Assembly: GCA_965261345.1 (NCBI GenBank) | Contig: OZ253449.1 | Span: forward strand, 32,001 to 96,000 | Reading direction: 5' to 3' | DNA from: Chloroflexota bacterium | Lineage (GTDB): Bacteria; Chloroflexota; UBA11872; VXNJ01 | DNA length: 64,000 nucleotides | Shown: in pieces, positions 1-64,000 of the stretch | Layout of the letters: the number at the start of each line of letters is the position of its first letter | Position numbering within the stretch: position 1 is the stretch's first letter | Notes under the pieces: model-generated | Databases searched by the model: none | Told to the model about the DNA's origin: nothing | The model's input: only the letters and a program-made list of their open reading frames with translations | Program-made: the position numbers and the translations under genes

Positions 1-13
1 AGGCGGCCTGACC

Positions 14-1102
14 ATGATGACAGAGTGTAATCAGCAGCAGCTCCAGTTCTGGGGACTTGGCCGCCGCCGGATAACGGCCAAGTTCGATGGCGGTCACCTG
101 ACCTCCGATGGTGGTGGGTTGCTGTTGCGGGAAGTGGATCAGCGCATCGGCCTGCTCTCGCGTCTGGCGGGCTGCTTTAGCGACCACCGTAGCCCATCGG
201 CAATAGAGCACAGCGTTGCAGACCTTATCGCCCAGCGCGTCTACGCCCTGGCGCTGGGCTACGAAGACCTAAACGACCACAACGCGCTGCGCTGCGATCC
301 CGCCCTGGCGCTCATGGTGGGCAAGCGTGACCTTACCGGTCAGGACCGGCGGCGCCTGCGCGATAAGGGCAAGCCGCTGGCCTCGGCCAGCGCTCTTAAC
401 CGCCTCGAGCTATCGCGTCCCGATAAGGCGCAGCAGGACCGCTACCGCAAGATCGCGGCTAACTTCTCCGGGATGGACGAGCTGCTCTGCGATCTCTTTC
501 TGGAGGCGCACCAGCATCCTCCCCGGCAGATAGTCCTCGACCTTGACGCCACTTAACGATCCCCTGCACGGGGATCAGGAGGGACGCTTCTTCCACGGCT
601 ACTACCGCTCCTACTGCTACCTTCCGCTGTACGTGTTCGGCGGCGAACACCTGCTGCTGGCAAGGCTGCGTCCGGCCGACCGCGATCCCGGTGCCGGGGT
701 GGTGGCAGAACTCTCGCCGCTGATCGATCGGATCAGATCGGCCTGGCCGGATACCCGTATCATCCTGCGCGCCGATTCGGGCTTTGCCCGCGATCAGACC
801 ATGACCTGGTGCGATAACAACGGTATCTACTATGTCTTCGGTCTGGCCCGCAATAAACGCCTGCAGCTGCTGCTGGGGAGAGCGCTGGCAAAGTCGCGGC
901 GGCGCTATAGCGCAACCGGCAAGGCCTCACGGCGCTTTCGGCAGTTTCGTTACCGCACCATCAGTTCCTGGTCCAGGCGGCGGCGCGTGGTCGGTAAGGC
1001 CGAGCACCTGCCCAAGGGTCCCAATCCCAGATTCTTAGTCACCAACCTGCCCTCCTCCCGTATCGGCAAGCAGGCCCTCTACGAGCAGCTCTACTGTCCG
1101 CG
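14..1102 (+). pseudogene. IS1380-family transposase A, N-terminal part (frameshift near 545-556; interrupted at YCPR by the LSR element)
   Basis: Motifs FDGGxLTSDGG, GYEDLNDH, IVLDLDAT/DPLHGDQEGRFFHGYY, RADSGF, VVGKAE..NPRF; ends YEQLYCPR at the element junction. Confidence 0.92.
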
Positions 1103-1105
1103 GGA

Positions 1106-3172
1106 TCAGGTTGCATACTGCGCCTCATTGCTAACTTGCGACAGTTCGTCGGCGGTCCCCCCGGCGGCATGAGATGAACCGGCCCCGCCCGGCGGCCATT
1201 CGTAAAGACGCACGCCCTTGTCGTCGGCCAGATGGCCCACCAGCAGCCCGCGCCGCCGCCGGTCGCGGACTCCGCTCTCAGATATCCCAAGCCGCCCGGC
1301 GACCTCGTACACGCTAAGCAGGCCCCGATCGCGCAAACGCTGGTAGCGCGTGCGCAGCCCGTGGGCGTAGATCATGGCCTGCACGGCGGTGCGGGTGTAG
1401 CGCGCGCCCCGCGGCGGGCGGTGATCGCGCTGCCGCAGGATCTCCACGATCGCGCCGATCGTGTGGCCTTCAAGCGCTTCGTCGACCAGGGCGACGGTCT
1501 CGACCGGGGTGCGGTACAGCTGGGCGCCCGACATCGGCAGGGGCGCGGTCAGCTCGCGGGCGACCCCGCCGCGCAGACGCACTCCCAGCCTGATCTCCTC
1601 CTGGCCCCTTGACACCGTAACGTCCTCGACCAGCAGCCGCAGCATGCGCTTGCGCTCCCGGGCCGGGGTCCCGGGATCGTTCCACACCCTGGGGAAGTTG
1701 GTCGCAAGTTCGGCGATCCGCCGCTGCTGCTGACTGTCGAACCGTTGCCGATCCTGCTCGCGCCGGCGCTCGTACTCAGCGCCCGCCTGCTCGAGGCGCT
1801 GCAGGCAGGCGTTCCACTCGGCCTCCAGCACGTCGGCGACCATGCGGTTGTGCGGATCGGCCAATCGGTAGCGGCGGCCGGCCAGATCGGCCGCCTCGCG
1901 GACGCGCTGCACGGCCCGGGACCGCAGGCCGTCGGCCTCCCTGAGGCGGCGCTCCAGTTCGTCCTGTACGCCAAGCGCCAGTTGCAGTACCTGCGGAGTC
2001 ATCAGTTCGAGAGCCAGATCGGCTACGGCCCGGTCGATCCCCGCGCCGGCAATCGAGAGGCAGATCGGTCTGGCGTTGGCGATCCCGTCGCGGTGACATA
2101 CGTAGCGGGGCCTGGTGCGGGAGCCGTCGTAGCGCGTCTGCAGGTGGTTCCCGCATTTCCCGCAGATGGCCACCCCCTGCAGAAGGGCCGTCCCCTCGCG
2201 CGCCGGTCCCTGGCGGCGGTCGGCGCCATGGGCCCTGGCCGAGCGCGCCAGCTGGGCCTGGTTGGCCTCGAATCGCTCCCAGGAAATGTAGCCGGGATGG
2301 TGGTCCTTGATCAGGGCGATCCACTCGCTGCGCGGCGCCTTGGCTGACCGGCGGCTGCCGCCGCGCCGCCGCCGCTGGGTGCGTCCGTAGGCGTAAACCC
2401 CGGCGTAACCGGGGTTGTGCAGGATCGACAGCGCACGGCCGTGATCGAGATTGTTCCAGAAGAGTTCGCCCTTGCCCGGGCCCTTGCGGGACCGCAGCGG
2501 GATCAGCAGACCGTTCGCATTAAAGTACGCCACCACAGCCCGCGCCGAGCCGCTGCGCTGGAAGACGTCAAAGAACGTGCGCAGGGTCTCCTGCACCTGG
2601 GCGTCGGGGTCCGGCACCCAGCGGTCGAGAGGGTCGTAGCAGTATCCCACCGGCAGCGCGATCTTGAGCTCGCCGCGCCGCGCCTTGGCCAGAAGTCCAC
2701 CCCGCAGACGGGACTTCATAACGTGCAGCTCGGCTTCCGACATCGTGCCCTTCAGGCCCAGCAGCAGGCGGTCGTTGAAGCTGGACGGATCATATATCCC
2801 ATCCTCGTCCAGGATCAGGGTGTCCGACTGCGCGCACAGCTCCAGCAGGCGCTGCCAGTCGGCGTTATTGCGCGCCAGGCGCGAGACTTCCAGCCCCAGC
2901 ACCATCCCGACGTTGCCCAGGGACACCTCGGTAACCAGGCGTCGGAAGCCTTCGCGGTCCGAGTCGGCCCCCGAACGCCCAAGGTCGGAGTCAATCACGC
3001 ATATCCGGTCGGCATCCCAGCCCAGGGAGATGGCCCGACCCCGCAGGTCGTACTGGCGGCGGGTGCTCTCGCCATGCTCTACCACCTGCCGCAGGCTGGA
3101 CTGGCGCACGTACAGGTACGCCATGCGGTCGAGGTGGTCGGCGGTCACCTTGCCGCGGGTCTGATCGGTCAT
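1106..3172 (-). CDS. Large serine recombinase (resolvase, recombinase and zinc-ribbon domains, C-terminal HTH), 688 aa
   Basis: YVRQSS catalytic motif, DLGRSG, EVSRLARN, ILHNPGYAG, HHPGYISWE, CGKCG...YVC. Confidence 0.95.
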   Translation of the reverse strand: MTDQTRGKVTADHLDRMAYLYVRQSSLRQVVEHGESTRRQYDLRGRAISLGWDADRICVIDSDLGRSGADSDREGFRRLVTEVSLGNVGMVLGLEVSRLARNNADWQRLLELCAQSDTLILDEDGIYDPSSFNDRLLLGLKGTMSEAELHVMKSRLRGGLLAKARRGELKIALPVGYCYDPLDRWVPDPDAQVQETLRTFFDVFQRSGSARAVVAYFNANGLLIPLRSRKGPGKGELFWNNLDHGRALSILHNPGYAGVYAYGRTQRRRRGGSRRSAKAPRSEWIALIKDHHPGYISWERFEANQAQLARSARAHGADRRQGPAREGTALLQGVAICGKCGNHLQTRYDGSRTRPRYVCHRDGIANARPICLSIAGAGIDRAVADLALELMTPQVLQLALGVQDELERRLREADGLRSRAVQRVREAADLAGRRYRLADPHNRMVADVLEAEWNACLQRLEQAGAEYERRREQDRQRFDSQQQRRIAELATNFPRVWNDPGTPARERKRMLRLLVEDVTVSRGQEEIRLGVRLRGGVARELTAPLPMSGAQLYRTPVETVALVDEALEGHTIGAIVEILRQRDHRPPRGARYTRTAVQAMIYAHGLRTRYQRLRDRGLLSVYEVAGRLGISESGVRDRRRRGLLVGHLADDKGVRLYEWPPGGAGSSHAAGGTADELSQVSNEAQYAT

Positions 3173-3439
3173 CGGACCGCCCCGACCGGGGCGCGGTCAC
3201 CAGTTCCAGCAGGACGTCCACGATCTCCGCCGCAGCGCCCGGCGGCGCCGCCACCGGGTCCCGGCGGAGGGTCGGTTCGCAGCCGTCGTTGGCAAGCAGG
3301 GCCGCCAGTCCGCCCCGGCCCACCTGCTCCATCCGGCGCCAGTCGGCGGCCCCGTCGGGCCATAGCGCCTGGCGCCGCAGGCGCTCGTAGGTCGCGGTCG
3401 CGGTGGTTGGGGCAGCGCCCGGATCCAGATCCGGGCGGG

Positions 3440-3892
3440 TTAATTTTTTGCCCGCCGCAGCGCCCGCTCGATGCTGCGCCTATGCACCGACAGGCCGAAG
3501 CGCTCCTCGACCATCCCGACCAGGCGCCGCGACCCGATCCCGGGCCGCTCGGCCCGCACCGCCAACAGGTACTCCATGATCTCGGGCCCCAGCTTGCGGG
3601 CATGGCGCGGACCGGGGCGCTCGGATACAAGGCCGGCCAGGCCGCGCTCGGCGAACGCCCGCCTGGCCTTGTACCAGGTGGGGCGGGTGAACCCGAAGGT
3701 CCTGGCGCTCTGGGCGATCGACATCCCGTCGCGGCAGACCCGGCTAAGCATCTCGTAGCGCACCTGCACCAGGTCACAGGGGTCGAAGAAGGGATGCTCG
3801 CAGAAGAGATCGTCGCGCACCCGTTCCGGGTGGGGGTTGAGCGCCCCGCTGCGCCGCAGGACCTCCTGCTTGCTCTCGCCATCGGTCGCCAT
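3440..3892 (-). CDS. HTH DNA-binding protein of the LSR element (probable start MATDGESK)
   Basis: FFDPCDLVQVRYEML, HTH-like SIAQSARTFGFTRPTWY, GPRHARKL; GGAGGA RBS before the ATG. Confidence 0.8.
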   Translation of the reverse strand: MATDGESKQEVLRRSGALNPHPERVRDDLFCEHPFFDPCDLVQVRYEMLSRVCRDGMSIAQSARTFGFTRPTWYKARRAFAERGLAGLVSERPGPRHARKLGPEIMEYLLAVRAERPGIGSRRLVGMVEERFGLSVHRRSIERALRRAKN

Positions 3893-4082
3893 CGCAGTCC
3901 TCCATGCGGGCAATATGCAAATCCATTGTTGCCCCATCCATCGGATCTGTCAACGCCCTGACGGCCCTTTGGTCGGCACCGTTCGGCCTCCGCAATGCGT
4001 ACTACCATCTGTAGCAACATCCTGTTAATCGCAGTCAGGATGTAGGCTACGGTCGTAATTACGTTTACAGTGGCGGCTCCAA

Positions 4083-4393
4083 TCACTTTACGTCTCCAGC
4101 ATCTTTGGCAAGGCTCTCGACAAACTCGGCAAGCTCCAGCAGATCCCGGGCCCGGAACGGCGATCGGCCCCCGGCGGCGACAACGAACGGGTCCCGGGGC
4201 AGGTAGTCGGTAAATCCGACCGGGAAGGTGACGACGCGGCGGTCCCCGTCGTGGCAGAAGATCCTCTCCCGGCCCCAGCCGGCGGCGACGTTAATGACCC
4301 GGTAGCGCCTGCCGTACAAGGGGTGGTAGGGGTGGATTACGCGGATGCTGACTGTGGCGGGACGTATATCACCCGCAGTTGACGGGGTGGACC
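4083..4393 (-). CDS. DUF5372/Y4bD-like small protein, lacking a start in the integrated state
   Basis: IRVIHPYHPLYG...WGRERIF...DPFV..AGGRSPFR..DLLELA; frame open to the element end. Confidence 0.7.
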
Positions 4394-4726
4394 CGCGGCG
4401 AGATGGAGAACCGCATCAAGGAGATGCAGCTGGCGCTGTTTTCCGACCGCACCAGCGCGGCCACCATTTCGGCCAACCAGCTGCGGCTGTATTTCTCCGG
4501 GTTCGCCTACCTGCTGCTCTATGGGCTGCGGCGACTGGGACTTAGCGGAACCGGTGATGCCCGCCTGCGCTGCGACACGCTGCGGCTACGGTTTCTCAAG
4601 ATTGCCGGCCGCCTGCGGATAACCCATCGCTGCATATGGTTGTCTCTGCCCACGGCCTATCCCTGGCAGAGGGACTTTGCCAGGATGCTGGCCAACCTGG
4701 CCAAGATCCCCATCCACCATATGTAG
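4394..4726 (+). pseudogene. IS1380 transposase A, C-terminal part
   Basis: RGEMENRIKEMQLALFSDRTS..ANQLRLYFS..LRLRFLKIA. Confidence 0.92.
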
Positions 4727-4926
4727 CCGGGGTAACTTGCGGCGCTTTCGGATAGGCCGGTGGCCAGGATCCCTGCCACCGCTGGGCGCAGAACCGATTC
4801 GGGCGCGCCCACGGTAGCCGATCGACCTCATTGGATGCGGATCGGCGGGCGGAGGCGGCCGCAATGGACGCGGCAAGATGGTTGGTGGCGGGAAATCAGT
4901 CTGAATTGGACCGATCAGCCGGGCCG

Positions 4927-4958
4927 GTGAAATATGCGGGCTAGCCCACACTTTGCAC
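4927..4958. repeat. Abutting right ends of two IS1380 elements around CTAG
   Basis: GTGAAATATGCGGG-CTAG-CCCACACTTTGCAC; the second arm reads GTGCAAAGTGTGGG on the minus strand. Confidence 0.6.
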
Positions 4959-5154
4959 GGACCCGTTCAACCGGCCGCTATCGGCCGCCAATTTCGGTTA
5001 TCGGTTGCAGCCTGACCGGCTGACGCTCGCCTGACCGGCTCCCCCGCCTCCACTGTAAGCCGTTTGTAGGGTGATGGCCGGGCATTGGGCCCGGCTTCGC
5101 CGGGGATCTGAGCGCTTTACGCTGATCGCTGCGGGGCCGGCGCCGGCCCCGCGC

Positions 5155-5538
5155 TCAGGCTCCCGGGGCGCGCGCCTTTATCGGGGTCCGGCGCATGAGC
5201 CGGGCCAGTATTTGCGCGAACTCGTCCTGGTACGGATAGGCGGAAGAGAACTCCAGCAGGATCCGGCGGGTGCTCTGCCTTACCCGCACCGCCACCTTCA
5301 GGTAGCGCCGGCGGATGGTTCCCGCCAGCGGCCGCGGCGACGGGGTCAGTCGATCGGGCTCGCGATCCTGCCCGGCCGCGGCGGGATCGTCTATTCCCAG
5401 TCGCCGCAGGGCGGAGCAGAGCACGTAGGCAAGACCGGAGAAGTAGAGCCTGAGCTGGTTGGCCATGAACCTTGAGGCGCTGGCGCGGTCGGCATGGAGC
5501 TGCAACTGCTCGTAGATCCGGTTTTCGCAATCGCCACG
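5155..5538 (-). pseudogene. IS1380 transposase B, C-terminal part
   Basis: RGDCENRIYEQLQLHADRASASRFMANQLRLYFS. Confidence 0.9.
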
Positions 5539-5849
5539 GGTCCACCCCGTCAACTGCGGGTGATATACGTCCCGCCACAGTCAGCATCCGCGTAATCCAC
5601 CCCTACCACCCCTTGTACGGCAGGCGCTACCGGGTCATTAACGTCGCCGCCGGCTGGGGCCGGGAGAGGATCTTCTGCCACGACGGGGACCGCCGCGTCG
5701 TCACCTTCCCGGTCGGATTTACCGACTACCTGCCCCGGGACCCGTTCGTTGTCGCCGCCGGGGGCCGATCGCCGTTCCGGGCCCGGGATCTGCTGGAGCT
5801 TGCCGAGTTTGTCGAGAGCCTTGCCAAAGATGCTGGAGACGTAAAGTGA
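5539..5849 (+). CDS. DUF5372/Y4bD-like protein, lacking a start in the integrated state (copy 2)
   Basis: Identical to copy 1; ATG at 8816 joins this frame in the circular form. Confidence 0.7.
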
Positions 5850-5978
5850 TTGGAGCCGCCACTGTAAACGTAATTACGACCGTAGCCTACATCCTGACTG
5901 CGATTAACAGGATGTTGCTACAGATGGTAGTACGCATTGCGGAGGCCGAACGGTGCCGACCAAAGGGCCGTCAGGGCG

Positions 5979-6007
5979 TTGACAGATCCGATGGATGGGG
6001 CAACAAT
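5979..6007 (+). promoter_or_regulatory. Putative sigma70 promoter for the HTH-LSR operon (mirror at 3925-3953)
   Basis: TTGACA-17 bp-AACAAT upstream of GGAGGA RBS and ATG 6040. Confidence 0.5.
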
Positions 6008-6039
6008 GGATTTGCATATTGCCCGCATGGAGGACTGCG

Positions 6040-6492
6040 ATGGCGACCGATGGCGAGAGCAAGCAGGAGGTCCTGCGGCGCAGCGGGGCGCTCAACCCCC
6101 ACCCGGAACGGGTGCGCGACGATCTCTTCTGCGAGCATCCCTTCTTCGACCCCTGTGACCTGGTGCAGGTGCGCTACGAGATGCTTAGCCGGGTCTGCCG
6201 CGACGGGATGTCGATCGCCCAGAGCGCCAGGACCTTCGGGTTCACCCGCCCCACCTGGTACAAGGCCAGGCGGGCGTTCGCCGAGCGCGGCCTGGCCGGC
6301 CTTGTATCCGAGCGCCCCGGTCCGCGCCATGCCCGCAAGCTGGGGCCCGAGATCATGGAGTACCTGTTGGCGGTGCGGGCCGAGCGGCCCGGGATCGGGT
6401 CGCGGCGCCTGGTCGGGATGGTCGAGGAGCGCTTCGGCCTGTCGGTGCATAGGCGCAGCATCGAGCGGGCGCTGCGGCGGGCAAAAAATTAA
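6040..6492 (+). CDS. HTH protein of the LSR element (copy 2)
   Basis: Identical to 3440-3892. Confidence 0.8.
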   Translation: MATDGESKQEVLRRSGALNPHPERVRDDLFCEHPFFDPCDLVQVRYEMLSRVCRDGMSIAQSARTFGFTRPTWYKARRAFAERGLAGLVSERPGPRHARKLGPEIMEYLLAVRAERPGIGSRRLVGMVEERFGLSVHRRSIERALRRAKN

Positions 6493-6516
6493 CCCGCCCG
6501 GATCTGGATCCGGGCG
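6483..6516 (+). promoter_or_regulatory. Putative -1 programmed frameshift signal (mirror at 3416-3449)
   Basis: A_AAA_AAT heptamer, 5-nt spacer, hairpin CGCCCGGATC-TG-GATCCGGGCG; -1 frame open into ORF 6600-6941. Confidence 0.6.
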
Positions 6517-6759
6517 CTGCCCCAACCACCGCGACCGCGACCTACGAGCGCCTGCGGCGCCAGGCGCTATGGCCCGACGGGGCCGCCGACTGGCGCCGGA
6601 TGGAGCAGGTGGGCCGGGGCGGACTGGCGGCCCTGCTTGCCAACGACGGCTGCGAACCGACCCTCCGCCGGGACCCGGTGGCGGCGCCGCCGGGCGCTGC
6701 GGCGGAGATCGTGGACGTCCTGCTGGAACTGGTGACCGCGCCCCGGTCGGGGCGGTCCG

Positions 6760-8826
6760 ATGACCGATCAGACCCGCGGCAAGGTGACCGCCGACCACCT
6801 CGACCGCATGGCGTACCTGTACGTGCGCCAGTCCAGCCTGCGGCAGGTGGTAGAGCATGGCGAGAGCACCCGCCGCCAGTACGACCTGCGGGGTCGGGCC
6901 ATCTCCCTGGGCTGGGATGCCGACCGGATATGCGTGATTGACTCCGACCTTGGGCGTTCGGGGGCCGACTCGGACCGCGAAGGCTTCCGACGCCTGGTTA
7001 CCGAGGTGTCCCTGGGCAACGTCGGGATGGTGCTGGGGCTGGAAGTCTCGCGCCTGGCGCGCAATAACGCCGACTGGCAGCGCCTGCTGGAGCTGTGCGC
7101 GCAGTCGGACACCCTGATCCTGGACGAGGATGGGATATATGATCCGTCCAGCTTCAACGACCGCCTGCTGCTGGGCCTGAAGGGCACGATGTCGGAAGCC
7201 GAGCTGCACGTTATGAAGTCCCGTCTGCGGGGTGGACTTCTGGCCAAGGCGCGGCGCGGCGAGCTCAAGATCGCGCTGCCGGTGGGATACTGCTACGACC
7301 CTCTCGACCGCTGGGTGCCGGACCCCGACGCCCAGGTGCAGGAGACCCTGCGCACGTTCTTTGACGTCTTCCAGCGCAGCGGCTCGGCGCGGGCTGTGGT
7401 GGCGTACTTTAATGCGAACGGTCTGCTGATCCCGCTGCGGTCCCGCAAGGGCCCGGGCAAGGGCGAACTCTTCTGGAACAATCTCGATCACGGCCGTGCG
7501 CTGTCGATCCTGCACAACCCCGGTTACGCCGGGGTTTACGCCTACGGACGCACCCAGCGGCGGCGGCGCGGCGGCAGCCGCCGGTCAGCCAAGGCGCCGC
7601 GCAGCGAGTGGATCGCCCTGATCAAGGACCACCATCCCGGCTACATTTCCTGGGAGCGATTCGAGGCCAACCAGGCCCAGCTGGCGCGCTCGGCCAGGGC
7701 CCATGGCGCCGACCGCCGCCAGGGACCGGCGCGCGAGGGGACGGCCCTTCTGCAGGGGGTGGCCATCTGCGGGAAATGCGGGAACCACCTGCAGACGCGC
7801 TACGACGGCTCCCGCACCAGGCCCCGCTACGTATGTCACCGCGACGGGATCGCCAACGCCAGACCGATCTGCCTCTCGATTGCCGGCGCGGGGATCGACC
7901 GGGCCGTAGCCGATCTGGCTCTCGAACTGATGACTCCGCAGGTACTGCAACTGGCGCTTGGCGTACAGGACGAACTGGAGCGCCGCCTCAGGGAGGCCGA
8001 CGGCCTGCGGTCCCGGGCCGTGCAGCGCGTCCGCGAGGCGGCCGATCTGGCCGGCCGCCGCTACCGATTGGCCGATCCGCACAACCGCATGGTCGCCGAC
8101 GTGCTGGAGGCCGAGTGGAACGCCTGCCTGCAGCGCCTCGAGCAGGCGGGCGCTGAGTACGAGCGCCGGCGCGAGCAGGATCGGCAACGGTTCGACAGTC
8201 AGCAGCAGCGGCGGATCGCCGAACTTGCGACCAACTTCCCCAGGGTGTGGAACGATCCCGGGACCCCGGCCCGGGAGCGCAAGCGCATGCTGCGGCTGCT
8301 GGTCGAGGACGTTACGGTGTCAAGGGGCCAGGAGGAGATCAGGCTGGGAGTGCGTCTGCGCGGCGGGGTCGCCCGCGAGCTGACCGCGCCCCTGCCGATG
8401 TCGGGCGCCCAGCTGTACCGCACCCCGGTCGAGACCGTCGCCCTGGTCGACGAAGCGCTTGAAGGCCACACGATCGGCGCGATCGTGGAGATCCTGCGGC
8501 AGCGCGATCACCGCCCGCCGCGGGGCGCGCGCTACACCCGCACCGCCGTGCAGGCCATGATCTACGCCCACGGGCTGCGCACGCGCTACCAGCGTTTGCG
8601 CGATCGGGGCCTGCTTAGCGTGTACGAGGTCGCCGGGCGGCTTGGGATATCTGAGAGCGGAGTCCGCGACCGGCGGCGGCGCGGGCTGCTGGTGGGCCAT
8701 CTGGCCGACGACAAGGGCGTGCGTCTTTACGAATGGCCGCCGGGCGGGGCCGGTTCATCTCATGCCGCCGGGGGGACCGCCGACGAACTGTCGCAAGTTA
8801 GCAATGAGGCGCAGTATGCAACCTGA
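6760..8826 (+). CDS. Large serine recombinase, copy 2
   Basis: Identical 688-aa translation; stop codon lies 3 nt inside the element end. Confidence 0.95.
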   Translation: MTDQTRGKVTADHLDRMAYLYVRQSSLRQVVEHGESTRRQYDLRGRAISLGWDADRICVIDSDLGRSGADSDREGFRRLVTEVSLGNVGMVLGLEVSRLARNNADWQRLLELCAQSDTLILDEDGIYDPSSFNDRLLLGLKGTMSEAELHVMKSRLRGGLLAKARRGELKIALPVGYCYDPLDRWVPDPDAQVQETLRTFFDVFQRSGSARAVVAYFNANGLLIPLRSRKGPGKGELFWNNLDHGRALSILHNPGYAGVYAYGRTQRRRRGGSRRSAKAPRSEWIALIKDHHPGYISWERFEANQAQLARSARAHGADRRQGPAREGTALLQGVAICGKCGNHLQTRYDGSRTRPRYVCHRDGIANARPICLSIAGAGIDRAVADLALELMTPQVLQLALGVQDELERRLREADGLRSRAVQRVREAADLAGRRYRLADPHNRMVADVLEAEWNACLQRLEQAGAEYERRREQDRQRFDSQQQRRIAELATNFPRVWNDPGTPARERKRMLRLLVEDVTVSRGQEEIRLGVRLRGGVARELTAPLPMSGAQLYRTPVETVALVDEALEGHTIGAIVEILRQRDHRPPRGARYTRTAVQAMIYAHGLRTRYQRLRDRGLLSVYEVAGRLGISESGVRDRRRRGLLVGHLADDKGVRLYEWPPGGAGSSHAAGGTADELSQVSNEAQYAT

Positions 8827-8829
8827 TCC

Positions 8830-9464
8830 CGCGGACAGTATTCCAGTTCGTACAGGTCGCGTCCCGCTACCTGCTCGGTCGGCAGGCTGGTTACGACGAA
8901 GCGGGCGTTGGGCCGCGGCGGCCGGGGCGCGCCGTCCCGGCCGGTATGCCCGGGCAGGTACTCGGCCTTGCCCACCACCCGTCGGGTCCTGGACCAGGTC
9001 CCGGCAAGGGTCTGGTGGGTAAAGCCGCGGAAGCGCCGCGAGGGCTCCCCGCTTGCAAGGCAGCGCCGCCGCGAGCGCTCGAGCGGGCGGGCGATCTTTT
9101 TCTCCAGGCGCGGGTTGCGCGCCAGGCCGAAGAGGTAGTCGATCCCCTCCCGTTCGCACCAGGTCATGATCGGATCGCGGCCAAAGCCCGAGTCGCCGCG
9201 CAATACGATCTGCGTTTCGGGCCAGGCGGAGCGGATCTTCTCTACCAGCGGCGCGATCTCGGACACCGCATCCGACCCCGGGGCGCTATCGGAGGGGCGC
9301 AGGCGGCAAAGCAGCAGATGCTCGCCGCAAAACACGTACAGCGGTAGATAGCAATAGGAGTCGTAATACCCGTGGAAGAACCGTCCTTCTTGCTTGCCGT
9401 GCAGCTTCACGTCGGTGGCGTCCACGTCCAGGACGATGCGCGCCGGGGGAGCGGGATGAGATTC
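8830..9464 (-). pseudogene. IS1380 transposase B, central part (N-terminus lost at the IS110 junction)
   Basis: RIVLDVDATDVKLHGKQEGRFFHGYY..RGDSGF..VVGKAEYL..DLYELEYCPR. Confidence 0.9.
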
Positions 9465-10824
<1,360 letters not shown>

Positions 10825-11098
10825 TTTTAAAGACCTTTATCCGCCCGGGAGACACGGGCATGCGCGATGCCTTTCCCGGCGCGGACAAAGTCAGGTCAAC
10901 CGGTCGGGAGCGGCCATGTGCTTCCAGCGCTTCAGAGTGCCTTTCCTGGACCTGCGCCCCGATCGGTCTGGCCGCGATTGCAAAGCCCTGTGGAGAGTCC
11001 GCGCTTCGAGCAGCCAGTATAGGAACCGGCAGGCATCGCCCAAGACCTGTACCCGAACAACCCCTATCGCGCAACCAGACCCTGAGGAGGTCATCTCA

Positions 11099-12337
11099 AT
11101 GAACGATGAGCCCCGCGCCGTCGCCGGCGTGGACTGGGCCACCGGCAGCCACCAGGTCTGCGTCGTAGACGCTGGCGGCAAGGAACTGGGTAACCGCAGC
11201 TTCCCGCACTCGGGTCAGGGCCTGACGGCGATGGCCGACTGGATCCTGGAGCTGGCGGCGACAGATCCGCAATATGTGTTAGTCGGCATCGAGACCCCGC
11301 ACGGGCCGGTGGTGGAGACGCTGCAGGGCCGCGGCTTCCGGGTCTTTGCCATCAGCCCGCGGCAACTGGACCGGTTCCGCGATCGCTACTTCCCTTCCGG
11401 GGCCAAGGACGACAGCCTGGACGCCCGCGTGCTGGCCGATGCCTTGCGCTCGGACCGCTACGCCTACCGTGAACTTACCCTGCCCGAACCGCGGGTGCTG
11501 GCGCTGCGCGAGCTATCGCGCAGCTCCGAGGAACTTACCAGAGAGCGGGTGCGCCTGCAGAACCGCCTGCGCAATCAGCTGTGGCGCTACTACCCGCAGA
11601 TCCTGGAACTGAGCGATGACGTTGCCGAGAACTGGATCATGGACCTGTGGGAGGCCGCGCCCACCCCGGATCGGGCCCGCCGGATCACCCGCGGGCGGAT
11701 CGAGAAGATCCTGAAGGGCAACCGCATCCGCCGCATCGATGCCGATCGGGTCCGGGAAGTGCTGGGGCAACCGGCGCTGGCGGTGGCCCCGGGTACGGCG
11801 GACGCCGCCGCGTCCGCGATCCGGATCACGATAGCGCGCCTGCGCCTTAGCGGGCGGCTGCTGAAGGAAGTTAACGCCGCGATCGATTCGCTGCTGGAAG
11901 GGTTCGACGAAGACCCCGAAGCGGGCGGGCAGCGCGACGCTAAGATCCTGCGCTCCATATCCGGAGTCGGCAGGACCGTCCTGGCCACGCTGCTCTCAGA
12001 GGCCCATGACCCGATCAGGCGACGGGATGTAGGAGCCCTGCGCGCGTTGAGCGGATCGGCGCCGGTGACAAAGCGTTCCGGCAAGGGGATTATCGTGGTG
12101 CGGAGGATGGCGGTGCACAACCGTGTGCGCAACGCCTGCCACTACATGGCGGGTACGGCCATCCAGCACGATAAGAAGAGCAGATTGCGCTACGACGCGC
12201 TGCGCGCGCGCGGCTGCTCGCACTCGCGGGCGCTGCGCACGGTGGCCGATCGCCTACTGGCGATGGCCTGTGCGATGCTGCGCGATCAGACCCTGTACGA
12301 CCCTCTGCACACTACCCGTGGCAGGGAGGTGGCCTAA
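11099..12337 (+). CDS. IS110-family transposase 2 (probable start MNDEPR)
   Basis: GVDWA, GIETPHG, GAKDDSLDA, SGSAPVTKRSG; GAGGAGG RBS; TTGACA near the right end (~12515). Confidence 0.92.
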   Translation: MNDEPRAVAGVDWATGSHQVCVVDAGGKELGNRSFPHSGQGLTAMADWILELAATDPQYVLVGIETPHGPVVETLQGRGFRVFAISPRQLDRFRDRYFPSGAKDDSLDARVLADALRSDRYAYRELTLPEPRVLALRELSRSSEELTRERVRLQNRLRNQLWRYYPQILELSDDVAENWIMDLWEAAPTPDRARRITRGRIEKILKGNRIRRIDADRVREVLGQPALAVAPGTADAAASAIRITIARLRLSGRLLKEVNAAIDSLLEGFDEDPEAGGQRDAKILRSISGVGRTVLATLLSEAHDPIRRRDVGALRALSGSAPVTKRSGKGIIVVRRMAVHNRVRNACHYMAGTAIQHDKKSRLRYDALRARGCSHSRALRTVADRLLAMACAMLRDQTLYDPLHTTRGREVA

Positions 12338-12533
12338 GCAATGCCCTGGGGATGGCCGGATCGGCAAGATCGCGGCGGCCGAAGGCGTGGCGACGTGGCC
12401 CGAATGCGGGAATGCCCACGGTTGACCGACCGCATCCGGGGGCCGGAGTTGGGGTCAAACGTTTCCCCTTCCGCTTCCCCTGCACCCCCTTCTCCATCCC
12501 CATCCAAATTGGACTTGACAAATCGTAGAGAGT

Positions 12534-14457
12534 CGAACAGCCAGGCAAACTGGAGTATGGACGCGGGTGAAAGTCCCGCTGGCAAAGGGCTGGCCGCCCA
12601 TGCCGAACCGCGAGCCGTGCGCAGGCCGTCGCGAGACGGTCGGTGAAGCGTCGGTAGCGGGGCATGCGGGCCGGGCTATCGAGCGCCGAAATACCGGTTC
12701 GGAGCGCCGAGACCGTGATTCTGGTCGAAGGCAACACCGACAGCGGCGATATTGGCAAGTCGCTGATCTGGGCTCCGCGGCGTCGAAGAACTCGCGCACG
12801 TATGCACGTCCATCCCCGGGACCTGGGAGACCTGTCCAGCGCCCCAACGCACTCGCAGCATTGGGGCCGCATCGGGAAGGAAGGAGTTTCGCAATCCGAT
12901 GATGCACGCCGGACAGAAGTCTGATGCGGCCATAGTACCTGCGAAGGCGGCGAACAATGGGGCGTAAAACCCCGGCGGAGCCGCCGGAGGAAAGGGCCGC
13001 AAGCAAGAGGAACGCGCCAGGCACCGGCACGGACTACACCCAGGGGTGGGTTCCCGTGTCACCCGGAGCCGAACGCGTACGGCAACACGCCAAAGAGAAC
13101 CCAGAGGAGAAACTCACCGCGCTCTTACACCACATAGACCTTGACGCGCTAAGGGATGCGTTCTACGGGCTAAAACCCAATGCCGCTCCCGGCGCCGACG
13201 GGATCACGTGGAGGATGTACGAGGAAAACCTGGAAGAGAAACTTCTCGACCTTAAAGACCGCGTGCACAAAGGAGCATACCGAGCGACCCCCGTCCTGCG
13301 GGTAGCGATACCCAAACCGGACGGCGGGAAGCGAGCGCTTGGAATCGCATCCATAGAGGACAAGATCCTGCAGCGGGCGGTGTGTCAACAGATCCTTGAC
13401 CCGATCTATGAATCGGAGTTCGCCGGGTTCGCATACGGGTTCCGGCCAAAAAGATCAGCGCACGACGCGCTGGACGCCCTGGCCTACGCCATCGAACGGA
13501 GAAAAGTCAACTGGATTCTTGACGCCGACATAAAAGGCTTCTTCGACCATCTCGACCGCGAGCGACTCATCTCGTTCCTGGGAGAGCGAATCGGAGACAA
13601 CCGCGTCCTGCGCCTAATCCGCAAATGGCTGAGCACCGGAGTAATGGAAGCCGGAGAACTATCCGACAGCGTGCAGGGAACACCGCAAGGGGCGCCGATA
13701 TCGCCGCTGCTTGCCAACGTGTACCTGCACAAAGTCCTGGACTCATGGTTTGCCAAGGAATGGCGACCCAAAAGCGCCAGCGGCGAGGTCTACATCGTCA
13801 GGTATGCCGATGACTTCGTCCTGGGATTTGAGTACCGCAGCGATGCGGTCAGATTTGCAAAGGATTTGCGAGACAGGCTAGAAGAGTACGGATTAGAGCT
13901 TGCAGCCCACAAGACCCGCCTGATCGAGTTCGGCAGATACGCGATCGAGAATCGCCGCCAGCGTAACGACAGCCGTCCGGAGACTTTTGACTTCCTCGGC
14001 CTAACGCATTACTGCCGGACGATGAGCAACGGAAAGTTCGGACTGGGACGCAAGCCCATCGCCAAGCGCGTCAGACGCACCCTGAAGGCGATCAAGGAAC
14101 GACTACGCATGCGCATGCACGACGATCCCGCGCAGACCGGGCAATGGCTCGGGTTGGTGCTGCGGGGCTGGCTCGGCTATTACGCCGTCCCAACCAGCTC
14201 CACGTACCTGAGGAGTTTCAAATATGAACTCGAGCGCCAGTGGTTACGCAGCCTGCGCCGCCGGTCGCAGCATGATCGATTCCCATGGGGGCGCCTGCGC
14301 GCATTGAGCACTGCCCATCTCCCAACCGTCTCCATCCTCCACCCATGGCCCGCCGACCGTTTTGCCGTCAAACACTCAAGCTAAGAGCCCGGTGCGTTAA
14401 CGCGCATGCCGGGATCCGTGCGGGGGGCACCGGGTAACCGGTGTTCCTACCGCGAAC
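12534..14457 (+). mobile_element. Group II intron (5' end missing, replaced by IS110 end)
   Basis: GGGTGAAAGTCCC and other domain I-III motifs; domain V/VI GAGCCCGGTGCG..GCATGCCGGGATCCGTGCGGGGG..CCTACCGCGAAC. Confidence 0.85.
12957..14384 (+). CDS. ltrA: Group II intron reverse transcriptase/maturase (no endonuclease domain)
   Basis: APGADG, PKPDGGKRALGI, YGFRP, GTPQG, YADD, FDFLG. Confidence 0.95.
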   Translation: MGRKTPAEPPEERAASKRNAPGTGTDYTQGWVPVSPGAERVRQHAKENPEEKLTALLHHIDLDALRDAFYGLKPNAAPGADGITWRMYEENLEEKLLDLKDRVHKGAYRATPVLRVAIPKPDGGKRALGIASIEDKILQRAVCQQILDPIYESEFAGFAYGFRPKRSAHDALDALAYAIERRKVNWILDADIKGFFDHLDRERLISFLGERIGDNRVLRLIRKWLSTGVMEAGELSDSVQGTPQGAPISPLLANVYLHKVLDSWFAKEWRPKSASGEVYIVRYADDFVLGFEYRSDAVRFAKDLRDRLEEYGLELAAHKTRLIEFGRYAIENRRQRNDSRPETFDFLGLTHYCRTMSNGKFGLGRKPIAKRVRRTLKAIKERLRMRMHDDPAQTGQWLGLVLRGWLGYYAVPTSSTYLRSFKYELERQWLRSLRRRSQHDRFPWGRLRALSTAHLPTVSILHPWPADRFAVKHSS

Positions 14458-14651
14458 ACCGATTGGTGGCCGTGATCGCCTGATTTCGGGTATCTGCAAG
14501 CGTTCGGCTTTTGCCGAACCCGCAGATCCCGGTTCACGCGACCGCCGCGGGCGGTTGCCGCCGCCGCCGACCCCGCAATCCGTCCCTCGGCCCCAGCTGA
14601 CGCAGGGATCTTTGCCGGACCTGCGGCCCGCTCGCGGCCGCAGCGCGCCGG

Positions 14652-16007
14652 TCAGGTCGGGACGGGCAGCGTCCGCGCCCGGGCAAGCAGGCCTTCGAAC
14701 CGGTTCGCCCAGGGCCAGAAGGCCGGCAGGTGCAGGGTCGATATCCGGCCCGAACGGGTTATCCGCCCCGGCATCGCATACAGGCGGCGGCGGCGGGTTG
14801 CGGCGGTTGCAACCGCCGGGCGCTGCGCCGCCGGATCGGCCGCCATGCCGACCCGCTCCTGCCAGCGGCAGAGGTTGTGGGCGAGCGCCTGAACCCACAG
14901 CCAGGCGGCGTTGGCGGCAAAGTTCCCCGAAGGGAAGTGGTTCAGACCCATCCCGTACTTGAGGTCCTTGATGTGGTTCTCGATCGCGGCGTGGCGGCGG
15001 TGGTCGGACTCCAGTTCGAGCATGTCGCCGCCGCGGTCGGTTATGAAGGGGTGGTAGCTGTAGTCGGCCAGCAGCGCCAGCTGCGATCCCGGGGCGGGCC
15101 GCACCCTCCTTACGATCAGACGCAGGGCCGTGTCGTTGCCGCGGCTGCGGAACGGGACGTACGGTATCTCGGCCACGTCGGCATACCCTTCCCGCCAGTA
15201 CGGTATCGGGGTCCAGTCGGCCTCCGCTATCCGGGCAAGCCTGGAGCGCATGCCCGCATGCTGGCGGGCGCTGATCGAGAAGCGCGCCCCGAGCTTGCGG
15301 CAGGCGCTGTAGAGGTCGTAGTTGTAGAAGCCCGAGTCGGCGCGCACCGTCAACTGCCCGCTCGCCCCGGCCGCGCGCACCCGCGCGATCGTTTCGGTGA
15401 GAAAGTGCGCCGATCCGCGGCCGGGGTTGGAGCTTCCCGCACGCAGGCGGGCGAAGAGCACGTCGCCCGTGCCGGCGGCTGTCGCCAGCAGCGGGTGGAA
15501 GCCCTTGCGGCCGTCGTAGGCCCGGTTCCCGCCCTGCTTTTGGAGCCCGAAGGTCTGGCAGATGGTCGAGTCCAGGTCTATGGTCAGGGGGTCATCGCCC
15601 GGACCGGCGCCGGCCCTGAAGGCGCGCCGCAGCAGCTGGCGCGATAGACCGTCCAATTGCCGCACGTTGCCCCAGTTGAGGTTGCGCAGGAAGGTTCCGA
15701 GGGTGGAGGGGGCCTTGACCTTAAATCCCAGGACCCGCGCGCTGCCGCCGGAGCGGAGCGCGTCGGCGTCGTCAATGCAGTCTCCCCCGACAAGGGCGGA
15801 GGCGGTAAGGGTCAGGAGCTTGTCGGCGACGTTGCCGGTTCCCGGACCGCGCCGCGGACGGACGTGCACGGCGGCCAACTGCGCAAACCCCAGGTTCCGG
15901 AGCACGGTCAGCGGGCCGATCAAGCCGGCGTTGGCCACCAGGCGGTGGTCGTCGAAGGCGATCCGGAGGCGGTCGGGGTGCAGGCCGGCGGTTGTACAAT
16001 GCTGCAT
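14652..16007 (-). CDS. IS1380-family transposase C, intact
   Basis: LVANAGL, TIDLDST, RADSGF, HRRHAAIENHIKDLKYG; left end CCTAAGCGGGGATCCACCG near 16133. Confidence 0.9.
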   Translation of the reverse strand: MQHCTTAGLHPDRLRIAFDDHRLVANAGLIGPLTVLRNLGFAQLAAVHVRPRRGPGTGNVADKLLTLTASALVGGDCIDDADALRSGGSARVLGFKVKAPSTLGTFLRNLNWGNVRQLDGLSRQLLRRAFRAGAGPGDDPLTIDLDSTICQTFGLQKQGGNRAYDGRKGFHPLLATAAGTGDVLFARLRAGSSNPGRGSAHFLTETIARVRAAGASGQLTVRADSGFYNYDLYSACRKLGARFSISARQHAGMRSRLARIAEADWTPIPYWREGYADVAEIPYVPFRSRGNDTALRLIVRRVRPAPGSQLALLADYSYHPFITDRGGDMLELESDHRRHAAIENHIKDLKYGMGLNHFPSGNFAANAAWLWVQALAHNLCRWQERVGMAADPAAQRPAVATAATRRRRLYAMPGRITRSGRISTLHLPAFWPWANRFEGLLARARTLPVPT

Positions 16008-16133
16008 CTAAAAAGTGCTCGCCTGTTACTGGGTTTTTCGTTCTAGACAAACCGATTCTCCCAGCTACGAGAGAGCACTTTTTGCTATTTGAAGGCGGGG
16101 TTGATCAGAAAAAAGCGGTGGATCCCCGCTTAG

Positions 16134-16932
16134 GCGTTCGGGCTGGAAGGTGAACCGCAAACGGGCCCTTCGCATCTGGCGCCGGGAGGGACTGAAGATC
16201 CCGATCCGGAAGGTCAAGAAGTCGCGCCTCTGGCTGGAGAACGGACACTCTACGCGCCTTATCGCCGAGCGCCGCAACCACATCTGGTGCTATGACTTGG
16301 CCTACGAGCGCACCGAGGACGGCAGGCCGATCAGGATCCTTACCGTCACCGACGAGTACACCCGCCGCCTGGCCCGGGCCGCCCGCGCGTTCACGTCGCT
16401 GGACGTGATCGAGGTAATGGGCGACCTCATGCTGATCCACGGAGTATCAGAACATATCCGCTTCCACAACGGCCCCGAATTCATCGCCAAATCGATAAGG
16501 CAATGGCTATCGGCCAGCGGGGTCGCGACCGTCTACATCAAACCCGGCGCGGCCTGGGAGAACGCCTACGCCGAATCATTTATCTCCAGGGTCCGGGACG
16601 AGCTCTCAGATCGCGAGATCTTCTTCACTCTCAAGGAGGCGCAGGTGATGCTGGAACGCTTCCGGATCGACTACAACAGCGTGCGTCCGCACTCGGCGTT
16701 GGGTTACTTGACGCCTCTGGAAGCAATCGAGCCGGCGGCGTGATGGATCATCTGCCGATTGCCGTCTGCCTGCTGCTGGCCGGCCTGATCGTGACTCCGG
16801 TGATCGCGCATTGCCGCGCTGCGGCCGTCCGCAATTTCAGCCTCGTCACCAGCTCTCCTGCAGGAGAGCTGGTGACGCCCACCCACAAGACAATGTCTCA
16901 ATCCAACTGGTATCAAAACCGGGGACCTGCCA
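16134..16932 (+). mobile_element. IS3-family remnant (orfB integrase core 16150-16743, right IR ending CA)
   Basis: VNRKRALRIWRREGL, WCYD, DEYTR, NGPEF, WENAYAES, YNSVRPHSALGY. Confidence 0.85.
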
Positions 16933-17200
16933 ACCGCTGCGCCGTGGACGGATATGACTCGCCCAGCTCCAATCAACCGAGCTATCGCGAGCTTCTCTGG
17001 GTGTGATTCGAACACTTCGTCTGAACTGATCGAAGTGCCGAAGGGCGCCTTGGTTTCCCTCAGCGGGGGCGAATCCCTCCTGCCGGCGGCAGCGTACGAC
17101 CGCAAATGAATGCCCGCCCACCAGATGCAATTAATTTTCCGATAGCACCCAATCGAAGGGGCGTAAGCCGACCTCGAATGATTGTGACGGGCTTGGTCAA

Positions 17201-17533
17201 ATGGCGATTGCGAGTGGCAAAATTGTCATGAAGTTCCAGACCAGCTCGGTACCTGGGGGCCTCACACTGCGTCTGTATTCGTTCACCATGCCCAGCATGG
17301 ATGACGCCGAGTTTATCGCCTACGGCACCGAAGAAGAGTGGAAGATTCTGCAGCTCTCGGTCTACCAGTTGCGCGAGGACGCGGCCCCGTTGCGTCGGCC
17401 CTGGCTGTTTCCGCACATGACCAAGTTCGGCCCACCGCTCACCGAGGTGACCAGGCGCTCGAACTGGAGCAAGGACCGTGGCGAGGTGGAATTCGGCCGG
17501 CTGCCGGTCAAGATTACAAAGTTCGCGTTCTGA
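17201..17533 (+). CDS. Hypothetical protein
   Basis: 110-aa ORF with protein-like composition. Confidence 0.45.
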   Translation: MAIASGKIVMKFQTSSVPGGLTLRLYSFTMPSMDDAEFIAYGTEEEWKILQLSVYQLREDAAPLRRPWLFPHMTKFGPPLTEVTRRSNWSKDRGEVEFGRLPVKITKFAF

Positions 17534-17605
17534 GTTTTGGTGGTTGGTTCGGAAGTTGATCTCGCCACACCACCCGGAAGCCTATTGCTCGCCGTCTAGG
17601 TTCAG

Positions 17606-18319
17606 TTGGTCAATCGAATTGAAGGCAAGCAGTTGATTCGCTTGATTTGCTGGAACATGCAGCACAAGCGGGCCAGTTGGCAGTACTTGAGCGAGGACCG
17701 GGGAGACGTTGCCGTCGCTTTGTTGCAGGAGGCTTGCACGCCTCCTCCGGAAGTGGCGGCCGGTCTCGATGTGGGCATCGGTCCATGGGCGCACAAAGGA
17801 TGGAGCGGAGCGCGCGCGGTTATAGGTCTCTCGGATCAGGTCAGCATCGAGCGCATTCCAGTGGAAGAAATCATTGCAGCGGAGACGAACTCTGCTATCG
17901 ACTCACCTGCCAGGGTGGCTGTCGCGGTCGGGAAATTGGAAGGCAACGAGCAAATCGGACTCATATCCGTCGAATCGGCGGGCGAATCTACCGAGCGCAT
18001 TCCAGAAATGATGCTTGAAATCCAGCGGTTCTGTGGGATTGATCTGCCCTACATCGTCGGTGCTGATCTGACAACATCGTGGGACAGTGACACAAAGGTG
18101 TTCGGAGAAATGATGCGCATCGGGCTTCCCTTAATCGGACCGCACGCATCAACTTATTTCAATCCTGGTTTACGACAAAGTCGCTCTGACGCCAGCCTCC
18201 AGCTCGACTATGTGTTTGCGTCCCGATCGATTGCCAATCGGCTTTCAGTACATGCCCTAAACGATGCAGCTTGTTGGGGTCCCAGCGACCACTGCCAAAT
18301 CGCAATCGAATTGCAGTAA
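17606..18319 (+). CDS. Endonuclease/exonuclease/phosphatase family protein
   Basis: CWN, LLQE, GADL, LDYVF, SDH motifs. Confidence 0.8.
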   Translation: MVNRIEGKQLIRLICWNMQHKRASWQYLSEDRGDVAVALLQEACTPPPEVAAGLDVGIGPWAHKGWSGARAVIGLSDQVSIERIPVEEIIAAETNSAIDSPARVAVAVGKLEGNEQIGLISVESAGESTERIPEMMLEIQRFCGIDLPYIVGADLTTSWDSDTKVFGEMMRIGLPLIGPHASTYFNPGLRQSRSDASLQLDYVFASRSIANRLSVHALNDAACWGPSDHCQIAIELQ

Positions 18320-18610
18320 TCGTTGCAGGATGGCAACTACCACCGCCGTCCATCAATTTGATGGTTTTAAACCTCAACCGCGCGCGTCGGTCTGCTGGCA
18401 AGTCAGTCCGAAATCAAATGCCTGCGTGGCCTGAATTCGAATTCACGTCAGCCGAACCACCTCTGGCCCCAATGCATGGCGATCAACGGCAACGCCAATT
18501 GAAGAACAGCAACGCGTGTACTGCGACGGTGGCGTCGACTGGCCAATTCCCGCTGAACGGGGGGATGAGCTGGTGGGACGATCCCGCTCTTCCTCAATCT
18601 GCCCCACTCA

Positions 18611-19223
18611 TTGCCGCGCGCAAATACTCCACGCCTGATCGAAAAGGAAACGGCACGCATGCGAGACGCAGTAAACGGTCAACAAGTACGGGACACGCTC
18701 ATGCGGCGCTACGAATCCGCGCTCCTGGACAACGTCTACCGCGGTGATTATGTCGAGTGCTTGGTCGCGCTATCGCTCGGAATTGGTTGGGAACTTACCT
18801 GGGTTAGCGGGTGGGATTGGGCCGCTTGGGACATTGAGCACGAGTCCGGCGCCCGGATCGAAGTGAAACAGTCCGCGGCCAGACAGCGCTGGGATCGAAC
18901 GCTGGAGGCGCCGATCCGTCGCCCTCGATTTGATATCGCCCCCCCGCGAAGGATTCTGGCCTAGAGATGGTAGCGCTTGGATGCAATTCCAAGAGCCGTC
19001 ACGGCCTGCCGATATATACGTGTTGGCGTGGCACGGTGAGCGCCAGAACAAATTGGCAAACCACTGTGATCCTTTGCAGTGGCAATTTTTTGTCGTACCT
19101 GAGAAACGTTTGCCGAAATCGCAAAAATCCATCGGCTTGGCTGGGATCGAGCGAATCGCTCCGTCGTGTCGAATCAACGAACTCCGAGATTCGGTGATGG
19201 CCGTGTGGCCCCAAATTGGATGA
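18611..19223 (+). pseudogene. PD-(D/E)xK-like hypothetical nuclease, frameshifted near 18940
   Basis: WDIEHESGARIEVKQS; continues in a second frame; paralog at 41584-42180. Confidence 0.6.
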
Positions 19224-19332
19224 TCTCAAAGCGCAATCCCTTTTGAACCGCGACCTGATTCGCCGCCCAGCGTAGAGTCGTCCTTTGCGCCAAGGAACCT
19301 AGGCTGCTGAATCGGGGGCCGAAAGCGAGTCG

Positions 19333-19360
19333 GTCCAATATATTGAGTAATATGTCTACC
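19333..19360 (+). other. dif-like (XerC/XerD) site, left boundary of module copy 1
   Basis: GTCCAATATAT-TGAGTA-ATATGTCTACC. Confidence 0.6.
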
Positions 19361-19661
19361 GGCAGCGATTGAATCCGCGGACGAGGGTGTTTTTCCTGAG
19401 GGGATTTGGGTCATTACTTCTACGACCCAATTGCATGCCAATGCAGCTTAATGCGCCGTTTGGTTAGTTCTCGGGGAAGACTTTTTAAGGGAGGATAACT
19501 GCCGCAGAATTCCAGAAACGGCCGTTTGACCCGGCGGCGGCGGCCGGTGCAATCAATACCGATGCCACCGCCAACATTCCGCCGGCGACCGCTACTGGAA
19601 TTGGTGCACCCAATGTTGGACCCAAACTATTGCCAAGAATAGATTCGCGAATTCGCGCCTA

Positions 19662-21419
19662 ATGCAAGAGAACTTCGGTGCAATCTCAGCGCGGTCGGTA
19701 CTCGCCTGGGCTGGTCCATTGAATTACAGGCTCGGACGGTACATCGCTGCGGCAGGGGAGATATTTGATTGCCGCCGCGACGGCGCATCAATCGTAGCGT
19801 TCTGTCAGGAGATTTCGCCGCCGCCTTGGCGGGTTCAGGCGAAATTACACGGTGGCGACGTAGAAGCAGCCTCGTGCACCTGCGCGGGTGGGGCATCGGG
19901 TCGCTGCCCTCACGTTGTGGCAGTTCTGCTCGCCTTCCAATCGGACCCTGGGCGATTCGAAGCAACAAACACCCGTGATTTCGCCCTTGAGAGCCAAAGC
20001 AAATCCGAACTGATCGAAATCATCCATCGATTGCTCTCGCTACGGCCAAGCCCCCAAGATCGCCTGCAAACGTACCCGGCGTCAGTGGCCCAGGAGAACG
20101 GCCCGACCGATCTGCCGACTTTGCGGCGATACGCTTCGTACGCATTCATGGTTCGTGATTGCGAATACGAAACTGCAATCAGAGTGGCGGACGATCTTGA
20201 AAGATCGCTCAAGACTGGCAACGATTCCCTCGCGGACGGAGGCTACCAAAAAGCACACATCATTTTTTTGGCCGTGGTGCTTGCGATCCTCGATTATTCG
20301 GAGGTGGTTACGGTCCTGGTAAATCAAGACGATGGCGAGTTATTGGCAGTCCTGAAGCATGCCATCGCAAGCCTCGCGGACGGATTGATCGGCCATGAAA
20401 GCGATGCAGCCACAAGAAAAAAGGCCCTGGGAACGCTGTTCGATGCACACATGGAGGATCTCAATTACGGCGGCAGTATGTTCAGCGGCAAAGCGGGGGA
20501 GATGATTGTTGAACACGCCACCGAAGTCGAAAGGGCATCGCTAGTCGCCTGGATTCGGGGCGGAATGCCTACGGGCCAAACATGGCCGGATCACGTGCGG
20601 CGACAGTTGCGCGGCAGATTCTTGTTGGAAGTTGGCCAAAGGGACTTGGACGAGGAATCCGCACTCCAAATCTGCCGGGAATGCGGATTAGCGGCTGAAC
20701 TTACCGATCGCCTGCTGTCGTCGGGAAGATTTGAGGACGCCCTTGATGAGATCGGGAGCGTGTGGGAGTCTGATTTGCCGGAAATTGGCGAGGCTTTTCG
20801 TCGCCACGGATATGCAGACATCATCCTGCCCTGGTTGGACGAACGCTTCAAGACGCGCCGGGATCGCAAGCTCGCCGAATGGCTAAAGCGAATGCACCTC
20901 GATCGTGCGGAGTATGGGGCGGCATTGCCGATGGCGGAATTTTTGTTTGAAGGCGATCCTGGAGTCGCAGAATATCTGGAATTTCGCGACCTGGCAGTAA
21001 AGGCCGGGAAATGGGACCGGAACCGGCCGCGGGCGCTGATCAAGTTCATGTCCGCTGCCGATGTAGACCTACTTGCGGACGTTTACTTTGAAGCGGGCGA
21101 GTTCGAATCATCGGTCGAGTTAGCCGCACACTGGGACGTTGGGGATTGGTACCTGGAACGCCTAAACCAGGTAGTGGAAGAATTCGCCGAATCCAATCCC
21201 GGGCAATCGGCAGCGAATTTCCGCCGCTTGGCCGAGATTTGCATTGAACGCCGTGGTCGCAAGAACTATCAAAAAGCCTGCAAGCTTCTGATAAGAGCGC
21301 GAGATCTCATGCTGCGGATGAAACTTGATTCCGATTGGCAAGAATTCATCGCTGAGTTGCGGCAGCGCAACGATTTCTTACCGGCGTTGCGGGACGAACT
21401 AGCCCGTTTTGGGATATGA
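19662..21419 (+). CDS. SWIM zinc-finger domain protein, 585 aa
   Basis: SCTC...CPHVVAVLL; C-terminal RKNYQKA..RQRNDFLPALRDEL. Confidence 0.8.
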   Translation: MQENFGAISARSVLAWAGPLNYRLGRYIAAAGEIFDCRRDGASIVAFCQEISPPPWRVQAKLHGGDVEAASCTCAGGASGRCPHVVAVLLAFQSDPGRFEATNTRDFALESQSKSELIEIIHRLLSLRPSPQDRLQTYPASVAQENGPTDLPTLRRYASYAFMVRDCEYETAIRVADDLERSLKTGNDSLADGGYQKAHIIFLAVVLAILDYSEVVTVLVNQDDGELLAVLKHAIASLADGLIGHESDAATRKKALGTLFDAHMEDLNYGGSMFSGKAGEMIVEHATEVERASLVAWIRGGMPTGQTWPDHVRRQLRGRFLLEVGQRDLDEESALQICRECGLAAELTDRLLSSGRFEDALDEIGSVWESDLPEIGEAFRRHGYADIILPWLDERFKTRRDRKLAEWLKRMHLDRAEYGAALPMAEFLFEGDPGVAEYLEFRDLAVKAGKWDRNRPRALIKFMSAADVDLLADVYFEAGEFESSVELAAHWDVGDWYLERLNQVVEEFAESNPGQSAANFRRLAEICIERRGRKNYQKACKLLIRARDLMLRMKLDSDWQEFIAELRQRNDFLPALRDELARFGI

Positions 21420-21598
21420 CGCATTTGTACTCGGCCAAGTGTTAGCGAACCTAAGGGCAGCTTGTTTGCGGGAAGGTGCGAATTCGGCTTGCGGTTACGA
21501 GAATCTCGAAAACAGAATTAGGGTGGTTGACGATTTGGGACAATCCTGCGAGTGTCAATCAACAATCGAATCCAATTCAGACATGAAAGCCTGTTGCA

Positions 21599-21883
21599 GT
21601 GATTCGCCCGGTCGAAGCTGAACCTCGGCCCAATTACCGGTTAAGGCTTAGGTACTCGAACGGTGCCGACGGCGAGGTGGATCTTTCGCACTTGGTCGGA
21701 ATCGGCGCGTTCAAAGCCTGGAACGACGAATCTCATTTTTTGAATGTGCGAATTACGTCTTACGGTGCGGTTGCATGGGCCAATGACATCGAGCTTTGTC
21801 CAGATGCGTTGTACTCGCAGCTGCCCGGCCGAACGCTGTCGGAGTTGACGCAAGGGGAGTCTGCGCCAGCACCTAGTGCCTGA
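21599..21883 (+). CDS. DUF2442 family antitoxin-like protein
   Basis: YRLRLRYSNG..EVDLS..GAVAWANDIELCPDALY. Confidence 0.85.
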   Translation: MIRPVEAEPRPNYRLRLRYSNGADGEVDLSHLVGIGAFKAWNDESHFLNVRITSYGAVAWANDIELCPDALYSQLPGRTLSELTQGESAPAPSA

Positions 21884-22110
21884 ACTCTCCAAGTTGTGCG
21901 ACGATTACAATCCGCCTCACTTCCATGCCGCGGACGGAGTTTGAGGCCGTATACCAACTCGGCTCATTGTCAATGCTGCGGGGACGCCTTCCGCTTCGGG
22001 CCGACAACCTCGTCCTGGAGTGGGCGGCCGGGAACCAAGCTGCCATTGAATCCGCTTGGCAAAGTGTTCAAGCCAACTAGCCGCCCGCAACGATTGGATG
22101 ACCAGAAGTG
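21877..22110 (+). pseudogene. DUF4160 toxin-like remnant
   Basis: PELSK..DYNPPHFHA with internal deletion and frameshift. Confidence 0.6.
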
Positions 22111-22193
22111 CAGCAACGGATTGGTGGTGCGATTGCCGAAGACCGTGCGTTTCCGTTGTAGTCTTGTACATCCAAGCGACGTACGATTACTTC

Positions 22194-22472
22194 ATGGACA
22201 CTGAATCTAAAACTGGCCGTTGGTCGATCCGGGTTTCTCCAAGCGATGACATGATCGTGCGCCGCGTTATCGCTCGCAGCCGGATGTCACTCAACGAATA
22301 TGTCGTGCGGAACGCCGTCTCGGCCGCGATTGCCGACCTGTCCGATCGCCGGCTATTTACGCTGTCGGCGGGAGAATGGGAAGAACTGCAAAGGGTTCTT
22401 GATCGACCCACTGTTTCCAAGCCCAGACTCGCCGAACTACTAGCTCAACCCTCAGTCCTTGAAACGGATTGA
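22194..22472 (+). CDS. DUF1778 (AtaR/TacA-like) antitoxin
   Basis: WSIRVS..SLNEYVV..DRRLFTLS..EWEEL..LDRP. Confidence 0.85.
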   Translation: MDTESKTGRWSIRVSPSDDMIVRRVIARSRMSLNEYVVRNAVSAAIADLSDRRLFTLSAGEWEELQRVLDRPTVSKPRLAELLAQPSVLETD

Positions 22473-22954
22473 GTACTTACCAGGGTCCGGAACTACTTAC
22501 TGCGGACCATGACGCGGATCGCTTCGACTGCGGCGACGAATCGCTAAATGAGTGGCTCCGGCTGCGCGCGATGCGCAACCAGGGGGATGGTTCCAGCCGG
22601 ACTTGGGTAGTCGCTTACGGCGGCCGTGTAGTTGCCTACTACGCGTCAAGCACCGCGGTGCTTGCTCGCGAGACAGCCGCTGGCCGAATCAGGCGCAACC
22701 AGCCGGAACCATTGCCGGCGATGTTGTTAGGTCGCCTCGCCGTCGATCGAGATCACCAGGGAAAGGGGTTGGCCGCGGCATTGCTGAAGCACTTTTTGGG
22801 CAAAGCCTTGGAAGTGTCCGAGCTAACCGGTCTCAGATTGGTGTTGGTGCATGCCAAAAGCGCGCAGGCGGCAGACTTCTACAGCCATTTTGGTTTCCAG
22901 GCATCCTCGTTTGATGACCTCACTTTCATGCTGCTGCTTAGTGACATTCGATAG
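22469..22954 (+). CDS. GNAT acetyltransferase toxin (AtaT/TacT-like)
   Basis: FDCGDESLNEWL, LLGRLAVD..QGKGL, VHAK..FYSHFGF. Confidence 0.9.
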   Translation: MSTYQGPELLTADHDADRFDCGDESLNEWLRLRAMRNQGDGSSRTWVVAYGGRVVAYYASSTAVLARETAAGRIRRNQPEPLPAMLLGRLAVDRDHQGKGLAAALLKHFLGKALEVSELTGLRLVLVHAKSAQAADFYSHFGFQASSFDDLTFMLLLSDIR

Positions 22955-23136
22955 TCCCGATTTTGGCAGTCGTAGTCGCACCTAGAAGAGCCCCAAACAT
23001 TGGAGTCCGAATCAATTTCGCATTGCCAAGTCGAAATTAACTCCAAGCAGATCCGGCGCGTGGCCGGATCGCCCCGCACTACAAACCGCTCCCGACCCTC
23101 CCTCGCATCGCCGAAGTTCGATGCGATGGATTTAGG

Positions 23137-23164
23137 ATTGGAACTAAAAGGGGTTCGGTCTAGT
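23137..23164 (+). other. dif-like site, right boundary of module copy 1
   Basis: ATTGGAACTAA-AAGGGG-TTCGGTCTAGT. Confidence 0.45.
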
Positions 23165-23236
23165 CCCGACGCAACCCACGGCGGACCCTACTCACCATCA
23201 ATCATGATTGGGTGATGGATAAGGCAGCCGGAGCGA

Positions 23237-24637
23237 TTGGCCATGGATTCCGCAATTGATCGTAATGCCATCACCGCCCGGTTTACGAGAAGGCGCGCGT
23301 TGTCTCTTATATGGGGGCTAGGCGCATCGTCTCTGCTCGCCGCCTGCGATCAGGCTGGAGCGGTAGCTCCGGTGTCGCCAACCCCCTCCCCGACACAACA
23401 GGCGCCTGCACCATCTCCGACTCCGAACGCAGATCAGGACGCGCTGCCTGCTGAACCTATACCGAGGCCGTTCGACGGGGTTGAGATCAAATTCGCGTTC
23501 CCATATTGGAATCCCACCGGAGAAGAAGCAATTCAGGCCGAAATTGTCAAGTTCGAAGCGCTTACCGGAATCTTCGTGGATCCGGATTTTTCGGGCCCGT
23601 GCACCTGGCCAAGGTCAAGTCCGTGCCCTAATCCTGACATTTGGTCCGGCCCCTCTTTGTGGTTACCACCGCTAGCATCCAGAGGCCAACTACTCGAATT
23701 AGACGATTACGTAGCCACCTGGGACGAATGGGACGATTTCTACCCGATCACAAGGGAAGACGTAACTTACGACGGCCACGTCTACGGAATCCCTTTCCAC
23801 ACTAACTACCGCGGCTCGGTTGTTTTTCGACCCTCCTTGTTTGAAGCCGCTGGTCTGCCTACCGAACCACCTTCCACCTGGGATGAGCTAAACGAAATCG
23901 CACCCAAGCTCACCATCCGCGACGGCGAGACCTTCGAGCAGGCCGGATTCAACGTGCAGCACCACTCCCAGGAATATGAGGACTGGCTTATCCAGGCCGG
24001 CGGATCGGTGTTCAATGCAGACTTGACTCAGCCGCGCAACAATACTCCTGCGGGTCACGCCGCCCTTTACCAGCATGTGCGGCACGGTCTTGTCGATGAA
24101 TCCATGCCGATTGGAGGGATGGATTCAGGCGTTCCCAACCTGCATGCCTTCTGCGCCGGCAATGTGGCTATCCAGCAACTCTGGCCCGGCTGGGTTAGCA
24201 ACTGCGAGAACCAAGCCCCCGAAGTTTTTGCCGACCTGGAGGTAGGCCCACCTCTTCAGGGTCCCCGCCAAAGGGCGATGCAACTTTACGTCATCCAATA
24301 CATGGGCAGGAAGCTGACCAAGCACCCTGACGCGGTGTTTGAAACCTTAAAGTACTTTTCTTCATCAGGCCCCAACTACGAAATTTACGACCACCGCGAT
24401 CGTTACATGCCCTGCCGCATGGCGACGGAGGATTACGACCTATATGCATCCGACCCTTGGAAGACATTTGCCAGCAACGTCAAATTCACCCAGTTGCGCC
24501 AGGTCTTGCCCGTGCATATCGACATCCAATCGGCGATGAGCCGCTTGGTGGAGCCAGCCGCTCTTGGTGAGGTCTCGGTCGAAGAGGCGCTGGAGGGAAT
24601 GGACGAGAAGATTCTGGAGATCATGGCCGGATCTTGA
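23237..24637 (+). CDS. Extracellular solute-binding lipoprotein (carbohydrate ABC type, Tat-like signal)
   Basis: TRRRAL..LLAAC; DGHVYGIP, PPSTWDEL. Confidence 0.85.
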   Translation: MAMDSAIDRNAITARFTRRRALSLIWGLGASSLLAACDQAGAVAPVSPTPSPTQQAPAPSPTPNADQDALPAEPIPRPFDGVEIKFAFPYWNPTGEEAIQAEIVKFEALTGIFVDPDFSGPCTWPRSSPCPNPDIWSGPSLWLPPLASRGQLLELDDYVATWDEWDDFYPITREDVTYDGHVYGIPFHTNYRGSVVFRPSLFEAAGLPTEPPSTWDELNEIAPKLTIRDGETFEQAGFNVQHHSQEYEDWLIQAGGSVFNADLTQPRNNTPAGHAALYQHVRHGLVDESMPIGGMDSGVPNLHAFCAGNVAIQQLWPGWVSNCENQAPEVFADLEVGPPLQGPRQRAMQLYVIQYMGRKLTKHPDAVFETLKYFSSSGPNYEIYDHRDRYMPCRMATEDYDLYASDPWKTFASNVKFTQLRQVLPVHIDIQSAMSRLVEPAALGEVSVEEALEGMDEKILEIMAGS

Positions 24638-26732
24638 GACTGTGTGACCAACGTCAATGAATCTGCCCGAGTACCGTTGATTCACCCAAAAATTCGATCG
24701 AAGCCGCGAGTGATTCAATCCGACGCGCATGATAGCCGCCGGAACCGGCCGAGATGTGGAAGTAGGCGGTCGCAGGTGGATTCTGGATGCGATTCGCCGC
24801 TCCGAAAGGCGATTCAACGAGAGCTCCCCTGGCAACGGGCGCAGCCGGTACGAATGACGCCTCAGCGGACGCCCGCCCCGAGACGGGACAACGAATTGGC
24901 CCCTGATCCGCCTCGCAGGTCGAAAACGACAGAAGCCGGATTACCAACGCCATTACCCATCGACACAACGCTCGATTAGCGATCGTGGCCCGCCACGTGG
25001 TGTAACAGCTCCAGCCTGCTGACGAATTAACGCCAGCAGCGCACGGTAAATAAAAGGGCCACCGTGCGCTCCTCAAAATGAAGAAACTTCACCTTCTTCA
25101 TCGAGGAACCATCGATGGCCCAAGATCATTATGCTGCCCTTTTCACCAAGCTGTCCGAGGAGGGCTTTGACAGCCGCGAGTTCGTCCGCCGACTCGTCGA
25201 GCGCGGCCTCCAGGATTTAATCGACGCCGGGGTGGCCGCCCACATCGGGGCGGACCCCCACGAGCGCACTGCGAGACGCACGAACCGCCTCTGGCGGCAA
25301 GCGCACCCGCACCCTCCACCACCCAGGCCGGCGACATCGCGATCGACCTGCCCAAGCTGCGCGCGGGCAGCTGGTTCCCGGAGTTCTTAGAACCGCGCCG
25401 GCGGGTCGATCAGGCCCTGTACGCGGTGGTGATGACCGCCTACATCAGCGGGACTTCCACCCGCAAGGTGGACCGGCTGGTGAAGTCCCTGGGCTCGGGA
25501 CACGGCATCTCCAAGTCTTAAGGTGCCAGCGGATCTGCAAGCGCATCGACGCCCAGGTAAAGGCCTTCCGGGAACGCGACCTGGGACTTGCCAACTACCC
25601 CTACCTGTACCTGGACGCCACCTACGTGAAGGCCCGCCACCGCCACCAGGTCCGCTCGCGGGCGCGGGCGCTGGCCATCGGAGTCACCGGCGACGGCCGC
25701 CGCGAGGTGCTGGGCTTTGCCGTCGGCGACGGCGAGGACCTGCCCTTCTGGGAGGACTTCCTTAGCTCACTGGCGGATCGGGTCCTTACGGGGGTGAAGC
25801 TGGTGATCTCGGACGCCCACTCGTCCATCAAGGCCGCGGTGCGGACCCGGCTGCCGGGCGCGGCCTGGCAGGCCTGCCGGATCCACTTTGGCCGCAACAT
25901 CGCCCGGCGGGCCGGCTGCCGGCCGAACCAGCGCCGGGCGATGGCCGCCTTCTCCACCATCTACAACCAGGCCGACCGCGAAATGGCGGTAGCCCGCTAC
26001 CACTACTTCGCCGCGGCGATGGAGAAGCTCGCCCCGCGCCTGGGGGACTACGTCGACGACAGAGAGGTGGAGCTGACCGCCTACGCCGATTTCCCGCCGG
26101 TGCACTGGCGGGAAGATCTGGTCCACCAATCCCCTGGAGCGCCTCATGGCCGAGATCTGAGCGGCGCAGCCGGGTGGTGCAGATCTTCCACGGGTGACGA
26201 ATCGGTCGTGCGCCTGGCGGGGGCGATCCTGTGCGAGCTCAAGCGACGAATGGATCGCCTCCGAGCGCCGCTACATGTCCCAGGAGTCGATGCGGCAGAT
26301 CGGGAAGGTGGTGGCCCACCGTGACGATATCGACGGGCAGACCGGGCAGCTGGTGGCGGCGCCCAGGGACTGGGCCCTGCAAAGAGCCAAAGAGATCTAC
26401 ATGTAGACGGCCGGCGGCGGGATGAGCTCTCCGCCGTCTCCCGGAAGGGCTGCGCGCCCGAGGGTCCCCGGGATCGGTGCGCCCGGCGATCCCGTTTGGC
26501 GATGCGGCACGGGGCACAATTGGGCTGCGGCCGCACTGCCGCACGAAAACACATCCACTCAGCAGGATCAGCGCCCCCGGAGAGTCTCCTACAACAACTG
26601 CCGGCCCTTGCCGGCAGCATCGGCCTCGAGGCCGATGCTGCCGCACCCCATCAAAGTAGAGGGAGCCGGACTTACTTACACCTACCGAGGGGACACGTGA
26701 ACAACGCCGGTTACTTCTGCAGGGAACGTCAG

Positions 26733-27506
26733 TTACTTTTGCAGAGTTTTCTCCCGGATTATTTCCTCCTTCTCTAGCCCAGTCCGGTAACTGGGTACGT
26801 CAAATTCAAGCACCACGGCGTGATGGACGATTCGGTCGGCCGCCGCCGCGGTGGCCATCGGGTTGGGAAAGATCTTGCCCCATTCGCTAAAGACCAGGTT
26901 CGAGGTGATCCCAATCGAGCGCCGCTCGTAGCGCTCGGCGATCAACGTAAACAGCACCTCGGCCTCATCGGTCCCCTGCGGCAGGTAACCCAGATCGTCG
27001 ATGATGATCAGGTCGATGTAGTCGAGCTTGCGCAACAGCCGGGGCAGTTCCAGGTCGCGCTTGGCCGCCAGAAGTTCCTGCACCAGCCGGTAGGCGGGTG
27101 CAAACAGCACCGATCGGCCGTTCTCGACCAGCTTGTGTCCGATCGCACACAGGGCATGGGTCTTGCCGGTCCCGGGCAGGCCGAAGGCCAGGACGTTGAC
27201 GGCCCCGTCCAGGAACTGACCCTCGAGCAGGTCCTGGAGCTGGGCGCTGAGCGGCGGCGGCAGGTTCTGGCGATCGAAGTTGTCCCAGGTCTTCCCCGGC
27301 GGGAGCTTGGAGGACTTGCGCAGCCGGTCCACCCGGCGCTGGCGCCGATCGTCCATCTCCTGGCAGAAGACTTCGAGCAGGGTATCGAGCGCGTCGACAT
27401 GACCGGCATCTACGAAGCGCTCAACCGCCTCGGTCCCGATCGTGGGCAGCCGCAGCTCCTTGCACATGAGCTTTATCTGCCGGGCGGCAACGGATGGCGC
27501 GGTCAT
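26733..27506 (-). CDS. istB: IstB ATPase
   Basis: GLPGTGKT, IIDDLGY, TSN, DRIVHH. Confidence 0.95.
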   Translation of the reverse strand: MTAPSVAARQIKLMCKELRLPTIGTEAVERFVDAGHVDALDTLLEVFCQEMDDRRQRRVDRLRKSSKLPPGKTWDNFDRQNLPPPLSAQLQDLLEGQFLDGAVNVLAFGLPGTGKTHALCAIGHKLVENGRSVLFAPAYRLVQELLAAKRDLELPRLLRKLDYIDLIIIDDLGYLPQGTDEAEVLFTLIAERYERRSIGITSNLVFSEWGKIFPNPMATAAAADRIVHHAVVLEFDVPSYRTGLEKEEIIREKTLQK

Positions 27507-28993
27507 CGTCGGGCCCCGGTAAGCAAACGATCGTAGATTGCCAGGTCGGGTGTTGCCAGGGATGCCAGCTCGGGTATCGACGGCGAGCGCGGCGCGACCA
27601 GATCGCGCACGTCCTGACAGTCGAAGCGCTCGCCCTTATCCAGGAGTCCGGCCAGGGCCCTGGCCACGTCGGCCTCCATGGTTGTGGCCGCCAGTTGCAG
27701 GATGCGCAGGTAATTGACGTCGGCGCTGTGCCGGCCGCGCCACCCCAGGAGCGCATCGTAGGCGCGGCGGAAGGTAAGGGTGGGAAAGAGCTGGTCGCGC
27801 CAGCGGTAGCGGGCAAATGCGCCCGGTTTCCTAACCAGCGAGGCGATTACGTGGCGGTAATTGACGCGGGCGCGCCGGGCGCCGCTGACGCGCTCGATGC
27901 GCTCGATGAAACTTCCCTTGTAGTAGACGTCCAGGTGCTCGGGGTAGAGACGGGCTTCCACCTTTTGCCCGATCAGGCGCGGTGGTACCGTGTAGGTGCG
28001 ATTGGAGACCCTGATGGTGCTCCATTTGCGCACCCGAGCCTGGTACGTGACGTAATCGGGCAGGGGAGTCGGCGGTAGGGGCCGAAGGTGTGAGCGCTCA
28101 ATCTCCGTCCTGGCCGCTGCCGCCCGGTTCTTTTTGTCGACTATCGCCAGCACGAAGTCCCGGTAGTCGCCGACGCAGTAAAAGTCCGAACTCCCGCGCA
28201 GCAGCAGCTCCTGCCGCAAAAGATTCTTCATCCGCCGGTGGGCCTGCTCCACGACCCCGTTCTCGTGCGCCTTGCGCGGATTGGTGCGAGTTGACTTTAA
28301 GCCGTAGTGCTCCAGAAGCTGGCGATAGGTCCGGTTCAGGGTCCGGCCGCCGGTCTTCCGCAGCTCGTGGGTGACCGCCGAGAGGTTGTCGGAACGGATG
28401 ATCTGCGGGGTCCCGCCCAGCTCGTAGAGAGCGTGCTGCAATCCCGACTTGAGGGACATGAAGCTCTCGGTCGAGGAAAGCTCGACGTAGCGCCACCCGG
28501 AGTGGGAGAGCACGAACTCGAACAGGAGATGCGGGAAGGGCGTCCCGGCGATCGTCACCTCCAGCTTGCTGGCGCTGGTGAAGTCCAGCTGCGCCTCCCT
28601 TCCCGGCGGATGGACCTGGGGGAAGTAGACCTCCCGGTCGGGGCCGGAGAGCGCCCGCCAATCGCGGACCCGGCGCTGCAGGGTGCGCAGTTGTGCTGAC
28701 GAGAACCGATCCGGGTACTTGCCGCAGAGCCGCTCCAGGATGGTGGTGGCCTGCAGTACCCCGTTGCGGTCGCTTTGCAGGAGCGGCACGACCTCCTCTT
28801 CCCATACCCCTCCGAAGGGATCGGGGTGGGTGCGCCAGTGGCGATCTTGCCTTTTGCTATCGGACGGGAGCTTCCCTTCGCGCCAGTTATGGCCCGAGCG
28901 CGCGCTCATCCCGGCCGCCGCCGCGGCGGTGGCCATCTTCTTGCCTTGCATCAGTTGCAGCCTCAGTAGTGTGACTTGTCGATCGGTGACCAA
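27503..28993 (-). CDS. istA: IstA transposase
   Basis: AQLDFT, SDNLS, ENGVVE, YTVP. Confidence 0.95.
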   Translation of the reverse strand: MVTDRQVTLLRLQLMQGKKMATAAAAAGMSARSGHNWREGKLPSDSKRQDRHWRTHPDPFGGVWEEEVVPLLQSDRNGVLQATTILERLCGKYPDRFSSAQLRTLQRRVRDWRALSGPDREVYFPQVHPPGREAQLDFTSASKLEVTIAGTPFPHLLFEFVLSHSGWRYVELSSTESFMSLKSGLQHALYELGGTPQIIRSDNLSAVTHELRKTGGRTLNRTYRQLLEHYGLKSTRTNPRKAHENGVVEQAHRRMKNLLRQELLLRGSSDFYCVGDYRDFVLAIVDKKNRAAAARTEIERSHLRPLPPTPLPDYVTYQARVRKWSTIRVSNRTYTVPPRLIGQKVEARLYPEHLDVYYKGSFIERIERVSGARRARVNYRHVIASLVRKPGAFARYRWRDQLFPTLTFRRAYDALLGWRGRHSADVNYLRILQLAATTMEADVARALAGLLDKGERFDCQDVRDLVAPRSPSIPELASLATPDLAIYDRLLTGARR

Positions 28994-29171
28994 ATCGGCG
29001 CCTCCAGTCGGGAGATCTCCAATCAGTCATATCAATAGGGCTGCAAAAGTAACTGTCGTCAGTTCTGCAAAAGTAACTGCCGTCGAACAGACACGACCCG
29101 ATTAGCAAGTGTCAACTGAATTCCTTGAGAAAGCTAGCGTTGTCGCGAATGAGCATTCGGTCAAACGGGGC

Positions 29172-29199
29172 ACAAGAGCAAATCGCAATTATGGAAACC
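29172..29199 (+). other. dif-like site
   Basis: ACAAGAGCAAA-TCGCAA-TTATGGAAACC. Confidence 0.45.
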
Positions 29200-29470
29200 G
29201 GTCAATCAATCGTGGCGGAAGTCGACGAATTGGCCGGGGAGATTCTGGAATTTGGCAGGGTAGCAACGAATTCCGCTCTTGGCGGTTCTTGCTTTCCTGC
29301 TGGGCGCCCACACCATTTCACCAAGTGCGGCCCATATCTATGTAGCGCAGTGATTCAACTGGATTGGGGCCGGTAGCCCAATTTCGTAGTTGCCTGCCCA
29401 TCAACTGGCGTTCAATAGTTGCAGGTAGGTGCTGACTGCGCCAGCCACCTGCAAGCGAGGCTTAGGAAAC

Positions 29471-29671
29471 CTAAACGGTCTCAAATTGCAGCGACGTCAG
29501 GTTTAGATGCGGGGATCGTTCCGAGAGGCGGTGCAACTCGATGCCCACTACTTCATCGGATTCATTGAAATCGAGGAATACTCCATCCCTGACCTCTTCG
29601 GATTCGACGATATTCGAATCGTCAAGCCGCAAATAAAGGGCATCAGTCTTCGTGTCGACACTCAACTTCAT
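29471..29671 (-). CDS. DUF2283 family antitoxin-like protein
   Basis: DALYLRL..ESEEV..GVFLDF..VVGIE. Confidence 0.85.
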   Translation of the reverse strand: MKLSVDTKTDALYLRLDDSNIVESEEVRDGVFLDFNESDEVVGIELHRLSERSPHLNLTSLQFETV

Positions 29672-29702
29672 AGGGGACCTTTCATCGCTCGATCGAAAAA
29701 TG

Positions 29703-32305
29703 TGTTCGCGGACACTAGAAACTGTCCGGACGCGGACACGAAATCTGTCCGCTCATGGCCACCAAAACTGTCCGCTAGCGGACAGTTTTTACAGTGCCCA
29801 ATTCCGCTGATCCCTCCTCATTGTTTTTCACTATCAGGTCAGCGGCAACACCCCTTTCCCGGCCGTGGCCTTAAGTCAACCGGATACTATCGCCCTGGGT
29901 TAGCACCACATGCGCATGGTGGAGCAATCTGTCCACCGCGGCATTGGCAATTGCCTTGGGCATGAGTTCGTCAAACCCGGCCGGATGCAGGTTGGACGAG
30001 AGCGCGATCGACCTGGTCTCGTAGGCCGCATCGATAACCCGGAAGAACGCTTCGGCGGTCTCAGTAGCCACCGGCAAAAGCCCGATGTCGTCGATGACGA
30101 TCAGGTCGGCCTTGAAGGATCCTTAAGATCGCCCTGCCGATGGAGTAATCGACGCTGTGGCGCCTGGCCAGCGATCCCAATTGCTCAAGCGAGAACCAGG
30201 AGACTTTGCGCCCATCCTCGACCGCCAGCTGCCCCAAACCCTCTAGGAAGTGGGTCTTACCGGTACCGGACGGCCCGCAGACGACCAGGTTCTCCCTGCG
30301 CTCGATCCACTCCAGCGTCCTTAGCGCCCGTTGCGTGGGAGCAGGGATCGAAGACAGCTCTTCGTCCCAGGCGTCAAAGGTCTTGCCGGTGGGAAACCCG
30401 GCCGCCTGGCGCCGCAGCCTTACCGACGATGCCGCCCGGCCGGCGATCTCCTCAGTGAGTAATGCCTTGACCGCCTCGGCCGGATCCCAGCGTTGCGCCT
30501 TAGCGGTTGCCAAAAGATCGGGGGTGATCCGGCGCATGTAGGGAAGACGCAGGATCCTGAGCTGGGATATGACCTCGTCTACCAGGGCGCTCATCGGGAA
30601 TCACCCGCCATCCCGAAGTCCTGCCAACCGGACGTGCCGCTTTGGAGCAGGGAGCTATCGCCGGCGCGGCGGCGACTGCCCGACGCCGGCGACTCGATGA
30701 TGGAGGCGATGTCGCCGAAGCCGAAGCGCTCATGGTCGGCGGCAATCCCCAGGGCCCTGTCGACTGTTTCGCTGCGGTGCAGACGTGACAGGGTCACGAT
30801 CTCATCCAGCTTGGCTCCAATTCTTCCCGACCCGCTCTGGGAAGCTTTGAGCAACCAGCGCTCGGCGTTGGTACCAATCCCCAGGAACGCTCGCTCGCGC
30901 TCGGTCCTAGCTTGCGGCCGGCGCCGGAGTGATCCCGGTGGGGCGGCCGGGAAGTGGGAGGGATCGATGACTCTTCTTCCCGGCAAGGCGCAGCGGTGCC
31001 TGGCGACCTCGGTTAATCCGCCGGCTGCGGGCGCGACAACTACCAGCTCGTCACCCTCTGGCCGCACCCATACGGTCTCGTCGGCGAAGGCATGAGGAAC
31101 CGAATATTGGGCCCCGCCGAAGCTGATCAGGGAGGTGCAGTTGGCCCTGCGGGTTACACCGAAGGCGACGGTAAACGGCGATCGCGGCAGGGGATGCAGG
31201 GAACTTTGCTCTTGGCTGAGCATCTGATCCGGGGCCTGGGCGGTGATACGGTGCTGGCGGGCGTTTACGGTGTCGGTGAACGCCTGGCAGGCGCCGACCA
31301 GCTCTGCCCAGGAAGAGTAAGCCGGCCGCAGGTTGGCGGTGGTCGGCACCAGGTCGGCCTTGGCGATCCTCACTGTTGCTTCGGATCCACCCTTGGATTG
31401 GGGATCAGCCGGTTGGCAGGTGGTGATCGTGGTGCCGTAGTGGGCTCCGCAGGCGACCATGAGCGGGTGTCTTACCGATATGCCGGCGATGTGCTCGGTC
31501 GTAACCGTCTTCTCGTTGTCGGTTAGCCAATAGGTGGGAACACCGCCGAAGGAGTGCATGGCCCGGTCCAGACAGGCAATTACGGTCTCCAATCTGCGAT
31601 CGCGCACCGGGATGACCACCCGGAAGCGCGACCACGCCAGCCAGGCACAGAAGAGGGAGGTCCTAAGCCCGTTTATCCGGGGACCCTCGCCCCAGTCCCA
31701 CCCAAGCCCACATCCCTGGCTCGGTCACCCAGGGCCGGAAGATGCGGCGGTTGTCTTTGCGGTGAGAGCGCTTGGCTTCGGCGACCGCTCTTCTGACCGT
31801 GCGCTCGGATCCGGCAAAGCCCATCGCCTTGAGCTTCTGATGGCAAATGTCGGCCCTGACGTTGCCCTTAGAGCGGGAGATCCACTCCTCGATCTTGGGT
31901 CGGTAGGGGTCGATCTTGGAGGGACGCCGTTTGGGCGACCTGGTTTGCAGTTGACCGCGGGCACGCCGGGCAACGTAATCGGCCACGGTCACATGCGAAC
32001 AGCCGCAAAGTCGGGCAGCCGCCTTATATGAACCGGTCAGGTCGAATGCTTCAAGAATTTTCATTGCTTCCTCATGAGACTTCATATGCGACCCCTGCTT
32101 GGTGATGCGCGTCTTGCATGACTCGCAAGTCAAGCAGGGGGAGCACCCGGCGCAGGTCATTTCCTCGCCGGGATTAAATCGTTGTGCGAGGAGAGATCAG
32201 GCGGTCAGGGGCACGCTCTCAAATGGCCGCCAGCGGACAGTTTTAGTGACCGCCAGCGGACACTTCTCATGGCCGCCACCGGACAGAAACCAATGTCCGT
32301 CCACA
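29703..32305 (-). mobile_element. IS21-family element 2 (istA and istB frameshifted), inserted in a DUF4258 gene
   Basis: Ends TGTTCGCGGACA / TGTGGACGGACA; 5-bp TSD AAATG; LTDNEK, SKGGSE, GPSGTGKT. Confidence 0.9.
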
Positions 32306-32521
32306 AAATGCGGTTACAACTAGCCAGGGGTCCTTGCTTGTGTTGACGACAACTCGCAACACTCGTCCATCGCGTTCGTGAATGCTCTTGAAGAATCTCG
32401 CAACTTGCGAATCATTGTTTTCGCCAGTTCGCAATTCTGGCGCCTGGACGGTGTCAAACGCCCATTCGATGCGAATTGCCCGCTCGGCGATCACGTGTTG
32501 AGCGTGAATTGAGAAATCCAA
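32306..32521 (-). pseudogene. DUF4258 toxin-like gene split by IS21 (tail FDRAMKGPL at ~29668-29702)
   Basis: FSIHAQ..ERAI..LRVVVN..VVTAF|FDR rejoins across the TSD. Confidence 0.8.
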
Positions 32522-32749
32522 CTGAATGCGTTGGCGCGGCCCATCAGGAATCGCTTGCTCCGATCGGCGGCAGCAACTCTAGTCGTTTATCTCAGATACG
32601 GGGCAAAAATTCAAGCGCCCAATTTGATTCGACACTTCACTTGAAATGTGTCGCAATAGTTCCCGCCTCATGGAGGCCTCGGGTCAATGGTTGCCAGCCA
32701 AGACTTAAGCAAATGGCGTGTATTAGGCCAGGATGGCAGGGAGTCGCTT

Positions 32750-32777
32750 GGGTAAATTACTAATGATTATGTCTTGT
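32750..32777 (+). other. dif-like site
   Basis: GGGTAAATTAC-TAATGA-TTATGTCTTGT. Confidence 0.55.
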
Positions 32778-32902
32778 ATGGACGTTCCGAGCTTGCGCCG
32801 AAGAATCAACCAATCAGATGCGTGCGTCAAATCTCCAACCACTGACACGAGCGTCCCGAGACGAATCTCAATCCGTGCGCGCAGTCGCAAACCGCTCGAC
32901 GT

Positions 32903-33160
32903 CTATCTTTTAGATCTGGCTTTCGCAAGTCCGTAGGCGGTTTGTAGGCCAAGCCATGTTTCTGGGGTCGAACCAAAACTCTCGGACAAGCGAATGGCCA
33001 TTTCAACGGAGACCCCGACCCTTTCATTAACTAACCCCGAGAGCGTTTGTCGCGATACGCCCAATCTCTTGGCGGCCCGAGTTACGTTCAGGGCCAACGG
33101 CTCAAGGCATTCGCATCTGACGATTTCGCCAGGGTGAGAGGGATTCATCATCGGCATCAT
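32903..33160 (-). CDS. higA: HigA antitoxin (XRE HTH)
   Basis: NPSHPGEI..AAKRLGVSRQTLS..MAIRLS..WLGLQ. Confidence 0.9.
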   Translation of the reverse strand: MMPMMNPSHPGEIVRCECLEPLALNVTRAAKRLGVSRQTLSGLVNERVGVSVEMAIRLSESFGSTPETWLGLQTAYGLAKARSKR

Positions 33161-33167
33161 TGCTTCC

Positions 33168-33450
33168 TTAGTCGTAGTTGATGTAGTCGACGATGTGAGT
33201 GTTGCCGTCCATGAACCTGAAAGTTGCTCGCCAATTTACCGATACGGACACCGCCTAGTGTCCCTTCGACTGCCCAGATATGGGATGCAACTTGAATACT
33301 GGCACATCCACGGATTGCCACTCGGTGCCTTGATCAAGGACCACGGGGATTCGCCTCATCTTCAGAACGTGGTCGGCGTTCAAGTAGGGCCGACCCTACG
33401 GACCGCAAAGCGGACGCGGGCCACAGATTTATTGCCCGTCTGTGAATCGC
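33168..33450 (-). pseudogene. higB: HigB/RelE toxin with premature stop
   Basis: FKLHPISGQSKGH*AVSVSVNWRATFRF..VDYINYD. Confidence 0.75.
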
Positions 33451-33501
33451 TAAGTTGTGCGGCCCGCTGGGGATCCTCTCAGTTGCGCTTTGGAGGGAGA
33501 A

Positions 33502-33723
33502 TCAACCAACTTCGATGAGTTCGCTAATCGTGCTTGATTCGGGCAACGATTCGCCTTGGTCGATTAATGCTTCGATATGCATCCCGATGGCCTGACCCAG
33601 TAGCTCCCTAACTTCCTCTTTCGAGTCTCCGGCGGCAACACACCCCGGCAAGTCGGGAACGTAGCCCGAGAACCCGTTATCCGTCTTTTCGATCAACACG
33701 ACAAATGCCGCCGGCGTTTTCAC
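33502..33723 (-). CDS. hicB: HicB antitoxin
   Basis: VLIEK..FSGYVPDLPGCVAAGDS.EE. Confidence 0.9.
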   Translation of the reverse strand: MKTPAAFVVLIEKTDNGFSGYVPDLPGCVAAGDSKEEVRELLGQAIGMHIEALIDQGESLPESSTISELIEVG

Positions 33724-33911
33724 CCGTCTAACCCCGCTTGTCTGAGAATGCTCTTCCATGTCCCTGGAGCCAAATCCTTGCCAAGATTACCTGCCACAGT
33801 GACGACTCCAGACCGCTCTGGGTGCTTGTATTGCCGGTGACTGCCTCGGGTTCGGTCCAGCACCCATCCATTCTTTTCAAGTAATCGAATCGCATCGCAA
33901 ACTCTTGGCAC
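33720..33911 (-). CDS. hicA: HicA toxin
   Basis: GW..RTRGSHRQYKHP..VTV..DL.PGT..SILRQAG. Confidence 0.92.
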   Translation of the reverse strand: MPRVCDAIRLLEKNGWVLDRTRGSHRQYKHPERSGVVTVAGNLGKDLAPGTWKSILRQAGLDG

Positions 33912-34122
33912 TAGTCACGCACATTGGGCATTCTTGGCCGTTTGGCCGGGCCCGTGCAATCAGTCACTGGCAACATGGATTGAAAGTCCGGCAATTCTCG
34001 GACATGCCGCAACACCGACTCATGATTTAGCGCAAGTGCCCGGTTTTGGATAGACGCATTCCTAATACATACATAAAAAAGTAAGTCCGTCGAATAGTGA
34101 GTTGATACCGCGAATCCATTTC

Positions 34123-34150
34123 ATGATAGGCATTAATGATTTTGTCTAAT
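34123..34150 (+). other. dif-like site
   Basis: ATGATAGGCAT-TAATGA-TTTTGTCTAAT. Confidence 0.55.
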
Positions 34151-34252
34151 GCCAAACCGGCGGTGTCCAAGCCCCCGTTGCCGTGCGTATCCGACACAAC
34201 CGGGCAATCACGGTCGCTTGGTCGCTGGGCGCCTTCTTCACCAAATTGAATA

Positions 34253-35176
34253 TCAATCGGCTTGGACGAGAGTTTGTTGTACCGCCCGTGTCCATTGCTC
34301 GCGCCGCTTGGCCATCCAATCCGACATCTGATCCCAATTGGTTTGATCGGTAGCGTCGATCGACAGAAAGAAATGTCCGCTTCCGCTAACTTCCCCGACA
34401 GCACCCTCTGCGCTTATTTCTTCCTTGAGCATTGCCACGGGTGCCGCCAGTGCCGTGCTTCGCTCTGCAGTGGACTCCCCGCGCTCAAGGGGGTAATAGA
34501 TCCCGGCGCCATTTTGCGCCATATATATACAGACTCGCCGTCCTGAATCTTCGACTCGGTCGTAGACATTGCTGCCCGCAAATCCGGACCGTACGGTACC
34601 GGGGTGCCGCCGCTCGAAATGGACCCAAAAATTTTGCCGAAACTGACCAAGTGTTGACAGACCACTGCGTCGAGCTACGCTTCGAATCTGGATTTCCCAT
34701 TCATTCGGGCGTTCAAGTACTTCAAACACTGGCGCCATGGCTGAGTCTCCGATGCGCGCTGCCCTGATTCGGGTCGCAAAAAAGGCGAATCCTTCACCGG
34801 AGTGTTCGTTCAGCCAGCGCAACGCGGAAAGGTGCGCCGCGTCAAAGTTGGTGGCCACCCAGATTACGACTTTTGCGTCGAGTCCTGCAAGGTACGCGAG
34901 CACCTGGCCTAGATGGTGCAAATCTGCTCGCTCCAACTGGTTTTCGATCAACACTCGGTTGCCGTCGCGTGGGTCGCGGGCCACGATGTCGGCACGCAAT
35001 CCATTGACTTCTACCTCAGTGCTTTCCAATTCCAACTCGATACCAATAACATCTGTCAACCGGTTCAAGTTATTGGCCAACCACGGCGTGAAATCGAGTG
35101 CTTCGTGGTCCCATGCGCAGCGGGGGTTCACCCATTTCAGATCTTCCAACGATCGCGTAGCCACGCCCAACTCCAA
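34253..35176 (-). CDS. DUF4268-type predicted nuclease
   Basis: EALDFTPWL, ADIVA, LIENQL..DLHHLGQ..YLAG. Confidence 0.75.
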   Translation of the reverse strand: MELGVATRSLEDLKWVNPRCAWDHEALDFTPWLANNLNRLTDVIGIELELESTEVEVNGLRADIVARDPRDGNRVLIENQLERADLHHLGQVLAYLAGLDAKVVIWVATNFDAAHLSALRWLNEHSGEGFAFFATRIRAARIGDSAMAPVFEVLERPNEWEIQIRSVARRSGLSTLGQFRQNFWVHFERRHPGTVRSGFAGSNVYDRVEDSGRRVCIYMAQNGAGIYYPLERGESTAERSTALAAPVAMLKEEISAEGAVGEVSGSGHFFLSIDATDQTNWDQMSDWMAKRREQWTRAVQQTLVQAD

Positions 35177-35399
35177 TCCACCGAGGTCAGCTGATTACTG
35201 ACATTTTTCATTCCCAGCGGGTAAATTGCAAACCTTGAAATGCTCACCGCTCAATTGAGGCAGCGGACGACTTAACCGCACTCCAAGCAAATCGGGCAAA
35301 CGCCAATCCGCCGCCAATCTCGATTTACTGCTTAAATTCCTTCGTTTCGCATGCTTCCCGGAAAAACCCGGGCTTCCGAGCGTGGCGATCCCGATCACG

Positions 35400-35427
35400 C
35401 TACCTCGAAATGGTAATTACGTAAAAC
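35400..35427 (+). other. dif-like site
   Basis: CTACCTCGAAA-TGGTAA-TTACGTAAAAC. Confidence 0.4.
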
Positions 35428-35492
35428 GCAGTTACTTGGCCTGCGCCTTGGGCATTCCAATGAAGTCCTTTGCGGTCGCCATGGCCTCCAAA

Positions 35493-35840
35493 TCAGAGAT
35501 TTAACACCAGGCGCAATCCGCGTGAAATCTACGCCAAATACTGTTCAACGACGCGGCCAACGGGCTCAACCAAAAAATTGCGGCCTATCGTGGTAACTTG
35601 TGAGACGTTTGCAACCGAATCTTTGGGAAGCCCGGTAGCGTTGGAATTGAGCGACACATTACCAGGGGCGTCAGCCAATTGCAGATTCGATGAAATGGTG
35701 ATGGCCTATACCGTCTGAATCCGACAGCGGTTGAACGAATCTGCCTGGATGATCAATAGCGGCCGCGTGAAAGCGGGTTCGGACCCCCGGGATTCGGGAA
35801 GGTTTACCCACCAGACCTGTCCCCGCTCAATCACCACCAT
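35493..35840 (-). pseudogene. mazF: MazF/PemK toxin with two premature stops
   Basis: RGQVWWVNL..GSEPAFTRP..IQADSFN..TV*..APGNV..GLPKDSVANVSQ. Confidence 0.85.
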
Positions 35841-36052
35841 TCTGCCAATATCGGCCGGGATTGAGCTTCCCTGACAGCTGGATCTAGGTCGCTGGCCGAT
35901 TCCTCGTAGGTGTCATCAAGTCGCGCGGTGATGTCACCGCTCTCGTCTTTGGCCACGAATTCGGCCAGGGCGAGCGCATACAAGGTGGATGCCGTATTCG
36001 CGAAGCGGCTAGGATCTATTTGCAAAGCGCGTGATGCAGCGGTTTCTGGCAT
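35831..36052 (-). CDS. MazE-like/RHH antitoxin
   Basis: Overlaps the mazF start; LYALALAEFV..ITARLDDTY. Confidence 0.65.
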   Translation of the reverse strand: MPETAASRALQIDPSRFANTASTLYALALAEFVAKDESGDITARLDDTYEESASDLDPAVREAQSRPILAEWW

Positions 36053-36142
36053 TGACGCGTGTCGATCTTCAGGCTGAGTCGGGTTAGACGATCATTTTTG
36101 GCGCCCGAGAAGCCGGTTATCCTGCACGCAGGCAAGTGAAGT

Positions 36143-36658
36143 ATGGGTATGAACAAATTCTCAGAGACGTATCGTCAGCGCATGCGCGAGCAACTGGCGT
36201 TTCGCAAGTGGATGCGGATGTGGCGACAACGGTTGGGAATTAATCAAACTGAGGTAGCCGAAACCGTGTCCGGCAGCGGTCAATGGACGGTGAGCTCCTG
36301 GGAGATCGGCAGACAGGCGATCCCGGACGACCTGATAATGCCGATCACCGAGTTTTTGGTGGCCCAAGGCGCGTCTGCGCCCCCGCCCATTGCGGTTAGC
36401 GAACCCGCCTACACACCACCACGGTGGGTTCCGCATTCGCCCGAGTACACAGCCCGGCACCAGCAACAGGCGGCGTTTCGGGATTGGATGACCACGACCC
36501 GCAATGAAGTCGGATTAACACAAACGGAATTAGGCCGCAGGACAGGCTCGTCCCAAGAGGCAATCTCCTTTTATGAAAACGGTCTGCAAGCCATTCCTGA
36601 TGTGATGCTCAAGCAGATTGAGCGTGCGCTGCTGGAAGCGGCGGAATTCGAGTCGTGA
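36143..36658 (+). CDS. Protein with two tandem XRE HTH domains
   Basis: Two repeats: QTEVAE..VSSWEIGRQAIP and QTELGR..ISFYENGLQAIP. Confidence 0.8.
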   Translation: MGMNKFSETYRQRMREQLAFRKWMRMWRQRLGINQTEVAETVSGSGQWTVSSWEIGRQAIPDDLIMPITEFLVAQGASAPPPIAVSEPAYTPPRWVPHSPEYTARHQQQAAFRDWMTTTRNEVGLTQTELGRRTGSSQEAISFYENGLQAIPDVMLKQIERALLEAAEFES

Positions 36659-36999
36659 TTTACTCACGGCGGCGGTTGGTGTTGGCGATGGTTGATGACG
36701 CCGGGAACCCTTTGCCCCAGTTAGGGAGATTGCCTAGTCCGACAACGCCGACGAATCCCTATGCATTGGGTAAGTGCCACGAGTGGGTCAAAGACTGTGG
36801 TGATGGCGATAAAAAGACCGCGGCGAATGACGCAAACAGCGTATTCCCTATTTCGTAACATCAATTGAATCGCCGGATTTGGATTGAAAAAAGTTGAAGC
36901 AATTCAAACGGCGTTTTCACGAAATTCGCAATTGGCGTTTGCAGGCAATGTTGAGTCTCCGGCACACTCAAGCATGAATGCCACCGGTTCTAGTGTTCT

Positions 37000-37600
37000 T
37001 GGTGCCTGATATTCCACAACGCTCAATAGAGTTCGTCCGGGGTCCGATCCCGCCAACTAGCGATCTTGGCGTCGCCCGACGCTTGATCGATGCTTTCGAC
37101 GCAAGCGACAGTTCGCGCCTGGAGGCATAAGACCAGATACTGGCGTTCATTGATTCACACCCAAATGCCCATTTGAGGTCGTGCATGCCGGGCCATCTAA
37201 CTGGTTCTGCAATCGTCCTCGATCACGCTAAGCATCGTGTCGTGCTGGCGAATCACCGAAAACTTGGCCGTTGGTTGCAGGGGGGAGGTCACGCTAACGG
37301 CGATGCCAATCTGGTGGGTGTGGCGCTGCGGGAATCGGAGGAAGAGAATGGAAACACCAACCTCCTTATTGACCCTGTGCCCATCGATATCGACATACAT
37401 AAGATCCCAGCCCACTGAGGCGTGCCTGAACATTTGCATTTCGACGTTTGCTTCCTTGTTCAAGCAGGCCCTGGCGCGGTGCCCCGTATCAGTGAAGAGT
37501 CACTTGACTTACGTTGGTTCGGATTCGACGACCTTGACGAAATTTCGGCCGACGCAAGATTGCGCAGGCTATTCCGCTTCGCATTTTGGTACTGAGATAG
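37000..37600 (+). pseudogene. NUDIX hydrolase remnant
   Basis: GHLTGSA..HRKLGRWLQGGGH..ALRESEEE..DIDIH; internal stops. Confidence 0.7.
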
Positions 37601-37883
37601 CGATTGGCGTGGGCCTTAACGGGTAATTGCTGGCGGGATGCCTAACCGACCTTGACACCACTCCGGGGCGGAATCCGATTCTGATCGGAATTGATCGCTC
37701 ACGTATTTGTAGGGAGGAATGGGCTCAGATCCAACCTCAGCGCGGAAGTCATGTTGGTGGGCAAATTGAATCCGCGAATTTCCTCGTTCGCTCGAGTTCT
37801 ATGCGGCGGAGATCAGCATTCACGATTTGGTCGAACATTGGCGGAACCGGAGCGCATGAGGGCAATCAGCACCTAGGTTGAGC

Positions 37884-37911
37884 GCTAGAAGTAATAGAGG
37901 TTAGGTCTAAC
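37884..37911 (+). other. dif-like site
   Basis: GCTAGAAGTAA-TAGAGG-TTAGGTCTAAC. Confidence 0.55.
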
Positions 37912-38141
37912 GCGTGCACTACTCGGCCATCAATTCACCGGTCTCGGCTCCGAACCACCATCGGGCCCAACTTAGGAATTGCAAGCCACGCATTCGGACC
38001 AAACCAGATTCCGCATCTAATCTACGCGCGCAAAAGTGTCGCCATCGCGACTACTGAAATCGTTGTTGTTGGATCGCTTGAGCCCCGCTGACATGCGTCT
38101 GAAAAGCGACGGCGAGGAAACTGTCGACACGCACGACGACG

Positions 38142-38345
38142 TTAATCCAAAGTAGGGTGAACGGCGAACGCCCGGTCAAATCGGATTAAAGTCTGCCACT
38201 GGGCGGCTGCCCAATCCGTGATCTCCCTGTCGGTCGCCCTTGGGTCGCCGACGGTCAACCAGTGAGTAGCCTCCCACCTCTGATCCCGCAGCGCCTGCAC
38301 CCAAACCGGCGACAGATTCATATCTACCTGGACCTTTAACCTCAC
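38142..38345 (-). pseudogene. DUF5615 PIN-like toxin, truncated
   Basis: VDMNLSP.W..ATHW..VGD..ATD.EI..WA, then breaks off. Confidence 0.7.
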
Positions 38346-38578
38346 GGCGTGGAAAGTGGAACCTCGCGTTCCTCCAGCCTCCAAGCTGCATAAGCCAGAG
38401 ATTGATCAATATCTTCTGGCTCCAAATAGGGATAGGCCTCTAAGATCTCGGCGGGGGAGTGCCCTGATGCCAATAGCCCCACGACAATCCCTACGGTGAC
38501 GCGCATGCCGCGAACGCAGGCCTTCCCACCCATGACGTTGGGATCGAAAGTTATTCTGTCCAGCGCCTTCATGGCCAT
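38342..38578 (-). CDS. DUF433 antitoxin
   Basis: RITFDPNVMGGKACVRGMRVTV..EILEAYPYLE.EDI. Confidence 0.92.
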   Translation of the reverse strand: MAMKALDRITFDPNVMGGKACVRGMRVTVGIVVGLLASGHSPAEILEAYPYLEPEDIDQSLAYAAWRLEEREVPLSTP

Positions 38579-38832
38579 TCAGTTCCCGAATAAGGAAGGC
38601 GATCTATTCTGTGCACCGCCCTTCAATTAATTGTGGCGGATGCAATTGCACACACTCTTACTGATCGACAATGAGCCATTTGCCGTGCCGGAGCGGATTC
38701 ATTGAGGGCACGGTGAAAACATGGCAAGTAGCTTTCGAAAGTCATTCGCATTCGAATCAAATGGGAGCGGTCCTGAAGTTAGCGGCGGCGTTTGTGCGCC
38801 TTGACAGCGGCCATGACTGGCCTTCACAGAGC

Positions 38833-38860
38833 ATTGAGCATCTTCCCTATTATGTCTACC
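38833..38860 (+). other. dif-like site
   Basis: ATTGAGCATCT-TCCCTA-TTATGTCTACC. Confidence 0.6.
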
Positions 38861-39137
38861 AATGCCGTTTCGGTTGGCTAATCAGTTTCCTCAATCAAGA
38901 ACTAGCCAAGTGCTGCAATGCTTCTTGGACTCGACGAAAGTGTGTCTCAAATCCAGTCGCGCATTCGACGTGACGATGAATTTGAATCCCCAACGAGATT
39001 CGGCGCTCATGCGGAGTGTGAAATCCTGGCACGCGGATATTGCGGCCATAACGTTGCCAGGAGCACTGAGGGCCGGAAAAAATCGGCTCGGCAGGCCCAT
39101 GAATGCTGCAACCGGACTGGCGCATCGGTAGTGAATA

Positions 39138-39171
39138 TGTGTTATTGGGCCATAAAGATGGTAATATGGCC
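39138..39171. promoter_or_regulatory. Inverted repeat upstream of a vapBC-type operon (probable operator)
   Basis: GGCCATA-N10-TATGGCC immediately before ATG 39174. Confidence 0.5.
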
Positions 39172-39173
39172 AT

Positions 39174-39443
39174 ATGAAAACAACGATAGAGCTTCCCGAA
39201 GCCACTTTCCGGCAGGTCAAAGCATTGGCGGCTAGTCGCGGCGTGTCGATGAAGTCTTTGTATACCGAGGCACTTGAAGAACACCTTGCCAGGCGCCTAA
39301 TTGAATCCCAATCCGACGAATTGCGCACAGCACCTTGGATGGCCGGTTTTGGTGCCCTGTCCGACCTCAAGGTCGAAAACCGTCGGATCCTCAATTTGAT
39401 TGAAGAAGAATTTGAAGTGGTCTCGCCTGACGACCTAGCTTGA
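39174..39443 (+). CDS. vapB: VapB-like antitoxin
   Basis: MKTTIELPE..VKALAA.RG.SMK. Confidence 0.8.
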   Translation: MKTTIELPEATFRQVKALAASRGVSMKSLYTEALEEHLARRLIESQSDELRTAPWMAGFGALSDLKVENRRILNLIEEEFEVVSPDDLA

Positions 39444-39817
39444 TTCTCGATACCAACGCATTGTCAGGATGGGCTGAAGGTCATCCAGAGCTTGCTGATC
39501 ACCTGCGGTCAGCTTTGCGAATAGTCCTGCCGAGTATTGTTCTCGGGGAATATGTGTTCGGGATCCGGCAATCGCGTCATCGTGCCCGGTATGAAGCGTG
39601 GATCAGCGCACACGTGCCCACTGTTGAAATCGCAACGGTAACTACCGCCACGGCATTTGCGTACGCCGATATCCGATTGGAGTTGAAGTCGAAAGGTAAT
39701 CCGATTCCGTCCAACGATGTTTGGATTGCGGCGCTTGCCATCCAGCATTCCCTCCCGGTACTGAGTAACGACATCCACTTTGACGGAGTCAACGGAATCA
39801 GGCGAATATCTTTCTGA
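39440..39817 (+). CDS. vapC: VapC PIN toxin
   Basis: ILDTN, IVLGE, NDVWIAA, D.HFD. Confidence 0.92.
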   Translation: MILDTNALSGWAEGHPELADHLRSALRIVLPSIVLGEYVFGIRQSRHRARYEAWISAHVPTVEIATVTTATAFAYADIRLELKSKGNPIPSNDVWIAALAIQHSLPVLSNDIHFDGVNGIRRISF

Positions 39818-39899
39818 CCCAGCCTTGATGGTTACCAATTGGATCTGGATATTCAAATTGCAATCGCCCGGCTGATCCAGATGTTTGCTGCACCAGCCC

Positions 39900-40304
39900 T
39901 CAAGTAAAAGGATTCAATACAGGTACACCAAGTTGCTTAAAGTGCCGGACATTATTCGTTACGACAGTAAGGCCGTGTTCAAATGCAGTAGCAGCAATCA
40001 ACACGTCGGCGTTTGTGTGACCGACTGATGCTGACAACTCCCCCCATCTACGCGCTATAGGAACATCAACGGCGAGAATCCGGTTAGCGTAATGGCGCAG
40101 GACTTGATCAAGCCATGAAGCAAGCGCGTCGGCGAACCTTGGATCGTGCTGCTGCTGTTGGGTAATACCGCGCTCAATTTCGCCGATTGTGACAACACTC
40201 AGATGAAGGTCTGTCGTTCGTTGAGATGATATCCAGGCCTCCAATGCGGGGTTGCGATTGACTCGTCGCAGCCCTGATAGAACGTCTGTGTCAACCAAAT
40301 ACAC
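39900..40304 (-). CDS. vapC: VapC/FitB PIN toxin
   Basis: YLVDTDVLS, SVVTIGEI, DVLIAATA..LTVVT.NVRHF. Confidence 0.92.
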   Translation of the reverse strand: MYLVDTDVLSGLRRVNRNPALEAWISSQRTTDLHLSVVTIGEIERGITQQQQHDPRFADALASWLDQVLRHYANRILAVDVPIARRWGELSASVGHTNADVLIAATAFEHGLTVVTNNVRHFKQLGVPVLNPFT

Positions 40305-40559
40305 CTATGTCTTCAGCGATCGCGCAGGAAGCGAAAGGCGCTCAAATTCCCGCATATCCTGCGGTATCTGGGTCAGCAGCTGTCCAAAAGTGGGGACGGA
40401 TGCTTTTTCACACTGTTGTAACCGCGCATATTCCTCCTCGGCAATGATGACCACCACGGGTTCGCCCCTCCGAGTAACTCGCTGAGGATTGCCCGCCATT
40501 GCGGCGTTGACCAACGCGCTAAATTTATTTTTTGCGTCTTGAAGTGCCCAGTCTGTCAC
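40305..40559 (-). CDS. Phd/YefM antitoxin
   Basis: WALQDAKNKFSALV..PQRVTRRG. Confidence 0.9.
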   Translation of the reverse strand: MTDWALQDAKNKFSALVNAAMAGNPQRVTRRGEPVVVIIAEEEYARLQQCEKASVPTFGQLLTQIPQDMREFERLSLPARSLKT

Positions 40560-40644
40560 GAGAACAAATCCTGCTAGCTTAACTGGCTAGATTATAAGCG
40601 AAGTGCTACTTCGCTTCCTCGAAATCAGCGACGTCGAATGTCAG

Positions 40645-40672
40645 ACTAGGTATATTCGCAATTATGTAAATC
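40645..40672 (+). other. dif-like site
   Basis: ACTAGGTATAT-TCGCAA-TTATGTAAATC. Confidence 0.6.
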
Positions 40673-40685
40673 AAGGGCGAGGCCT

Positions 40686-40946
40686 TTATTCGAGCGGAGA
40701 TATCGTCCCGGGCGGTTCTTGGTCCCGAACGCTTCGCCATGCTGCTTTTATTGCGGAGCGATTTTCCGCGGCCCACGCAATGACGAGGCCGTGGGCTCGC
40801 GGTGGCAATTGGCCGCGCAACAATGCCAACGGGTCGAGTTGAAACACAGCCTCATACTCTCCGTACATCGCATGAAAGTGGGGTGGGTTGTAATCCCCGT
40901 ATCACATGAGAATCACGATCCCGTAAAACCTGGCAATTTCAGGCAC
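40686..40946 (-). pseudogene. DUF4160 toxin-like gene with premature TGA
   Basis: MPEIARFYGIVILM*YGDYNPPHFHAMYGEYEA. Confidence 0.8.
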
Positions 40947-41223
40947 GAAGAATTGGCGTAGTTCCCTCTTGCATCAATTCCGAATATGATCGCCCTGGCA
41001 ATTGCAAATACAGCGCATCGGCACAACGCTCAATGTCTTTGCCCCATGCCACGGCACCATAAGGCGTAAGTCGCACATTCAAAAAAAACGATTCGTTATT
41101 CCAGGCTTTGAACACTCCGTGTCCGACCAAATGAGAGACATCGACCTCCTCTTCGGTGCCGTCTGAATACCGGAGCTTCAGCCGGTAATTGATGCAGGGA
41201 TCAACCTCAATCAGTCGGATCAT
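40939..41223 (-). CDS. DUF2442 family protein
   Basis: Paralog of 21599-21883. Confidence 0.85.
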   Translation of the reverse strand: MIRLIEVDPCINYRLKLRYSDGTEEEVDVSHLVGHGVFKAWNNESFFLNVRLTPYGAVAWGKDIERCADALYLQLPGRSYSELMQEGTTPILRA

Positions 41224-41420
41224 CACATTTGGCTTTCCGGGCAAAAAAGACCAGATTGATATTTATCGTAGGCAAGATTGTCCGATAGTTTGGCCAGGCT
41301 CGTGGTTGACTGGTCGAGGTGCGCAGGATACAAGCAGACCCCGCACAATGTTGCTGCTTTCATCGCTTCGCGCCCGCTGCCAATCGCTGCGGAAAAAAGT
41401 GCCAATAATTGATCTCGTTC

Positions 41421-41448
41421 GCCATTTGAACTCAGTATTATGTCTAAT
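41421..41448 (+). other. dif-like site
   Basis: GCCATTTGAAC-TCAGTA-TTATGTCTAAT. Confidence 0.6.
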
Positions 41449-41583
41449 GCCAAAACAGCAAGCGGTTGAATCGCAAACCTAGTGCGGGGCGCGAGATTGG
41501 CCTGACCGCCGGTCGCCAATGCTCGTTCAACTTACACGTATCGGGGCAGCAGGTACATCGTGACCTTGTCTCCCGCCCACGGT

Positions 41584-42180
41584 TCACCGCTCTGATATAG
41601 TCTGGGCCTTTAGTGCGTCAGATCCGAGGTTTACGGCCGCTACCGCGTCGCTTAGTTCCCGCATTCTGCAATGCGAAGTTATGCGCTCTATGCCGGTAAG
41701 CCCTATGTTTGCCTGGGAAATTGGCAATTTGGGCTCAGGCACGACAAAAAAGCGCCACTGATTGGGGTCGCGGTGGTCGGCGTGCTGGCGCCTACGTTCG
41801 CTGTGCCAAGCAAAAACGTAAATATCAGCAGGCCGCGACGGCGTCTTAAACTCCACCCAGCGGCTTCCATCCCGAGTTGAATATCCCTTTCGCAAGGCGA
41901 TGTTGAAGCTGGGATTGCGTCGCTCCGCCACCTCTTCACGGTCCCAAGTTTGTCTTACCGCAGACTGTTTGACCTCAATGCGCGCACCAGATTCGTGCTC
42001 GATATCCCATGGGGCCCAATCCCATCGATGCTCACAAGGGAGCTTCCATTCGGGCCCGAGCGCCAGTGCGACCATGCACTCGACACAGTCGCCACGATAG
42101 ACATTGTTTATGAGAGGGGATTCGTAGCGTATCAGGAGTTTTCGGAGAATACGCGGGTCTAACTCAACCAGTTTTCTGCC
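41584..42180 (-). CDS. PD-(D/E)xK-like hypothetical nuclease (paralog of 18611-19223); start uncertain
   Basis: NNVYRGD.VEC, WDIEHESGARIEVKQS, ADIYVFAWH. Confidence 0.6.
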   Translation of the reverse strand, partial: GRKLVELDPRILRKLLIRYESPLINNVYRGDCVECMVALALGPEWKLPCEHRWDWAPWDIEHESGARIEVKQSAVRQTWDREEVAERRNPSFNIALRKGYSTRDGSRWVEFKTPSRPADIYVFAWHSERRRQHADHRDPNQWRFFVVPEPKLPISQANIGLTGIERITSHCRMRELSDAVAAVNLGSDALKAQTISER

Positions 42181-42466
42181 TCACAGCCTTGACCGCGAAT
42201 TCCTCCGGATTATCCGCGTTTCACGGGCGAAATTCTGGCAGCCTCTGGCTTTCGGCGCGGCGACAGACTCGTCGCGCAGCTGACGGAATTGCCGTCGAAA
42301 TAATGTTCGACGGGTGATCGACATTAGGGACGAGCAACCGCATTCAGCCGCCCACGCTGCCGAGCGGGGAGTTGAGGCAGGGGTGATTCCTCTGCGGCTC
42401 AGTGCGATACAGCGCAATCGCGCTAGCCTTCTGGGGAAGGATCGACCACTGCGGAAGCGCCACTAC

Positions 42467-43696
42467 TTGACCAGGGGAATTTGTCTGGCACTAGCAATAA
42501 CCCTGGCATCGTGGGCGCTCGTTGCCTGCGGAGACGACTCAGTCAATCCGCAGCAGCCGGCAGTCGCCACCAGGACCGCTCCGACGGCCGAGCCTACCGC
42601 GGCGCCGACAGCGACTCCTAGGCCGACCGCCACGACGACGCCCACTCCAACGATGGCCCCTACGCCGACCGCCTCAGCGGAACCCGCCGCCGAGACAGGT
42701 CTCGCTGTGGACTGTCTGCTTGGCGGCGTGCTCGACAATGTCTCGACGATCACTTCCTGCGCTGAGCAGGCCATGCAACAGGTGAAGAGCTTCTCCTTCG
42801 AAGGAGAGTTCAATCTTTTGGCTCTCTTCCCCAGCGGGGAAGCCGGTACCGCAGGCGTGATGACACTAAGCGGCGCTATCATGCTGCCGGACAGGATCAG
42901 ATTCGAAATATCCTTCTCACCCGAAGGCCAATTGATCCAGATGGCCGGAGTCGTCATTGGCCGGGATACCTACATTCGAGACCCTGAGTCGGATATGTGG
43001 TTCAAAGGAAACGGTCCCGATGGCGAATTCCTCGGGGTCGTGCAGACTGTGGGATTGCTCCAGTTGCCAAAGGACCCCAATGCGACCCTGGACGAGTCCT
43101 TGAGCCTTGACGACGGGACCAAGGGCTACGTGCTTTCCTACGATCAGACCGGTCAGCAAAGCGGCATCGAGGGCCTTGGGTTTCCAGATGGCACGCTGGT
43201 GGTGGTCGTGGGCGCCGACGACTTCCTTACCAGGGAGGTCAGAGTAACCCTGGAGGACGTCAACGACAAAGCCGCCAACCTATTGACCATTAGATACCAT
43301 GGCTACAACGAGACCAAAGAGGTAGAGCCACCGGCGCAGTACGTAACCATTCCGGTAGACGCGATTGATTCAGAATCCCCGGTAGCACCGACGGTAGTCG
43401 GACTTGCCAGGAACGAAGACGGCGACGTCGAAGTGACGCTCAGCGAGCCTGTATTCGTTCGGGGACAGGTTGAACTGTACGTACTCGACCCTGCGACCGG
43501 GGGCTGGGCACTTCCGCTCATCGACGGGAGCGGGACTGCCACCCTTACCTTCGATGCGGACGCGGAGAACAGACCGCCGCTCGTCATAGGCGAGAGTCAG
43601 ATCGCCGGATTCATCTTCCCAACACCGGACTCACAGATGACGGACTCCGAAGGCGCCCGGTTGGACTTGACCTTCGATCTGTGGACGTACGAATAG
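42467..43696 (+). CDS. Lipoprotein with Pro/Thr linker (LppX/LprAFG-like domain possible)
   Basis: Lipobox LVAC, PT-rich linker, beta-rich domain. Confidence 0.65.
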   Translation: MTRGICLALAITLASWALVACGDDSVNPQQPAVATRTAPTAEPTAAPTATPRPTATTTPTPTMAPTPTASAEPAAETGLAVDCLLGGVLDNVSTITSCAEQAMQQVKSFSFEGEFNLLALFPSGEAGTAGVMTLSGAIMLPDRIRFEISFSPEGQLIQMAGVVIGRDTYIRDPESDMWFKGNGPDGEFLGVVQTVGLLQLPKDPNATLDESLSLDDGTKGYVLSYDQTGQQSGIEGLGFPDGTLVVVVGADDFLTREVRVTLEDVNDKAANLLTIRYHGYNETKEVEPPAQYVTIPVDAIDSESPVAPTVVGLARNEDGDVEVTLSEPVFVRGQVELYVLDPATGGWALPLIDGSGTATLTFDADAENRPPLVIGESQIAGFIFPTPDSQMTDSEGARLDLTFDLWTYE

Positions 43697-43911
43697 CGAA
43701 TCATCTTTCGTCTACCAGACTGCGAGGGAATGAGATGGGCGGGCTGTTTATTTCGACGCCAGTTGGGTGCAGCGAACAGCTACCCTCATTTTTGCTGGTA
43801 GTCGACAACTACTTTTGCCGGCATTGCTTTGAGTCGAAGTTCAGATGCGGTATTTACAGACCAATGATTATTGATCTCGCGCAGCTTTTCAACCAATTTG
43901 ATTCCCCGCCC

Positions 43912-43939
43912 GGCGATCATATTCGCCATTATGTCGATT
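43912..43939 (+). other. dif-like site
   Basis: GGCGATCATAT-TCGCCA-TTATGTCGATT. Confidence 0.65.
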
Positions 43940-44028
43940 ACGGACATGCGTCGGCGTTGAATTGTGGGTGGTCCGCTGTATCGAATCGCTTGGGCAAAAG
44001 CAATACCCGCCCAAGTGCGGGCGCCTGT

Positions 44029-44352
44029 CTAAACGATGGCAGCTCGATCGCGCGCCTGGTCCGTTTCGGCAGCAGGCTTAGTTGGCAGTTGATTAATCAA
44101 CGTCCCCATGTCGTTTGTAGCCTGCACCAAATCGAATTGGGTTTGCAGATTCAACCAGAACTGCGGATCCATTCCGAACCAATGCCCTAGCCGCAACGCG
44201 GTGTCGCAACTGATCGATCGGCGGTGGGCCATGATTTGCGAAATTCGATTTGCGGGCACATCCAATTGCCGAGCAAATTCAGTCGCCGATATCCCCATCT
44301 CGGCAATTTCGTCTTTGAGGATTGCTCCAGGATGCACTGCTCGCTTAAACAA
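44029..44352 (-). CDS. higA: HigA antitoxin
   Basis: VHPGAIL..DTALRLG..FWLNLQ. Confidence 0.92.
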   Translation of the reverse strand: MFKRAVHPGAILKDEIAEMGISATEFARQLDVPANRISQIMAHRRSISCDTALRLGHWFGMDPQFWLNLQTQFDLVQATNDMGTLINQLPTKPAAETDQARDRAAIV

Positions 44353-44373
44353 CGTAGTCCGCCTTAGCCGAAA

Positions 44374-44658
44374 TTAGTGGTAGTTAACGATCTTGACCCG
44401 GGAGGGACCTGCTTGGCCAACAGGCCACCTAAAGCAGATTCGCCACCGGCGATTAATCCTGATTGAGTATTGACCACGACGCCGACCGCCAAGTGACTCG
44501 AGGCGATTGCTGGGCAGCGCCCGCAACGATTCGATAGAAGCGGCGGCATTGAGAATCGATAGGCGTTTCGCAGCTTGCTGCTCAATCGACTCAAACTCCC
44601 TAACAAATTCCCCACTTGCAAACCTCTCGGTCCGCTTATCTGCGTAGTCGACGATCAT
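44374..44658 (-). CDS. higB: HigB toxin
   Basis: NRLESL.G.R.GQYSIRIN.RWRICF.W. Confidence 0.92.
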   Translation of the reverse strand: MIVDYADKRTERFASGEFVREFESIEQQAAKRLSILNAAASIESLRALPSNRLESLGGRRRGQYSIRINRRWRICFRWPVGQAGPSRVKIVNYH

Positions 44659-44857
44659 CTCCGATGATTCTCGGTCAATAGACGCAGTACGTCAAGCGTA
44701 TATTGAGATCGCCATCGATGCCTGTCGAATCCCAGACAAGGTGAAATCGGAGACTCTTGCACCTGCCCGAGGCGCCAAGGAAGTATTCAGACCCGGGAGT
44801 TAGTTCCTGGCTTGATGCTGATCCCGGTCAATGCAGCAGCTTCTATAGGCTGCGATC

Positions 44858-44885
44858 AGAAACAGGAATAATGATTATGTCTAAT
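44858..44885 (+). other. dif-like site
   Basis: AGAAACAGGAA-TAATGA-TTATGTCTAAT. Confidence 0.6.
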
Positions 44886-44909
44886 GCGTCAATATCGCAG
44901 AGTTGAGTA

Positions 44910-45635
44910 ATGTCGCACGGTCAGGAACTCACTACGCAGCAACGGTTGGGATTCATTTTTGAGACCGAAACCGCGGTGATGCTGATCGAAGAAGGGTTGA
45001 TTGCGCTCACGAGAGAAATCAGGCAACCGCATCGCTTGAATCTCCCATTCTTGTTACTTGCGCAAGGAATCGAAAGGTTGCTAAAGCTGGTCTTGCTAAT
45101 TGGTCGTTTCCAAGCCACAAGCGAGTTGTTGGATTCAAATGTATTGAAGCGAACTTATGGACATCATTTGCTTGAGTTGGTGAAGGCGGTTGAAGGTTTG
45201 ATGCGATCTGCAGGTTATGCGGACGAGAGCGCCGCATTGAGGTGCGATTTGCAATTTCTGCGAAATTCAAAAGATCTCCGGGTTCTGCTGAACGTGTTGG
45301 AAACCTTTGCGCTCCAGGGAAGGTACCACGATCTTGAAATTGCAGCGGGCGGGGAATCGCATGCCGATTTGCAAGGGCTGGTCGGAACGATTCAGTCTCA
45401 ATTCCTGAAGAAGCGCCCCGAAGTTGCAAGGGAGATCGAAGCAGGCAAAGACCGTAGCCTCACCTCATTCCACGCGGCTTTGCTCGCAGATTTGACGGAG
45501 TCGATACAGCGATTTGCTCGAGCCCTTTGCCGTACGTACACATTGGGCCTACTCGGGAACTATGGGAAGACAGCCAGTGCGCCGCTTGGGCGATTCCTAT
45601 ACCTTCGGGACGACGAGTTGGGTAGCCTGCCCTAG
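44910..45635 (+). CDS. Hypothetical protein, HEPN-like
   Basis: LLAQGIERLLK..YGHHL..GRYHDL; paralog at 55395-56119. Confidence 0.55.
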   Translation: MSHGQELTTQQRLGFIFETETAVMLIEEGLIALTREIRQPHRLNLPFLLLAQGIERLLKLVLLIGRFQATSELLDSNVLKRTYGHHLLELVKAVEGLMRSAGYADESAALRCDLQFLRNSKDLRVLLNVLETFALQGRYHDLEIAAGGESHADLQGLVGTIQSQFLKKRPEVAREIEAGKDRSLTSFHAALLADLTESIQRFARALCRTYTLGLLGNYGKTASAPLGRFLYLRDDELGSLP

Positions 45636-45760
45636 CGTCTACGGGTAACCATACTCTGCCCCGCGCGGAGCCATTAATGCGCTATTGGACGTTTGGATAT
45701 TGGAGCGCTGGGGTCGCGCTTGCATCCCGCCCTCCAAGAGAAGCCGGCTCAACAGTGTTT

Positions 45761-45788
45761 GAGTTGCGTAAGGAGTATTATGTCTACT
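45761..45788 (+). other. dif-like site
   Basis: GAGTTGCGTAA-GGAGTA-TTATGTCTACT. Confidence 0.68.
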
Positions 45789-45957
45789 GCATCAATTGAA
45801 GGCAAACGACGATCGAACCGAAGAGGTTTGACCCAGTTGTGCTGCGTGATCAGCCGAGAACAGTCGATCGCTTCCGTACCCAAATACACAATGACCACGT
45901 AACTGGAAAAAGGGGTGCGCCATCGTTGTCACTCGCCGGGGTTATCCGGCCTCGTGT

Positions 45958-46377
45958 TTGGACTACCTGCAACCTGACGAGTTGCCCGACTTCAACGTTC
46001 GCGATTGGAAATGGTTCGAAGCAGAATTCGGACCGTTGCCGGCAAGCGACCCCTACTTTCAGCAGCGCTGGGTTCTGTGCGAGGTGCGCAGCGACAACAC
46101 GGAACGCCTAGCACGGTCAAACACGTTCTCTGGACTAACCACACTACCTGTCCAAGGAGGCTGCCCCCATCGCCATAGTTCGGCCAAGGCCGCTTGGTTT
46201 TGCCGCAGCGCCGTAATCCAAGGCAACATCCGCGGAGATACCGTCGAATCTCGTTCCCTTCACCCCCCTTCGGTTCCACGCGAAAACACGTCTTGGCACT
46301 TGGCGTTACTCGCTTGCGTCGGCCAGGTTTGGCGAATGATCGACGAGGTTGAGAATTACGGCATCGTGCTCTACTAA
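45958..46377 (+). CDS. Hypothetical protein, possibly degenerate
   Basis: Follows a dif-like site; TTG start, uncertain. Confidence 0.35.
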   Translation: MDYLQPDELPDFNVRDWKWFEAEFGPLPASDPYFQQRWVLCEVRSDNTERLARSNTFSGLTTLPVQGGCPHRHSSAKAAWFCRSAVIQGNIRGDTVESRSLHPPSVPRENTSWHLALLACVGQVWRMIDEVENYGIVLY

Positions 46378-46771
46378 ATCCACGGACGACTCAAGAAGAG
46401 AGTCAATTGCGTCATGTAACGCTAGCTCGCATTGCCGTGAGGACCCAGACCTCATAGATTCATTGCGCCAAAAGCAGCCATCACTGGACCCCCATTCGAA
46501 ACGCAGGCCCGGCGCTTTTCAAATCTTTTCGGAAGACTGCCCTGAGGAGCACAAGCCGCGCGCCGCCGATTGGGTGGCAGCCCATGACACCAGGCGTTCG
46601 AGGATTCTGTCCACTACTAGAAGTGGGCCGGGCGGAGTCCAGAATGCCTCGTCAATTGCGGTAGCCACTTGACCGGATTGCAGACGTCGATCGGTTGATA
46701 ATGCCAGCATTCCAGTACGAGGTGCCCACAGTCGCCGGGCTGCTGGCCAAACGCTGGGTGGGGAGAACTCG

Positions 46772-47728
46772 ATGCGCGACTTGAGCAGTGAAGACCAGAT
46801 TCGTTGGGCCGCATTTGAACACGTTCGCCACCTGCAACAACTCCACGCCCACCTGACGGCCAGAGAGATCGATTCCGGTTTCATCTACCAGGGCGAGCGT
46901 ATACCGCTCGTTAACCCCAGACGGGGCATCTTCAAGCCTCGCCAGATGCAGTTCTTGCTTTCAATTAAGACCGTCTACCCCAGACCAGGGGCCAATGTCT
47001 GGTATGACGATCAGCGCGACATTTACCGCCGATTCTTTGAAAGCGACGAAACGATCGAATATGCGTTCATGGGTCGGGATCCTAACGCTGCAGATAACCG
47101 CTGGCTGCGCGAGGCATTTGAACACCGGGTCCCGGTAATTTATTTTCTTGGTGTTGCCCCCGGAAAGTTCCAAGCAATACAACCTGTTTTTATTACCGGG
47201 TGGGACGCCGAGGCCCTAAAGGCAACGGTTGCTTTCGGGGCCGACCTGGTGCAACCGGGCCAACAACCGAATGCGGGCAAGGCGATTGCTAACTTCCCTG
47301 AGGATTACCAGGAGCGAAGGTATGCCCTGCGTTCGGTCAAGCGCCGCCTGCATCAAGCCACTTTCAGAGAAGCAATCATGACCGCATATCGCAGCCGGTG
47401 TGCCGTGTCGGGGATACCCGAACCTATGCTCCTGGATGCTGCGCACATTGTCCCGGACGCTAACGAGCGTCTTGGGCAGCCGGTAGTCCCGAACGGACTC
47501 CCGTTATCTAAGATCCACCACGCTGCTTTCGATGCACACCTGATCGGGATAGATCCCGACTTTCGGATTCACGTCTCCGACCGCTTGCTCGAAAAGGACG
47601 ATGGTCCCCTACTTGAATCTCTAAAGGAGCTTGAAGGCCGGGCGATCAGGCTGCCCCAGCGCAATTCGGACTGCCCGGACCGCGATCGTTTGGACATACG
47701 ATTCCATCAATTCTTGGCCGCGGATTGA
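46772..47728 (+). CDS. HNH endonuclease (putative modification-dependent restriction)
   Basis: RLHQATFR..CAVSG..LDAAHI..NGLPLSKIHHAAFD. Confidence 0.88.
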   Translation: MRDLSSEDQIRWAAFEHVRHLQQLHAHLTAREIDSGFIYQGERIPLVNPRRGIFKPRQMQFLLSIKTVYPRPGANVWYDDQRDIYRRFFESDETIEYAFMGRDPNAADNRWLREAFEHRVPVIYFLGVAPGKFQAIQPVFITGWDAEALKATVAFGADLVQPGQQPNAGKAIANFPEDYQERRYALRSVKRRLHQATFREAIMTAYRSRCAVSGIPEPMLLDAAHIVPDANERLGQPVVPNGLPLSKIHHAAFDAHLIGIDPDFRIHVSDRLLEKDDGPLLESLKELEGRAIRLPQRNSDCPDRDRLDIRFHQFLAAD

Positions 47729-48033
47729 GGATCCCTCTCAACCTTTCGCCATTGATTCCTCCGGTTTAGCCGCAGTTTCCAGTTCGGCCTGCATCCAAGT
47801 ACCCGCGACAGGTGCGCGCCTTTTCAGGCAGGAGCCTTTTAGTAGCCGTGCCGTTTGTGTCGTTGCCCAGCAACTAAGTCAATTCAACTGGCCAGCAGAA
47901 CTGTCCGCAGCGAACAAATCCTGGCGGCTCTTAAATCGGTTGTTTCCTTCGTCCTAGTTTGTTATCTGGTTAACGTCAACACACCTTTCGCCGCCGGCGT
48001 TGGAGTGGATGATGGCAGTTCCCTAGAGCAATA

Positions 48034-48900
48034 TCAACTGAGATTAGAGGGTGTGAAAAGGTTGGACCTATTTCCATGGCGATCTCGCATCGCTACCAAT
48101 AATTGAGCTGCTGCGACGGTGTCGGTGGTGGCTTGATGGGCTTTGTCCAGCCTTACGCGATAGCGTTTGCAAGCGCTGGTTAGCGTGTGAGATCGCTCTC
48201 CCTTATCCGCGCGGCGGGAGATCTTTAACGTATCGATCCCACGGCGTGCAGGCAGCCTTTTGCCGCTGCGCTGAAACTCTGCCCGCAAGAACCCGATGTC
48301 GAAATTCAAGTTGTGGGCTAGTAGCACACCATTCTCAAGCATTTTTGCGATTGCACCAGCTCTTTCAGCGAAGGCGGGCGCCCCCTTAACACGGGAGTTG
48401 TCAATGCCATGAATCGCGCTTGCTTCCGATGGGATTGGACAACCCGGATCAAATAGCGAGTGCCAAGTCCAATCTACTTGTCCATCGGCGTTCAGCCCGA
48501 CCAACGCCAACTCGACGACGCGGTCGTTCTTTGGGCTAAGTCCTGTCGTTTCCACATCAAGCGCCACAACTTGGGTTAAATCCAGGCCGGCAGATTGCGC
48601 GCTTTTTTTGCGCTTGCCGATCAACGCTGGGTCAACATCTCGGTCAGACTCGCGGTTGTGTTCAGCGGATTCCAAACGTATTGGGGCACCTCGGGGCGGA
48701 TTGGCGCCTGTGGATTCCTCACTGATTCCGCGCTCGCCGGCTAATGCCCAGATCAACGACATGATCCAGCCGATAAGCGTCCAACCCAGGAAGAGATTCA
48801 GTGCCAATATCGCCCATTTGCGTTTGCGATGCCGTATGAATCCAATGATTGTCGGAGCGAAGTAAACGCTCGCCAACAGAATCGTTCCTAGTGCGTCCAT
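48034..48900 (-). CDS. Superinfection-immunity (Imm-like) membrane domain fused to DEDDh 3'-5' exonuclease
   Basis: YFAPTIIG..ILALNLFLGWTLIGW..LIWAL; ALDVETTG, AHNLNFD, H.A..D. Confidence 0.82.
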   Translation of the reverse strand: MDALGTILLASVYFAPTIIGFIRHRKRKWAILALNLFLGWTLIGWIMSLIWALAGERGISEESTGANPPRGAPIRLESAEHNRESDRDVDPALIGKRKKSAQSAGLDLTQVVALDVETTGLSPKNDRVVELALVGLNADGQVDWTWHSLFDPGCPIPSEASAIHGIDNSRVKGAPAFAERAGAIAKMLENGVLLAHNLNFDIGFLRAEFQRSGKRLPARRGIDTLKISRRADKGERSHTLTSACKRYRVRLDKAHQATTDTVAAAQLLVAMRDRHGNRSNLFTPSNLS

Positions 48901-49155
48901 TGCCGATTTTTGTACCGTTCTTTGTAGAGAAGCTCCGTGATTTAACGTCGCTCCGGCAACACTGAGCGCTGGCTCGGGGCGAATGCGGGTGAACCAATTC
49001 CCAAGCGATAGGAATTGCCGTTGAGGGCACGTACCGCGAGAGCACTTTTCCAAATGGGCAGTCGATACACGCCGCCCGCCCGCTCCTCAATCCTCGCAAT
49101 CGCGTCCCGGTGGCGCACCGGCGTTGTATTGCGGCGATCGTGAGAATTGAAAGCG

Positions 49156-49183
49156 GCTCGTCAAATGCGCCATTATGTCCATC
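49156..49183 (+). other. dif-like site
   Basis: GCTCGTCAAAT-GCGCCA-TTATGTCCATC. Confidence 0.55.
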
Positions 49184-49703
49184 ATGTCGTCCTGGCGGGA
49201 ATCCTGCGTTTTTGGGGACATTGGTGGCGATGTGATCTGTCGAGGATGAACTTACTTGCAGGCAAGGTGCCCGATTGCCGTCTAGCGTAATCGGCCAGGC
49301 TTCAGGCGCAATTGAATTCGTCCCTGTAGCGGCAAACCGTTCGGATTCAAGCTGATGTGTCGGACCCGCCCGTATTACGCCAACCCCTATCTCCTGGTTA
49401 CTTGTATGGTTGGCAACCATCATGCTGCCCTCGACAGCCAAGTGATATTGGCAAGTCCTAAATGCCTATTTCCAGTGATGCTGTAGGCGGTTGAGTGCGT
49501 AGCGCACTACGCGGTACAAGAACAGCAAAAAGCGAGAACTGGCCAAAGTAGAGGTTCTGACGTCTAGGGGGCAAATCAAGTCCAAACATCTGTGGATCTG
49601 GTCCTTGCCCCGCGTAAGCGGAGCAATGCGATTGCGTTCTCTAGCCTTGTCTTGAGGGTGCAATTCGTGGCTACGGGGGACGTAAGCGGAAATGTCGTGA
49701 GCA

Positions 49704-52562
49704 TTGGGAACAGTGATTTCATTGCCTGAAAACGCCGGCAACATCGTCGCCAAAACCTCCGCCATAGTCCGATTGTTCCGTGGCGGTCCGGTTCATGTCA
49801 CGCTCGAACACGGCGAACTTCGGTTTGGTGATGACGATGGCATTCCCGCTGGCGCCGTCGACACCATCGAGATCCGCCGCTCGTGGTTTTGGACGCGACT
49901 CGCGATTGGTGTTTTCGGTGGCACAATACGTGCCGTCGGCGGGCTTCGCCGCGATGACGCCGAATGGCTTGCCCAAGCACTGCGCAACGACGCCGCGCGC
50001 GCCGCTACCGAGCAGTCCGACGAACTCACGCAGCTTGGCGAGCGGCTCGACCGCTTTGAAAGTACCGGTCGGTTCCGTCGCCATTCCCAGAGCCAAACGC
50101 TCCGAGAGGACATCGCGGCCGCCGTCCCTCGAGTTGGCGGCGCACTTGCTCGGGCGCATCTGTCCGAGAGAGCTGCCAAGGCGCTTTCGCGCATCGAACA
50201 GCTGTTGGGCCCCGAAGCCTTCGAAGCAGCTAGGGAAAGTGCAAACTCAACATTCGTCAACGCGTCCAAGTCTGCTGTTGTCCAAGCGGCTGGAAGAGTG
50301 CTCTCCTCACCCCTTGCTGATGAGCAGGCGGTGGCGATCGCCACCGACGAGGATGTCACGCTGGTCCTTGCCGGCGCTGGGACAGGAAAGACCGCCGTCA
50401 TCACTGGCAAGGTCACCCATCTCGTCCGGAATTTGCGCATCGCCCCTCAAGCGATCCTCGTGCTCGCTTTCAACCGCAAAGCCGCGGAGGAGATCCGCGA
50501 ACGCCTCCCAGGTGAATCCGCTGGCGCTCATGTCGCAACCTTCCACGCGTTCGGGAGACGAGTGATCGCAGATGCCGGAACTGCACCGACGATTTCGAAG
50601 CTGGCGGAAGATGAGGCCAAGCTCGTCAAGGCCGTTGATGACATCCTTGCCGGACTCCTGTTGGAATCCCTGCAGAGCGAAGCGGTCATGAGCTTGATCT
50701 TGGACCAACGTGCAGCCTATCACTCGCATTTCGAATTCGTGGACCCGGGCGACTACCACGACTACATCCGCCGCTCTGAGCTGCGAACGTTGAGCGGTGA
50801 CCTCGTCAAGAGCTTTGAAGAACTGGCGATCGCGAACTTCCTCACCCTCAACCGAGTACATTTCGAGTACGAATCGGATTTTGGTGTGCCCACTGCCACT
50901 CGGTGGCATCGCCAATACCAGCCTGACTTCTATCTTCCTGGCCAAGACATCTACATAGAACACTTCGCGCTCGACCGGGAAGGCCGGCCGCCGCTGGGAT
51001 GGAGAGGCTACGGTGACGGTGTCGAATGGAAACGAGGCATTCACGCCAAATACGGAACAACTTTGATCGAGACCCACAGCTGGCAGCGACGTGAAGGAGT
51101 CCTACTCGACGTACTTGGCGCGCGGCTCGAGGAAGCGGGGTTAAAGCTTGAGCCAATCGAACCCCGTGAGCTCCTTGGACACCTGCGCAAATTCGGGCTG
51201 ACAACGTGGCTCGCGCGGCTAATTGCGACTTTCCTCAACCATGTCAAAACAAGCGGCCTCTCAAAAGAGACACTATGTAACCGTGCATCCGAAATCGCAG
51301 ATCGGCGACGTGCCGAAGCTTTTCTTGAAGTGTTCGAACAGGTCCGATCTCGCTATGAGGATCTGTTGAGGGTCGAGAAGACGCTCGATTTCCACGATCT
51401 CATCAACAACGCAGCAGCGCGGATTAGAGAAGGCCGTTGGGAATCTCCCTACCGCTACGTGCTCGTGGACGAGTTCCAAGACGTTTCAGCAGGCCGGATG
51501 GCACTGCTCCAATCCCTCGTGAATCCCGGTGCCGTATTTTTCCTGGTTGGCGATGACTGGCAGTCCATTTATCGATTCGCAGGGAGCGACGTTGCGCTCA
51601 TGCGCGATTGCGGACGATATCTTGGCCACGTGCGGGAACGCACGCTCAGCCAGACTTTTCGTTTCGCTGCCGGAATCCTGGGCCCCTCCACTGATTTCGT
51701 CGTACGCAACCCGGTGCAGACCCAGCGCGCGCTTAGTCCCGCGTGCGGTGTGCGCGACGGCGGAGTAACTGTGGTAGCCAGCGACGAACCCCAACGTGGG
51801 CTAGAAGACGCCCTACGAGACATCGAGTCACGGGAGGAAACGAACCCAGCCCCGGCCTCAATACTCGTACTCGGGCGTTACCGCACCAGTCAAAAGGTGG
51901 CCCTCTCGCTTCATCGTCGGAGCTGGCTGCACGTCGAGTTCAGCACGGTCCACGCTGCTAAGGGGCGGGAAGCCGACTACGTGATAGTGCTCGACCTGCG
52001 CGACGCGCGGCGTGGCTTCCCTTCACAGATAGAGGACGACCCACTCCTGAATCTCGTTCTGCCTCCGCCACCTGGAGGCGGATACCCGCATGCGGAAGAA
52101 CGGCGCCTCTTCTACGTCGCGATGACGCGTGCCCGACTCGGCGCGTATTTGGTCGCCGACTCCCTGAGGCCTTCCGCCTTCGTGGAAGAGCTTTTGCGCG
52201 AATCTCGCACCTTGCATTGCATTGGCAAGTTCAGGCGTGATCGCACGGCCTTTTGCCCGCGCTGCCGTACTGGTCGCCTTGATTTGTCGCGTAGCGGCCG
52301 ATCGTTGTATTGCCGGAACTTTCCCTACTGCCGATACCGCGCGCCGGGTTGCCAAAGTTGTAGGCGAGGGTTTTTGGAAATCGCCCAGAATAACTCACGC
52401 TGCACAAATCCCTCATGCCATACCAGTCCACCGGTTTGCGAGTCGTGCGGCGAAGGGGTAATGATTTTTAAGAAGGGCCGCTTCGGTTCGTTTCTGGGTT
52501 GCACAGGATACGGTTCGGATCAGCCGTGCACGAACACTCGAAATCTACCTTCCCGCACTTGA
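49704..52562 (+). CDS. UvrD-family helicase IV-like protein with nuclease-like insert and topoisomerase zinc ribbons
   Basis: AGAGTGKT, LVDEFQD, GDDWQSIYRF, TVHAAKGRE, EERRLFYVAMTRA; YQPDFYL..IEHF; CxxC repeats. Confidence 0.88.
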   Translation: MGTVISLPENAGNIVAKTSAIVRLFRGGPVHVTLEHGELRFGDDDGIPAGAVDTIEIRRSWFWTRLAIGVFGGTIRAVGGLRRDDAEWLAQALRNDAARAATEQSDELTQLGERLDRFESTGRFRRHSQSQTLREDIAAAVPRVGGALARAHLSERAAKALSRIEQLLGPEAFEAARESANSTFVNASKSAVVQAAGRVLSSPLADEQAVAIATDEDVTLVLAGAGTGKTAVITGKVTHLVRNLRIAPQAILVLAFNRKAAEEIRERLPGESAGAHVATFHAFGRRVIADAGTAPTISKLAEDEAKLVKAVDDILAGLLLESLQSEAVMSLILDQRAAYHSHFEFVDPGDYHDYIRRSELRTLSGDLVKSFEELAIANFLTLNRVHFEYESDFGVPTATRWHRQYQPDFYLPGQDIYIEHFALDREGRPPLGWRGYGDGVEWKRGIHAKYGTTLIETHSWQRREGVLLDVLGARLEEAGLKLEPIEPRELLGHLRKFGLTTWLARLIATFLNHVKTSGLSKETLCNRASEIADRRRAEAFLEVFEQVRSRYEDLLRVEKTLDFHDLINNAAARIREGRWESPYRYVLVDEFQDVSAGRMALLQSLVNPGAVFFLVGDDWQSIYRFAGSDVALMRDCGRYLGHVRERTLSQTFRFAAGILGPSTDFVVRNPVQTQRALSPACGVRDGGVTVVASDEPQRGLEDALRDIESREETNPAPASILVLGRYRTSQKVALSLHRRSWLHVEFSTVHAAKGREADYVIVLDLRDARRGFPSQIEDDPLLNLVLPPPPGGGYPHAEERRLFYVAMTRARLGAYLVADSLRPSAFVEELLRESRTLHCIGKFRRDRTAFCPRCRTGRLDLSRSGRSLYCRNFPYCRYRAPGCQSCRRGFLEIAQNNSRCTNPSCHTSPPVCESCGEGVMIFKKGRFGSFLGCTGYGSDQPCTNTRNLPSRT

Positions 52563-52826
52563 CTGCAACTTGCCGAAAGTAGCCGGCTGCTACCGCCCAC
52601 CCGATGTTTGCAGACAAATCGAGTTTCCCGGGTGCTAATGGGCACCGTTCAATTTGTCGACTCGGTTAAGTGTCAATCTCCACCACCTATCGTCCACTTA
52701 GCCAACGGCATTCGCCCACCCATGTTCATGGGCATCAGGCCACTTAGCCAAGGGCACTAGTCCACCCGGCAAACGCACCTACCAATCACCATTGCGGCGA
52801 CCCGTTCCAACCAACCGGGAGCCATC

Positions 52827-54410
52827 ATGGCCTACCAGGAGGTGTTCCGAGTGGATACACACGAACTTATCCGGCTCTGGCAAAAAGGACTAAGCCAGCG
52901 ACGGATTGCAAAGATCTCAGGCCGCGCCCGCGACACTGTGCGGCGCTACGTAAACGCTGCCCAGGAACTGGGCCTTCAGCCCGGCGGCCCCGATCCGACC
53001 GATGAGCAGCTGGCCAAATTGACCGCGCTCAACCTGAGCACCCCGACTGGGGTCATCGCCCCGGCTGCCGACATCCTAGAGCCCCACATCGAGCGGATAA
53101 AGCAGTGGCTGCAGACCGACAAGCTCCAGCTCACCCGCATCCATGAGCTGCTTGCCCAGCGCGGGATCTCGGTCTCCTACTCGTCCCTGCGCCGTTTCTG
53201 CGACCGCCAGGGACTAAGGACCAAACGCAATCATTCCACTGTTCGCATGGCCGATCCGGATCCGGGCCAGGTCGTAGAGCTGGACTTTGGCAAGCTGGGG
53301 CAGGTCTTCGATCGTGACGCCGGCCGGCCAAGGACCGTCTATGCCCTGGTACTGGTGATGGCCTACTCGCGGCACATGTTCGTGTGGCCGCTTTATCGGC
53401 AACGCCTCGAGGACGTGGTCGAAGGCTTGGAACGCGCCTGGGGCTTCTTCGGCGGCCTGCCGCAGTTTTTGGTCATCGACAACTTCCCGGCCTCGGTGGC
53501 CGGCGCCGATCGTTACAACCCGCGCCTGACAAGAGCGTTTCTTAGCTACGCCCAGCATCGCGGCTTCGTCCCCGATCCGGCCCGTCCCTACCACCCCCAG
53601 GACAAGCCCAAAGTCGAAAACGCCATCAAATACGTGCGCGAGCGCTTCTTCAAGGGCGCCTGCTTTGTCGGGATAGAAGACATGCGCTCAAGAGCTAAGA
53701 CCTGGTGCACGCAGGTGGCCGGGCAACGGATACATGGAACTATCCGTCGCAAGCCCCTGGAGGTCTTCGATCAGGAAGAGCGGACGTGCTTATCCGACTT
53801 CGACGGGGAACCCTACGAGATCGGGCATTGGCACACGGCCAAGGTACAGCGCGACCACCACGTGCAGGCCAAGTATGCGTTGTACTCGATCCCTGAGCAC
53901 CTTGACCTTGCCGGCAAACAGGTGGAGATCTGCATCGATAGATCGCTGGTGCGGATCTACCACCGCGGCGCCCTGATAAAGGTCCATCCGCGCCAGGAGA
54001 AAGGTAAGCGCGTAACCGATCCTAAGGACCTGCCCGAGCAACTGCGCCTGTACGCATCGCGCGATCCCGAACTGGTACGCAGGAAGGCGCGCGAACTGGG
54101 CGAGGCGTCCGCCTTCTACGCCAATGCCCTGCTGGGCAACAGGACCACCTGGGCAAGATTACGCTCCGGTCACGCCTTGATCAAATTGGGCGAGCGCTTC
54201 GGCGCCGAAGCGCTCGATAGGGCCTGCCGGCAGGCAATCGCGGTCGATCTCTACGACGTGCGGCGACTTCGGACCATCCTGCTCAAGGGCCTCGAGCGCG
54301 ACGAGGACGATGAGGTCGAAGTGGCGCCGGCGCCGGGTCGCTACACCCGACCCGGAGCGGTGTTTGCGGTCCTGCCCGCTGACGATGCCAAGAACGGATC
54401 GGACCGATGA
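52827..54410 (+). CDS. istA: IstA transposase
   Basis: ELDFG, VIDN, DKPKVE. Confidence 0.95.
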   Translation: MAYQEVFRVDTHELIRLWQKGLSQRRIAKISGRARDTVRRYVNAAQELGLQPGGPDPTDEQLAKLTALNLSTPTGVIAPAADILEPHIERIKQWLQTDKLQLTRIHELLAQRGISVSYSSLRRFCDRQGLRTKRNHSTVRMADPDPGQVVELDFGKLGQVFDRDAGRPRTVYALVLVMAYSRHMFVWPLYRQRLEDVVEGLERAWGFFGGLPQFLVIDNFPASVAGADRYNPRLTRAFLSYAQHRGFVPDPARPYHPQDKPKVENAIKYVRERFFKGACFVGIEDMRSRAKTWCTQVAGQRIHGTIRRKPLEVFDQEERTCLSDFDGEPYEIGHWHTAKVQRDHHVQAKYALYSIPEHLDLAGKQVEICIDRSLVRIYHRGALIKVHPRQEKGKRVTDPKDLPEQLRLYASRDPELVRRKARELGEASAFYANALLGNRTTWARLRSGHALIKLGERFGAEALDRACRQAIAVDLYDVRRLRTILLKGLERDEDDEVEVAPAPGRYTRPGAVFAVLPADDAKNGSDR

Positions 54411-55180
54411 CGGTAAACGATCTGACTCCGCTGCTCAAGCGCTTAAAGCTCGGCCAGATGCTGCCCACCCTGCCGGAGCGGATCGCACTGGCGCGCCGGG
54501 ACTCCCTGGACTATGTCGCCTTCCTGGAAGTCATCCTCTCCGATGAAGTGAGCCGCCGCGACGCCAAGCGTCTTCGGACCCGCCTGGAGAAGGCCGGCTT
54601 CGAGCAGATCTGCTCCCTAGAGGACTTTGACTGGGGCGCCGACATCACCGTTGATCGGCGCTTAATCGACGCCGTCTTCGCGCTGGAGTTCCTCTCCCGC
54701 TCAGAACACGTCCTGCTGGTCGGACCGGTGGGGGTGGGTAAGAGCTTCATGGCTCAGGCGCTGGGTTATGCTGCGGTCAAAACCGGATACTCGGTGCGCT
54801 TTGCACGGGCCGATCACTTCTTCGGCGATATGGCCCGCTCCAGGCTGGACGGGAGCTCGGAGCGCACCTTCCGCTCGTACCTGGCGCCGGATCTTCTGAT
54901 CCTGGATGATCTGGGACTGCAGCGATTCTCCCAGCAGCAGTCGCTGGACCTCTATGAACTGGTGATTGCCCGACACCGGGTCTCCAGCTTCGTGATCACT
55001 TCCAACCGGGCAATCGAGGAATGGCTGGCATTGTTTGCCGATCCGGTCCTGGGCAACAGCGCCCTGGACCGGTTGGCCAACTCCAGTTACCAGATCGTCA
55101 TCGACGGCAAGAGCTATCGCGAAAAGCTCTCGCCACATCGGGCGCTGCTGGAACGATTGGAGGCCGCCAGGGACATCTAA
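54407..55180 (+). CDS. istB: IstB ATPase
   Basis: GPVGVGKS, LILDDLG, TSNR. Confidence 0.95.
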   Translation: MTVNDLTPLLKRLKLGQMLPTLPERIALARRDSLDYVAFLEVILSDEVSRRDAKRLRTRLEKAGFEQICSLEDFDWGADITVDRRLIDAVFALEFLSRSEHVLLVGPVGVGKSFMAQALGYAAVKTGYSVRFARADHFFGDMARSRLDGSSERTFRSYLAPDLLILDDLGLQRFSQQQSLDLYELVIARHRVSSFVITSNRAIEEWLALFADPVLGNSALDRLANSSYQIVIDGKSYREKLSPHRALLERLEAARDI

Positions 55181-55340
55181 GAGGACGAAATCGGCCACCG
55201 CAGCGGCACTGTTTGCAGTGGTCAAACCATTACGAAATTAAATTAGGAAGTGCGTTACCGGGTGGCCTTAAGCTCGTGGCTATGCCGGACGAATGGTCGT
55301 GGCGATCGACATTAAGTCAATTCGGATAGATGGATTGGTA

Positions 55341-55368
55341 GTTGAGGGTCATAGGGATTATGTCGAAC
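55341..55368 (+). other. dif-like site
   Basis: GTTGAGGGTCA-TAGGGA-TTATGTCGAAC. Confidence 0.55.
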
Positions 55369-55394
55369 GCTGAATCCAGAGGAAATCCTCAATA

Positions 55395-56119
55395 ATGCAG
55401 ATTGACCAGGGTTTCACGACGCAACAACGAGTTGCGGTAATTTTCGAGACCGAAACAGCCGTAATGCTAATTGAAGAAGGGTTGGTGGCCCTTGACAGAG
55501 AAATCAAGCGCCCACATCGCCTAAATCTCCCGCTGTTGCTACTGGCGCAAGGATTCGAGAGGATATTGAAGCTGGTGACATTAATTGGCCAATTTGAAAC
55601 GGATCACAAACTGTTGACTTCAAGAACGTTGAAGAGCAAATATGGGCATCGATTGAGAAAATTGAGAAAAATGTGATGCTACTCATGCTCGATTCGGGTC
55701 ATGCAGGCCAAAGTACCGCTTTGCGTTGCGACGTCCGGTTCTTGAATGATTCAGAAGACCGCAACTTTCTCTTGAATGTTGTGGAGGCCTTTGCTCTCCG
55801 CGAACGGTATTACGATCTTGAAACTGCCACAGGAAACGAGCCGCAAGCCGAATTGCACGGGCTGGTGAGTCTCATTCAGTCACAATTCACAAAGAAGCGC
55901 CCTGAAATCCTTGAGGCAATTGCGGCGTCAAAATATCCAAGCCTAAGTCAATTCCACTCGGCATTACTCGCAGAACTGACTGAAACGATACAAAGGTTTG
56001 CCCGCGCCCTTTGCCGTACATACACATTTGGACTTCTCGGTGAAATCGGTTTGCGAACCGGCCCGGCGGTCTACAGGTTTCTGTTCCAAAATGATGGCGA
56101 TCTGAAGCGCTTGGCATAG
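55395..56119 (+). pseudogene. Frameshifted paralog of the 44910-45635 HEPN-like protein
   Basis: IFETETAVMLIEEGL shared; split near 55670. Confidence 0.75.
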
Positions 56120-56323
56120 GGCCGGACGGTCGGGCAAAAAATCAATCTTTGTAGTGCACAATTCCGAAAAACGGCTTTGAATCGCGCAGGCTTTGGAGCG
56201 AGCGACGCTGATTTAGCCGATCCAAAATTAAACCGGTGTGGGCGAATCGCAATTTGCCCGCCAACGATGATTGCAATCATCCTGACATCGAAACGCCCCC
56301 GACTTGCCGCCCCTTAGGAACCT

Positions 56324-58777
56324 GTGAACGCACAACCGATTGAATTCCTTGACCTGCTAAATGGCCAGGTTCAATACGTTGTGCCGCGATGGCAACGGCG
56401 ATATTGTTGGGGCCAGTCAGACATTGAGAGATTGATCGATGACCTCTTGGTGATCGCCGACGCGGGACCGAATGCGACACATTACGGCGGTACCCTTCTC
56501 ACTTTCCCTGAACCCGGCGCCGCCGGAGTGGTCAAGGTCTTTCGAGTCGTGGACGGACAACAACGATTGACAACTGTGAGTATTTTGCTGGGTTGCATTG
56601 CCGAAAAACTTGGACCTAGTGGCAAATGCGGTGATTGGACCGCTGAAGAGATTCGTCAAGGTCGCCTGACCAATCCTCGAAAGCCCCTGGGCAATGCTCG
56701 TAAGTTGAGGCTCCAGGAAGGCGATGAAGAGGAGTACCGACTTGGACTTGAGGGTAATCCAACAGGGAGCGGAGCGGTTGCGCAAGCCTGGAAATCGTTG
56801 CGCAGATTGGTGGCACGAAATGATGTCGCGCAGTTGCTTGAGGGGCTGCGACGATTCCGCGTCGTCAGCATCGGTCTCACCGATGGTGAAGACCCGCAGC
56901 AAATCTTTGAGAGTTTGAACGCAACCGGTAAGCCATTAACTGAGAGCGAAAAGATTAAGAACTGGCTCTTGATGGGGTTGGCAGACGAAGACCAACTTGA
57001 TCTATATCAAAACCACTGGATGAGCATCGAGCGAAGTTTGGGTGTGGAGCACTCTACAGAGCCCATCGATTTATTTTTCCGAGACCTCCTGCGGTGGAAA
57101 ACCGGAGAAGTTCAGGGCATCAATCGCGTCTACGAGACGCTGCGCCGATGGGCAGTGAAGCACCAATATTCGGAAGATCGGTCAGCTTTGTGCCGAGAGT
57201 TTGAGCGCATCGCGGGCCTCTACGGAAACATCACCGGGACTGCAGGACCACATCGCAATAGAGCGGTTGAGCGCGAATTGATCCACCTGCGTGCGTTGGG
57301 AATTGACACTCACCGTCCCTTGACGTTGCGGTTATTGAACGATGAGGTCGATTCCAATTCGGTCAATGTGTCGACTCAAGATGTCGCTGAGGTCCTTGCA
57401 AGTATCGGGACATGGACTACTCGATTGTGGCTGGCGGATCGACAAGTTTCCGGTATGAATCGGGCGGTCGCGGAACTATCTGGCAGATCTGGACCACACG
57501 GCGACGAAGGTTGGTCGCAATATTGGATTGGGCAGATTAGCCGACTTCGGAATACGCGCGTCGGCGTGCCGTCTGATGAATTGGTGCAGGAGGGAATACG
57601 GCACCGCAAGGCATATGGTGGCAGCGCGACTCGATCTGCATTCGCCGTCCTCTGCGCATTGATGGAGGCCGAGCATCGGGAGGAATCGCCCGCTCGGGAT
57701 CATTTGACGATCGAACATGTAATGCCGCGTACGTTGACCGCTGATTGGAAGCGGGAATTAGGCGCAAATGCCGAGGATTTCCATGGCAAAAACCGGGATA
57801 CGCTCGCGAATTTGACGCTCAGCGGGGATCTGACGAATTCGGCAATGGGCGCAAGCACCTTTTGGAGCAAGCGCGAGATTTATGCGCGGAGCCCAATTGG
57901 ACTCACTCGGCGTTTAACAAAAGAACCTGGCTGGGGCGAAGGCGCCATAGGGCGTCGAGCCGCGGCAATTGCGGAATTGGCGTTGAATCGTTGGCCATGG
58001 AAGGACGGGCAGGCTTCATTGCCAATAAACGAACCAGCGAATCTGAGGTGGAAGATTGGGGCCGGGCCGTGGCGCAATGAGTCCCACGCGAGCCAGATGG
58101 TGTTGAATATCGTCGGCGCGCTGCTAGATTTGGATCCTACGAATGCCGAACGGTTAAGCGGAGACGCGATCATTCCGAACATTCACCGTGCCGATAGATT
58201 TCCACCTGGGACTCAGGTGGGGTCGCTCGTAATGCGTTCCATCCCTGGACATGAACACTACGTTATGTATCCATACGCACAGGATTACCCCTCGAGCGCG
58301 GAACGGTGTCGGCGATTCGGTGAGCGGTGCCAGGCAGCCGTCGCAATTCAATTTACGGAGAAGTCGCATGGCGAGCGGTTTTGGGAGTTTCTACGCGATC
58401 GCGCCGGCGGCCTCCCTGGGCAAAAAGATTCGTGGAGGGGAGCAAGCCAAGGAACGGCCCCCATCAATTCCGATGGCGACTATGTAGGCGTATATGTTGG
58501 GAATCAGGAGTTAATTTGGTTATACATTCGCTCCAGCGGAAAGCCGTCACCAGAGTCAGCTTCGTTGAGGATGCGTTCGTTTTCTTGGAAGATTCTTGAG
58601 CAAATGGGTGATCAAATCAGCAGCTTAGACGTCGACGGTGAAAGCACGCAAGGAAGGTCAGTTTCTATTCAAAGGACTTGGGATCGAGATGACCACGCCG
58701 AATGGCCTGATGCGGCTGATTGGATCATGGATCAATTCCAGAGACTGAAGTCAATTGGAAGCGAAAGGCTTCAATAG
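56324..58777 (+). CDS. GmrSD-like protein (DUF262 + DUF1524/HNH) with C-terminal extension
   Basis: VPRWQRRY.W, VVDGQQRLTT, IFESLNATG, TIEHVMP, NLTL. Confidence 0.88.
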   Translation: MNAQPIEFLDLLNGQVQYVVPRWQRRYCWGQSDIERLIDDLLVIADAGPNATHYGGTLLTFPEPGAAGVVKVFRVVDGQQRLTTVSILLGCIAEKLGPSGKCGDWTAEEIRQGRLTNPRKPLGNARKLRLQEGDEEEYRLGLEGNPTGSGAVAQAWKSLRRLVARNDVAQLLEGLRRFRVVSIGLTDGEDPQQIFESLNATGKPLTESEKIKNWLLMGLADEDQLDLYQNHWMSIERSLGVEHSTEPIDLFFRDLLRWKTGEVQGINRVYETLRRWAVKHQYSEDRSALCREFERIAGLYGNITGTAGPHRNRAVERELIHLRALGIDTHRPLTLRLLNDEVDSNSVNVSTQDVAEVLASIGTWTTRLWLADRQVSGMNRAVAELSGRSGPHGDEGWSQYWIGQISRLRNTRVGVPSDELVQEGIRHRKAYGGSATRSAFAVLCALMEAEHREESPARDHLTIEHVMPRTLTADWKRELGANAEDFHGKNRDTLANLTLSGDLTNSAMGASTFWSKREIYARSPIGLTRRLTKEPGWGEGAIGRRAAAIAELALNRWPWKDGQASLPINEPANLRWKIGAGPWRNESHASQMVLNIVGALLDLDPTNAERLSGDAIIPNIHRADRFPPGTQVGSLVMRSIPGHEHYVMYPYAQDYPSSAERCRRFGERCQAAVAIQFTEKSHGERFWEFLRDRAGGLPGQKDSWRGASQGTAPINSDGDYVGVYVGNQELIWLYIRSSGKPSPESASLRMRSFSWKILEQMGDQISSLDVDGESTQGRSVSIQRTWDRDDHAEWPDAADWIMDQFQRLKSIGSERLQ

Positions 58778-58863
58778 AAGAGTTGTTGGAATCCTCGACA
58801 TATTGATACAGCACTGCGATTAAACCCCCGCTGAATAATCCAAAGGCGGCTTAGTGCGGCCGG

Positions 58864-58891
58864 TATTGCCATAATCGCCATTATGTTGAGT
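58864..58891 (+). other. dif-like site (closest to canonical)
   Basis: TATTGCCATAA-TCGCCA-TTATGTTGAGT versus E. coli dif GGTGCGCATAA-TGTATA-TTATGTTAAAT. Confidence 0.72.
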
Positions 58892-58937
58892 GCGCGACAA
58901 GTCCGAGCCAAATTCGGTGAAGCACCCCATCGTACTA

Positions 58938-59222
58938 CAATGTACTACCATGAAGCACAATTATGAAGTCGGCATACGAGCCCTGAAGCAAAATGCTTCC
59001 GCGGTCGTTGCAAAGGCGGCCGCCGGTGAGGTCATCACGATAACCAGCCGTGGAAAGCCGGTGGCGAGATTGACTCCGATTCCAGATTCGCGCCTGCGGG
59101 AATTGAGTGACGCGGGGCTGGTGGTGCCGGCCTCGAGGGATACAACCGATATTCCCGACCCGATTGTGGGTCCGAGCATGTCGGCATTGGTCGCCGAACT
59201 CAGAGACGAAGAGCGCTACTAA
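58938..59222 (+). CDS. Phd/YefM antitoxin
   Basis: VGIRALKQNAS.VV..GE.ITIT.RGKPVARL.P. Confidence 0.9.
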   Translation, partial: QCTTMKHNYEVGIRALKQNASAVVAKAAAGEVITITSRGKPVARLTPIPDSRLRELSDAGLVVPASRDTTDIPDPIVGPSMSALVAELRDEERY

Positions 59223-59223
59223 G

Positions 59224-59634
59224 TTGGCGTACTATCTCGACACCTCGGCTGTAGCGAAGTGGGTGTCGGCGGAAACAGAATCAACTGCCCTCAATGCTTG
59301 GAGGGATCGGCGGTCAGGTGCACTGGTTACCAGCTACCTTTGCCGTACGGAATTGCTGCGCGCCGCCCGCCGATTGACTCCACGCCACGTTCAGGTCGCC
59401 GACCAAGTGTTGTCCTCGATCCATTTACTCAAAATCGGGACTGGTGCATTCGAATTGGCTGCTCGCGTCGGTCCGACTCAATTGCGAAGTTTGGACGCTC
59501 TCCACCTTGCTGCTGCGATGGAACTCGGATCCGACCTGCAGGGAATAGTTACTTACGACAAGCGTCTGGCCGCGGGGGCCATTCTAAATGCCGTACCGGT
59601 GATATCGCCGGGCGCAGATCTTTCAGAAACATAG
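59224..59634 (+). CDS. vapC: VapC PIN toxin
   Basis: YYLDTSA..LRSLDALHLA..TYDKRL. Confidence 0.9.
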   Translation: MAYYLDTSAVAKWVSAETESTALNAWRDRRSGALVTSYLCRTELLRAARRLTPRHVQVADQVLSSIHLLKIGTGAFELAARVGPTQLRSLDALHLAAAMELGSDLQGIVTYDKRLAAGAILNAVPVISPGADLSET

Positions 59635-59804
59635 CTCATCCGCATCCAGCTCACCCGGTGCTACGGGTGTGAAAAGATGAATCTTCAACCCCGGTTTGTC
59701 GCCAAGGATTTGCAATCGGAATTCAGTGCATGATCCAATTCCTGGCAAGGCCAATTTAGATCTCTAAATCAATGAACGGCAGGCCAAATGCTCGACAAAA
59801 GACG

Positions 59805-59832
59805 GTTGGATCTAATGAGTAACATGTCTACC
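59805..59832 (+). other. dif-like site, left boundary of module copy 2
   Basis: GTTGGATCTAA-TGAGTA-ACATGTCTACC. Confidence 0.6.
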
Positions 59833-60133
59833 GGCAGCGATTGAATCCGCGGACGAGGGTGTTTTTCCTGAGGGGATTTGGGTCATTCCTTCTACGACCC
59901 AGTAGCATACCAATGCAGATTAATGCGCCGTTTGGTTAGTTCTCGGGGAAGACTTTTTCAAGGGGGATGACTGCCGCAGAATTGCAGAAACGGCCGTTTG
60001 ACCCGGCGGCGGCGGCCGGTGCAATCAATACCGATGCCACCGCCAACATTCCGCCGGCGACCGCTACTGGAATTGGTGCACCCAATGTTGGACCCAAACT
60101 ATTGCCAAGAATAGATTCGCGAATTCGCGCCTA

Positions 60134-61891
60134 ATGCAAGAGAACTTCGGTGCAATCTCAGCGCGGTCGGTACTCGCCTGGGCTGGTCCATTGAATTACA
60201 GGCTCGGACGGTACATCGCTGCGGCAGGGGAGATATTTGATTGCCGCCGCGACGGCGCATCAATCGTAGCGTTCTGTCAGGAGATTTCGCCGCCGCCTTG
60301 GCGGGTTCAGGCGAAATTACACGGTGGCGACGTAGAAGCAGCCTCGTGCACCTGCGCGGGTGGGGCATCGGGTCGCTGCCCTCACGTTGTGGCAGTTCTG
60401 CTCGCCTTCCAATCGGACCCTGGGCGATTCGAAGCAACAAACACCCGTGATTTCGCCCTTGAGAGCCAAAGCAAATCCGAACTGATCGAAATCATCCATC
60501 GATTGCTCTCGCTACGGCCAAGCCCCCAAGATCGCCTGCAAACGTACCCGGCGTCAGTGGCCCAGGAGAACGGCCCGACCGATCTGCCGACTTTGCGGCG
60601 ATACGCTTCGTACGCATTCATGGTTCGTGATTGCGAATACGAAACTGCAATCAGAGTGGCGGACGATCTTGAAAGATCGCTCAAGACTGGCAACGATTCC
60701 CTCGCGGACGGAGGCTACCAAAAAGCACACATCATTTTTTTGGCCGTGGTGCTTGCGATCCTCGATTATTCGGAGGTGGTTACGGTCCTGGTAAATCAAG
60801 ACGATGGCGAGTTATTGGCAGTCCTGAAGCATGCCATCGCAAGCCTCGCGGACGGATTGATCGGCCATGAAAGCGATGCAGCCACAAGAAAAAAGGCCCT
60901 GGGAACGCTGTTCGATGCACACATGGAGGATCTCAATTACGGCGGCAGTATGTTCAGCGGCAAAGCGGGGGAGATGATTGTTGAACACGCCACCGAAGTC
61001 GAAAGGGCATCGCTAGTCGCCTGGATTCGGGGCGGAATGCCTACGGGCCAAACATGGCCGGATCACGTGCGGCGACAGTTGCGCGGCAGATTCTTGTTGG
61101 AAGTTGGCCAAAGGGACTTGGACGAGGAATCCGCACTCCAAATCTGCCGGGAATGCGGACTTGTGGCCGAACTGACCGATCGCCTGCTGCCGTCGGGAAG
61201 ATTTGAGGACGCCCTTGATGAGATCGGGAGCGTGTGGGAGTCTGATTTGCCGGAAATTGGCGAGGCTTTTCGTCGCCACGGATATGCAGACATCATCCTG
61301 CCCTGGTTGGACGAACGCTTCAAGACGCGCCGGGATCGCAAGCTCGCCGAATGGCTAAAGCGAATGCACCTCGATCGTGCGGAGTATGGGGCGGCATTGC
61401 CGATGGCGGAATTTTTGTTTGAAGGCGATCCTGGAGTCGCAGAATATCTGGAATTTCGCGACCTGGCAGTAAAGGCCGGGAAATGGGACCGGAACCGGCC
61501 GCGGGCGCTGATCAAGTTCATGTCCGCTGCCGATGTAGACCTACTTGCGGACGTTTACTTTGAAGCGGGCGAGTTCGAATCATCGGTCGAGTTAGCCGCA
61601 CACTGGGACGTTGGGGATTGGTACCTGGAACGCCTAAACCAGGTAGTGGAAGAATTCGCCGAATCCAATCCCGGGCAATCGGCAGCGAATTTCCGCCGCT
61701 TGGCCGAGATTTGCATTGAACGCCGTGGTCGCAAGAACTATCAAAAAGCCTGCAAGCTTCTGATAAGAGCGCGAGATCTCATGCTGCGGATGAAACTTGA
61801 TTCCGATTGGCAAGAATTCATCGCTGAGTTGCGGCAGCGCAACGATTTCTTACCGGCGTTGCGGGACGAACTAGCCCGTTTTGGGATATGA
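60134..61891 (+). CDS. SWIM zinc-finger protein, copy 2
   Basis: Two visible aa differences from 19662-21419. Confidence 0.8.
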   Translation: MQENFGAISARSVLAWAGPLNYRLGRYIAAAGEIFDCRRDGASIVAFCQEISPPPWRVQAKLHGGDVEAASCTCAGGASGRCPHVVAVLLAFQSDPGRFEATNTRDFALESQSKSELIEIIHRLLSLRPSPQDRLQTYPASVAQENGPTDLPTLRRYASYAFMVRDCEYETAIRVADDLERSLKTGNDSLADGGYQKAHIIFLAVVLAILDYSEVVTVLVNQDDGELLAVLKHAIASLADGLIGHESDAATRKKALGTLFDAHMEDLNYGGSMFSGKAGEMIVEHATEVERASLVAWIRGGMPTGQTWPDHVRRQLRGRFLLEVGQRDLDEESALQICRECGLVAELTDRLLPSGRFEDALDEIGSVWESDLPEIGEAFRRHGYADIILPWLDERFKTRRDRKLAEWLKRMHLDRAEYGAALPMAEFLFEGDPGVAEYLEFRDLAVKAGKWDRNRPRALIKFMSAADVDLLADVYFEAGEFESSVELAAHWDVGDWYLERLNQVVEEFAESNPGQSAANFRRLAEICIERRGRKNYQKACKLLIRARDLMLRMKLDSDWQEFIAELRQRNDFLPALRDELARFGI

Positions 61892-62081
61892 CGCATTTGT
61901 ACTCGGCCAAGTGTTAGCGAACCTAAGGGCAGCTTGTTTGCGGGAAGGTGCGAATTCGGCTTGCGGTTACGAGAATCTCGAAAACAGAATTAGGGTGGTT
62001 GACGATTTGGGACAATCCTGCGAGTGTCAATCAACAATTCATTCAGTCGGCGGTCCCGGGTCGACATGAAAGCCTGTTGCA

Positions 62082-62366
62082 GTGATTCGCCCGGTCGAAG
62101 CTGAACCTCGGCCCAATTACCGGTTAAGGCTTAGGTACTCGAACGGTGCCGACGGCGAGGTGGATCTTTCGCACTTGGTCGGAATCGGCGCGTTCAAAGC
62201 CTGGAACGACGAATCTCATTTTTTGAAAGTGCGAATTACGTCTTACGGTGCGGTTGCATGGGCCAATGACATCGAGCTTTGTCCAGATGCGTTGTACTCG
62301 CAGCTGCCCGGCCGAACGCTGTCGGAGTTGACGCAAGGGGAGTCTGCGCCAGCACCTAGTGCCTGA
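62082..62366 (+). CDS. DUF2442 protein, copy 2
   Basis: As 21599-21883. Confidence 0.85.
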   Translation: MIRPVEAEPRPNYRLRLRYSNGADGEVDLSHLVGIGAFKAWNDESHFLKVRITSYGAVAWANDIELCPDALYSQLPGRTLSELTQGESAPAPSA

Positions 62367-62676
62367 ACTCTCCAAGTCTTGCGACGATTACAATCCGCCT
62401 CACTTCCATGCCGCGTACGGAGTTTGAGGCCGTATACCAACTCGGCTCATTGTCAATGCCGTGGGGACGCCTTCCGCTTCGGGCCCACAACCTCGTCCTG
62501 GAGTGGGCGGCCGGGAACCAAGCTGCCATTGAATCCGCTTGGCAAAGTGTTCAAGCCAACGAGCCACCCACAACTATTGGATGAACAGAAGTGCAGCAAC
62601 GGATTGGTGGTGCGATTGCCGAAGACCGTGCGTTTCCGTTGTAGTCTTGTACATCCAAGCGACGTACAATTACTTC

Positions 62677-62955
62677 ATGGACACTGAATCTAAAACTGGG
62701 CGTTGGTCGATCCGGGTTTCTCCAAGCGATGACATGATCGTGCGCCGCGTTATCGCTCGCAGCCGGATGTCACTCAACGAATATGTCGTGCGGAACGCCG
62801 TCTCGGCCGCGATTGCCGACCTGTCTGATCGCCGGCTATTTACGCTGTCGGCGGAAGAATGGGAAGAACTGCAAATGATTCTTGATCGACCCACTGTTTC
62901 CAAGCCCAGACTCGCCGAACTACTAGCTCAACCCTCAGTCCTTGAAACGGATTGA
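62677..62955 (+). CDS. DUF1778 antitoxin, copy 2
   Basis: As 22194-22472. Confidence 0.85.
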   Translation: MDTESKTGRWSIRVSPSDDMIVRRVIARSRMSLNEYVVRNAVSAAIADLSDRRLFTLSAEEWEELQMILDRPTVSKPRLAELLAQPSVLETD

Positions 62956-63437
62956 GTTCTTTCCAGGATCCGGAACTACTTACTGCGGACCATGACGCGG
63001 ATCGCTTCGACTGCGGCGACGAATCGCTAAATGAGTGGCTCCGGCTGCGCGCGATGCGCAACCAGGGGGATGGTTCCAGCCGGACTTGGGTAGTCGCTTA
63101 CGGCGGCCGTGTAGTTGCCTACTACGCGTCAAGCACCGCGGTGCTTGCTCGCGAGACAGCCGCTGGCCGAATCAGGCGCAACCAGCCGGAACCATTGCCG
63201 GCGATGTTGTTAGGTCGCCTCGCCGTCGATCGAGATCACCAGGGAAAGGGGTTGGCCGCGGCATTGCTGAAGCACTTTTTGGGCAAAGCCTTGGAAGTGT
63301 CCGAGCTAACCGGTCTCAGATTGGTGTTGGTGCATGCCAAAAGCGCGCAGGCGGCAGACTTCTACAGCCATTTTGGTTTCCAGGCATCCTCGTTTGATGA
63401 CCTCACTTTCATGCTGCTGCTTAGTGACATTCGATAG
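62952..63437 (+). CDS. GNAT toxin, copy 2
   Basis: As 22469-22954. Confidence 0.9.
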   Translation: MSSFQDPELLTADHDADRFDCGDESLNEWLRLRAMRNQGDGSSRTWVVAYGGRVVAYYASSTAVLARETAAGRIRRNQPEPLPAMLLGRLAVDRDHQGKGLAAALLKHFLGKALEVSELTGLRLVLVHAKSAQAADFYSHFGFQASSFDDLTFMLLLSDIR

Positions 63438-63629
63438 TCCCGATTTTGGCAGTCGTAGTCGCACCTAGAAGAGCCCCAAACATTGGAGTCCGAATCAATT
63501 TCGCATTGCCAAGTCGAAATTTACGCCAAACAGATGCAGCGTGTGGCCGGAACATCCGCGTTGTCCCGCACTGCAGATCGCTCCCGACCCTCCCCCACTT
63601 TGCCGAAATTCGATGCGATGAATCTGGTA

Positions 63630-63657
63630 ATTGGAACTAATAAGGGATATGCCTTGT
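63630..63657 (+). other. dif-like site, right boundary of module copy 2
   Basis: ATTGGAACTAA-TAAGGG-ATATGCCTTGT. Confidence 0.5.
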
Positions 63658-64000
63658 GGCTGCAACCTGGCTTGTTGTACGATCACTGGTCCGCAGTACC
63701 TGAGGATTCATCTGCCCGTTAATACCCATTGGCAGCCTACTGCGGGATTAGGTCAACCGCTCACCACCATCCCGATGCGGACGTTGAGGCCGCCCGGACC
63801 CGTTGCAGCACAAATTGGGTACCGGCCACTATCGTGGCCTGCGGCGCGCCGTCGTCACCGAGAACTGCATCCTGGACTGCCGCCAACTGGTTCAGGACTA
63901 CCCTGCGTTCCTCTTCCTCGAGCGCATTCCAGATTCGGTCACTGGACACCCAGACATACGCAACCCCGCCGATAACCGCGAGCGGCACCAGTACCGGTGC

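What the first reader, a model, noticed from the sequence alone, without database searches (positions are those of the whole stretch)
1092..8840. Serine-recombinase element that targets the catalytic YREK motif of IS1380 transposases
Seen: two apparently identical 3293-bp elements (DUF5372-like ORF, HTH, 688-aa LSR) sit in two clearly different IS1380 transposase genes at the same codon. Reconstructed targets are TACTGTCCG-CG-CGGCGAGATG (YCPRGEM) and TACTGTCCG-CG-TGGCGATTGC (YCPRGDC). Comparing them fixes a 2-bp CG crossover with no TSD. The reconstructed attP (CGCAGTTGACGGGGTGGACC-CG-GGATCAGGTTGCATACTGCG) has imperfect dyad symmetry, as expected for a serine integrase. Both copies lie antisense to the transposase. 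The third IS1380 (14652-16007), whose motif is HRRHAAIEN, is not hit. Known: YxxRxxxE(N)xxK is the catalytic YREK motif of IS4/IS1380 DDE enzymes. Inference: this is a hyperparasite of insertion sequences that uses a conserved multicopy catalytic codon as attB. It inactivates the host IS, may be carried by it in trans, and precise excision restores the frame at that site.
Basis: partly seen in the sequence, partly recalled or inferred. Interest (0 to 1): 0.92.

Follow-up and report, generated by a model that had tools for sequence, protein, structure and literature searches.

The report
Serine-recombinase element that parasitises insertion sequences
A small mobile element driven by a large serine recombinase has inserted three times into this genome, each time into the catalytic-site codons of an IS1380 transposase gene, and its many relatives in other bacteria do the same to other families of insertion sequences.

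Summary
Window 1092-4395 and 5537-8840 are identical inverted copies. A third copy with 2 SNPs lies elsewhere in the 2.39-Mb genome. All three split IS1380 transposase genes (two types, about 59% aa identity) at the same Arg codon of YCP-R-GxxEN, antisense, with a shared CG at both junctions and 3293 bp between them.

The IS1380 enrichment test fails as written. Of 80 related genome loci, 1 has an IS1380, and it is uninterrupted. The parasite idea is nevertheless upheld more broadly. Relatives (49-61% LSR identity, many phyla, 445 plasmid records) sit in IS21, IS3, IS481, ISNCY and IS66 transposase genes. In 71 of 86 unique junctions the crossover codon lies four residues before a Glu in the motif I take to be the catalytic DDE motif.

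New points:
- There are four genes, not three.
- The DUF5372 gene spans attP. Its SD and ATG/GTG lie at the recombinase end, and it is whole only in the excised circle (80 of 83 elements).
- DUF5372 is predicted to bind the recombinase at the zinc-ribbon/coiled-coil base (0.76 vs 0.00).

No description was found in 10 literature searches. Excision and activity are untested.

The parts
1101..4395 (-). Element copy 1, bounded by the CG crossover dinucleotide at 1101-1102 (recombinase end) and 4394-4395 (DUF5372 end). One unit is 3293 bp.
   Evidence: Perfect identity with copy 2 over 1092-4395. CG-to-CG distance 3293.
5537..8831 (+). Element copy 2, inverted relative to copy 1. CG at 5537-5538 and 8830-8831.
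   Evidence: It collapses to a single contig of 3295-3301 nt in short-read assemblies.
1106..3172 (-). Large serine recombinase, 688 aa (copy 2: 6760-8826 plus). The stop codon lies 3 nt before the crossover dinucleotide, so the C-terminal codons overlap the attP arm.
   Evidence: Pfam PF00239, PF07508 and PF13408. The family-invariant Y21, R23, Q24, S25 are present. Nearest solved relatives are SPbeta YokA-type LSRs, E 1.6e-9.
3181..3449 (-). ORF3 region (about 85 conserved codons, no Pfam or NCBIfam match), in the -1 frame of ORF2. Here it has no ATG/GTG/TTG start. A slippery A_AAA_AAT lies at 3443-3449 and a 9-bp hairpin at 3416-3437, 5 nt downstream.
   Evidence: In most relatives ORF3 starts with ATG or GTG overlapping the ORF2 stop.
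3440..3937 (-). ORF2, a 165-aa helix-turn-helix protein (copy 2: 5995-6492 plus). It resembles the N-terminal roughly 100 residues of IS481 and IS630 transposases.
   Evidence: Pfam HTH_32 4.3e-11, HTH_29, HTH_23. NCBIfam IS481 profile positions 2-105 of 284, E 4.1e-13; IS630 4.7e-13. Present in 86 of 86 distinct elements examined.
4083..4394 (-). DUF5372 gene body, the part inside this end of the element (copy 2: 5538-5849 plus). The frame is open up to the crossover. The only in-element start (TTG at 4319) lies inside the Pfam domain.
   Evidence: The Pfam DUF5372 profile 1-77 of 78 matches residues 19-95 of this frame, E 8.2e-19. AF2 model pLDDT 83.2.
1114..1127 (-). Shine-Dalgarno-like GAGG and the ATG (1116-1114) at the recombinase end. 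After circularisation they read in frame across the crossover into DUF5372 (copy 2: ATG 8816-8818).
   Evidence: the own element gives ATG and a 108-codon junction ORF. The same holds in 80 of 83 distinct elements; the other two frames give 0 and 1 of 83.
14..1102 (+). IS1380 'IS-A' transposase, N-terminal part, ending ...LYEQLYCP + CG of the Arg codon. It has a frameshift near 543-556.
   Evidence: Pfam PF13701 5-147 and 149-331 of 435. NCBIfam IS1380..
4396..4726 (+). IS-A transposase, C-terminal part, resuming with the third base of the Arg codon, then GEMENRIKE...
   Evidence: PF13701 328-433 of 435..
5155..5536 (-). IS1380 'IS-B1' transposase, C-terminal part (GDCENRIYE...).
8832..9465 (-). 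IS-B1 transposase, middle part, ending ...LYELEYCP + CG. Homology to the full-length IS-B2 copy ends at about 9465, just before the IS110-family element.
   Evidence: PF13701 144-331 of 435..
14652..16007 (-). Third, distant IS1380 transposase, intact. Its motif is HRRHAAIENHIK and it is not hit.
   Evidence: NCBIfam IS1380 7.9e-89. Translation.

Best explanation
The thing is a 3293-bp integrative mobile element run by a large serine recombinase (LSR). It belongs to a widespread family of elements, mostly about 3.3-3.4 kb, with four genes: DUF5372, an HTH protein, a small ORF3 and the LSR.

Shown by sequence:
- The element joins to its target through a 2-bp crossover. Here it is CG; in most relatives it is TT. 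There is no target duplication.
- The crossover occupies positions 1-2 of the codon four residues upstream of a Glu that I take to be the catalytic Glu of a DDE transposase.
- The insertion is always antisense to the transposase.
- This lineage has been retargeted to IS1380 (Y-C-P-R|G-x-x-E-N). It has filled every matching site in the genome: 3 of 3 occupied, and no empty site within 2 mismatches.

Inferred:
- The LSR excises the element as a circle and reintegrates it at attB-like sequences.
- Catalytic-site codons are the most conserved DNA of a multicopy sequence that the cell can afford to lose and that is often plasmid-borne. That would give the element many safe landing sites and a ride on the host IS.

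Shown by sequence for the DUF5372 gene:
- Its Shine-Dalgarno sequence, start codon and first 6-7 codons lie at the LSR end of the element, overlapping the LSR stop. Its body lies at the other end.
- The full gene therefore exists only across attP in the excised circle.

Inferred, with a supporting fold prediction: DUF5372 binds the LSR at the zinc-ribbon/coiled-coil base, where directionality factors act as I recall. This would make the direction of recombination depend on whether the element is integrated or free. I judge it most likely to favour integration of the circle.
For: Own genome.
- Three copies differ by 0-2 SNPs.
- They lie in IS-A and IS-B type IS1380 genes that are only about 59% identical in protein.
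- The two IS-B flanks differ at 8 of 1222 bases, against 2 of 3304 in the element.
- The Pfam profile breaks at 331/328 of 435.
- An uninterrupted paralogue reads LYCARGEMENRVKE with no residue missing, so the reconstructed site is contiguous.
- No site within 2 or fewer mismatches of the 17-nt core is empty in the genome.

Family.
- The conserved end motifs gave the same dinucleotide at both ends in 49 of 80 genome loci and 41 of 84 further loci.
- Glu lies at +4 of the crossover codon in 71 of 86 unique left junctions. No other position 0-11 has Glu in more than 5. The two control phases give 0 and 9 of 87.
- Target N-halves cluster as IS21 (23), rve 'SPWQ|NxYAER' (16), IS3 (10), ISNCY (6), IS66 (4) and IS481 (3+2), out of 89. 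Representatives were named by NCBIfam.
- Near-identical LSRs sit in different IS families.
- The attB logo carries its information at the Glu codon, +11 to +13, and at G+2. The own site shares both.
- A cultured example exists: pNGR234a, in an ISNCY gene at SPQA|KGRVER.

DUF5372.
- The junction ORF is open in 80 of 83 distinct elements (ATG 42, GTG 40, CTG 1). The other frames are open in 0 and 1 of 83.
- The Pfam domain begins upstream of any in-element start codon in the window copy.
- Complex prediction: score 0.76, best of 3 controls 0.00. That mark was reached by 58 of 80 solved complexes and 2 of 110 mismatched pairs. The runs agree in at least 87% of contacts and the partner pLDDT is at least 71. 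LSR contacts are 336-341, 390-410, 476-538.
Against: - No activity is shown. The only read data were contigs, and they show neither a circle junction nor an empty IS-A or IS-B site.
- Only two target types are certainly independent (IS-A and IS-B). The two IS-B copies could be one IS::element composite that was duplicated.
- No relative above 61% LSR identity was found in the assembled collections searched. IS1380 targeting therefore rests on this genome alone. One other run holds a variant that is 98.3% identical in DNA, but its flanks are unseen.
- The nearest relative (L007/G005, 60%) sits in a transporter gene, not a transposase.
- 15 of 86 family junctions lack the motif.
- CG is palindromic, so orientation should not be fixed by the core alone.
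- That the Glu at +4 is the catalytic one is taken from the IS4 YREK definition (which does not mention IS1380) and from recalled DD(35)E literature.
- The direction in which DUF5372 pushes the reaction is unknown. If it were a classical excision factor, its split gene would be a paradox.
- The complex score used my own alignments. A solved LSR-RDF complex exists (9dxd family), so likeness to it cannot be excluded.
Confidence: 0.8

Rival explanations
1. There were only one or two real integration events. The copies arose because an IS1380 that already carried the element was copied (transposition in trans, segmental duplication). Gene conversion between copies keeps the elements identical, so 'same codon three times' overstates the specificity.
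For: The IS-B1 and IS-B2 flanks are 99.35% identical over 1222 bp, so copies 2 and 3 may share one origin. Larger duplicated blocks around relatives exist (L012/L035, L025/L027, L040/L042).
Against: IS-A and IS-B flanks are only about 59% identical in protein and 72-77% in DNA, yet both carry an identical element at the same codon. The IS-B flanks are about ten times more diverged than the element (8 of 1222 against 2 of 3304), and they differ at the base next to the crossover. Family-wide, identical elements sit in unrelated IS families at the same register.
Confidence: 0.1
2. The element is a relic. It is a once-mobile LSR cassette, now fixed, or kept by the host as a silencer or switch of IS1380 transposases in the manner of developmentally excised XisF-type elements. 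It is not an active parasite.
For: The best NCBIfam match of the LSR is XisF (1.4e-23, far below its cut-off). Both host ISs carry other damage: a frameshift in IS-A and truncation of IS-B1. No excision product was seen. ORF3 here lacks a normal start and stop.
Against: Three copies with 0-2 SNPs and intact LSR, HTH and DUF5372 frames point to recent movement. All family-invariant LSR residues are present. A decayed second-lineage copy in the same genome shows what a relic looks like: a frameshifted LSR at 71% identity. The family is multicopy in many genomes and plasmids.
Confidence: 0.07
3. Assembly artefact: the second, inverted copy is a misjoin of a repeat.
For: The two identical inverted copies lie only 1105 bp apart, a hard case for assemblers.
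Against: Each copy has its own pair of diverged flanks that match as halves of one transposase. Short-read contigs of the same sample give the element at about 2-4 times the flank depth and reach each of the four junctions (records 1, 2, 4, 6). A third copy lies 1 Mb away.
Confidence: 0.02

Closest known systems
Transposon-type large serine recombinases (TnpX of Tn4451, TndX of Tn5397) and the 'multi-targeting' LSR clade of Durrant et al. 2022 (PMC10083194; passages read)
   Same: The LSR is the only recombinase of a small element that excises as a circle and inserts at many sites through a 2-bp crossover without duplication. One enzyme serves many related target sequences.
   Different: No DUF4368 was detected in this LSR (one search found only 3 Pfam families). 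The targets are not a loose short motif anywhere in the genome: they are the catalytic-site codons of transposase genes. The element carries no cargo. The passages read from Durrant et al. list Mg-chelatase, competence genes and a prolyl isomerase as enriched targets, not transposases. Its supplements, which hold the Pfam enrichment table, could not be seen.
Phage and prophage serine integrases with a directionality factor (Bxb1/gp47, phiC31/gp3, SPbeta SprA/SprB; solved YokA-YotN entries 9dxd and others)
   Same: Same domain order: resolvase, recombinase, zinc ribbon with coiled coil. The attP has imperfect dyad symmetry and polarity is carried by a central dinucleotide. A small partner protein is predicted at the zinc-ribbon/coiled-coil base.
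   Different: Sequence relation is weak (E 1e-9 over residues 62-356). The element is 3.3 kb and not a phage. The partner's gene is cut by integration, which is not known to me for any RDF. That RDFs bind at the coiled-coil base is recalled, not tested here.
Mobile elements that home into other mobile elements (bacterial group II introns in IS elements; IS110/IS1111 elements with sequence-specific targets, PMC11187229, search listing only)
   Same: A safe-harbour strategy: insertion into multicopy, dispensable, horizontally moving DNA.
   Different: The chemistry differs (serine recombinase). The target is defined by the coding sequence of the catalytic motif, shared across several IS families, not by one IS or a repeat. 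That group II introns prefer IS elements is recalled.
Circle-dependent expression in other elements (junction promoters of IS3, IS30 and IS21 circles; the Pcirc promoter of ICEclc)
   Same: Bringing the two ends together creates an expression signal that exists only in the excised form.
   Different: Here a coding sequence is reconstituted (SD, start codon and first codons at one end, body at the other), not a promoter.
IS3-family OrfA/OrfAB expression by -1 frameshifting
   Same: An HTH protein is followed by a -1 frame ORF, with an A-rich slippery run and, in the window, a hairpin 5 nt downstream.
   Different: The downstream ORF is an unknown protein of about 100 aa, not a DDE domain. Most relatives give ORF3 its own overlapping start codon. 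Frameshifting is untested.

Membership tests
Large serine recombinase (serine integrase) elements | N-terminal resolvase catalytic domain with the active-site Ser, followed by a recombinase domain and a zinc-ribbon domain | tested here: met
   PF00239 at 18-168, PF07508 at 193-310, PF13408 at 330-384 (the last scores 25.2 against a cut-off of 25.3). Y21, R23, Q24, S25 and C337, C340, C359, C371 are invariant in 42 family members.
Large serine recombinase (serine integrase) elements | Recombination at a 2-bp central dinucleotide that is identical at both junctions, with no target-site duplication | tested here: met
   CG at both junctions of all 3 own copies. The same dinucleotide at both ends in 49 of 80 and 41 of 84 related loci where both end motifs were found. 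This is inferred from junctions, not from a reaction.
Large serine recombinase (serine integrase) elements | attP with two imperfectly symmetric arms bound by the integrase | tested here: met
   Both ends carry GGTGCAGT-like motifs in inverted orientation, 19 nt from the crossover. They are conserved across the family.
Large serine recombinase (serine integrase) elements | Catalysis of integration and excision | not testable with these tools
   Only contigs were available, and no circle or empty-site joint was seen.
TndX/TnpX-like multi-targeting LSR clade | DUF4368 domain, present in most members according to PMC10083194 | tested here: not met
   The Pfam scan at E <= 0.01 found only Resolvase, Recombinase and Zn_ribbon_recom.
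IS1380 family (the target genes) | Match to the IS1380 transposase models | tested here: met
   NCBIfam NF033539: IS-A N-half 1.6e-44 (profile 140-329 of 419), IS-B 2.1e-44, third copy 7.9e-89. PF13701.
IS1380 family (the target genes) | The hit motif is the C1 region that carries the Glu of the DDE triad (YREK-like Y-2-R-3-E) | tested here: inconclusive
   The Y-x-x-R-x-x-x-E spacing is present. PMC2266710 defines Y-(2)-R-(3)-E-(6)-K with the DDE Glu for IS4 but does not mention IS1380. PF01609 covers the third copy up to residue 379, near this motif. No structure or mutant data were seen.
DUF5372 (PF17342) | Match above the Pfam gathering score | tested here: met
   67.9 bits against a cut-off of 25, profile 1-77 of 78.
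Recombination directionality factor (functional class) for DUF5372 | Binds the integrase and changes the direction of recombination | tested here: inconclusive
   A fold prediction supports binding: 0.76 against a best control of 0.00. That mark was reached by 58 of 80 solved complexes and 2 of 110 mismatched pairs. The effect on direction was not tested.
Programmed -1 frameshift (ORF2-ORF3) | Slippery heptamer, 5-9 nt spacer, downstream structure, and a downstream frame without its own start | tested here: met
   A_AAA_AAT at 3443-3449, a 5-nt spacer and a 9-bp stem at 3416-3437 (z = -2.0). ORF3 has no ATG/GTG/TTG before its conserved part. The sister L007 keeps a hairpin with a changed sequence. 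All of this is motif evidence only.

The most novel reading that the evidence does not exclude
A large, apparently undescribed family of four-gene serine-recombinase elements lives as a parasite of insertion sequences. Its attB is the DNA that encodes the catalytic motif of transposases. In IS21, IS3, IS481, ISNCY, IS66 and, in this window, IS1380, the crossover is at the codon four residues before a Glu that I take to be the DDE Glu. In one IS110 case it follows the GVDVA Asp motif. A single element can hit several IS families. The direction of recombination is gated by topology: the gene for an LSR-binding factor (DUF5372) is cut in two by integration and made whole only in the excised circle. 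A second accessory protein is a copy of a transposase DNA-binding domain.
Probability: 0.5. Interest if true: 0.9.

Novelty: new variant of a known kind. Interest (0 to 1): 0.82.

Why it matters
If this is right, insertion sequences have their own dedicated parasites. These elements inactivate transposases at the catalytic codon, may ride on the crippled IS, and are common on rhizobial and other plasmids (445 PLSDB records). That bears on IS population dynamics and on the many 'pseudogene transposases' in annotations.

It also offers three things of practical interest:
- a set of natural serine integrases whose target motif is readable from genomes;
- an example of one LSR that accepts a degenerate but structured attB;
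- a possible new way of setting recombination direction, in which a cofactor gene exists only in the excised form. This could be tested directly and might be borrowed for engineered integrases.

Tried and rejected
- IS1380 enrichment. tblastn of the four IS-A/IS-B halves against the 80 genome loci found one uninterrupted IS1380 beside L041 and nothing else. I did not repeat the tblastn on L101-L180. Their junction peptides show no IS1380-like motif.
- Closer relatives. None above 61% identity was found in genome contigs, in metagenome contigs, in 60 relatives or in the 98 genomes of the class.
- The 305-aa ORF at 3169-4086 was rejected as a wrong frame.
- Reads. Only Logan contigs were on offer. 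No circle joint and no clean empty site was seen. The X7 joint 5527>9192 removes 3664 nt and is a deletion variant of a diverged IS, not an excision. The loose ends at 4392 are other uninterrupted IS1380 genes (YCARGEMEN type) of the community.
- Fold search of DUF5372 against the PDB: best E 0.022 (KOW/SH3-like barrels of eS4, NdhS, PsaE, NusG), none at E <= 0.001. This gives only a general fold class.
- Pfam and NCBIfam gave nothing for ORF3, for the Zn-ribbon target cluster or for the HNH-like target.
- A hairpin after the A-run is not general in the family: median z 0.15, and 4 of 76 below -2.
- The single sigma-70-like site (3953-3925) overlaps the ORF2 start and was not used.
- My automatic labels for target class in the tree are motif-based and rough: 21 'unk' and 18 'nonTnp' of 141.
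- Dropped rows. In one search I left out of the two-ended set the loci where one motif was missing or the fuzzy match was clearly misplaced (L007, L040, L043, L064, L077 and the short contigs). My later hand-set left position for L007 was wrong, so its left junction is not counted.
- Literature. Ten searches found no description. One search was wasted on substring matches. Subscription journals and paper supplements were not searchable.

Full report
**The observation.** The repeat finder reports one inverted pair of 3348 nt (1076-4423 against 5509-8856), flanked by weaker inverted similarity of 72-77%. A base-by-base comparison shows perfect identity from 1092 to 4395 with the reverse complement of 5537-8840; the first mismatches are at 1091 and 4396. 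The window is G000:C1:32001-96000 of a one-contig, 2.39-Mb genome. A third copy with 2 SNPs lies at 1054948-1058251, and a 71%-identical decayed relative lies at about 139-142 kb.

**Genes of the element.** Pfam finds Resolvase, Recombinase and Zn_ribbon_recom in the 688-aa ORF and DUF5372 in the small ORF. It finds nothing in the 305-aa ORF, whose translation is low-complexity GC-frame text. The real second gene is the 165-aa ORF at 3440-3937, which matches HTH_32, HTH_29 and HTH_23.

**The targets in this genome.**
- The DNA on either side of copies 1 and 2 encodes halves of PF13701/IS1380 transposases. They end at profile position 331 and resume at 328 of 435 (NCBIfam IS1380).
- The two genes are clearly different: about 59% identity over the N-halves and 45% over the C-halves.
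- Read in the transposase sense, the junctions are ...LYEQLYCP-(CG|C)-GEMENRIKE and ...LYELEYCP-(CG|T)-GDCENRIYE. Copy 3 sits in a second IS-B-type gene and has C, not T, after the CG.
- Only a crossover on that CG keeps the two halves in frame.
- An uninterrupted paralogue at about 255.5 kb reads LYCARGEMENRVKE, so nothing is lost or added at the site.
- The two IS-B flanks differ at 8 of 1222 bases, against 2 of 3304 inside the element. At least two integrations (IS-A and IS-B) are certainly independent, and a third is likely.
- The genome has no unoccupied site within two mismatches of the 17-nt core. IS1380 relatives in this and sister genomes with empty sites all differ in the core, for example YCARGEMEN, YCPRGDMEN with other codons, and YCGRGEMEN.
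- The distant third IS1380 in the window (HRRHAAIENHIK) is intact.

**Not a misassembly.** In Logan contigs of three runs of one sample the element forms its own contig of 3295-3301 nt. Its depth is 35.4, 24.3 and 16.4, against 3-15 for the contigs of the four flanks, and those contigs reach each junction. The same call shows no circle and no empty-site joint. Contigs drop rare forms, so this says nothing about activity. A fourth run, from another study, holds a 98.3%-identical variant (54 differences in 3126 nt).

Scans with the LSR returned 535 confirmed places in species genomes and 588 in metagenomes. The best 80 of each were kept, at 49-60% identity, from many phyla. Many are contigs of 3.3-3.6 kb. 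tblastn with the IS1380 halves hit 1 of the 80 genome loci, an uninterrupted gene 176 nt beyond the element. Relatives therefore show no IS1380 preference.

**What relatives do hit.**
- Copies within one genome define units of about 3.2-3.4 kb with conserved ends. One end reads the central dinucleotide followed by 19 nt ending ...ACTGC. The other reads GCAGT(A/G)TG... for 19 nt and then the dinucleotide.
- Using these motifs, both ends were found with the same dinucleotide in 49 of 80 loci and in 41 of 84 further loci. It is TT in most. It is CG, CT, AC or AG in an alphaproteobacterial group, and TG in one.
- Three contigs (L018, L037, L051) run exactly from dinucleotide to dinucleotide.
- I translated the flank antisense to the recombinase, with the dinucleotide as codon positions 1-2. 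Of 86 unique left junctions, 71 have Glu at +4. No other position from 0 to 11 has Glu in more than 5. Arg follows at +5 in 60. The two other phases give 0 and 9 of 87.
- With the looser set, 75 of 90 have Glu at +4 and 78 of 90 start with Asn or Lys.
- The peptides are the classical motifs ...D|NAxAESF (IS3), ...|KGKVERxxRY (IS21) and ...SPWQ|NxYAERxIGSxRRE. That these are the catalytic-Glu motifs is recalled, not tested here.

**Which IS families.**
- The N-terminal halves of 89 targets cluster as 23 IS21, 16 of the SPWQ type, 10 IS3, 6 ISNCY, 4 IS66, 3+2 IS481, 9 of an unknown Zn-ribbon protein, 2 HNH-like, and singles.
- NCBIfam names the representatives, and each match stops at the junction: IS21 at 226 of 294, IS3 at 311 of 369, ISNCY at 235 of 368, IS66 at 329 of 387, IS481 at 228 of 284.
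- Tallies over 54 N-halves: rve 19, HTH_32 15, HTH_21 11; IS481 25, IS3 20, IS21 12, IS630 8, ISNCY 4, with overlaps.
- A cultured example: on pNGR234a the four genes are annotated as DUF5372 family protein, HTH protein, 'transposase' (ORF3) and recombinase family protein. The element sits in an ISNCY gene at SPQA|KGRVER.
- PLSDB holds 445 records with a match, mostly rhizobia.

**One enzyme, several IS families.** In a FastTree of 128 LSRs, near-identical enzymes lie in different target families: L017 against L019 and L020, L008 against L009, L026 against L033, and L102 against L105. The attB logo of the TT group (113 and 77 unique half-sites) has its information at +11/+12 (1.8 and 1.7 bits, the GA of the Glu codon), at +2 (G), at +15 and at -8. 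The window's site has G at +2 and GAG at +11 to +13. The Arg codon that is cut is four residues before the Glu of ENxIK, which is the same register.

**The second lineage in this genome.** The decayed relative has a TT core and sits in an IS110-family transposase gene, right after GVDVA, at the Lys codon. It has GTCGA at +8 to +12. This points to recognition of a DNA motif rather than of a protein function.

**Placement of the window's LSR.** It pairs, on long branches, with L007 (which is G005, the same genus; 60% identity). L007 has a TT core and lies in the 3' end of a transporter gene. IS1380 and CG specificity is therefore a lineage novelty, known so far from this genome only.

1. DUF5372.
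   - The frame is open from the gene body up to the crossover. The Pfam domain starts at residue 19 of that frame, while the only in-element start (TTG) is at residue 27.
   - At the other end of the element a GAGG, six bases, and then ATG lie inside the conserved end motif. Joined as in a circle, this ATG reads through the crossover into DUF5372.
   - This holds in 80 of 83 distinct elements (ATG 42, GTG 40, CTG 1). The other frames are open in 0 and 1 of 83.
   - 45 of 94 elements have no in-frame start at all before the conserved THPFHP motif.
   - The LSR stop overlaps this start region. In the circle the order is therefore HTH, ORF3, LSR, DUF5372 with overlapping or abutting frames, and integration cuts the last gene.
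2. DUF5372 fold and partner.
   - The model is a small beta-barrel followed by two helices (pLDDT 83.2). Only weak KOW/SH3-like matches were found (best E 0.022).
   - A complex prediction with the LSR scored 0.76 against a best control of 0.00. That mark was reached by 58 of 80 solved complexes and 2 of 110 mismatched pairs. The runs agree in at least 87% of contacts and the partner pLDDT is at least 71.
   - Contacts fall on LSR 336-341 (zinc ribbon), 390-410 and 476-538, and on DUF5372 21-26 and 68-99.
   - The model supports binding and does not show it. I used my own alignments, and solved LSR-RDF structures exist.
3. ORF2 matches the first roughly 100 positions of the IS481 and IS630 transposase models (4e-13).
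4. ORF3.
   - It is a conserved ORF of about 100 codons in the -1 frame of ORF2. In most relatives it starts with ATG or GTG overlapping the ORF2 stop.
   - In the window and in L007 that codon is TTA. It is preceded by A_AAA_AAT and followed, after 5 nt, by a 9-bp GC-rich hairpin. This is a textbook -1 frameshift signal, untested.

**How it most likely works.**
- Shown: the junction structure, the target register, the family-wide pattern, the split gene and the predicted contact.
- Inferred: the LSR excises the element as a circle and integrates it at sequences that fit a degenerate attB. The fixed points of that attB coincide with codons that DDE transposases cannot change.
- Such sites are multicopy, harmless to the cell when broken, and travel on plasmids.
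- In the circle, DUF5372 is made and binds the LSR at the coiled-coil base. After integration it can no longer be made.
- I think it most likely favours integration or blocks the back reaction, because a classical excision factor could not be encoded by a gene that integration destroys. The sign of the effect is open.
- The antisense orientation follows from the non-palindromic TT core in most relatives. With the palindromic CG here, three of three in one orientation is not significant.

**Literature.** Ten full-text searches found no description of DUF5372, of this gene set, or of recombinases that target transposase genes.
- Passages of Durrant et al. 2022 name Mg-chelatase, competence genes and a prolyl isomerase as LSR targets, and DUF4368 as the mark of multi-targeting LSRs. 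Its supplements were closed.
- Passages of De Palmenaer et al. 2008 define YREK with the DDE Glu for IS4 and do not mention IS1380.
- Challacombe and Kuske 2012 was checked and is not relevant.

**Verdict.** I rate it a new variant of a known kind, an LSR mobile element, with an unusual and apparently unreported target strategy and a split cofactor gene. Interest 0.82.

Noticed in passing
G000:C1 about 139.0-142.3 kb (L004:972-4262): A second-lineage element, 71% identical in DNA, with a TT core and a frameshifted LSR. It sits in an IS110-family transposase gene right after GVDVA, at the Lys codon, antisense. The IS110 halves match window 9699-10669 (99.3%) and 9470-9702 (89%).
   Followed up: partly
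window 3416-3449 (minus strand): A_AAA_AAT at the end of ORF2, a 5-nt spacer and a 9-bp hairpin. ORF3 in the -1 frame has no start codon of its own here or in L007. This is a likely programmed -1 frameshift that would give an HTH-ORF3 fusion.
   Followed up: partly
window 543-556: The IS-A transposase is split by a one-base frameshift. Contigs of runs X4 and X7 lack one base at 554, so relatives or other copies are in frame.
   Followed up: no
window about 9466-10700: An IS110-family element (transposase 9665-10612, PF01548 + PF02371) abuts the point where IS-B1 loses homology to the full-length IS-B2 copy. It seems to have truncated IS-B1.
   Followed up: no
G000:C1:255.2-258.1 kb: A third IS-A-like IS1380 with an empty site (LYCARGEMENRVKE) is itself interrupted about 1.7 kb upstream by a long inserted ORF that I did not identify. 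This region is nested IS debris.
   Followed up: no
L020, L111, L140, L160, L011: The two flanks of one element belong to different IS families, for example an IS3 N-side with an IS21 C-side. Either element copies have recombined with one another (genome rearrangement), or repeats were misjoined in assembly.
   Followed up: no
L012, L035, L081, L016, L039, L040, L042, L054, L025, L027, L103: A mainly alphaproteobacterial subclade with CG, CT, AC, AG or TT cores sits in a repeated gene with CxxC zinc-ribbon repeats (...YAER|xAAGxCxxCG..., ...CEPCRxD|RR...) of no known family. L070 and L074 sit in a gene with an HNH-like motif.
   Followed up: partly
window 3440-3937; all 86 distinct elements examined: The element's HTH protein is homologous to the N-terminal DNA-binding part of IS481 and IS630 transposases. 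It might bind ends of the host IS or act as a regulator. Not tested.
   Followed up: no
G000:C1:2270082-2270312 and G003:C1:1694384-1694617: Short LSR C-terminal remnants with stop codons (44-45% identity). These are older decayed copies.
   Followed up: no
window 4343-4676 in runs X3, X4, X6, X7: Very high summed contig depth (160-485) over the IS1380 C1 region, and loose ends that read uninterrupted YCARGEMEN-type genes. Related IS1380 elements are abundant in these communities (two weak holders, which I did not lay, are labelled sponge metagenome).
   Followed up: no

Follow-up and report, generated by a model that had tools for sequence, protein, structure and literature searches.

The gene for a DUF5372 protein is divided by the attachment site of the insertion element that carries it, and it is complete only where the two ends of that element are joined. 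A sequence-only reading of the window (the whole 64,000-nt stretch of DNA analysed) had already claimed this, and the claim is now supported by a reading frame that is conserved across a family of related elements, by the lack of a conserved internal start and by three natural contigs with joined ends. At the level of sequence, we are highly confident that this split-gene anatomy is established. Any joining of the ends completes the gene, in a head-to-tail tandem as well as in a circle. The layout would be best explained by an element whose own recombination turns translation of the gene on and off.

The element and its split gene

The element encodes, in this order, the DUF5372 body, a helix-turn-helix (HTH) protein, a small ORF and a large serine recombinase (LSR). 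Three copies are present in the genome (G000), every one of them within an IS1380 transposase gene and bounded by a 2-bp core. Copy 2, which we describe in the following, occupies positions 5537-8831 of the window, 3,295 nt counting both CG cores; the third copy (G000:1054948-1058242) differs from it at 2 positions (99.94% identity). The features of the window are:

1101..4395, minus strand: element copy 1, identical to copy 2, with the split-gene ATG at 1116
5155..5536, minus strand: host IS1380 transposase, portion following the copy 2 insertion, with the conserved Glu among its first codons
5537..5538, plus strand: attL crossover dinucleotide, CG here and TT in most relatives
5539..5849, plus strand: DUF5372 gene body (PF17342) without a start of its own
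5553..5558, plus strand: left arm of the attP repeat, doubling as codons 11-12 of the joined gene
5979..6007, plus strand: putative sigma-70-like promoter, 10/12 consensus, 3' of the DUF5372 body
6040..6492, plus strand: HTH gene with an IS481/IS630-like N-terminal HTH (HTH_32, 43.6 bits); SD at 6029-6033
6483..6516, plus strand: candidate -1 frameshift between HTH and ORF2, with an A-run heptamer (6483-6489) and a 9-bp hairpin (6495-6516)
6483..6941, plus strand: ORF2 frame, -1 to HTH, conserved at about 6483-6760 and matching no known family
6760..8826, plus strand: LSR of 688 aa (PF00239, 68.1 bits; PF07508, 68.6 bits; PF13408, 25.2 bits with a cut-off of 25.3)
8806..8818, plus strand: SD-like GAGG (8806-8809), right attP arm (8810-8815) and split-gene start (8816-8818)
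8816..8831, plus strand: 5' part of the split gene (five codons and one base), up to and including the attR core (8830-8831)
8832..9425, minus strand: host IS1380 transposase, portion preceding the copy 2 insertion

The ends of the element are fixed independently, since joining flank, core and flank regains the IS1380 transposase frame at all three copies, and since the inverted repeat arms at 8810-8815 and 5553-5558 are symmetric about the core, each 14 nt away from it. The site thus has the features of an LSR-type site, namely a 2-bp crossover core, flanking inverted repeats and precise target restoration. Across relatives, the mirror identity of the attP repeat is 0.63-1.0 over 5 positions (67 loci), the identity between near-identical elements mostly falls off just beyond the core, and four-gene elements measure 3,275-3,435 nt (without L076, which was mis-picked). 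Neither the gene content nor a Pfam search revealed a replication gene within the element.

The DUF5372 body scores 67.9 bits against PF17342 (Pfam gathering cut-off 25). As had been read from the sequence, it has no ATG ahead of its IHPYHP motif; in fact, in-frame ATG and GTG are absent from 5541-5849 altogether, and the sole NTG is a TTG at 5613, 3' of the HPxHP motif. At the three integrated copies, the frame of the body stays open for 7, 23 and 23 codons into host DNA, and a host-flank start in this frame occurs only at copy 2 (TTG 5472), with no SD-like motif upstream. At the other end, the proposed GAGG and ATG were found again on recomputing the sequence, with a 6-nt spacer between them and with the ATG at 8816 inside the last codons of the LSR, whose stop is at 8824-8826. 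Scripted joining of 8831 to 5539 through the CG core likewise reproduced the predicted in-frame 108-aa protein, encoded by an ORF of 108 codons from ATG 8816 to 5849, and the same applies to the identical copy 1.

The promoter at 5979-6007 would drive HTH, ORF2 and LSR. A consensus built from 77 intergenic regions shows its -35 and -10 boxes to be conserved, and together with a conserved direct repeat it stands directly 3' of the DUF5372 stop. A search of the Atlas with ORF2 returned nothing at or above 0.9. All 60 aligned LSRs contain PF00239, PF07508 and PF13408 (E<=0.01), and 37 of them carry a C-terminal HTH_17/MerR-type domain, which resembles excisionases and is not detected in the window's own LSR at E<=0.01. 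A conserved frameshift hairpin after the A-run was considered and rejected, as its mean z of 0.1 (79 loci, against 0.28 in the control) shows that it is not family-wide.

Conservation of the split layout

Right ends of related elements were collected with a search motif that included GAGG and left out the start slot. Five fuzzy matches (L004, L018, L030, L072 and L078) were dropped as not being the end motif; in addition, L060 was placed by eye, the left end of L001 was corrected by homology with L005, and that of L076 was dropped. The start slot holds ATG or GTG in 76 of the 78 right ends (ATG 56, GTG 20), and the remaining two have an in-frame ATG one codon further on. An SD is found at 69 of 78, a count that is partly circular because GAGG belonged to the search motif. 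The LSR stop lies -14 to +11 nt from the start slot in 72 of 78 right ends, which suggests translational coupling, an arrangement typical of partner subunits; in all 78, it ends at most 11 nt past the slot and hence before the core.

The frame across attP, on which the claim of a split gene depends, is conserved: in 66 of 67 two-ended elements, no stop interrupts it between the right-end start and the HPxHP motif, the exception being L035 with an in-frame stop at the junction. Of 73 left ends, 71 have a distance of 59, 56 or 62 nt from core to HP motif, which means that indels come in threes. Stops between start and HP motif occur in 2, 61 and 48 of 68 loci for frames 0, +1 and +2, respectively, and a column-permutation null yields 17.5 expected against 1 observed (52 dereplicated loci), with 0 of 2,000 permutations as low. 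All these locus counts overstate independence, since the loci are related, and part of the frame conservation is accounted for by the fixed att geometry. In the spacer outside the att arms, we found 0 stops where 3.55 were expected (P 0.019), a modest avoidance; for codons 2-5 alone, the numbers are 0 and 1.55 (P 0.17, not significant). Despite its missing start, the body is under purifying selection, with a pN/pS of 0.17 over HPxHP+20 codons (14 independent pairs). The first 21 codons, with a pN/pS of 0.79-0.83, are nearly unconstrained at the amino-acid level, which suggests that the first codons supply a start, not structure.

Alternatively, the SD and ATG might be nothing but recombinase-binding sequence, with DUF5372 being translated from an internal or host-supplied start. 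The start does directly adjoin the attP repeat, RefSeq gives DUF5372 proteins internal or upstream starts, and some NTG is found internally in 31 of 72 loci and in the host flank in 16 of 63. However, the internal starts are scattered over 10 positions, with at most 8 loci at any one and only 1 with an SD, 41 of the 72 loci have none, and the equivalent of TTG 5613, which the earlier reading had singled out as a possible conserved start, is present in just 9 of 77. In 4 of 63 loci, a start in the flank comes with an SD-like 4-mer, at a distance of 40-127 codons, and gene-called N-termini vary from 1 to 128 residues ahead of the first motif (134 database proteins). Moreover, the start slot is unmirrored in the left attP arm (identity 0.0, 0.0, 0.1), whereas the 5-bp repeat is mirrored, and the ATG one codon on in both exceptional right ends speaks for a start as well. 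We consider such an artefact of att geometry very improbable. A split gene, by contrast, explains why annotated starts are inconsistent in this family, which counts 2,618 representatives at 50% identity (E<=0.001).

Joined ends also occur naturally. A scan of metagenomes with an attP pattern gave 7 matches, of which three metagenome contigs (L089, L092 and L093) show the junction of LSR stop, start, core and full DUF5372, with the gene whole. L091 is a chance match and L094 an ordinary integrated element, while in L088 and L090, which represent one single event, a joined attP stands within a host-gene context and the gene breaks off past the HP motif. The pattern had 0 matches in viral_contigs, where a search for related loci also returned no relative, and 0 in 401 genomes of the phylum; it requires a TT core and is therefore blind to the CG lineage of the window. 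A joined attP is absent from the G000 assembly, and the joint from 8831 to 5539 is not among the 8 listed joints from four Logan contig sets over 5337-9030, contigs being prone to drop rare forms. Circle-only expression and the cut gene of L088 and L090 would fit a toxin or addiction factor that penalizes cells with an unintegrated circle. Yet the window's DUF5372 protein has no toxin family among its Pfam/NCBIfam matches and no PHROGs family, and we regard this role as highly improbable. The fold matches listed do not include a toxin of the PemK/CcdB type.

A proposed cycle and the role of the product

In the integrated state, the single internal promoter would transcribe HTH, ORF2 and LSR, and the transcript would leave the element for host DNA by way of the SD, the start codon and five codons. 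No DUF5372 protein would be made, because the body lies upstream of this promoter and lacks a start. Excision driven by the LSR would join the ends at the 2-bp core to form attP, and DUF5372 would come to stand at the end of the operon, with a start that overlaps the stop of the LSR. Renewed integration would split the gene again and thereby switch it off.

For the 108-aa product, the predicted model is a small SH3/KOW-like beta-barrel. Its best fold match (Z 5.8, rmsd 2.1, 49 aligned) is tied with many SH3-like folds; 23 chains reach Z>=5 and none Z>=8, and Foldseek returned none at E<=0.001. The match of the model is generic and names no function. Sequence searches with DUF5372 yielded 2 matches in the PDB (E 0.95 and 1.9) and DUF5372 clusters only in the Atlas, and a word-index search with the body led to 1 protein. 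Over 61 members, the median net charge is -1 and the pI 6.3, values that would be unusual for a protein binding nucleic acids.

We tentatively take this SH3-like protein for a partner of the LSR that is made only from the circle; it would favour attP x attB integration or damp further excision and so return a non-replicating circle to a chromosome. Known LSR cofactors, the RDFs, favour excision and not integration (PMC11795197), and the literature searched offered no precedent for one favouring integration. If the protein does so, it would be a kind of LSR cofactor that we have not found described, in a group of enzymes that serve as genome-engineering tools. Its function is directly testable now that we know the true N-terminus, the two att sites and the target motif.

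The circle-only product might instead be a classical RDF, taken here as a protein that binds the LSR at the junction of second DNA-binding domain and coiled coil, raises attL x attR recombination and suppresses that of attP x attB. It would promote excision and block re-integration, a positive feedback mobilizing sibling copies after the first circle. The small size of the protein, its tight coupling to the LSR stop and the frequent multicopy state of the element (3 in G000; 5 plasmid records with 2-5 PF17342 matches apiece) are consistent with this, and since RDFs share no common fold and bind the LSR (PMC11795197), an SH3-like RDF is conceivable. We nevertheless think it unlikely: a protein made only after excision could hardly bring about the first round, and with no replication gene of its own the circle would be left stranded by it. 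ORF2 or a putative HTH-ORF2 fusion, predicted to be made in the integrated state, together with the C-terminal HTH of the LSR would be better placed for this task, and as 37 of 60 LSRs carry such a domain, excision may not need DUF5372.

Rather than a partner of the recombinase, the product could also be a circle-sensing regulator of its own operon, acting through transcriptional or RNA-level feedback, alone or via the HTH protein. NusG/Spt5 KOW domains and OapB are among the best fold matches, and the conserved direct repeat and promoter follow right past the stop of the gene, but these matches are weak, many unrelated SH3 domains score equally well, and the net charge is near neutral. All told, such a regulator appears quite unlikely.

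The insertion targets bear on a further role, namely that of a targeting factor steering the circle to transposase genes. A Glu is found four codons past the core in 46 of 58 restored targets (background 0.07), and 37 of the 46 flanks scanned hit transposase models (IS21, IS3, IS481 or ISNCY), with the positions in agreement; judging from these sequences, relatives mostly insert four codons ahead of the catalytic Glu of DDE transposases. On the other hand, the pooled attB matrix contains about 19 bits, a partly circular figure as it was learned from the targets themselves, and the median leave-one-out target is equalled or exceeded by only 26 sites in G000. A DNA motif can thus apparently account largely for the target preference, LSR sequence preference and selection could suffice, and a targeting role is improbable.

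Returning to the favoured role as an integration partner, it is possible, if somewhat doubtful, that these elements form a class of serine-recombinase insertion sequences which is both widespread and undescribed and which parasitizes other ISs at the codons before the catalytic glutamate. Their direction would be set by a kind of 'inverse RDF': an SH3-like protein would promote integration, excision would put its gene together and integration would break it up again, in a cycle that resets itself without an external signal.

Relation to known systems

The split gene points to a way in which a mobile element may sense its own state, with recombination either making or disrupting the start from which a dedicated gene is translated; the known cases that we found instead split an integrase, trim a repressor or build a promoter. 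In the archaeal 'suicidal' tyrosine integrases (SSV1, pTN3, pT26-2), integration splits the integrase gene, and such self-disrupting recombinases are described in the available text of PMC8371274 as found only in archaea. Here, too, attP lies inside an element-encoded gene that is whole only in the circular form. Unlike in the SSV type, however, the recombinase is a serine recombinase, stays intact and resides in bacterial hosts, its stop at 8826 precedes the core at 8830-8831, which is thus outside the recombinase gene, and integration costs an accessory gene nothing more than its SD, start and five codons.

In mycobacteriophage BPs, integration removes a C-terminal degradation tag and thereby activates the repressor, both forms of which are translated (PMC4557955). 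Both there and here, attP in a non-integrase gene acts as a state switch, but in the present element integration removes the start and silences the gene, which is split at codon 6 and leaves a startless body. Junction-made promoters are a third precedent, known for tnpX of Tn4451/Tn4453 (according to the reference list of PMC13023037), whose LSR needs no RDF in the case of Tn4451 (PMC5704250), and, as junction-made or joined promoters, for int of ICEKp1 and ICEclc (PMC13023037). As in these elements, circularization places an expression signal of one end beside a gene of the other. There, transcription of the recombinase is switched; here, the switch affects a separate gene, at the level of translation initiation and coding sequence, and the promoter is internal. 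In the attP column table, no -35/-10 hexamers stand out across the joint.

The multi-targeting LSR clade of Durrant et al. resembles the present LSRs in integrating at many degenerate attB sites, and 63% of it carries DUF4368, a domain that is not universal in the clade, against 0 of 60 LSRs here (E<=0.01); in the available text of that paper, transposase-gene targets and a split gene are not mentioned (PMC10083194). In searches by title and abstract of a literature with few subscription papers and little older pNGR234a work, we found no paper on a split layout with the start at one end, and a search for DUF5372 by name returned none.

The closest known relative that we compared is a cluster of four genes (3.3 kb) on pNGR234a of Sinorhizobium fredii NGR234 (NC_000914.2, 33989-37258), presumably y4bA-D of the element NGRIS-4. 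It shares the order DUF5372-HTH-small ORF-LSR, 49.5% LSR identity, the same end motifs and the split layout, but has a TT core and inserts into other DDE-transposase families, as opposed to the CG core and IS1380 here. Its DUF5372 gene has been assigned an internal start in RefSeq.

The element and its insertion targets

The window carries two identical, inverted copies of one 3,295-nt element (5537-8831 and 1101-4395), and a third copy, distinguished by two substitutions, lies at G000:1054948-1058242 in the same genome. All three interrupt IS1380 transposase genes that run in the opposite direction. When flank, CG and flank are joined, the IS1380 frame is restored through its conserved Y-C-P-R-G-x-x-E-N motif, so that the element ends are fixed independently of the split gene described below. 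All its genes share one strand: a DUF5372 body comes first, followed by an HTH gene, the small ORF2 and a large serine recombinase (LSR). The element is a member of the four-gene family of LSR elements that also occurs on pNGR234a.

Features of the element in the window
5539-5849, plus strand: DUF5372 body (PF17342, 67.9 bits)
GAGG 8806-8809, six bases, ATG 8816, plus strand: right-end start signals, overlapping the last LSR codons
LSR, 688 aa, same strand as the other element genes

Among the relatives, 58 empty sites could be restored, and in 46 of them a Glu lies four codons past the core (the 2-bp crossover dinucleotide) on the opposite strand. Transposase models were matched at corresponding positions by 37 of 46 scanned flanks (IS21 20, IS3 8, IS481 6, ISNCY 3); we take the target Glu to be the catalytic Glu of the DDE triad in these families. 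The element family is a parasite of insertion sequences, with IS21, IS3, IS481, ISNCY and IS1380 as targets (58 loci among L001-L087, and the window sites 5536/8832 and 1100/4396). The window lineage, with its CG core and IS1380 targets, includes a truncated, 90%-identical relative in another genome, G098. A targeting factor encoded by the split gene is improbable: a matrix pooled from attB sites, with about 19 bits, already makes target sites rare in G000, where 26 sites reach the median leave-one-out score, and the data therefore require no protein for this purpose.

Several further insertions were noted. In one subgroup (L043, L044, L048, L055, L064, L075) the insertion has the orientation of its target, which is a different type of gene, presumably IS91-like, and lies immediately ahead of a C-x(1-2)-C-G-G motif; the right flanks of L040, L046, L051 and L076 likewise show this type of target, and L044 and L055 have non-TT cores. 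A diverged sister element (71%) near G000:139-142 kb (L096, G000:C1:139030-142310) lies antisense to an IS110 transposase gene, inserted close to that gene's start; it has a TT core, a frameshifted LSR and the same split layout with a joined ORF of 108 codons. A fourth IS1380 transposase, at G000:C1:255238-256044 (70-75% to the copy 1 host), is free of this element between its two parts. The window itself holds a dense nest of mobile DNA (14-1100, 9665-10612, 10820-12337, 12957-14384). The IS1380 transposase gene hosting copy 1 shows a frame break near 545-556; beyond the copies, translations point to a pair of IS110-like transposases and to a reverse transcriptase of the group II intron type.

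A conserved gene split across the element ends

The DUF5372 body in the window has no in-frame ATG or GTG; the invariant HPxHP motif already precedes its sole NTG start, the TTG at 5613. From the body of each integrated copy the open frame runs on into host DNA, by 7, 23 and 23 codons in the three copies, and the sole start met there is one TTG without a Shine-Dalgarno sequence (SD). Joining the ends through the core to form attP yields an ORF of 108 codons. The sequence-only reading, which held that this gene is split by attP and complete only in the excised circle, was exact in these observations, including GAGG-N6-ATG within the LSR end and the identity of the inverted copies.

For comparison, we assembled 89 loci: the window, the diverged copy from the same genome, 7 plasmid records and, out of 540 GTDB matches, the 80 best; these loci are interrelated, which qualifies all conservation counts. 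Right ends were located through approximate matches to a 10-base motif close to the stop codon of the LSR, which left 78 after exclusion of four loci ending before the stop, two without the motif and five fuzzy matches removed by hand. The three bases 3' of this motif, outside the search pattern, read ATG in 56 and GTG in 20 of the 78, and the remaining two have an in-frame ATG one codon on. A TT dinucleotide follows 14 nt 3' of the motif in 74/78, and an SD is found in 69/78, a count that is partly circular. As the LSR stop varies in position around the start block (offsets +11, +4, -8, -1 and others), it is not LSR coding that preserves the block.

Left ends (73 loci) were chosen by core and inverted repeat, without use of the frame. 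The distance from core to HPxHP is 59 nt in 65 of them, 56 in four and 62 in two, the other two being mis-picks. With ends picked in this automatic way, 66 of the 68 loci that have both are open, with 2, 61 and 48 stop-bearing loci in frames 0, +1 and +2; after correction (L001 left end set by homology with L005, L076 left out), 66/67 are open, the exception being L035. The boundaries are supported independently, because identity between near-identical elements mostly falls immediately beyond the core, and 11 contigs end within 6 nt of a predicted core. In a column permutation of 52 loci dereplicated at 90%, in-frame stops were expected in 17.5 sequences and observed in one, a value reached in 0 of 2,000 permutations. 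The bulk of this signal comes from the junction codons (13.8 expected, 1 observed), followed by the spacer past the att arm (3.55 expected, 0 observed; P 0.019) and codons 2-5 (1.55 expected, 0 observed; P 0.17).

Internal NTG codons occur in 31/72 loci, scattered over 10 positions and only once with an SD; the equivalent of the TTG at 5613 is present in 9/77. The sequence-only reading thus held among the homologues, of which all but one keep the frame across attP and which share no conserved internal start. Across 14 independent pairs, pN/pS is 0.17 in the body, indicating purifying selection, and 0.79-0.83 in the first 21 codons. Judged by these comparisons, there is a conserved protein whose sole conserved start sits at the far end of the element; since the body is constrained and the leader hardly so, the leader serves to deliver the start. 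Both arms of attP show a mirrored 5-bp repeat. The start slot, in contrast, is unmirrored and GAGG is mirrored weakly (0.33-0.66), which argues against symmetric recombinase contacts at the start slot or GAGG, although att sites can be asymmetric. The split gene is real and conserved among relatives in several bacterial phyla (by record titles), and we regard it as hardly credible that the layout is an artefact.

Joined ends in natural DNA

A degenerate attP pattern gave seven matches in JGI metagenome contigs. In three (L089, L092, L093), the LSR C-terminus, stop, SD, start and core are followed by a complete DUF5372 ORF (119, 102 and 103 aa), and two (L088:1301, L090:437) have the same joined attP with the gene cut just past HPxHP. 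The remaining two, L091 and L094, were rejected as chance matches. A database protein, P0045, starts as a joined product would. The joined form therefore occurs in natural DNA, on contigs too short to distinguish a circle from a head-to-tail tandem; the data searched, consisting of contigs, held no junction of the window element itself. In L088 and L090, the joined site is fixed outside an intact element, with ordinary host genes downstream of the cut gene in L090.

Expression, function and relation to known systems

Downstream of the DUF5372 body, at 5979-6007, there is a predicted sigma-70-like promoter that is conserved across 77 intergenic regions. The terminator scan listed no plus-strand terminator near the right end, and a weak 5-bp candidate inside the LSR at 7336. 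Given this arrangement, the integrated operon would end in an orphan start, its transcript running past it into host DNA with the body left upstream of the promoter. In the joined state, DUF5372 is the last gene of the operon and would be transcribed and translated as such; its start lies within -14 to +11 nt of the LSR stop in 72/78 elements. In the consensus of the 77 regions (window 5860-6010), a 15-18 bp motif occurs twice, directly after the DUF5372 stop and ahead of the -35/-10 boxes; it is a candidate operator to which the HTH protein may bind, and the window retains one clear copy near 5862-5880.

The DUF5372 protein is modelled with confidence (pLDDT 81, low at the ends only) as a small beta-barrel and two C-terminal helices, a fold that resembles SH3/KOW domains in general and matches none specifically (best Z 5.8, rmsd 2.1, 49 residues). 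Invariant residues include both His of HPxHP, with W39, W60, R43 and R76 conserved at at least 90%, and net charge is near neutral. Being coupled, neutral and SH3-like, and presumably produced only from a circle that lacks a replication gene, the protein fits best as a circle-only LSR partner favouring return to the chromosome, an assignment we propose tentatively. It agrees with the C-terminal HTH_17/MerR-type domain that 37/60 LSRs have besides their usual domains (in the region corresponding to window ~8590-8730), and with the availability of ORF2 or an HTH-ORF2 fusion, which could be used for excision in the integrated state. A classical recombination directionality factor acting in positive feedback is unlikely, an operon regulator quite unlikely, and a toxin extremely improbable.

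Promoters offer a precedent for expression through a circle joint, reportedly in Tn4451. State-dependent promoters of this kind are known (PMC13023037), and attP lies inside an element's own gene in archaeal suicidal integrases (PMC8371274) and in the BPs repressor (PMC4557955). The present element works like all three, yet by the defining features that these sources describe it belongs neither with the suicidal integrases nor with the BPs repressor, and probably not with the junction promoters: the suicidal integrase is a tyrosine recombinase and itself split, whereas the serine recombinase here is intact; the BPs repressor loses a C-terminal tag, whereas here the N-terminal start is removed; and junction promoters depend on the joint, whereas the promoter predicted here is internal. 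No description of the split layout was found in the literature searched, most subscription papers excepted.

A second hidden junction is suggested by the reading frames: relative to the HTH gene, ORF2 is in frame -1 in 71/85 loci, 69 of them with an A-run of at least six ahead; 52 of these 69 lack an ATG for ORF2, and in L005 both genes share one frame. A -1 frameshift or slippage at the A-run ending the HTH gene (window 6483-6516) may yield an HTH-ORF2 fusion. A strong hairpin follows the run in the window (z -3.2) and is not family-wide among the loci examined. Finally, L114 and L116 (NZ_CP088102.1 near 305.8 kb and 53.7 kb) carry a more distant DUF5372-like ORF, apparently without a start near the motif, and their flanks diverge just upstream of it; they probably represent a sister element family.

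Follow-up and report, generated by a model that had tools for sequence, protein, structure and literature searches.

A two-sided cassette array centred on dif of a Chloroflexota chromosome, probably built by Xer-type recombination

The window analysed here, the whole stretch of 64,000 nucleotides to which all coordinates refer unless stated otherwise, carries a series of cassettes of about 1-4 kb. The cassettes contain toxin-antitoxin pairs, candidate anti-phage genes and unknown genes, and 28-bp hybrid sites of an 11-6-11 layout (arm, spacer, arm) lie between them. All the sites described below are on the + strand. A preliminary description had listed 18 of them, and the 11-6-11 string was present as described at all 18 coordinates. 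Scored with a 14-nt position weight matrix (PWM), 14 of the 18 reached at least 13 bits and four were weak. Two of the weak sites, at 35400 and 29172, are doubtful, and the other two, at 23137 and 63630, proved to be cassette ends. Three places were absent from that list: 18731-18758, 63731-63758 and a decayed site at 42225-42252.

The leftmost site, AACGTCTACCG-CGGTGA-TTATGTCGAGT (18731..18758), contains an exact TTATGTC and scored 20.5 bits. The next one (19333..19360, 17.1 bits) is the 5' boundary of the first copy of the SWIM cassette (19344..23147, + strand), which was delimited by alignment to a second copy. Pfam assigned to this cassette a 585-aa SWIM-finger protein (19662-21419, with a weak PADLOC match to PDC-S62), a DUF2442 protein (21599-21883) and a TacA-like antitoxin with a GNAT toxin (22056-22954). 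The second copy occupies 59816-63640 and starts at the site 59805..59832 (13.1 bits), again defined by alignment. Both copies end in a decayed site with the left arm ATTGGAACTAA, at 23137..23164 (4.2 bits) and 63630..63657 (4.6 bits). The right arms of these two sites are poor, yet homology marks them as the true 3' ends of the cassette. The pairs 19333/59805 and 23137/63630, formerly counted as separate sites, thus delimit two copies of a single 3.8-kb cassette. The region following the first copy (23237..32160) holds a solute-binding protein gene and IS debris, in which Pfam recognised an IS256-type fragment (25626-26324), IS21 istA/istB (26733-28993, - strand) and an IS21 fragment (30591-32160, - strand). 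It contains the doubtful site 29172, with a score of 8.6 bits and no comparative or other support.

Two sites with the spacer TAATGA, which is the spacer of dif read on the other strand, are located at 32750..32777 (17.7 bits) and 34123..34150 (20.7 bits). The cassette preceding the latter carries a HicB-like antitoxin gene (33502-33759, - strand, Pfam), and the PDC-S11 cassette comes next (34253-35176, - strand; PADLOC PDC-S11, E 1.3e-76). The site CTACCTCGAAA-TGGTAA-TTACGTAAAAC (35400..35427) is marginal at 12.0 bits; a similar left arm and spacer occur in a related genome, G002, at about 1,659,759 (119759 of the G002 stretch compared). A 4.3-kb block common to G002 starts at the site 37884..37911 (14.8 bits), where homology of about 98% sets in from GTAA-TAGRGG, after outer left arms that bear no relation to each other. 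The site at 38833..38860 (20.4 bits) is identical in G002 and is followed by an RHH/PIN toxin-antitoxin pair (39174-39817, + strand) and a Phd/PIN pair (39900-40559, - strand), and the site at 40645..40672 (spacer TCGCAA, 15.4 bits) is followed by a DUF2442 gene (40939-41244, - strand), all according to Pfam. At 41421..41448 lies GCCATTTGAAC-TCAGTA-TTATGTCTAAT (24.0 bits), whose spacer and right arm, 17 nt together, copy one half of the G002 dif exactly. The common block ends at the decayed site 42225..42252, recognised by comparison with G002; the source genome (G000) retains only the left arm, and G002 has the strong site GGGCGACATTA-TGGTAA-TTATGTCTAGT there. TGGTAA is a recurrent spacer, found at four sites. 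The HigBA cassette (43923..44868, - strand) begins at the site 43912..43939 (21.2 bits) and contains a HigB-like toxin gene (44374-44658, - strand, Pfam) and a neighbouring small ORF. The site AGAAACAGGAA-TAATGA-TTATGTCTAAT (44858..44885, 24.0 bits) copies exactly, in the 17 nt of its spacer and right arm, half of the G000 dif in the - strand reading.

In the cassettes further to the right, gene identities were likewise assigned by Pfam. The site 45761..45788 (22.8 bits) precedes a cassette with an HNH nuclease gene (46772-47728) and a gene for a DEDDh exonuclease with a superinfection-immunity domain (48034-49053, - strand), and the PADLOC matches in this cassette were HNH and PDC-S48. Following the site 49156..49183 (17.2 bits), we found a 952-aa UvrD/GajB-like helicase gene (49704-52562, also a GajB-like match in PADLOC) and then an IS21 copy (52827-55180). 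Two small ORFs and a GmrSD-type restriction enzyme gene (56324-58777, GmrSD_N and GmrSD_C) lie behind the site 55341..55368 (21.1 bits), with PADLOC matches to Orf5 and HEC-06. The inner left arm is well kept in TATTGCCATAA-TCGCCA-TTATGTTGAGT (58864..58891, 17.9 bits), which is followed by a Phd/PIN pair (58890-59634). Beyond the second SWIM copy lies the site GGCAGCCTACT-GCGGGA-TTAGGTCAACC (63731..63758, 14.9 bits).

Counts against controls confirmed that the motif is real. The 12-mer ATTATGTCTAAT was taken from the dif right arm outside the window and served as an independent probe. With up to two mismatches it had nine matches in the window, all nine on the + strand, against 1.05 expected, and none of 100 shuffles reached nine. 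Exact TTATGTC occurred 10 times against 3.39 expected, a count also reached by 0/100 shuffles; nine of the 10 were on the + strand, all within 18748-55358. At 14 bits or more, the PWM gave 15 matches on the + strand and none on the - strand, with a first-order Markov mean of 0.62 per strand. Its training set consisted of 15 window sites plus dif; the matrix is therefore circular when applied to the window, though not when applied to other genomes. The left arm, described as variable, is indeed so, but it is not random. Over 100 distinct sites from three genomes, it weakly kept the inner dif arm (A at -10 in 55%, T at -9 in 57%, A at -8 in 61% and A at -7 in 50%), and the spacer began with T (position 1) in 66% and ended with A (position 6) in 90%. 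That the sites lie outside genes holds only roughly: by a crude ORF caller, 31 of 49 sites in G000 were mostly outside ORFs, compared with 14% of random positions.

The G000 chromosome was assembled as a single contig of 2.39 Mb (95% complete), and it is circular, with a single 24-kb BLAST alignment to G002 crossing the contig ends. A perfect 11-6-11 palindrome, ATTAGACATAA-TCATTA-TTATGTCTAAT, is located at genome 1555-1582, 30 kb left of the window. This position is the GC-skew terminus; the cumulative curve is lowest near 1.18 Mb and peaks near 2.28 Mb-0. With up to two mismatches allowed, the pattern TAGACATAA-N6-TTATGTCTA was present in 10 of 41 genomes, G000 included (9/18 relatives of the same family and 0/22 of the sister family), and the reversed pattern, used as a control in the same scan, had no matches. 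In four sister-genus genomes, the half-site ATTATATCTA was confined to a single palindrome, occurring once per strand per 3.0-3.6 Mb. Because the palindrome is conserved in the genus and has one copy per genome in the sister genera searched, it is the chromosomal dimer-resolution site dif. The conserved right arm of the window sites, likened to dif in the preliminary description, is the right arm of this host dif.

The window is part of one arm of a two-sided array, mirror-symmetric around dif and much larger than the stretch described before. The half-dif sites flip direction across dif in G000 and in three complete relatives (G002, G003 and G006). The dif-like arm of the hybrid site faces away from dif, and the variable, weakly dif-like arm faces it. 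Within -150/+260 kb in G000, 44 of 47 non-dif sites were on the strand expected from their side of dif, as were 97 of 107 sites pooled from G000, G002 and G003. Over the whole G000 genome, 36 of 60 PWM matches of at least 14 bits on the + strand fell in the first 250 kb, compared with 2 of 32 on the - strand. Exact ATTATGTCKA half-sites agreed with the side of dif in 25/25 cases in G002, 21/22 in G003 and 8/11 in G006, where the side was judged by linear position. Right of dif, hybrid sites carry the spacer TAATGA, but on that strand today's G000 dif has TCATTA. This mismatch indicates that these junctions did not arise simply from dif in the form and orientation that it has now.

Two cassettes could be followed in three copies each. 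The SWIM/TacAT cassette, found twice in the window, was present once in G003, inverted and left of dif, with 94% identity. Homology among the three copies starts at the spacer TGAGTA, with differing left arms, and stops at the spacer of the 3' site, whose left arm is identical in both G000 copies and nearly so in G003. Of the HigBA cassette, G000 has two copies, one in the window and one at genome 166.3-167.3 kb, and G003 has one, inverted and left of dif; the window copy is 97.9% identical to that of G003 and 91.6% to the second G000 copy. At its 5' site the three copies have the spacer and right arm in common, and the left arms and flanks are unrelated. Both cassettes thus have unrelated flanks, with breakpoints within the 28-bp sites. 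Each cassette ends in the conserved arm, with or without the spacer, on the side proximal to dif and in its own variable arm, again with or without the spacer, on the distal side. It keeps these ends in another context, in another species or, inverted, on the other side of dif. The inversion is real, since core synteny on either side of dif shows that G000 and G003 lie in the same orientation. Between genomes, cassette copies share 94-98% identity against 64-79% for the core DNA, and from these sequence identities we infer that the cassettes spread horizontally, between species of the genus. The spacers at both the 5' and 3' junctions were constant across the three copies of either cassette. 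This argues against a simple model of one circle with one spacer, and same-spacer targets or mixed resolution outcomes would be needed.

Gain and loss had been expected to map to the spacers. This was the case for the SWIM and HigBA cassettes and for 8 of 30 homology-block ends, which lay within 25 nt of a site (1.6% at random); the other 22 were not at sites. These ends belong to 15 single-copy alignments retained from a BLAST set of 47 rows (identity 88% or more, length 300 nt or more). Two G002-specific insertions, of 246 nt and 1.95 kb, did not map to sites, and one public-run contig spans 1.95-kb extra DNA that is also in G002. In public runs, contigs start exactly on the first base of a spacer, at 37895 for site 37884 (X6 and X7) and at 43923 for site 43912 (X1 and X7). 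These starts, from two studies, and the spanning contig are weak hints in favour of the explanation proposed below. No circle junction or excision joint was seen in the assembled contigs of public runs, and a search for a plasmid or phage vehicle of the cassettes found none.

These features are probably best explained by a two-sided, IMEX-like array of non-autonomous cassettes that is centred on dif and built by Xer recombination. The central proposal of the preliminary description, a co-oriented cassette array with dif-like sites built by host Xer-type recombinases, survived all the tests run and is supported, with Xer as its presumed agent. We infer that Xer acts at these sites as follows. 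A cassette circle with a site V-spacer-A' would recombine, through a host Xer-type tyrosine recombinase, with dif (A-spacer-A') or a hybrid site already in place. The product would be a full dif beside the newcomer and a crippled V-spacer-A' site on its far side, so that the array would grow outwards from dif. The crippled sites would keep the cassettes fairly stable.

Only two PF00589 proteins were found in G000, and both matched XerD/XerC models best, at scores below the NCBIfam equivalog cut-offs. The relatives have two (G002), two (G003) and three (G006). G000 also encodes an FtsK with a gamma domain. A related half-site abuts the start codon of one Xer-like gene. The 28-bp sites could also be recombination sites of mobile cassettes served by an enzyme other than host Xer, which we regard as unlikely. 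Candidates would be an unrecognised recombinase, RecA-type recombination between the short conserved arms, or a large serine recombinase encoded twice, by identical 688-aa genes in a 3,348-bp perfect inverted duplication (1076-8856) that adjoins the array. The sub-threshold scores of the Xer-like proteins would also fit. However, the sites have the 11-6-11 core layout of tyrosine recombinases and are literal halves of dif, and in four genomes the arrays are centred on dif with the polarity flip exactly there. Seventeen identical bases are also short for homologous recombination.

Outside the arrays, TTATGTC is strand-skewed as well, and the motif could have another, chromosome-wide role. There, 57 occurrences follow replichore polarity and 21 oppose it, which gives TTATGTC rank 11 among 7,931 heptamers; skews are otherwise weak in this genome. 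The conserved arm might then be mainly a polar signal of chromosome organisation, such as an Xer/FtsK landing or guide site, oriented to dif and densest near the terminus like KOPS, with cassette borders coinciding through its intergenic place in a variable region. The rise in site density towards dif and the presence of FtsK with its gamma domain are consistent with this, but we consider it quite unlikely. The motif is not required in general, since extra half-sites are entirely absent from sister genera whose dif is of the same kind. Homology of the mobile cassettes breaks inside the sites, and each cassette brings its own arm variant. The preserved spacer ends and inner-left-arm bases further indicate whole degenerate core sites rather than single words.

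It is very improbable that the motif is a promoter, an operator, a translation-start context or a chance pattern. It is AT-rich, intergenic and contains ATG, and the half-site at the start codon of the Xer-like gene would suit such a role. Nevertheless, the frames that begin with this ATG are all short at the two sites inspected, 44858 and 55341, and enrichment is far above that of shuffles. The strand of the sites tracks the side of dif and not gene direction, with cassette genes on both strands and the same cassettes inverted across dif. A classical integron or a CALIN (an attC cluster without integrase) of which the motif is a part is scarcely credible despite the cassette-like content rich in toxin-antitoxin pairs and the resemblance of GTCTAAY to RYYYAAC, the inverse core site consensus of attC, since, as already noted in the preliminary description, no integrase or attC was found: the only two PF00589 proteins of the 95%-complete genome are Xer-like, integron-integrase models reached 58-64 bits against a cut-off of 265, no attC-like inverted partner of the core lay within 160 nt (best 5-8 of 9, as in 500 random controls), and the genes are on both strands.

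The array looks like integron-style gene capture run by a host Xer-type recombinase and not by an integron integrase. In the proposed model, dif would correspond to attI, the hybrid sites to attC and Xer to IntI; the array would have no common promoter. The preliminary description had compared the locus with pdif modules of Acinetobacter, which are a less close precedent than the IMEX array at dif of Vibrio. In the Vibrio arrays, every integration is reported to create a fresh dif next to the incoming element, and distance to dif thereby gives the order in which the elements integrated (PMC9226527; bioRxiv 10.64898/2026.06.12.731946). Outward growth from dif is what we propose for the present array too.

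The preliminary description had listed 18 co-oriented sites with an 11-6-11 architecture, and the described strings were present at all 18 positions. Each half-dif, or hybrid, site spans 28 bp and consists of a variable left arm, a 6-nt spacer and a conserved dif-like right arm. The window sites share a core with the consensus A-TTATGTC-[T/G]-A-N-Y-R. The spacer before this core mostly has T first and A last, and a weak T-A-[A/T] signal was seen at the inner end of the left arm. Information content does not exceed 0.73 bits per position in the left arm, versus about 2 bits in the right arm. The commonest spacers were TCGCCA and TAATGA (nine each), TCGCAA (five), and TGGTAA, TCAGTA and TAAAGA (four each). 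Exact TTATGTC occurred 10 times in the window against 3.39 expected, a count reached in none of 100 shuffles, and nine of the ten matches were on the + strand, all at 18748-55358. A 12-mer probe taken from the dif arm outside the window (ATTATGTCTAAT) gave nine window matches with up to two mismatches, again all on the + strand, against 1.05 expected. A 14-nt position weight matrix (PWM), trained on 15 window sites plus dif, scored 13 bits or more at 14 of the 18 listed sites; the low-scoring sites were 35400 (12.0 bits), 29172 (8.6), 63630 (4.6) and 23137 (4.2). At 14 bits or more it returned 15 matches within the window, every one on the + strand. The search also added sites at 18731-18758 and 63731-63758, together with a decayed one at 42225-42252. 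That the sites lie outside genes was true as a tendency, with 31 of 49 sites of the source genome between ORFs drawn by a crude caller compared with 14% of random positions. We also noted that a near-identical variable arm, GCCATTT[G/T][A/T]AC, followed by TCAGTA, closes several different cassettes (for example at window position 41421, at genome position 2,388,094 of the source genome G000, and at 64360, 67066 and 77921 of the stretch fetched from the complete congener G002). This suggests that the cassette 3' ends form families, as attC sites do.

The source genome is a single contig of 2,393,548 bp, of which the window occupies positions 32001-96000. A perfect palindrome, ATTAGACATAA-TCATTA-TTATGTCTAAT, lies outside the window at genome positions 1555-1582, and its right arm is the conserved arm of the sites. 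The cumulative GC skew has its minimum at about 1.18 Mb and its maximum between about 2.28 Mb and 0. Since the palindrome falls within this maximum region, opposite the minimum, it was placed at the skew terminus. The contig could be treated as a closed circle because one 24-kb alignment with G002 runs over its ends. With up to two mismatches allowed, the palindrome pattern was found in 10 of 41 genomes including G000, in 9 of 18 family relatives and in none of 22 genomes of the sister family, and a reversed-pattern control gave no matches. Exact copies are present in the complete congeners G002, G003 and G006, and the relatives G008, G009, G011, G013 and G015 have one copy each. Four sister-genus genomes contain the corresponding half-site solely within their single palindrome. 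On the grounds of its terminus position, its conservation and its single copy in the sister genera, we take this conserved 28-bp 11-6-11 sequence to be the putative chromosomal dif.

The dif spacers of G000 and G002 are one base apart (TCATTA and TCAGTA, respectively). A 24-kb stretch over dif, from 2,381,324 to 11,787 of the G000 genome across the contig ends, reaches 96.4% identity with G002, against 64-79% for core DNA. Another full site with two arms, its spacer being TTACCA, is kept in three genomes of the genus (G003 at 1,696,126, G000 at genome position 2,355,777, and contig C5 of G005 at 23,526). Its arms are perfect in G003, where it stands 44 kb from dif, and polarity flips at the TCATTA site only. 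A metagenome scan with the exact palindrome returned 84 loci with GC contents of 23-70%, mostly from unrelated organisms, and was uninformative either way; PWM matches around these loci had no polarity (23 - and 25 + on the left, 21 + and 32 - on the right). The same scan of viral contigs gave two unrelated loci with GC contents of 70% and 36%.

The orientation of the sites changed at dif. Genome-wide, at 14 bits or more, the first 250 kb of G000 held 36 of the 60 + strand PWM matches versus 2 of the 32 - strand matches, and a smaller - strand cluster lay across dif at genome 2.27-2.39 Mb. Between -150 and +260 kb of dif, 44 of the 47 non-dif sites in G000 were on the strand expected for their side, as were 97 of 107 when G000, G002 and G003 were pooled. 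Exact 10-mer half-sites obeyed the same rule in 25 of 25 cases in G002, 21 of 22 in G003 and, by linear position, 8 of 11 in G006. The one exception in G003 belongs, as second arm, to another full site, and the three in G006 are more than 1.1 Mb distant. The strand switch at dif was also seen on contig C5 of G005, and two fragmented congeners (80% complete) contained few sites. The arrays therefore begin at the dif palindrome, and the polarity flips there in G000, G002, G003 and G006. In the 2.39-Mb G000 genome, at least 47 sites are spread from -121 to +215 kb of dif.

Two cassettes allowed the borders to be located. The 3.8-kb SWIM/DUF2442/TacAT cassette is present twice in the window, at 19.3-23.1 kb and 59.8-63.6 kb. 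A third copy, 94% identical, lies inverted on the left of dif in G003, and it was the only further SWIM-protein relative found among the genome contigs. In all three copies, homology starts with the spacer TGAGTA and the cassette's own arm variant A[T/C]AT[G/T]TCTACC, and stops behind the left arm [A/G]TTGGAACTAA and the spacer that follows it; the outer flanks are unrelated. The 0.95-kb HigBA cassette (43923-44868) showed the same border behaviour in three contexts. Core synteny on either side of dif is co-oriented in G000 and G003. The shared cassettes therefore truly occupy opposite sides of dif as mirror images. Similarly, an inverted stretch on the left of dif in G002 matches the window block at 37.9-42.2 kb with about 98% identity. 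This block opens within site 37884, and its other end falls at a site that is strong in G002 but has lost its right arm in G000. The 17-nt halves of dif itself recur in the array: site 44858 carries TAATGA-TTATGTCTAAT, which is the G000 dif read on the other strand, and site 41421 carries TCAGTA-TTATGTCTAAT, as in the G002 dif. Cassettes were 94-98% identical between genomes, versus 64-79% for core loci. By sequence comparison, the cassettes were thus shown to be common to several species of the genus, which points to horizontal spread.

Alignment of the three dif regions gave 47 BLAST rows of at least 88% identity and 300 nt. After 32 multi-copy rows (insertion sequence copies and the SWIM and HigBA cassette families) were left out, 15 rows with 30 ends remained. 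Eight of the 30 block ends lay within 25 nt of a site, versus 1.6% at random, and the other 22 did not. Moreover, two insertions specific to G002 (246 nt and 1.95 kb) lie away from the sites, which counts against the model. The proposal that cassettes are gained and lost at the spacers was thus borne out by the two cassettes in three contexts each and by these eight ends, with the two insertions and the other 22 ends counting against it. The 1.95 kb of extra DNA, which is also present in a contig assembled from the metagenomic run X1, maps to 39839/39840, between the RHH/PIN and Phd/PIN pairs, and includes a half-dif site of its own. A deletion in G000 may have removed a cassette junction here and fused two cassettes. 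Assembled contigs from two studies begin exactly with the first base of the spacer at sites 37884 and 43912, a weak hint. Where contigs of runs X1, X6 and X7 leave parts of the window uncovered, this does not show that the DNA is missing there. Apparent 'skip' joints in the run contigs had sides of only 21-49 nt and were uninterpretable, and a skip from 39839 to 41417, considered as a deletion, better fits a short match between two similar sites.

Between the sites, Pfam identified toxin-antitoxin components (TacA/GNAT, HicB, RHH/PIN, two Phd/PIN pairs and HigB), DUF2442 proteins and proteins without a family match. Candidate defence genes, from Pfam and PADLOC, encode PDC-S11, an HNH nuclease, a DEDDh exonuclease matching PDC-S48, a GajB-like UvrD helicase and a GmrSD-type enzyme. 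Cassette genes are carried on both strands. Annotation was mostly confined to the window, and no tyrosine recombinase (Pfam) and no replication, virion or phage genes (Pfam, PADLOC) were found among the window cassettes. BLAST searches with the cassettes gave no match in a phage collection, and in a plasmid collection the sole match was a 117-nt Phd antitoxin stretch (72%), so that neither collection supplied a vehicle. A 110-nt direct repeat with 76% identity (45447-45556 and 55931-56040) joins the cassette of a 241-aa ORF (44910-45635) to a pair of ORFs of 93 and 148 aa (55395-56119). By sequence, the two look like paralogous cassettes of unassigned function.

The array is broken up by IS21, IS256-type and other insertion-sequence debris. 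To its left lie IS110 copies, a group II intron, an IS4-like element and an inverted duplication with a large serine recombinase. The intron (12570-14384) has domains D1-D4 at 12570-12792 (Rfam RF02005, 162 bits) and a reverse transcriptase/maturase ORF at 12957-14384. The arms of the inverted duplication (1076-4423 and 5509-8856) are 3,348 bp long, 100% complementary and 1,085 nt apart. Each codes for a 688-aa large serine recombinase and a 305-aa ORF without a family match, and the whole (1076-8856) may be an invertible or composite element.

Anatomy, polarity, borders and interspecies spread all supported the initial proposal of a cassette array delimited by dif-like sites. From these sequence features, we consider that host Xer-type recombination at or near dif probably built the array from non-autonomous cassettes. 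A cassette circle carrying the variable arm, the spacer and a dif-like arm would recombine with dif or a hybrid site through an Xer-type recombinase. The outcome would be a full dif beside the newcomer and a crippled hybrid site on its distal side. The same scheme is described for Vibrio IMEX arrays (PMC9226527; bioRxiv 10.64898/2026.06.12.731946). Two spacer observations misfit the simplest circle model. Both junction spacers are constant in all SWIM and HigBA copies, and sites to the right of dif bear TAATGA while dif now reads TCATTA there. Secondary-site insertion, mixed resolution of a heteroduplex spacer or inversions across dif could account for these misfits.

The genome encodes only two PF00589 proteins, both Xer-like and below the equivalog cut-offs. 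One, of 303 aa, is best matched by the XerD model (210 bits), and the other, of 335 aa, scores 143 bits for XerC and 137 bits for XerD. An FtsK with a gamma domain is also encoded. PF00589 proteins number two in G002, two in G003 and three in G006, and 11 and 20 in the sister-genus genomes. An enzyme other than host Xer might instead act on the same sites; we regard that as unlikely.

The 335-aa protein attracted attention by the position of its gene. In the sister genus (G013 and G015; loci L126-L129), the orthologous gene lies 1.7-2.3 kb from dif. In the window's genus the gene is much farther away, at about 270 kb in G000, between about 310 and 350 kb in G002 and G003, and some 430-470 kb in G006. 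Cassette growth was considered as the cause of this separation and rejected, because the DNA between the gene and dif is core: the segments at 2,125-2,145 kb and 2,200-2,220 kb of G000 are syntenic in the genus at 67-79% identity. The gene's start codon stands directly 3' of a half-site, TTATGTAAAGT (TTATGTAAACC in G002), in each of the four complete genomes of the genus (G000 genome positions 2,125,290-2,125,330; loci L130, L131 and L132). This half-site has a T...A-type spacer and is preceded by unrelated sequence. The same 11-mer also occurs upstream of the orthologue in G013. These matches hint that the 335-aa protein recognises such arms, and the half-site may serve autoregulation or be the relic of a junction.

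The polarity of the sites could also reflect a KOPS-like chromosome signal. Outside the arrays, TTATGTC keeps a replichore polarity (57 versus 21, or 73%) and ranks 11th of 7,931 heptamers, in a genome whose strongest word skews reach only about z=4.6. However, the sister genera have no extra half-sites, and the sites coincide with cassette borders, which makes a KOPS-like role of the array sites rather improbable. A promoter, an operator or a chance pattern is very hard to credit. A start-codon or Shine-Dalgarno context was examined in this connection and rejected, as the ATG of the motif opens short frames only at the two sites read (44858 and 55341) and the strand of the sites tracks the side of dif. 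An integron or CALIN is all but excluded: GTCTAAY resembles an inverse core site, but both IntI and an inverted core partner were missing. The preliminary description had seen neither an integron integrase nor attC, and this held: the two PF00589 proteins of the genome scored 64 and 58 bits with the integrase model TIGR02249, whose cut-off is 265, and a search for inverted partners of the core within 160 nt gave nothing above random controls.

Beyond Xer-type assembly of the array, we tentatively propose a joint reading, which we hold to be possible but on balance doubtful, in which an integron-like system without a dedicated integrase uses dif for capture. Housekeeping Xer, possibly one Xer alone on the palindromic dif, would insert toxin-antitoxin and defence cassettes that bear promoters, to the left as well as to the right of dif. 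Every insertion would swap the dif arm, and perhaps the spacer, for that of the cassette, so that the essential site would be rebuilt continually from mobile DNA. The arrays would then record the order of acquisition outwards from dif, and the cassette pool would be common to species. The chromosome-wide polarity of half-sites would be a by-product of, or a safeguard for, cassette traffic.

A small number of phages and satellites, in Vibrio and elsewhere among bacteria, are known to exploit Xer, as are Acinetobacter resistance modules. We found no earlier account of such arrays in Chloroflexota in the open-access library searched. What appears unusual here is the scale, symmetry and host of Xer-exploiting mobile modules, in the form of a large two-sided cassette store around dif. 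In G000 this store is rich in toxin-antitoxin and anti-phage genes, and it is common to several species. If true, an integron integrase is not needed for integron-like gene capture to arise, and a search for defence genes in such genomes could be directed to the surroundings of dif. These would also offer a natural setting in which to ask how an essential site withstands being remodelled all the time. Polar half-dif sites around a palindromic dif provide a genomic signature for finding more such systems.

Among known systems, the IMEX of Vibrio cholerae (CTX-phi, TLC-phi and VGJ-phi) have no recombinase of their own and are integrated beside dif. Their arrays are described as having directly repeated dif-like junctions, a full dif beside the newest element and one degenerate attachment-site arm (PMC9226527; bioRxiv 10.64898/2026.06.12.731946). 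Like these, the Chloroflexota arrays adjoin dif, where the polarity flips in four genomes. Their cassettes are bounded by direct element/dif hybrid junctions, and keep their own arms while the flanks differ. No tyrosine recombinase was found in the window cassettes and only the two Xer-like ones in the genome; catalysis by these is predicted. In contrast to IMEX, the annotated cassettes include no autonomous episomal form and carry toxin-antitoxin, defence and unassigned genes instead. The units are 1-4-kb cassettes, the sites number dozens where IMEX arrays have a few, the arrays are mirror images on both sides of a dif with identical arms, the host is a member of the Chloroflexota, and no activator such as XafT was identified.

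Acinetobacter dif/pdif modules are described as small and recombinase-free, with 28-bp Xer-type borders and often with toxin-antitoxin or accessory genes; they stand in rows and are common to several replicons (PMC12907356). According to the same source, their sites alternate C/D then D/C with both arms recognisable, and about 1.1 Mb separates the chromosomal island from the main dif. The Chloroflexota sites, in contrast, are direct on each side of dif and have one degenerate arm, and their arrays abut the main dif. The array is not of the Acinetobacter dif-module type.

The palindromic arms of dif in this genus resemble those of XerS/difSL, XerH/difH and archaeal XerA/dif. XerS and XerH form dif-xer modules in which the recombinase gene is near dif, and the 335-aa orthologue of the sister genus is similarly placed. 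Unlike these single-recombinase systems, however, a second Xer-like protein, most like XerD, is also encoded, and the recombinase gene of the window's genus is hundreds of kilobases from dif.

Sedentary chromosomal integrons contain long arrays of small cassettes, mostly with a single function and rich in toxin-antitoxin genes, which are exchanged between species. Their primary capture site is at one end, and the sites between the cassettes are secondary and weaker. The Chloroflexota arrays share this cassette content, the scheme of primary and secondary sites and the interspecies exchange. However, they have no IntI, attC hairpins or common promoter, their genes lie on both strands, the capture site would be the essential chromosomal dif, and the array is two-sided. 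Taken together, these comparisons suggest that the Chloroflexota system operates as an IMEX array does and is functionally akin to an integron, while not itself being one.
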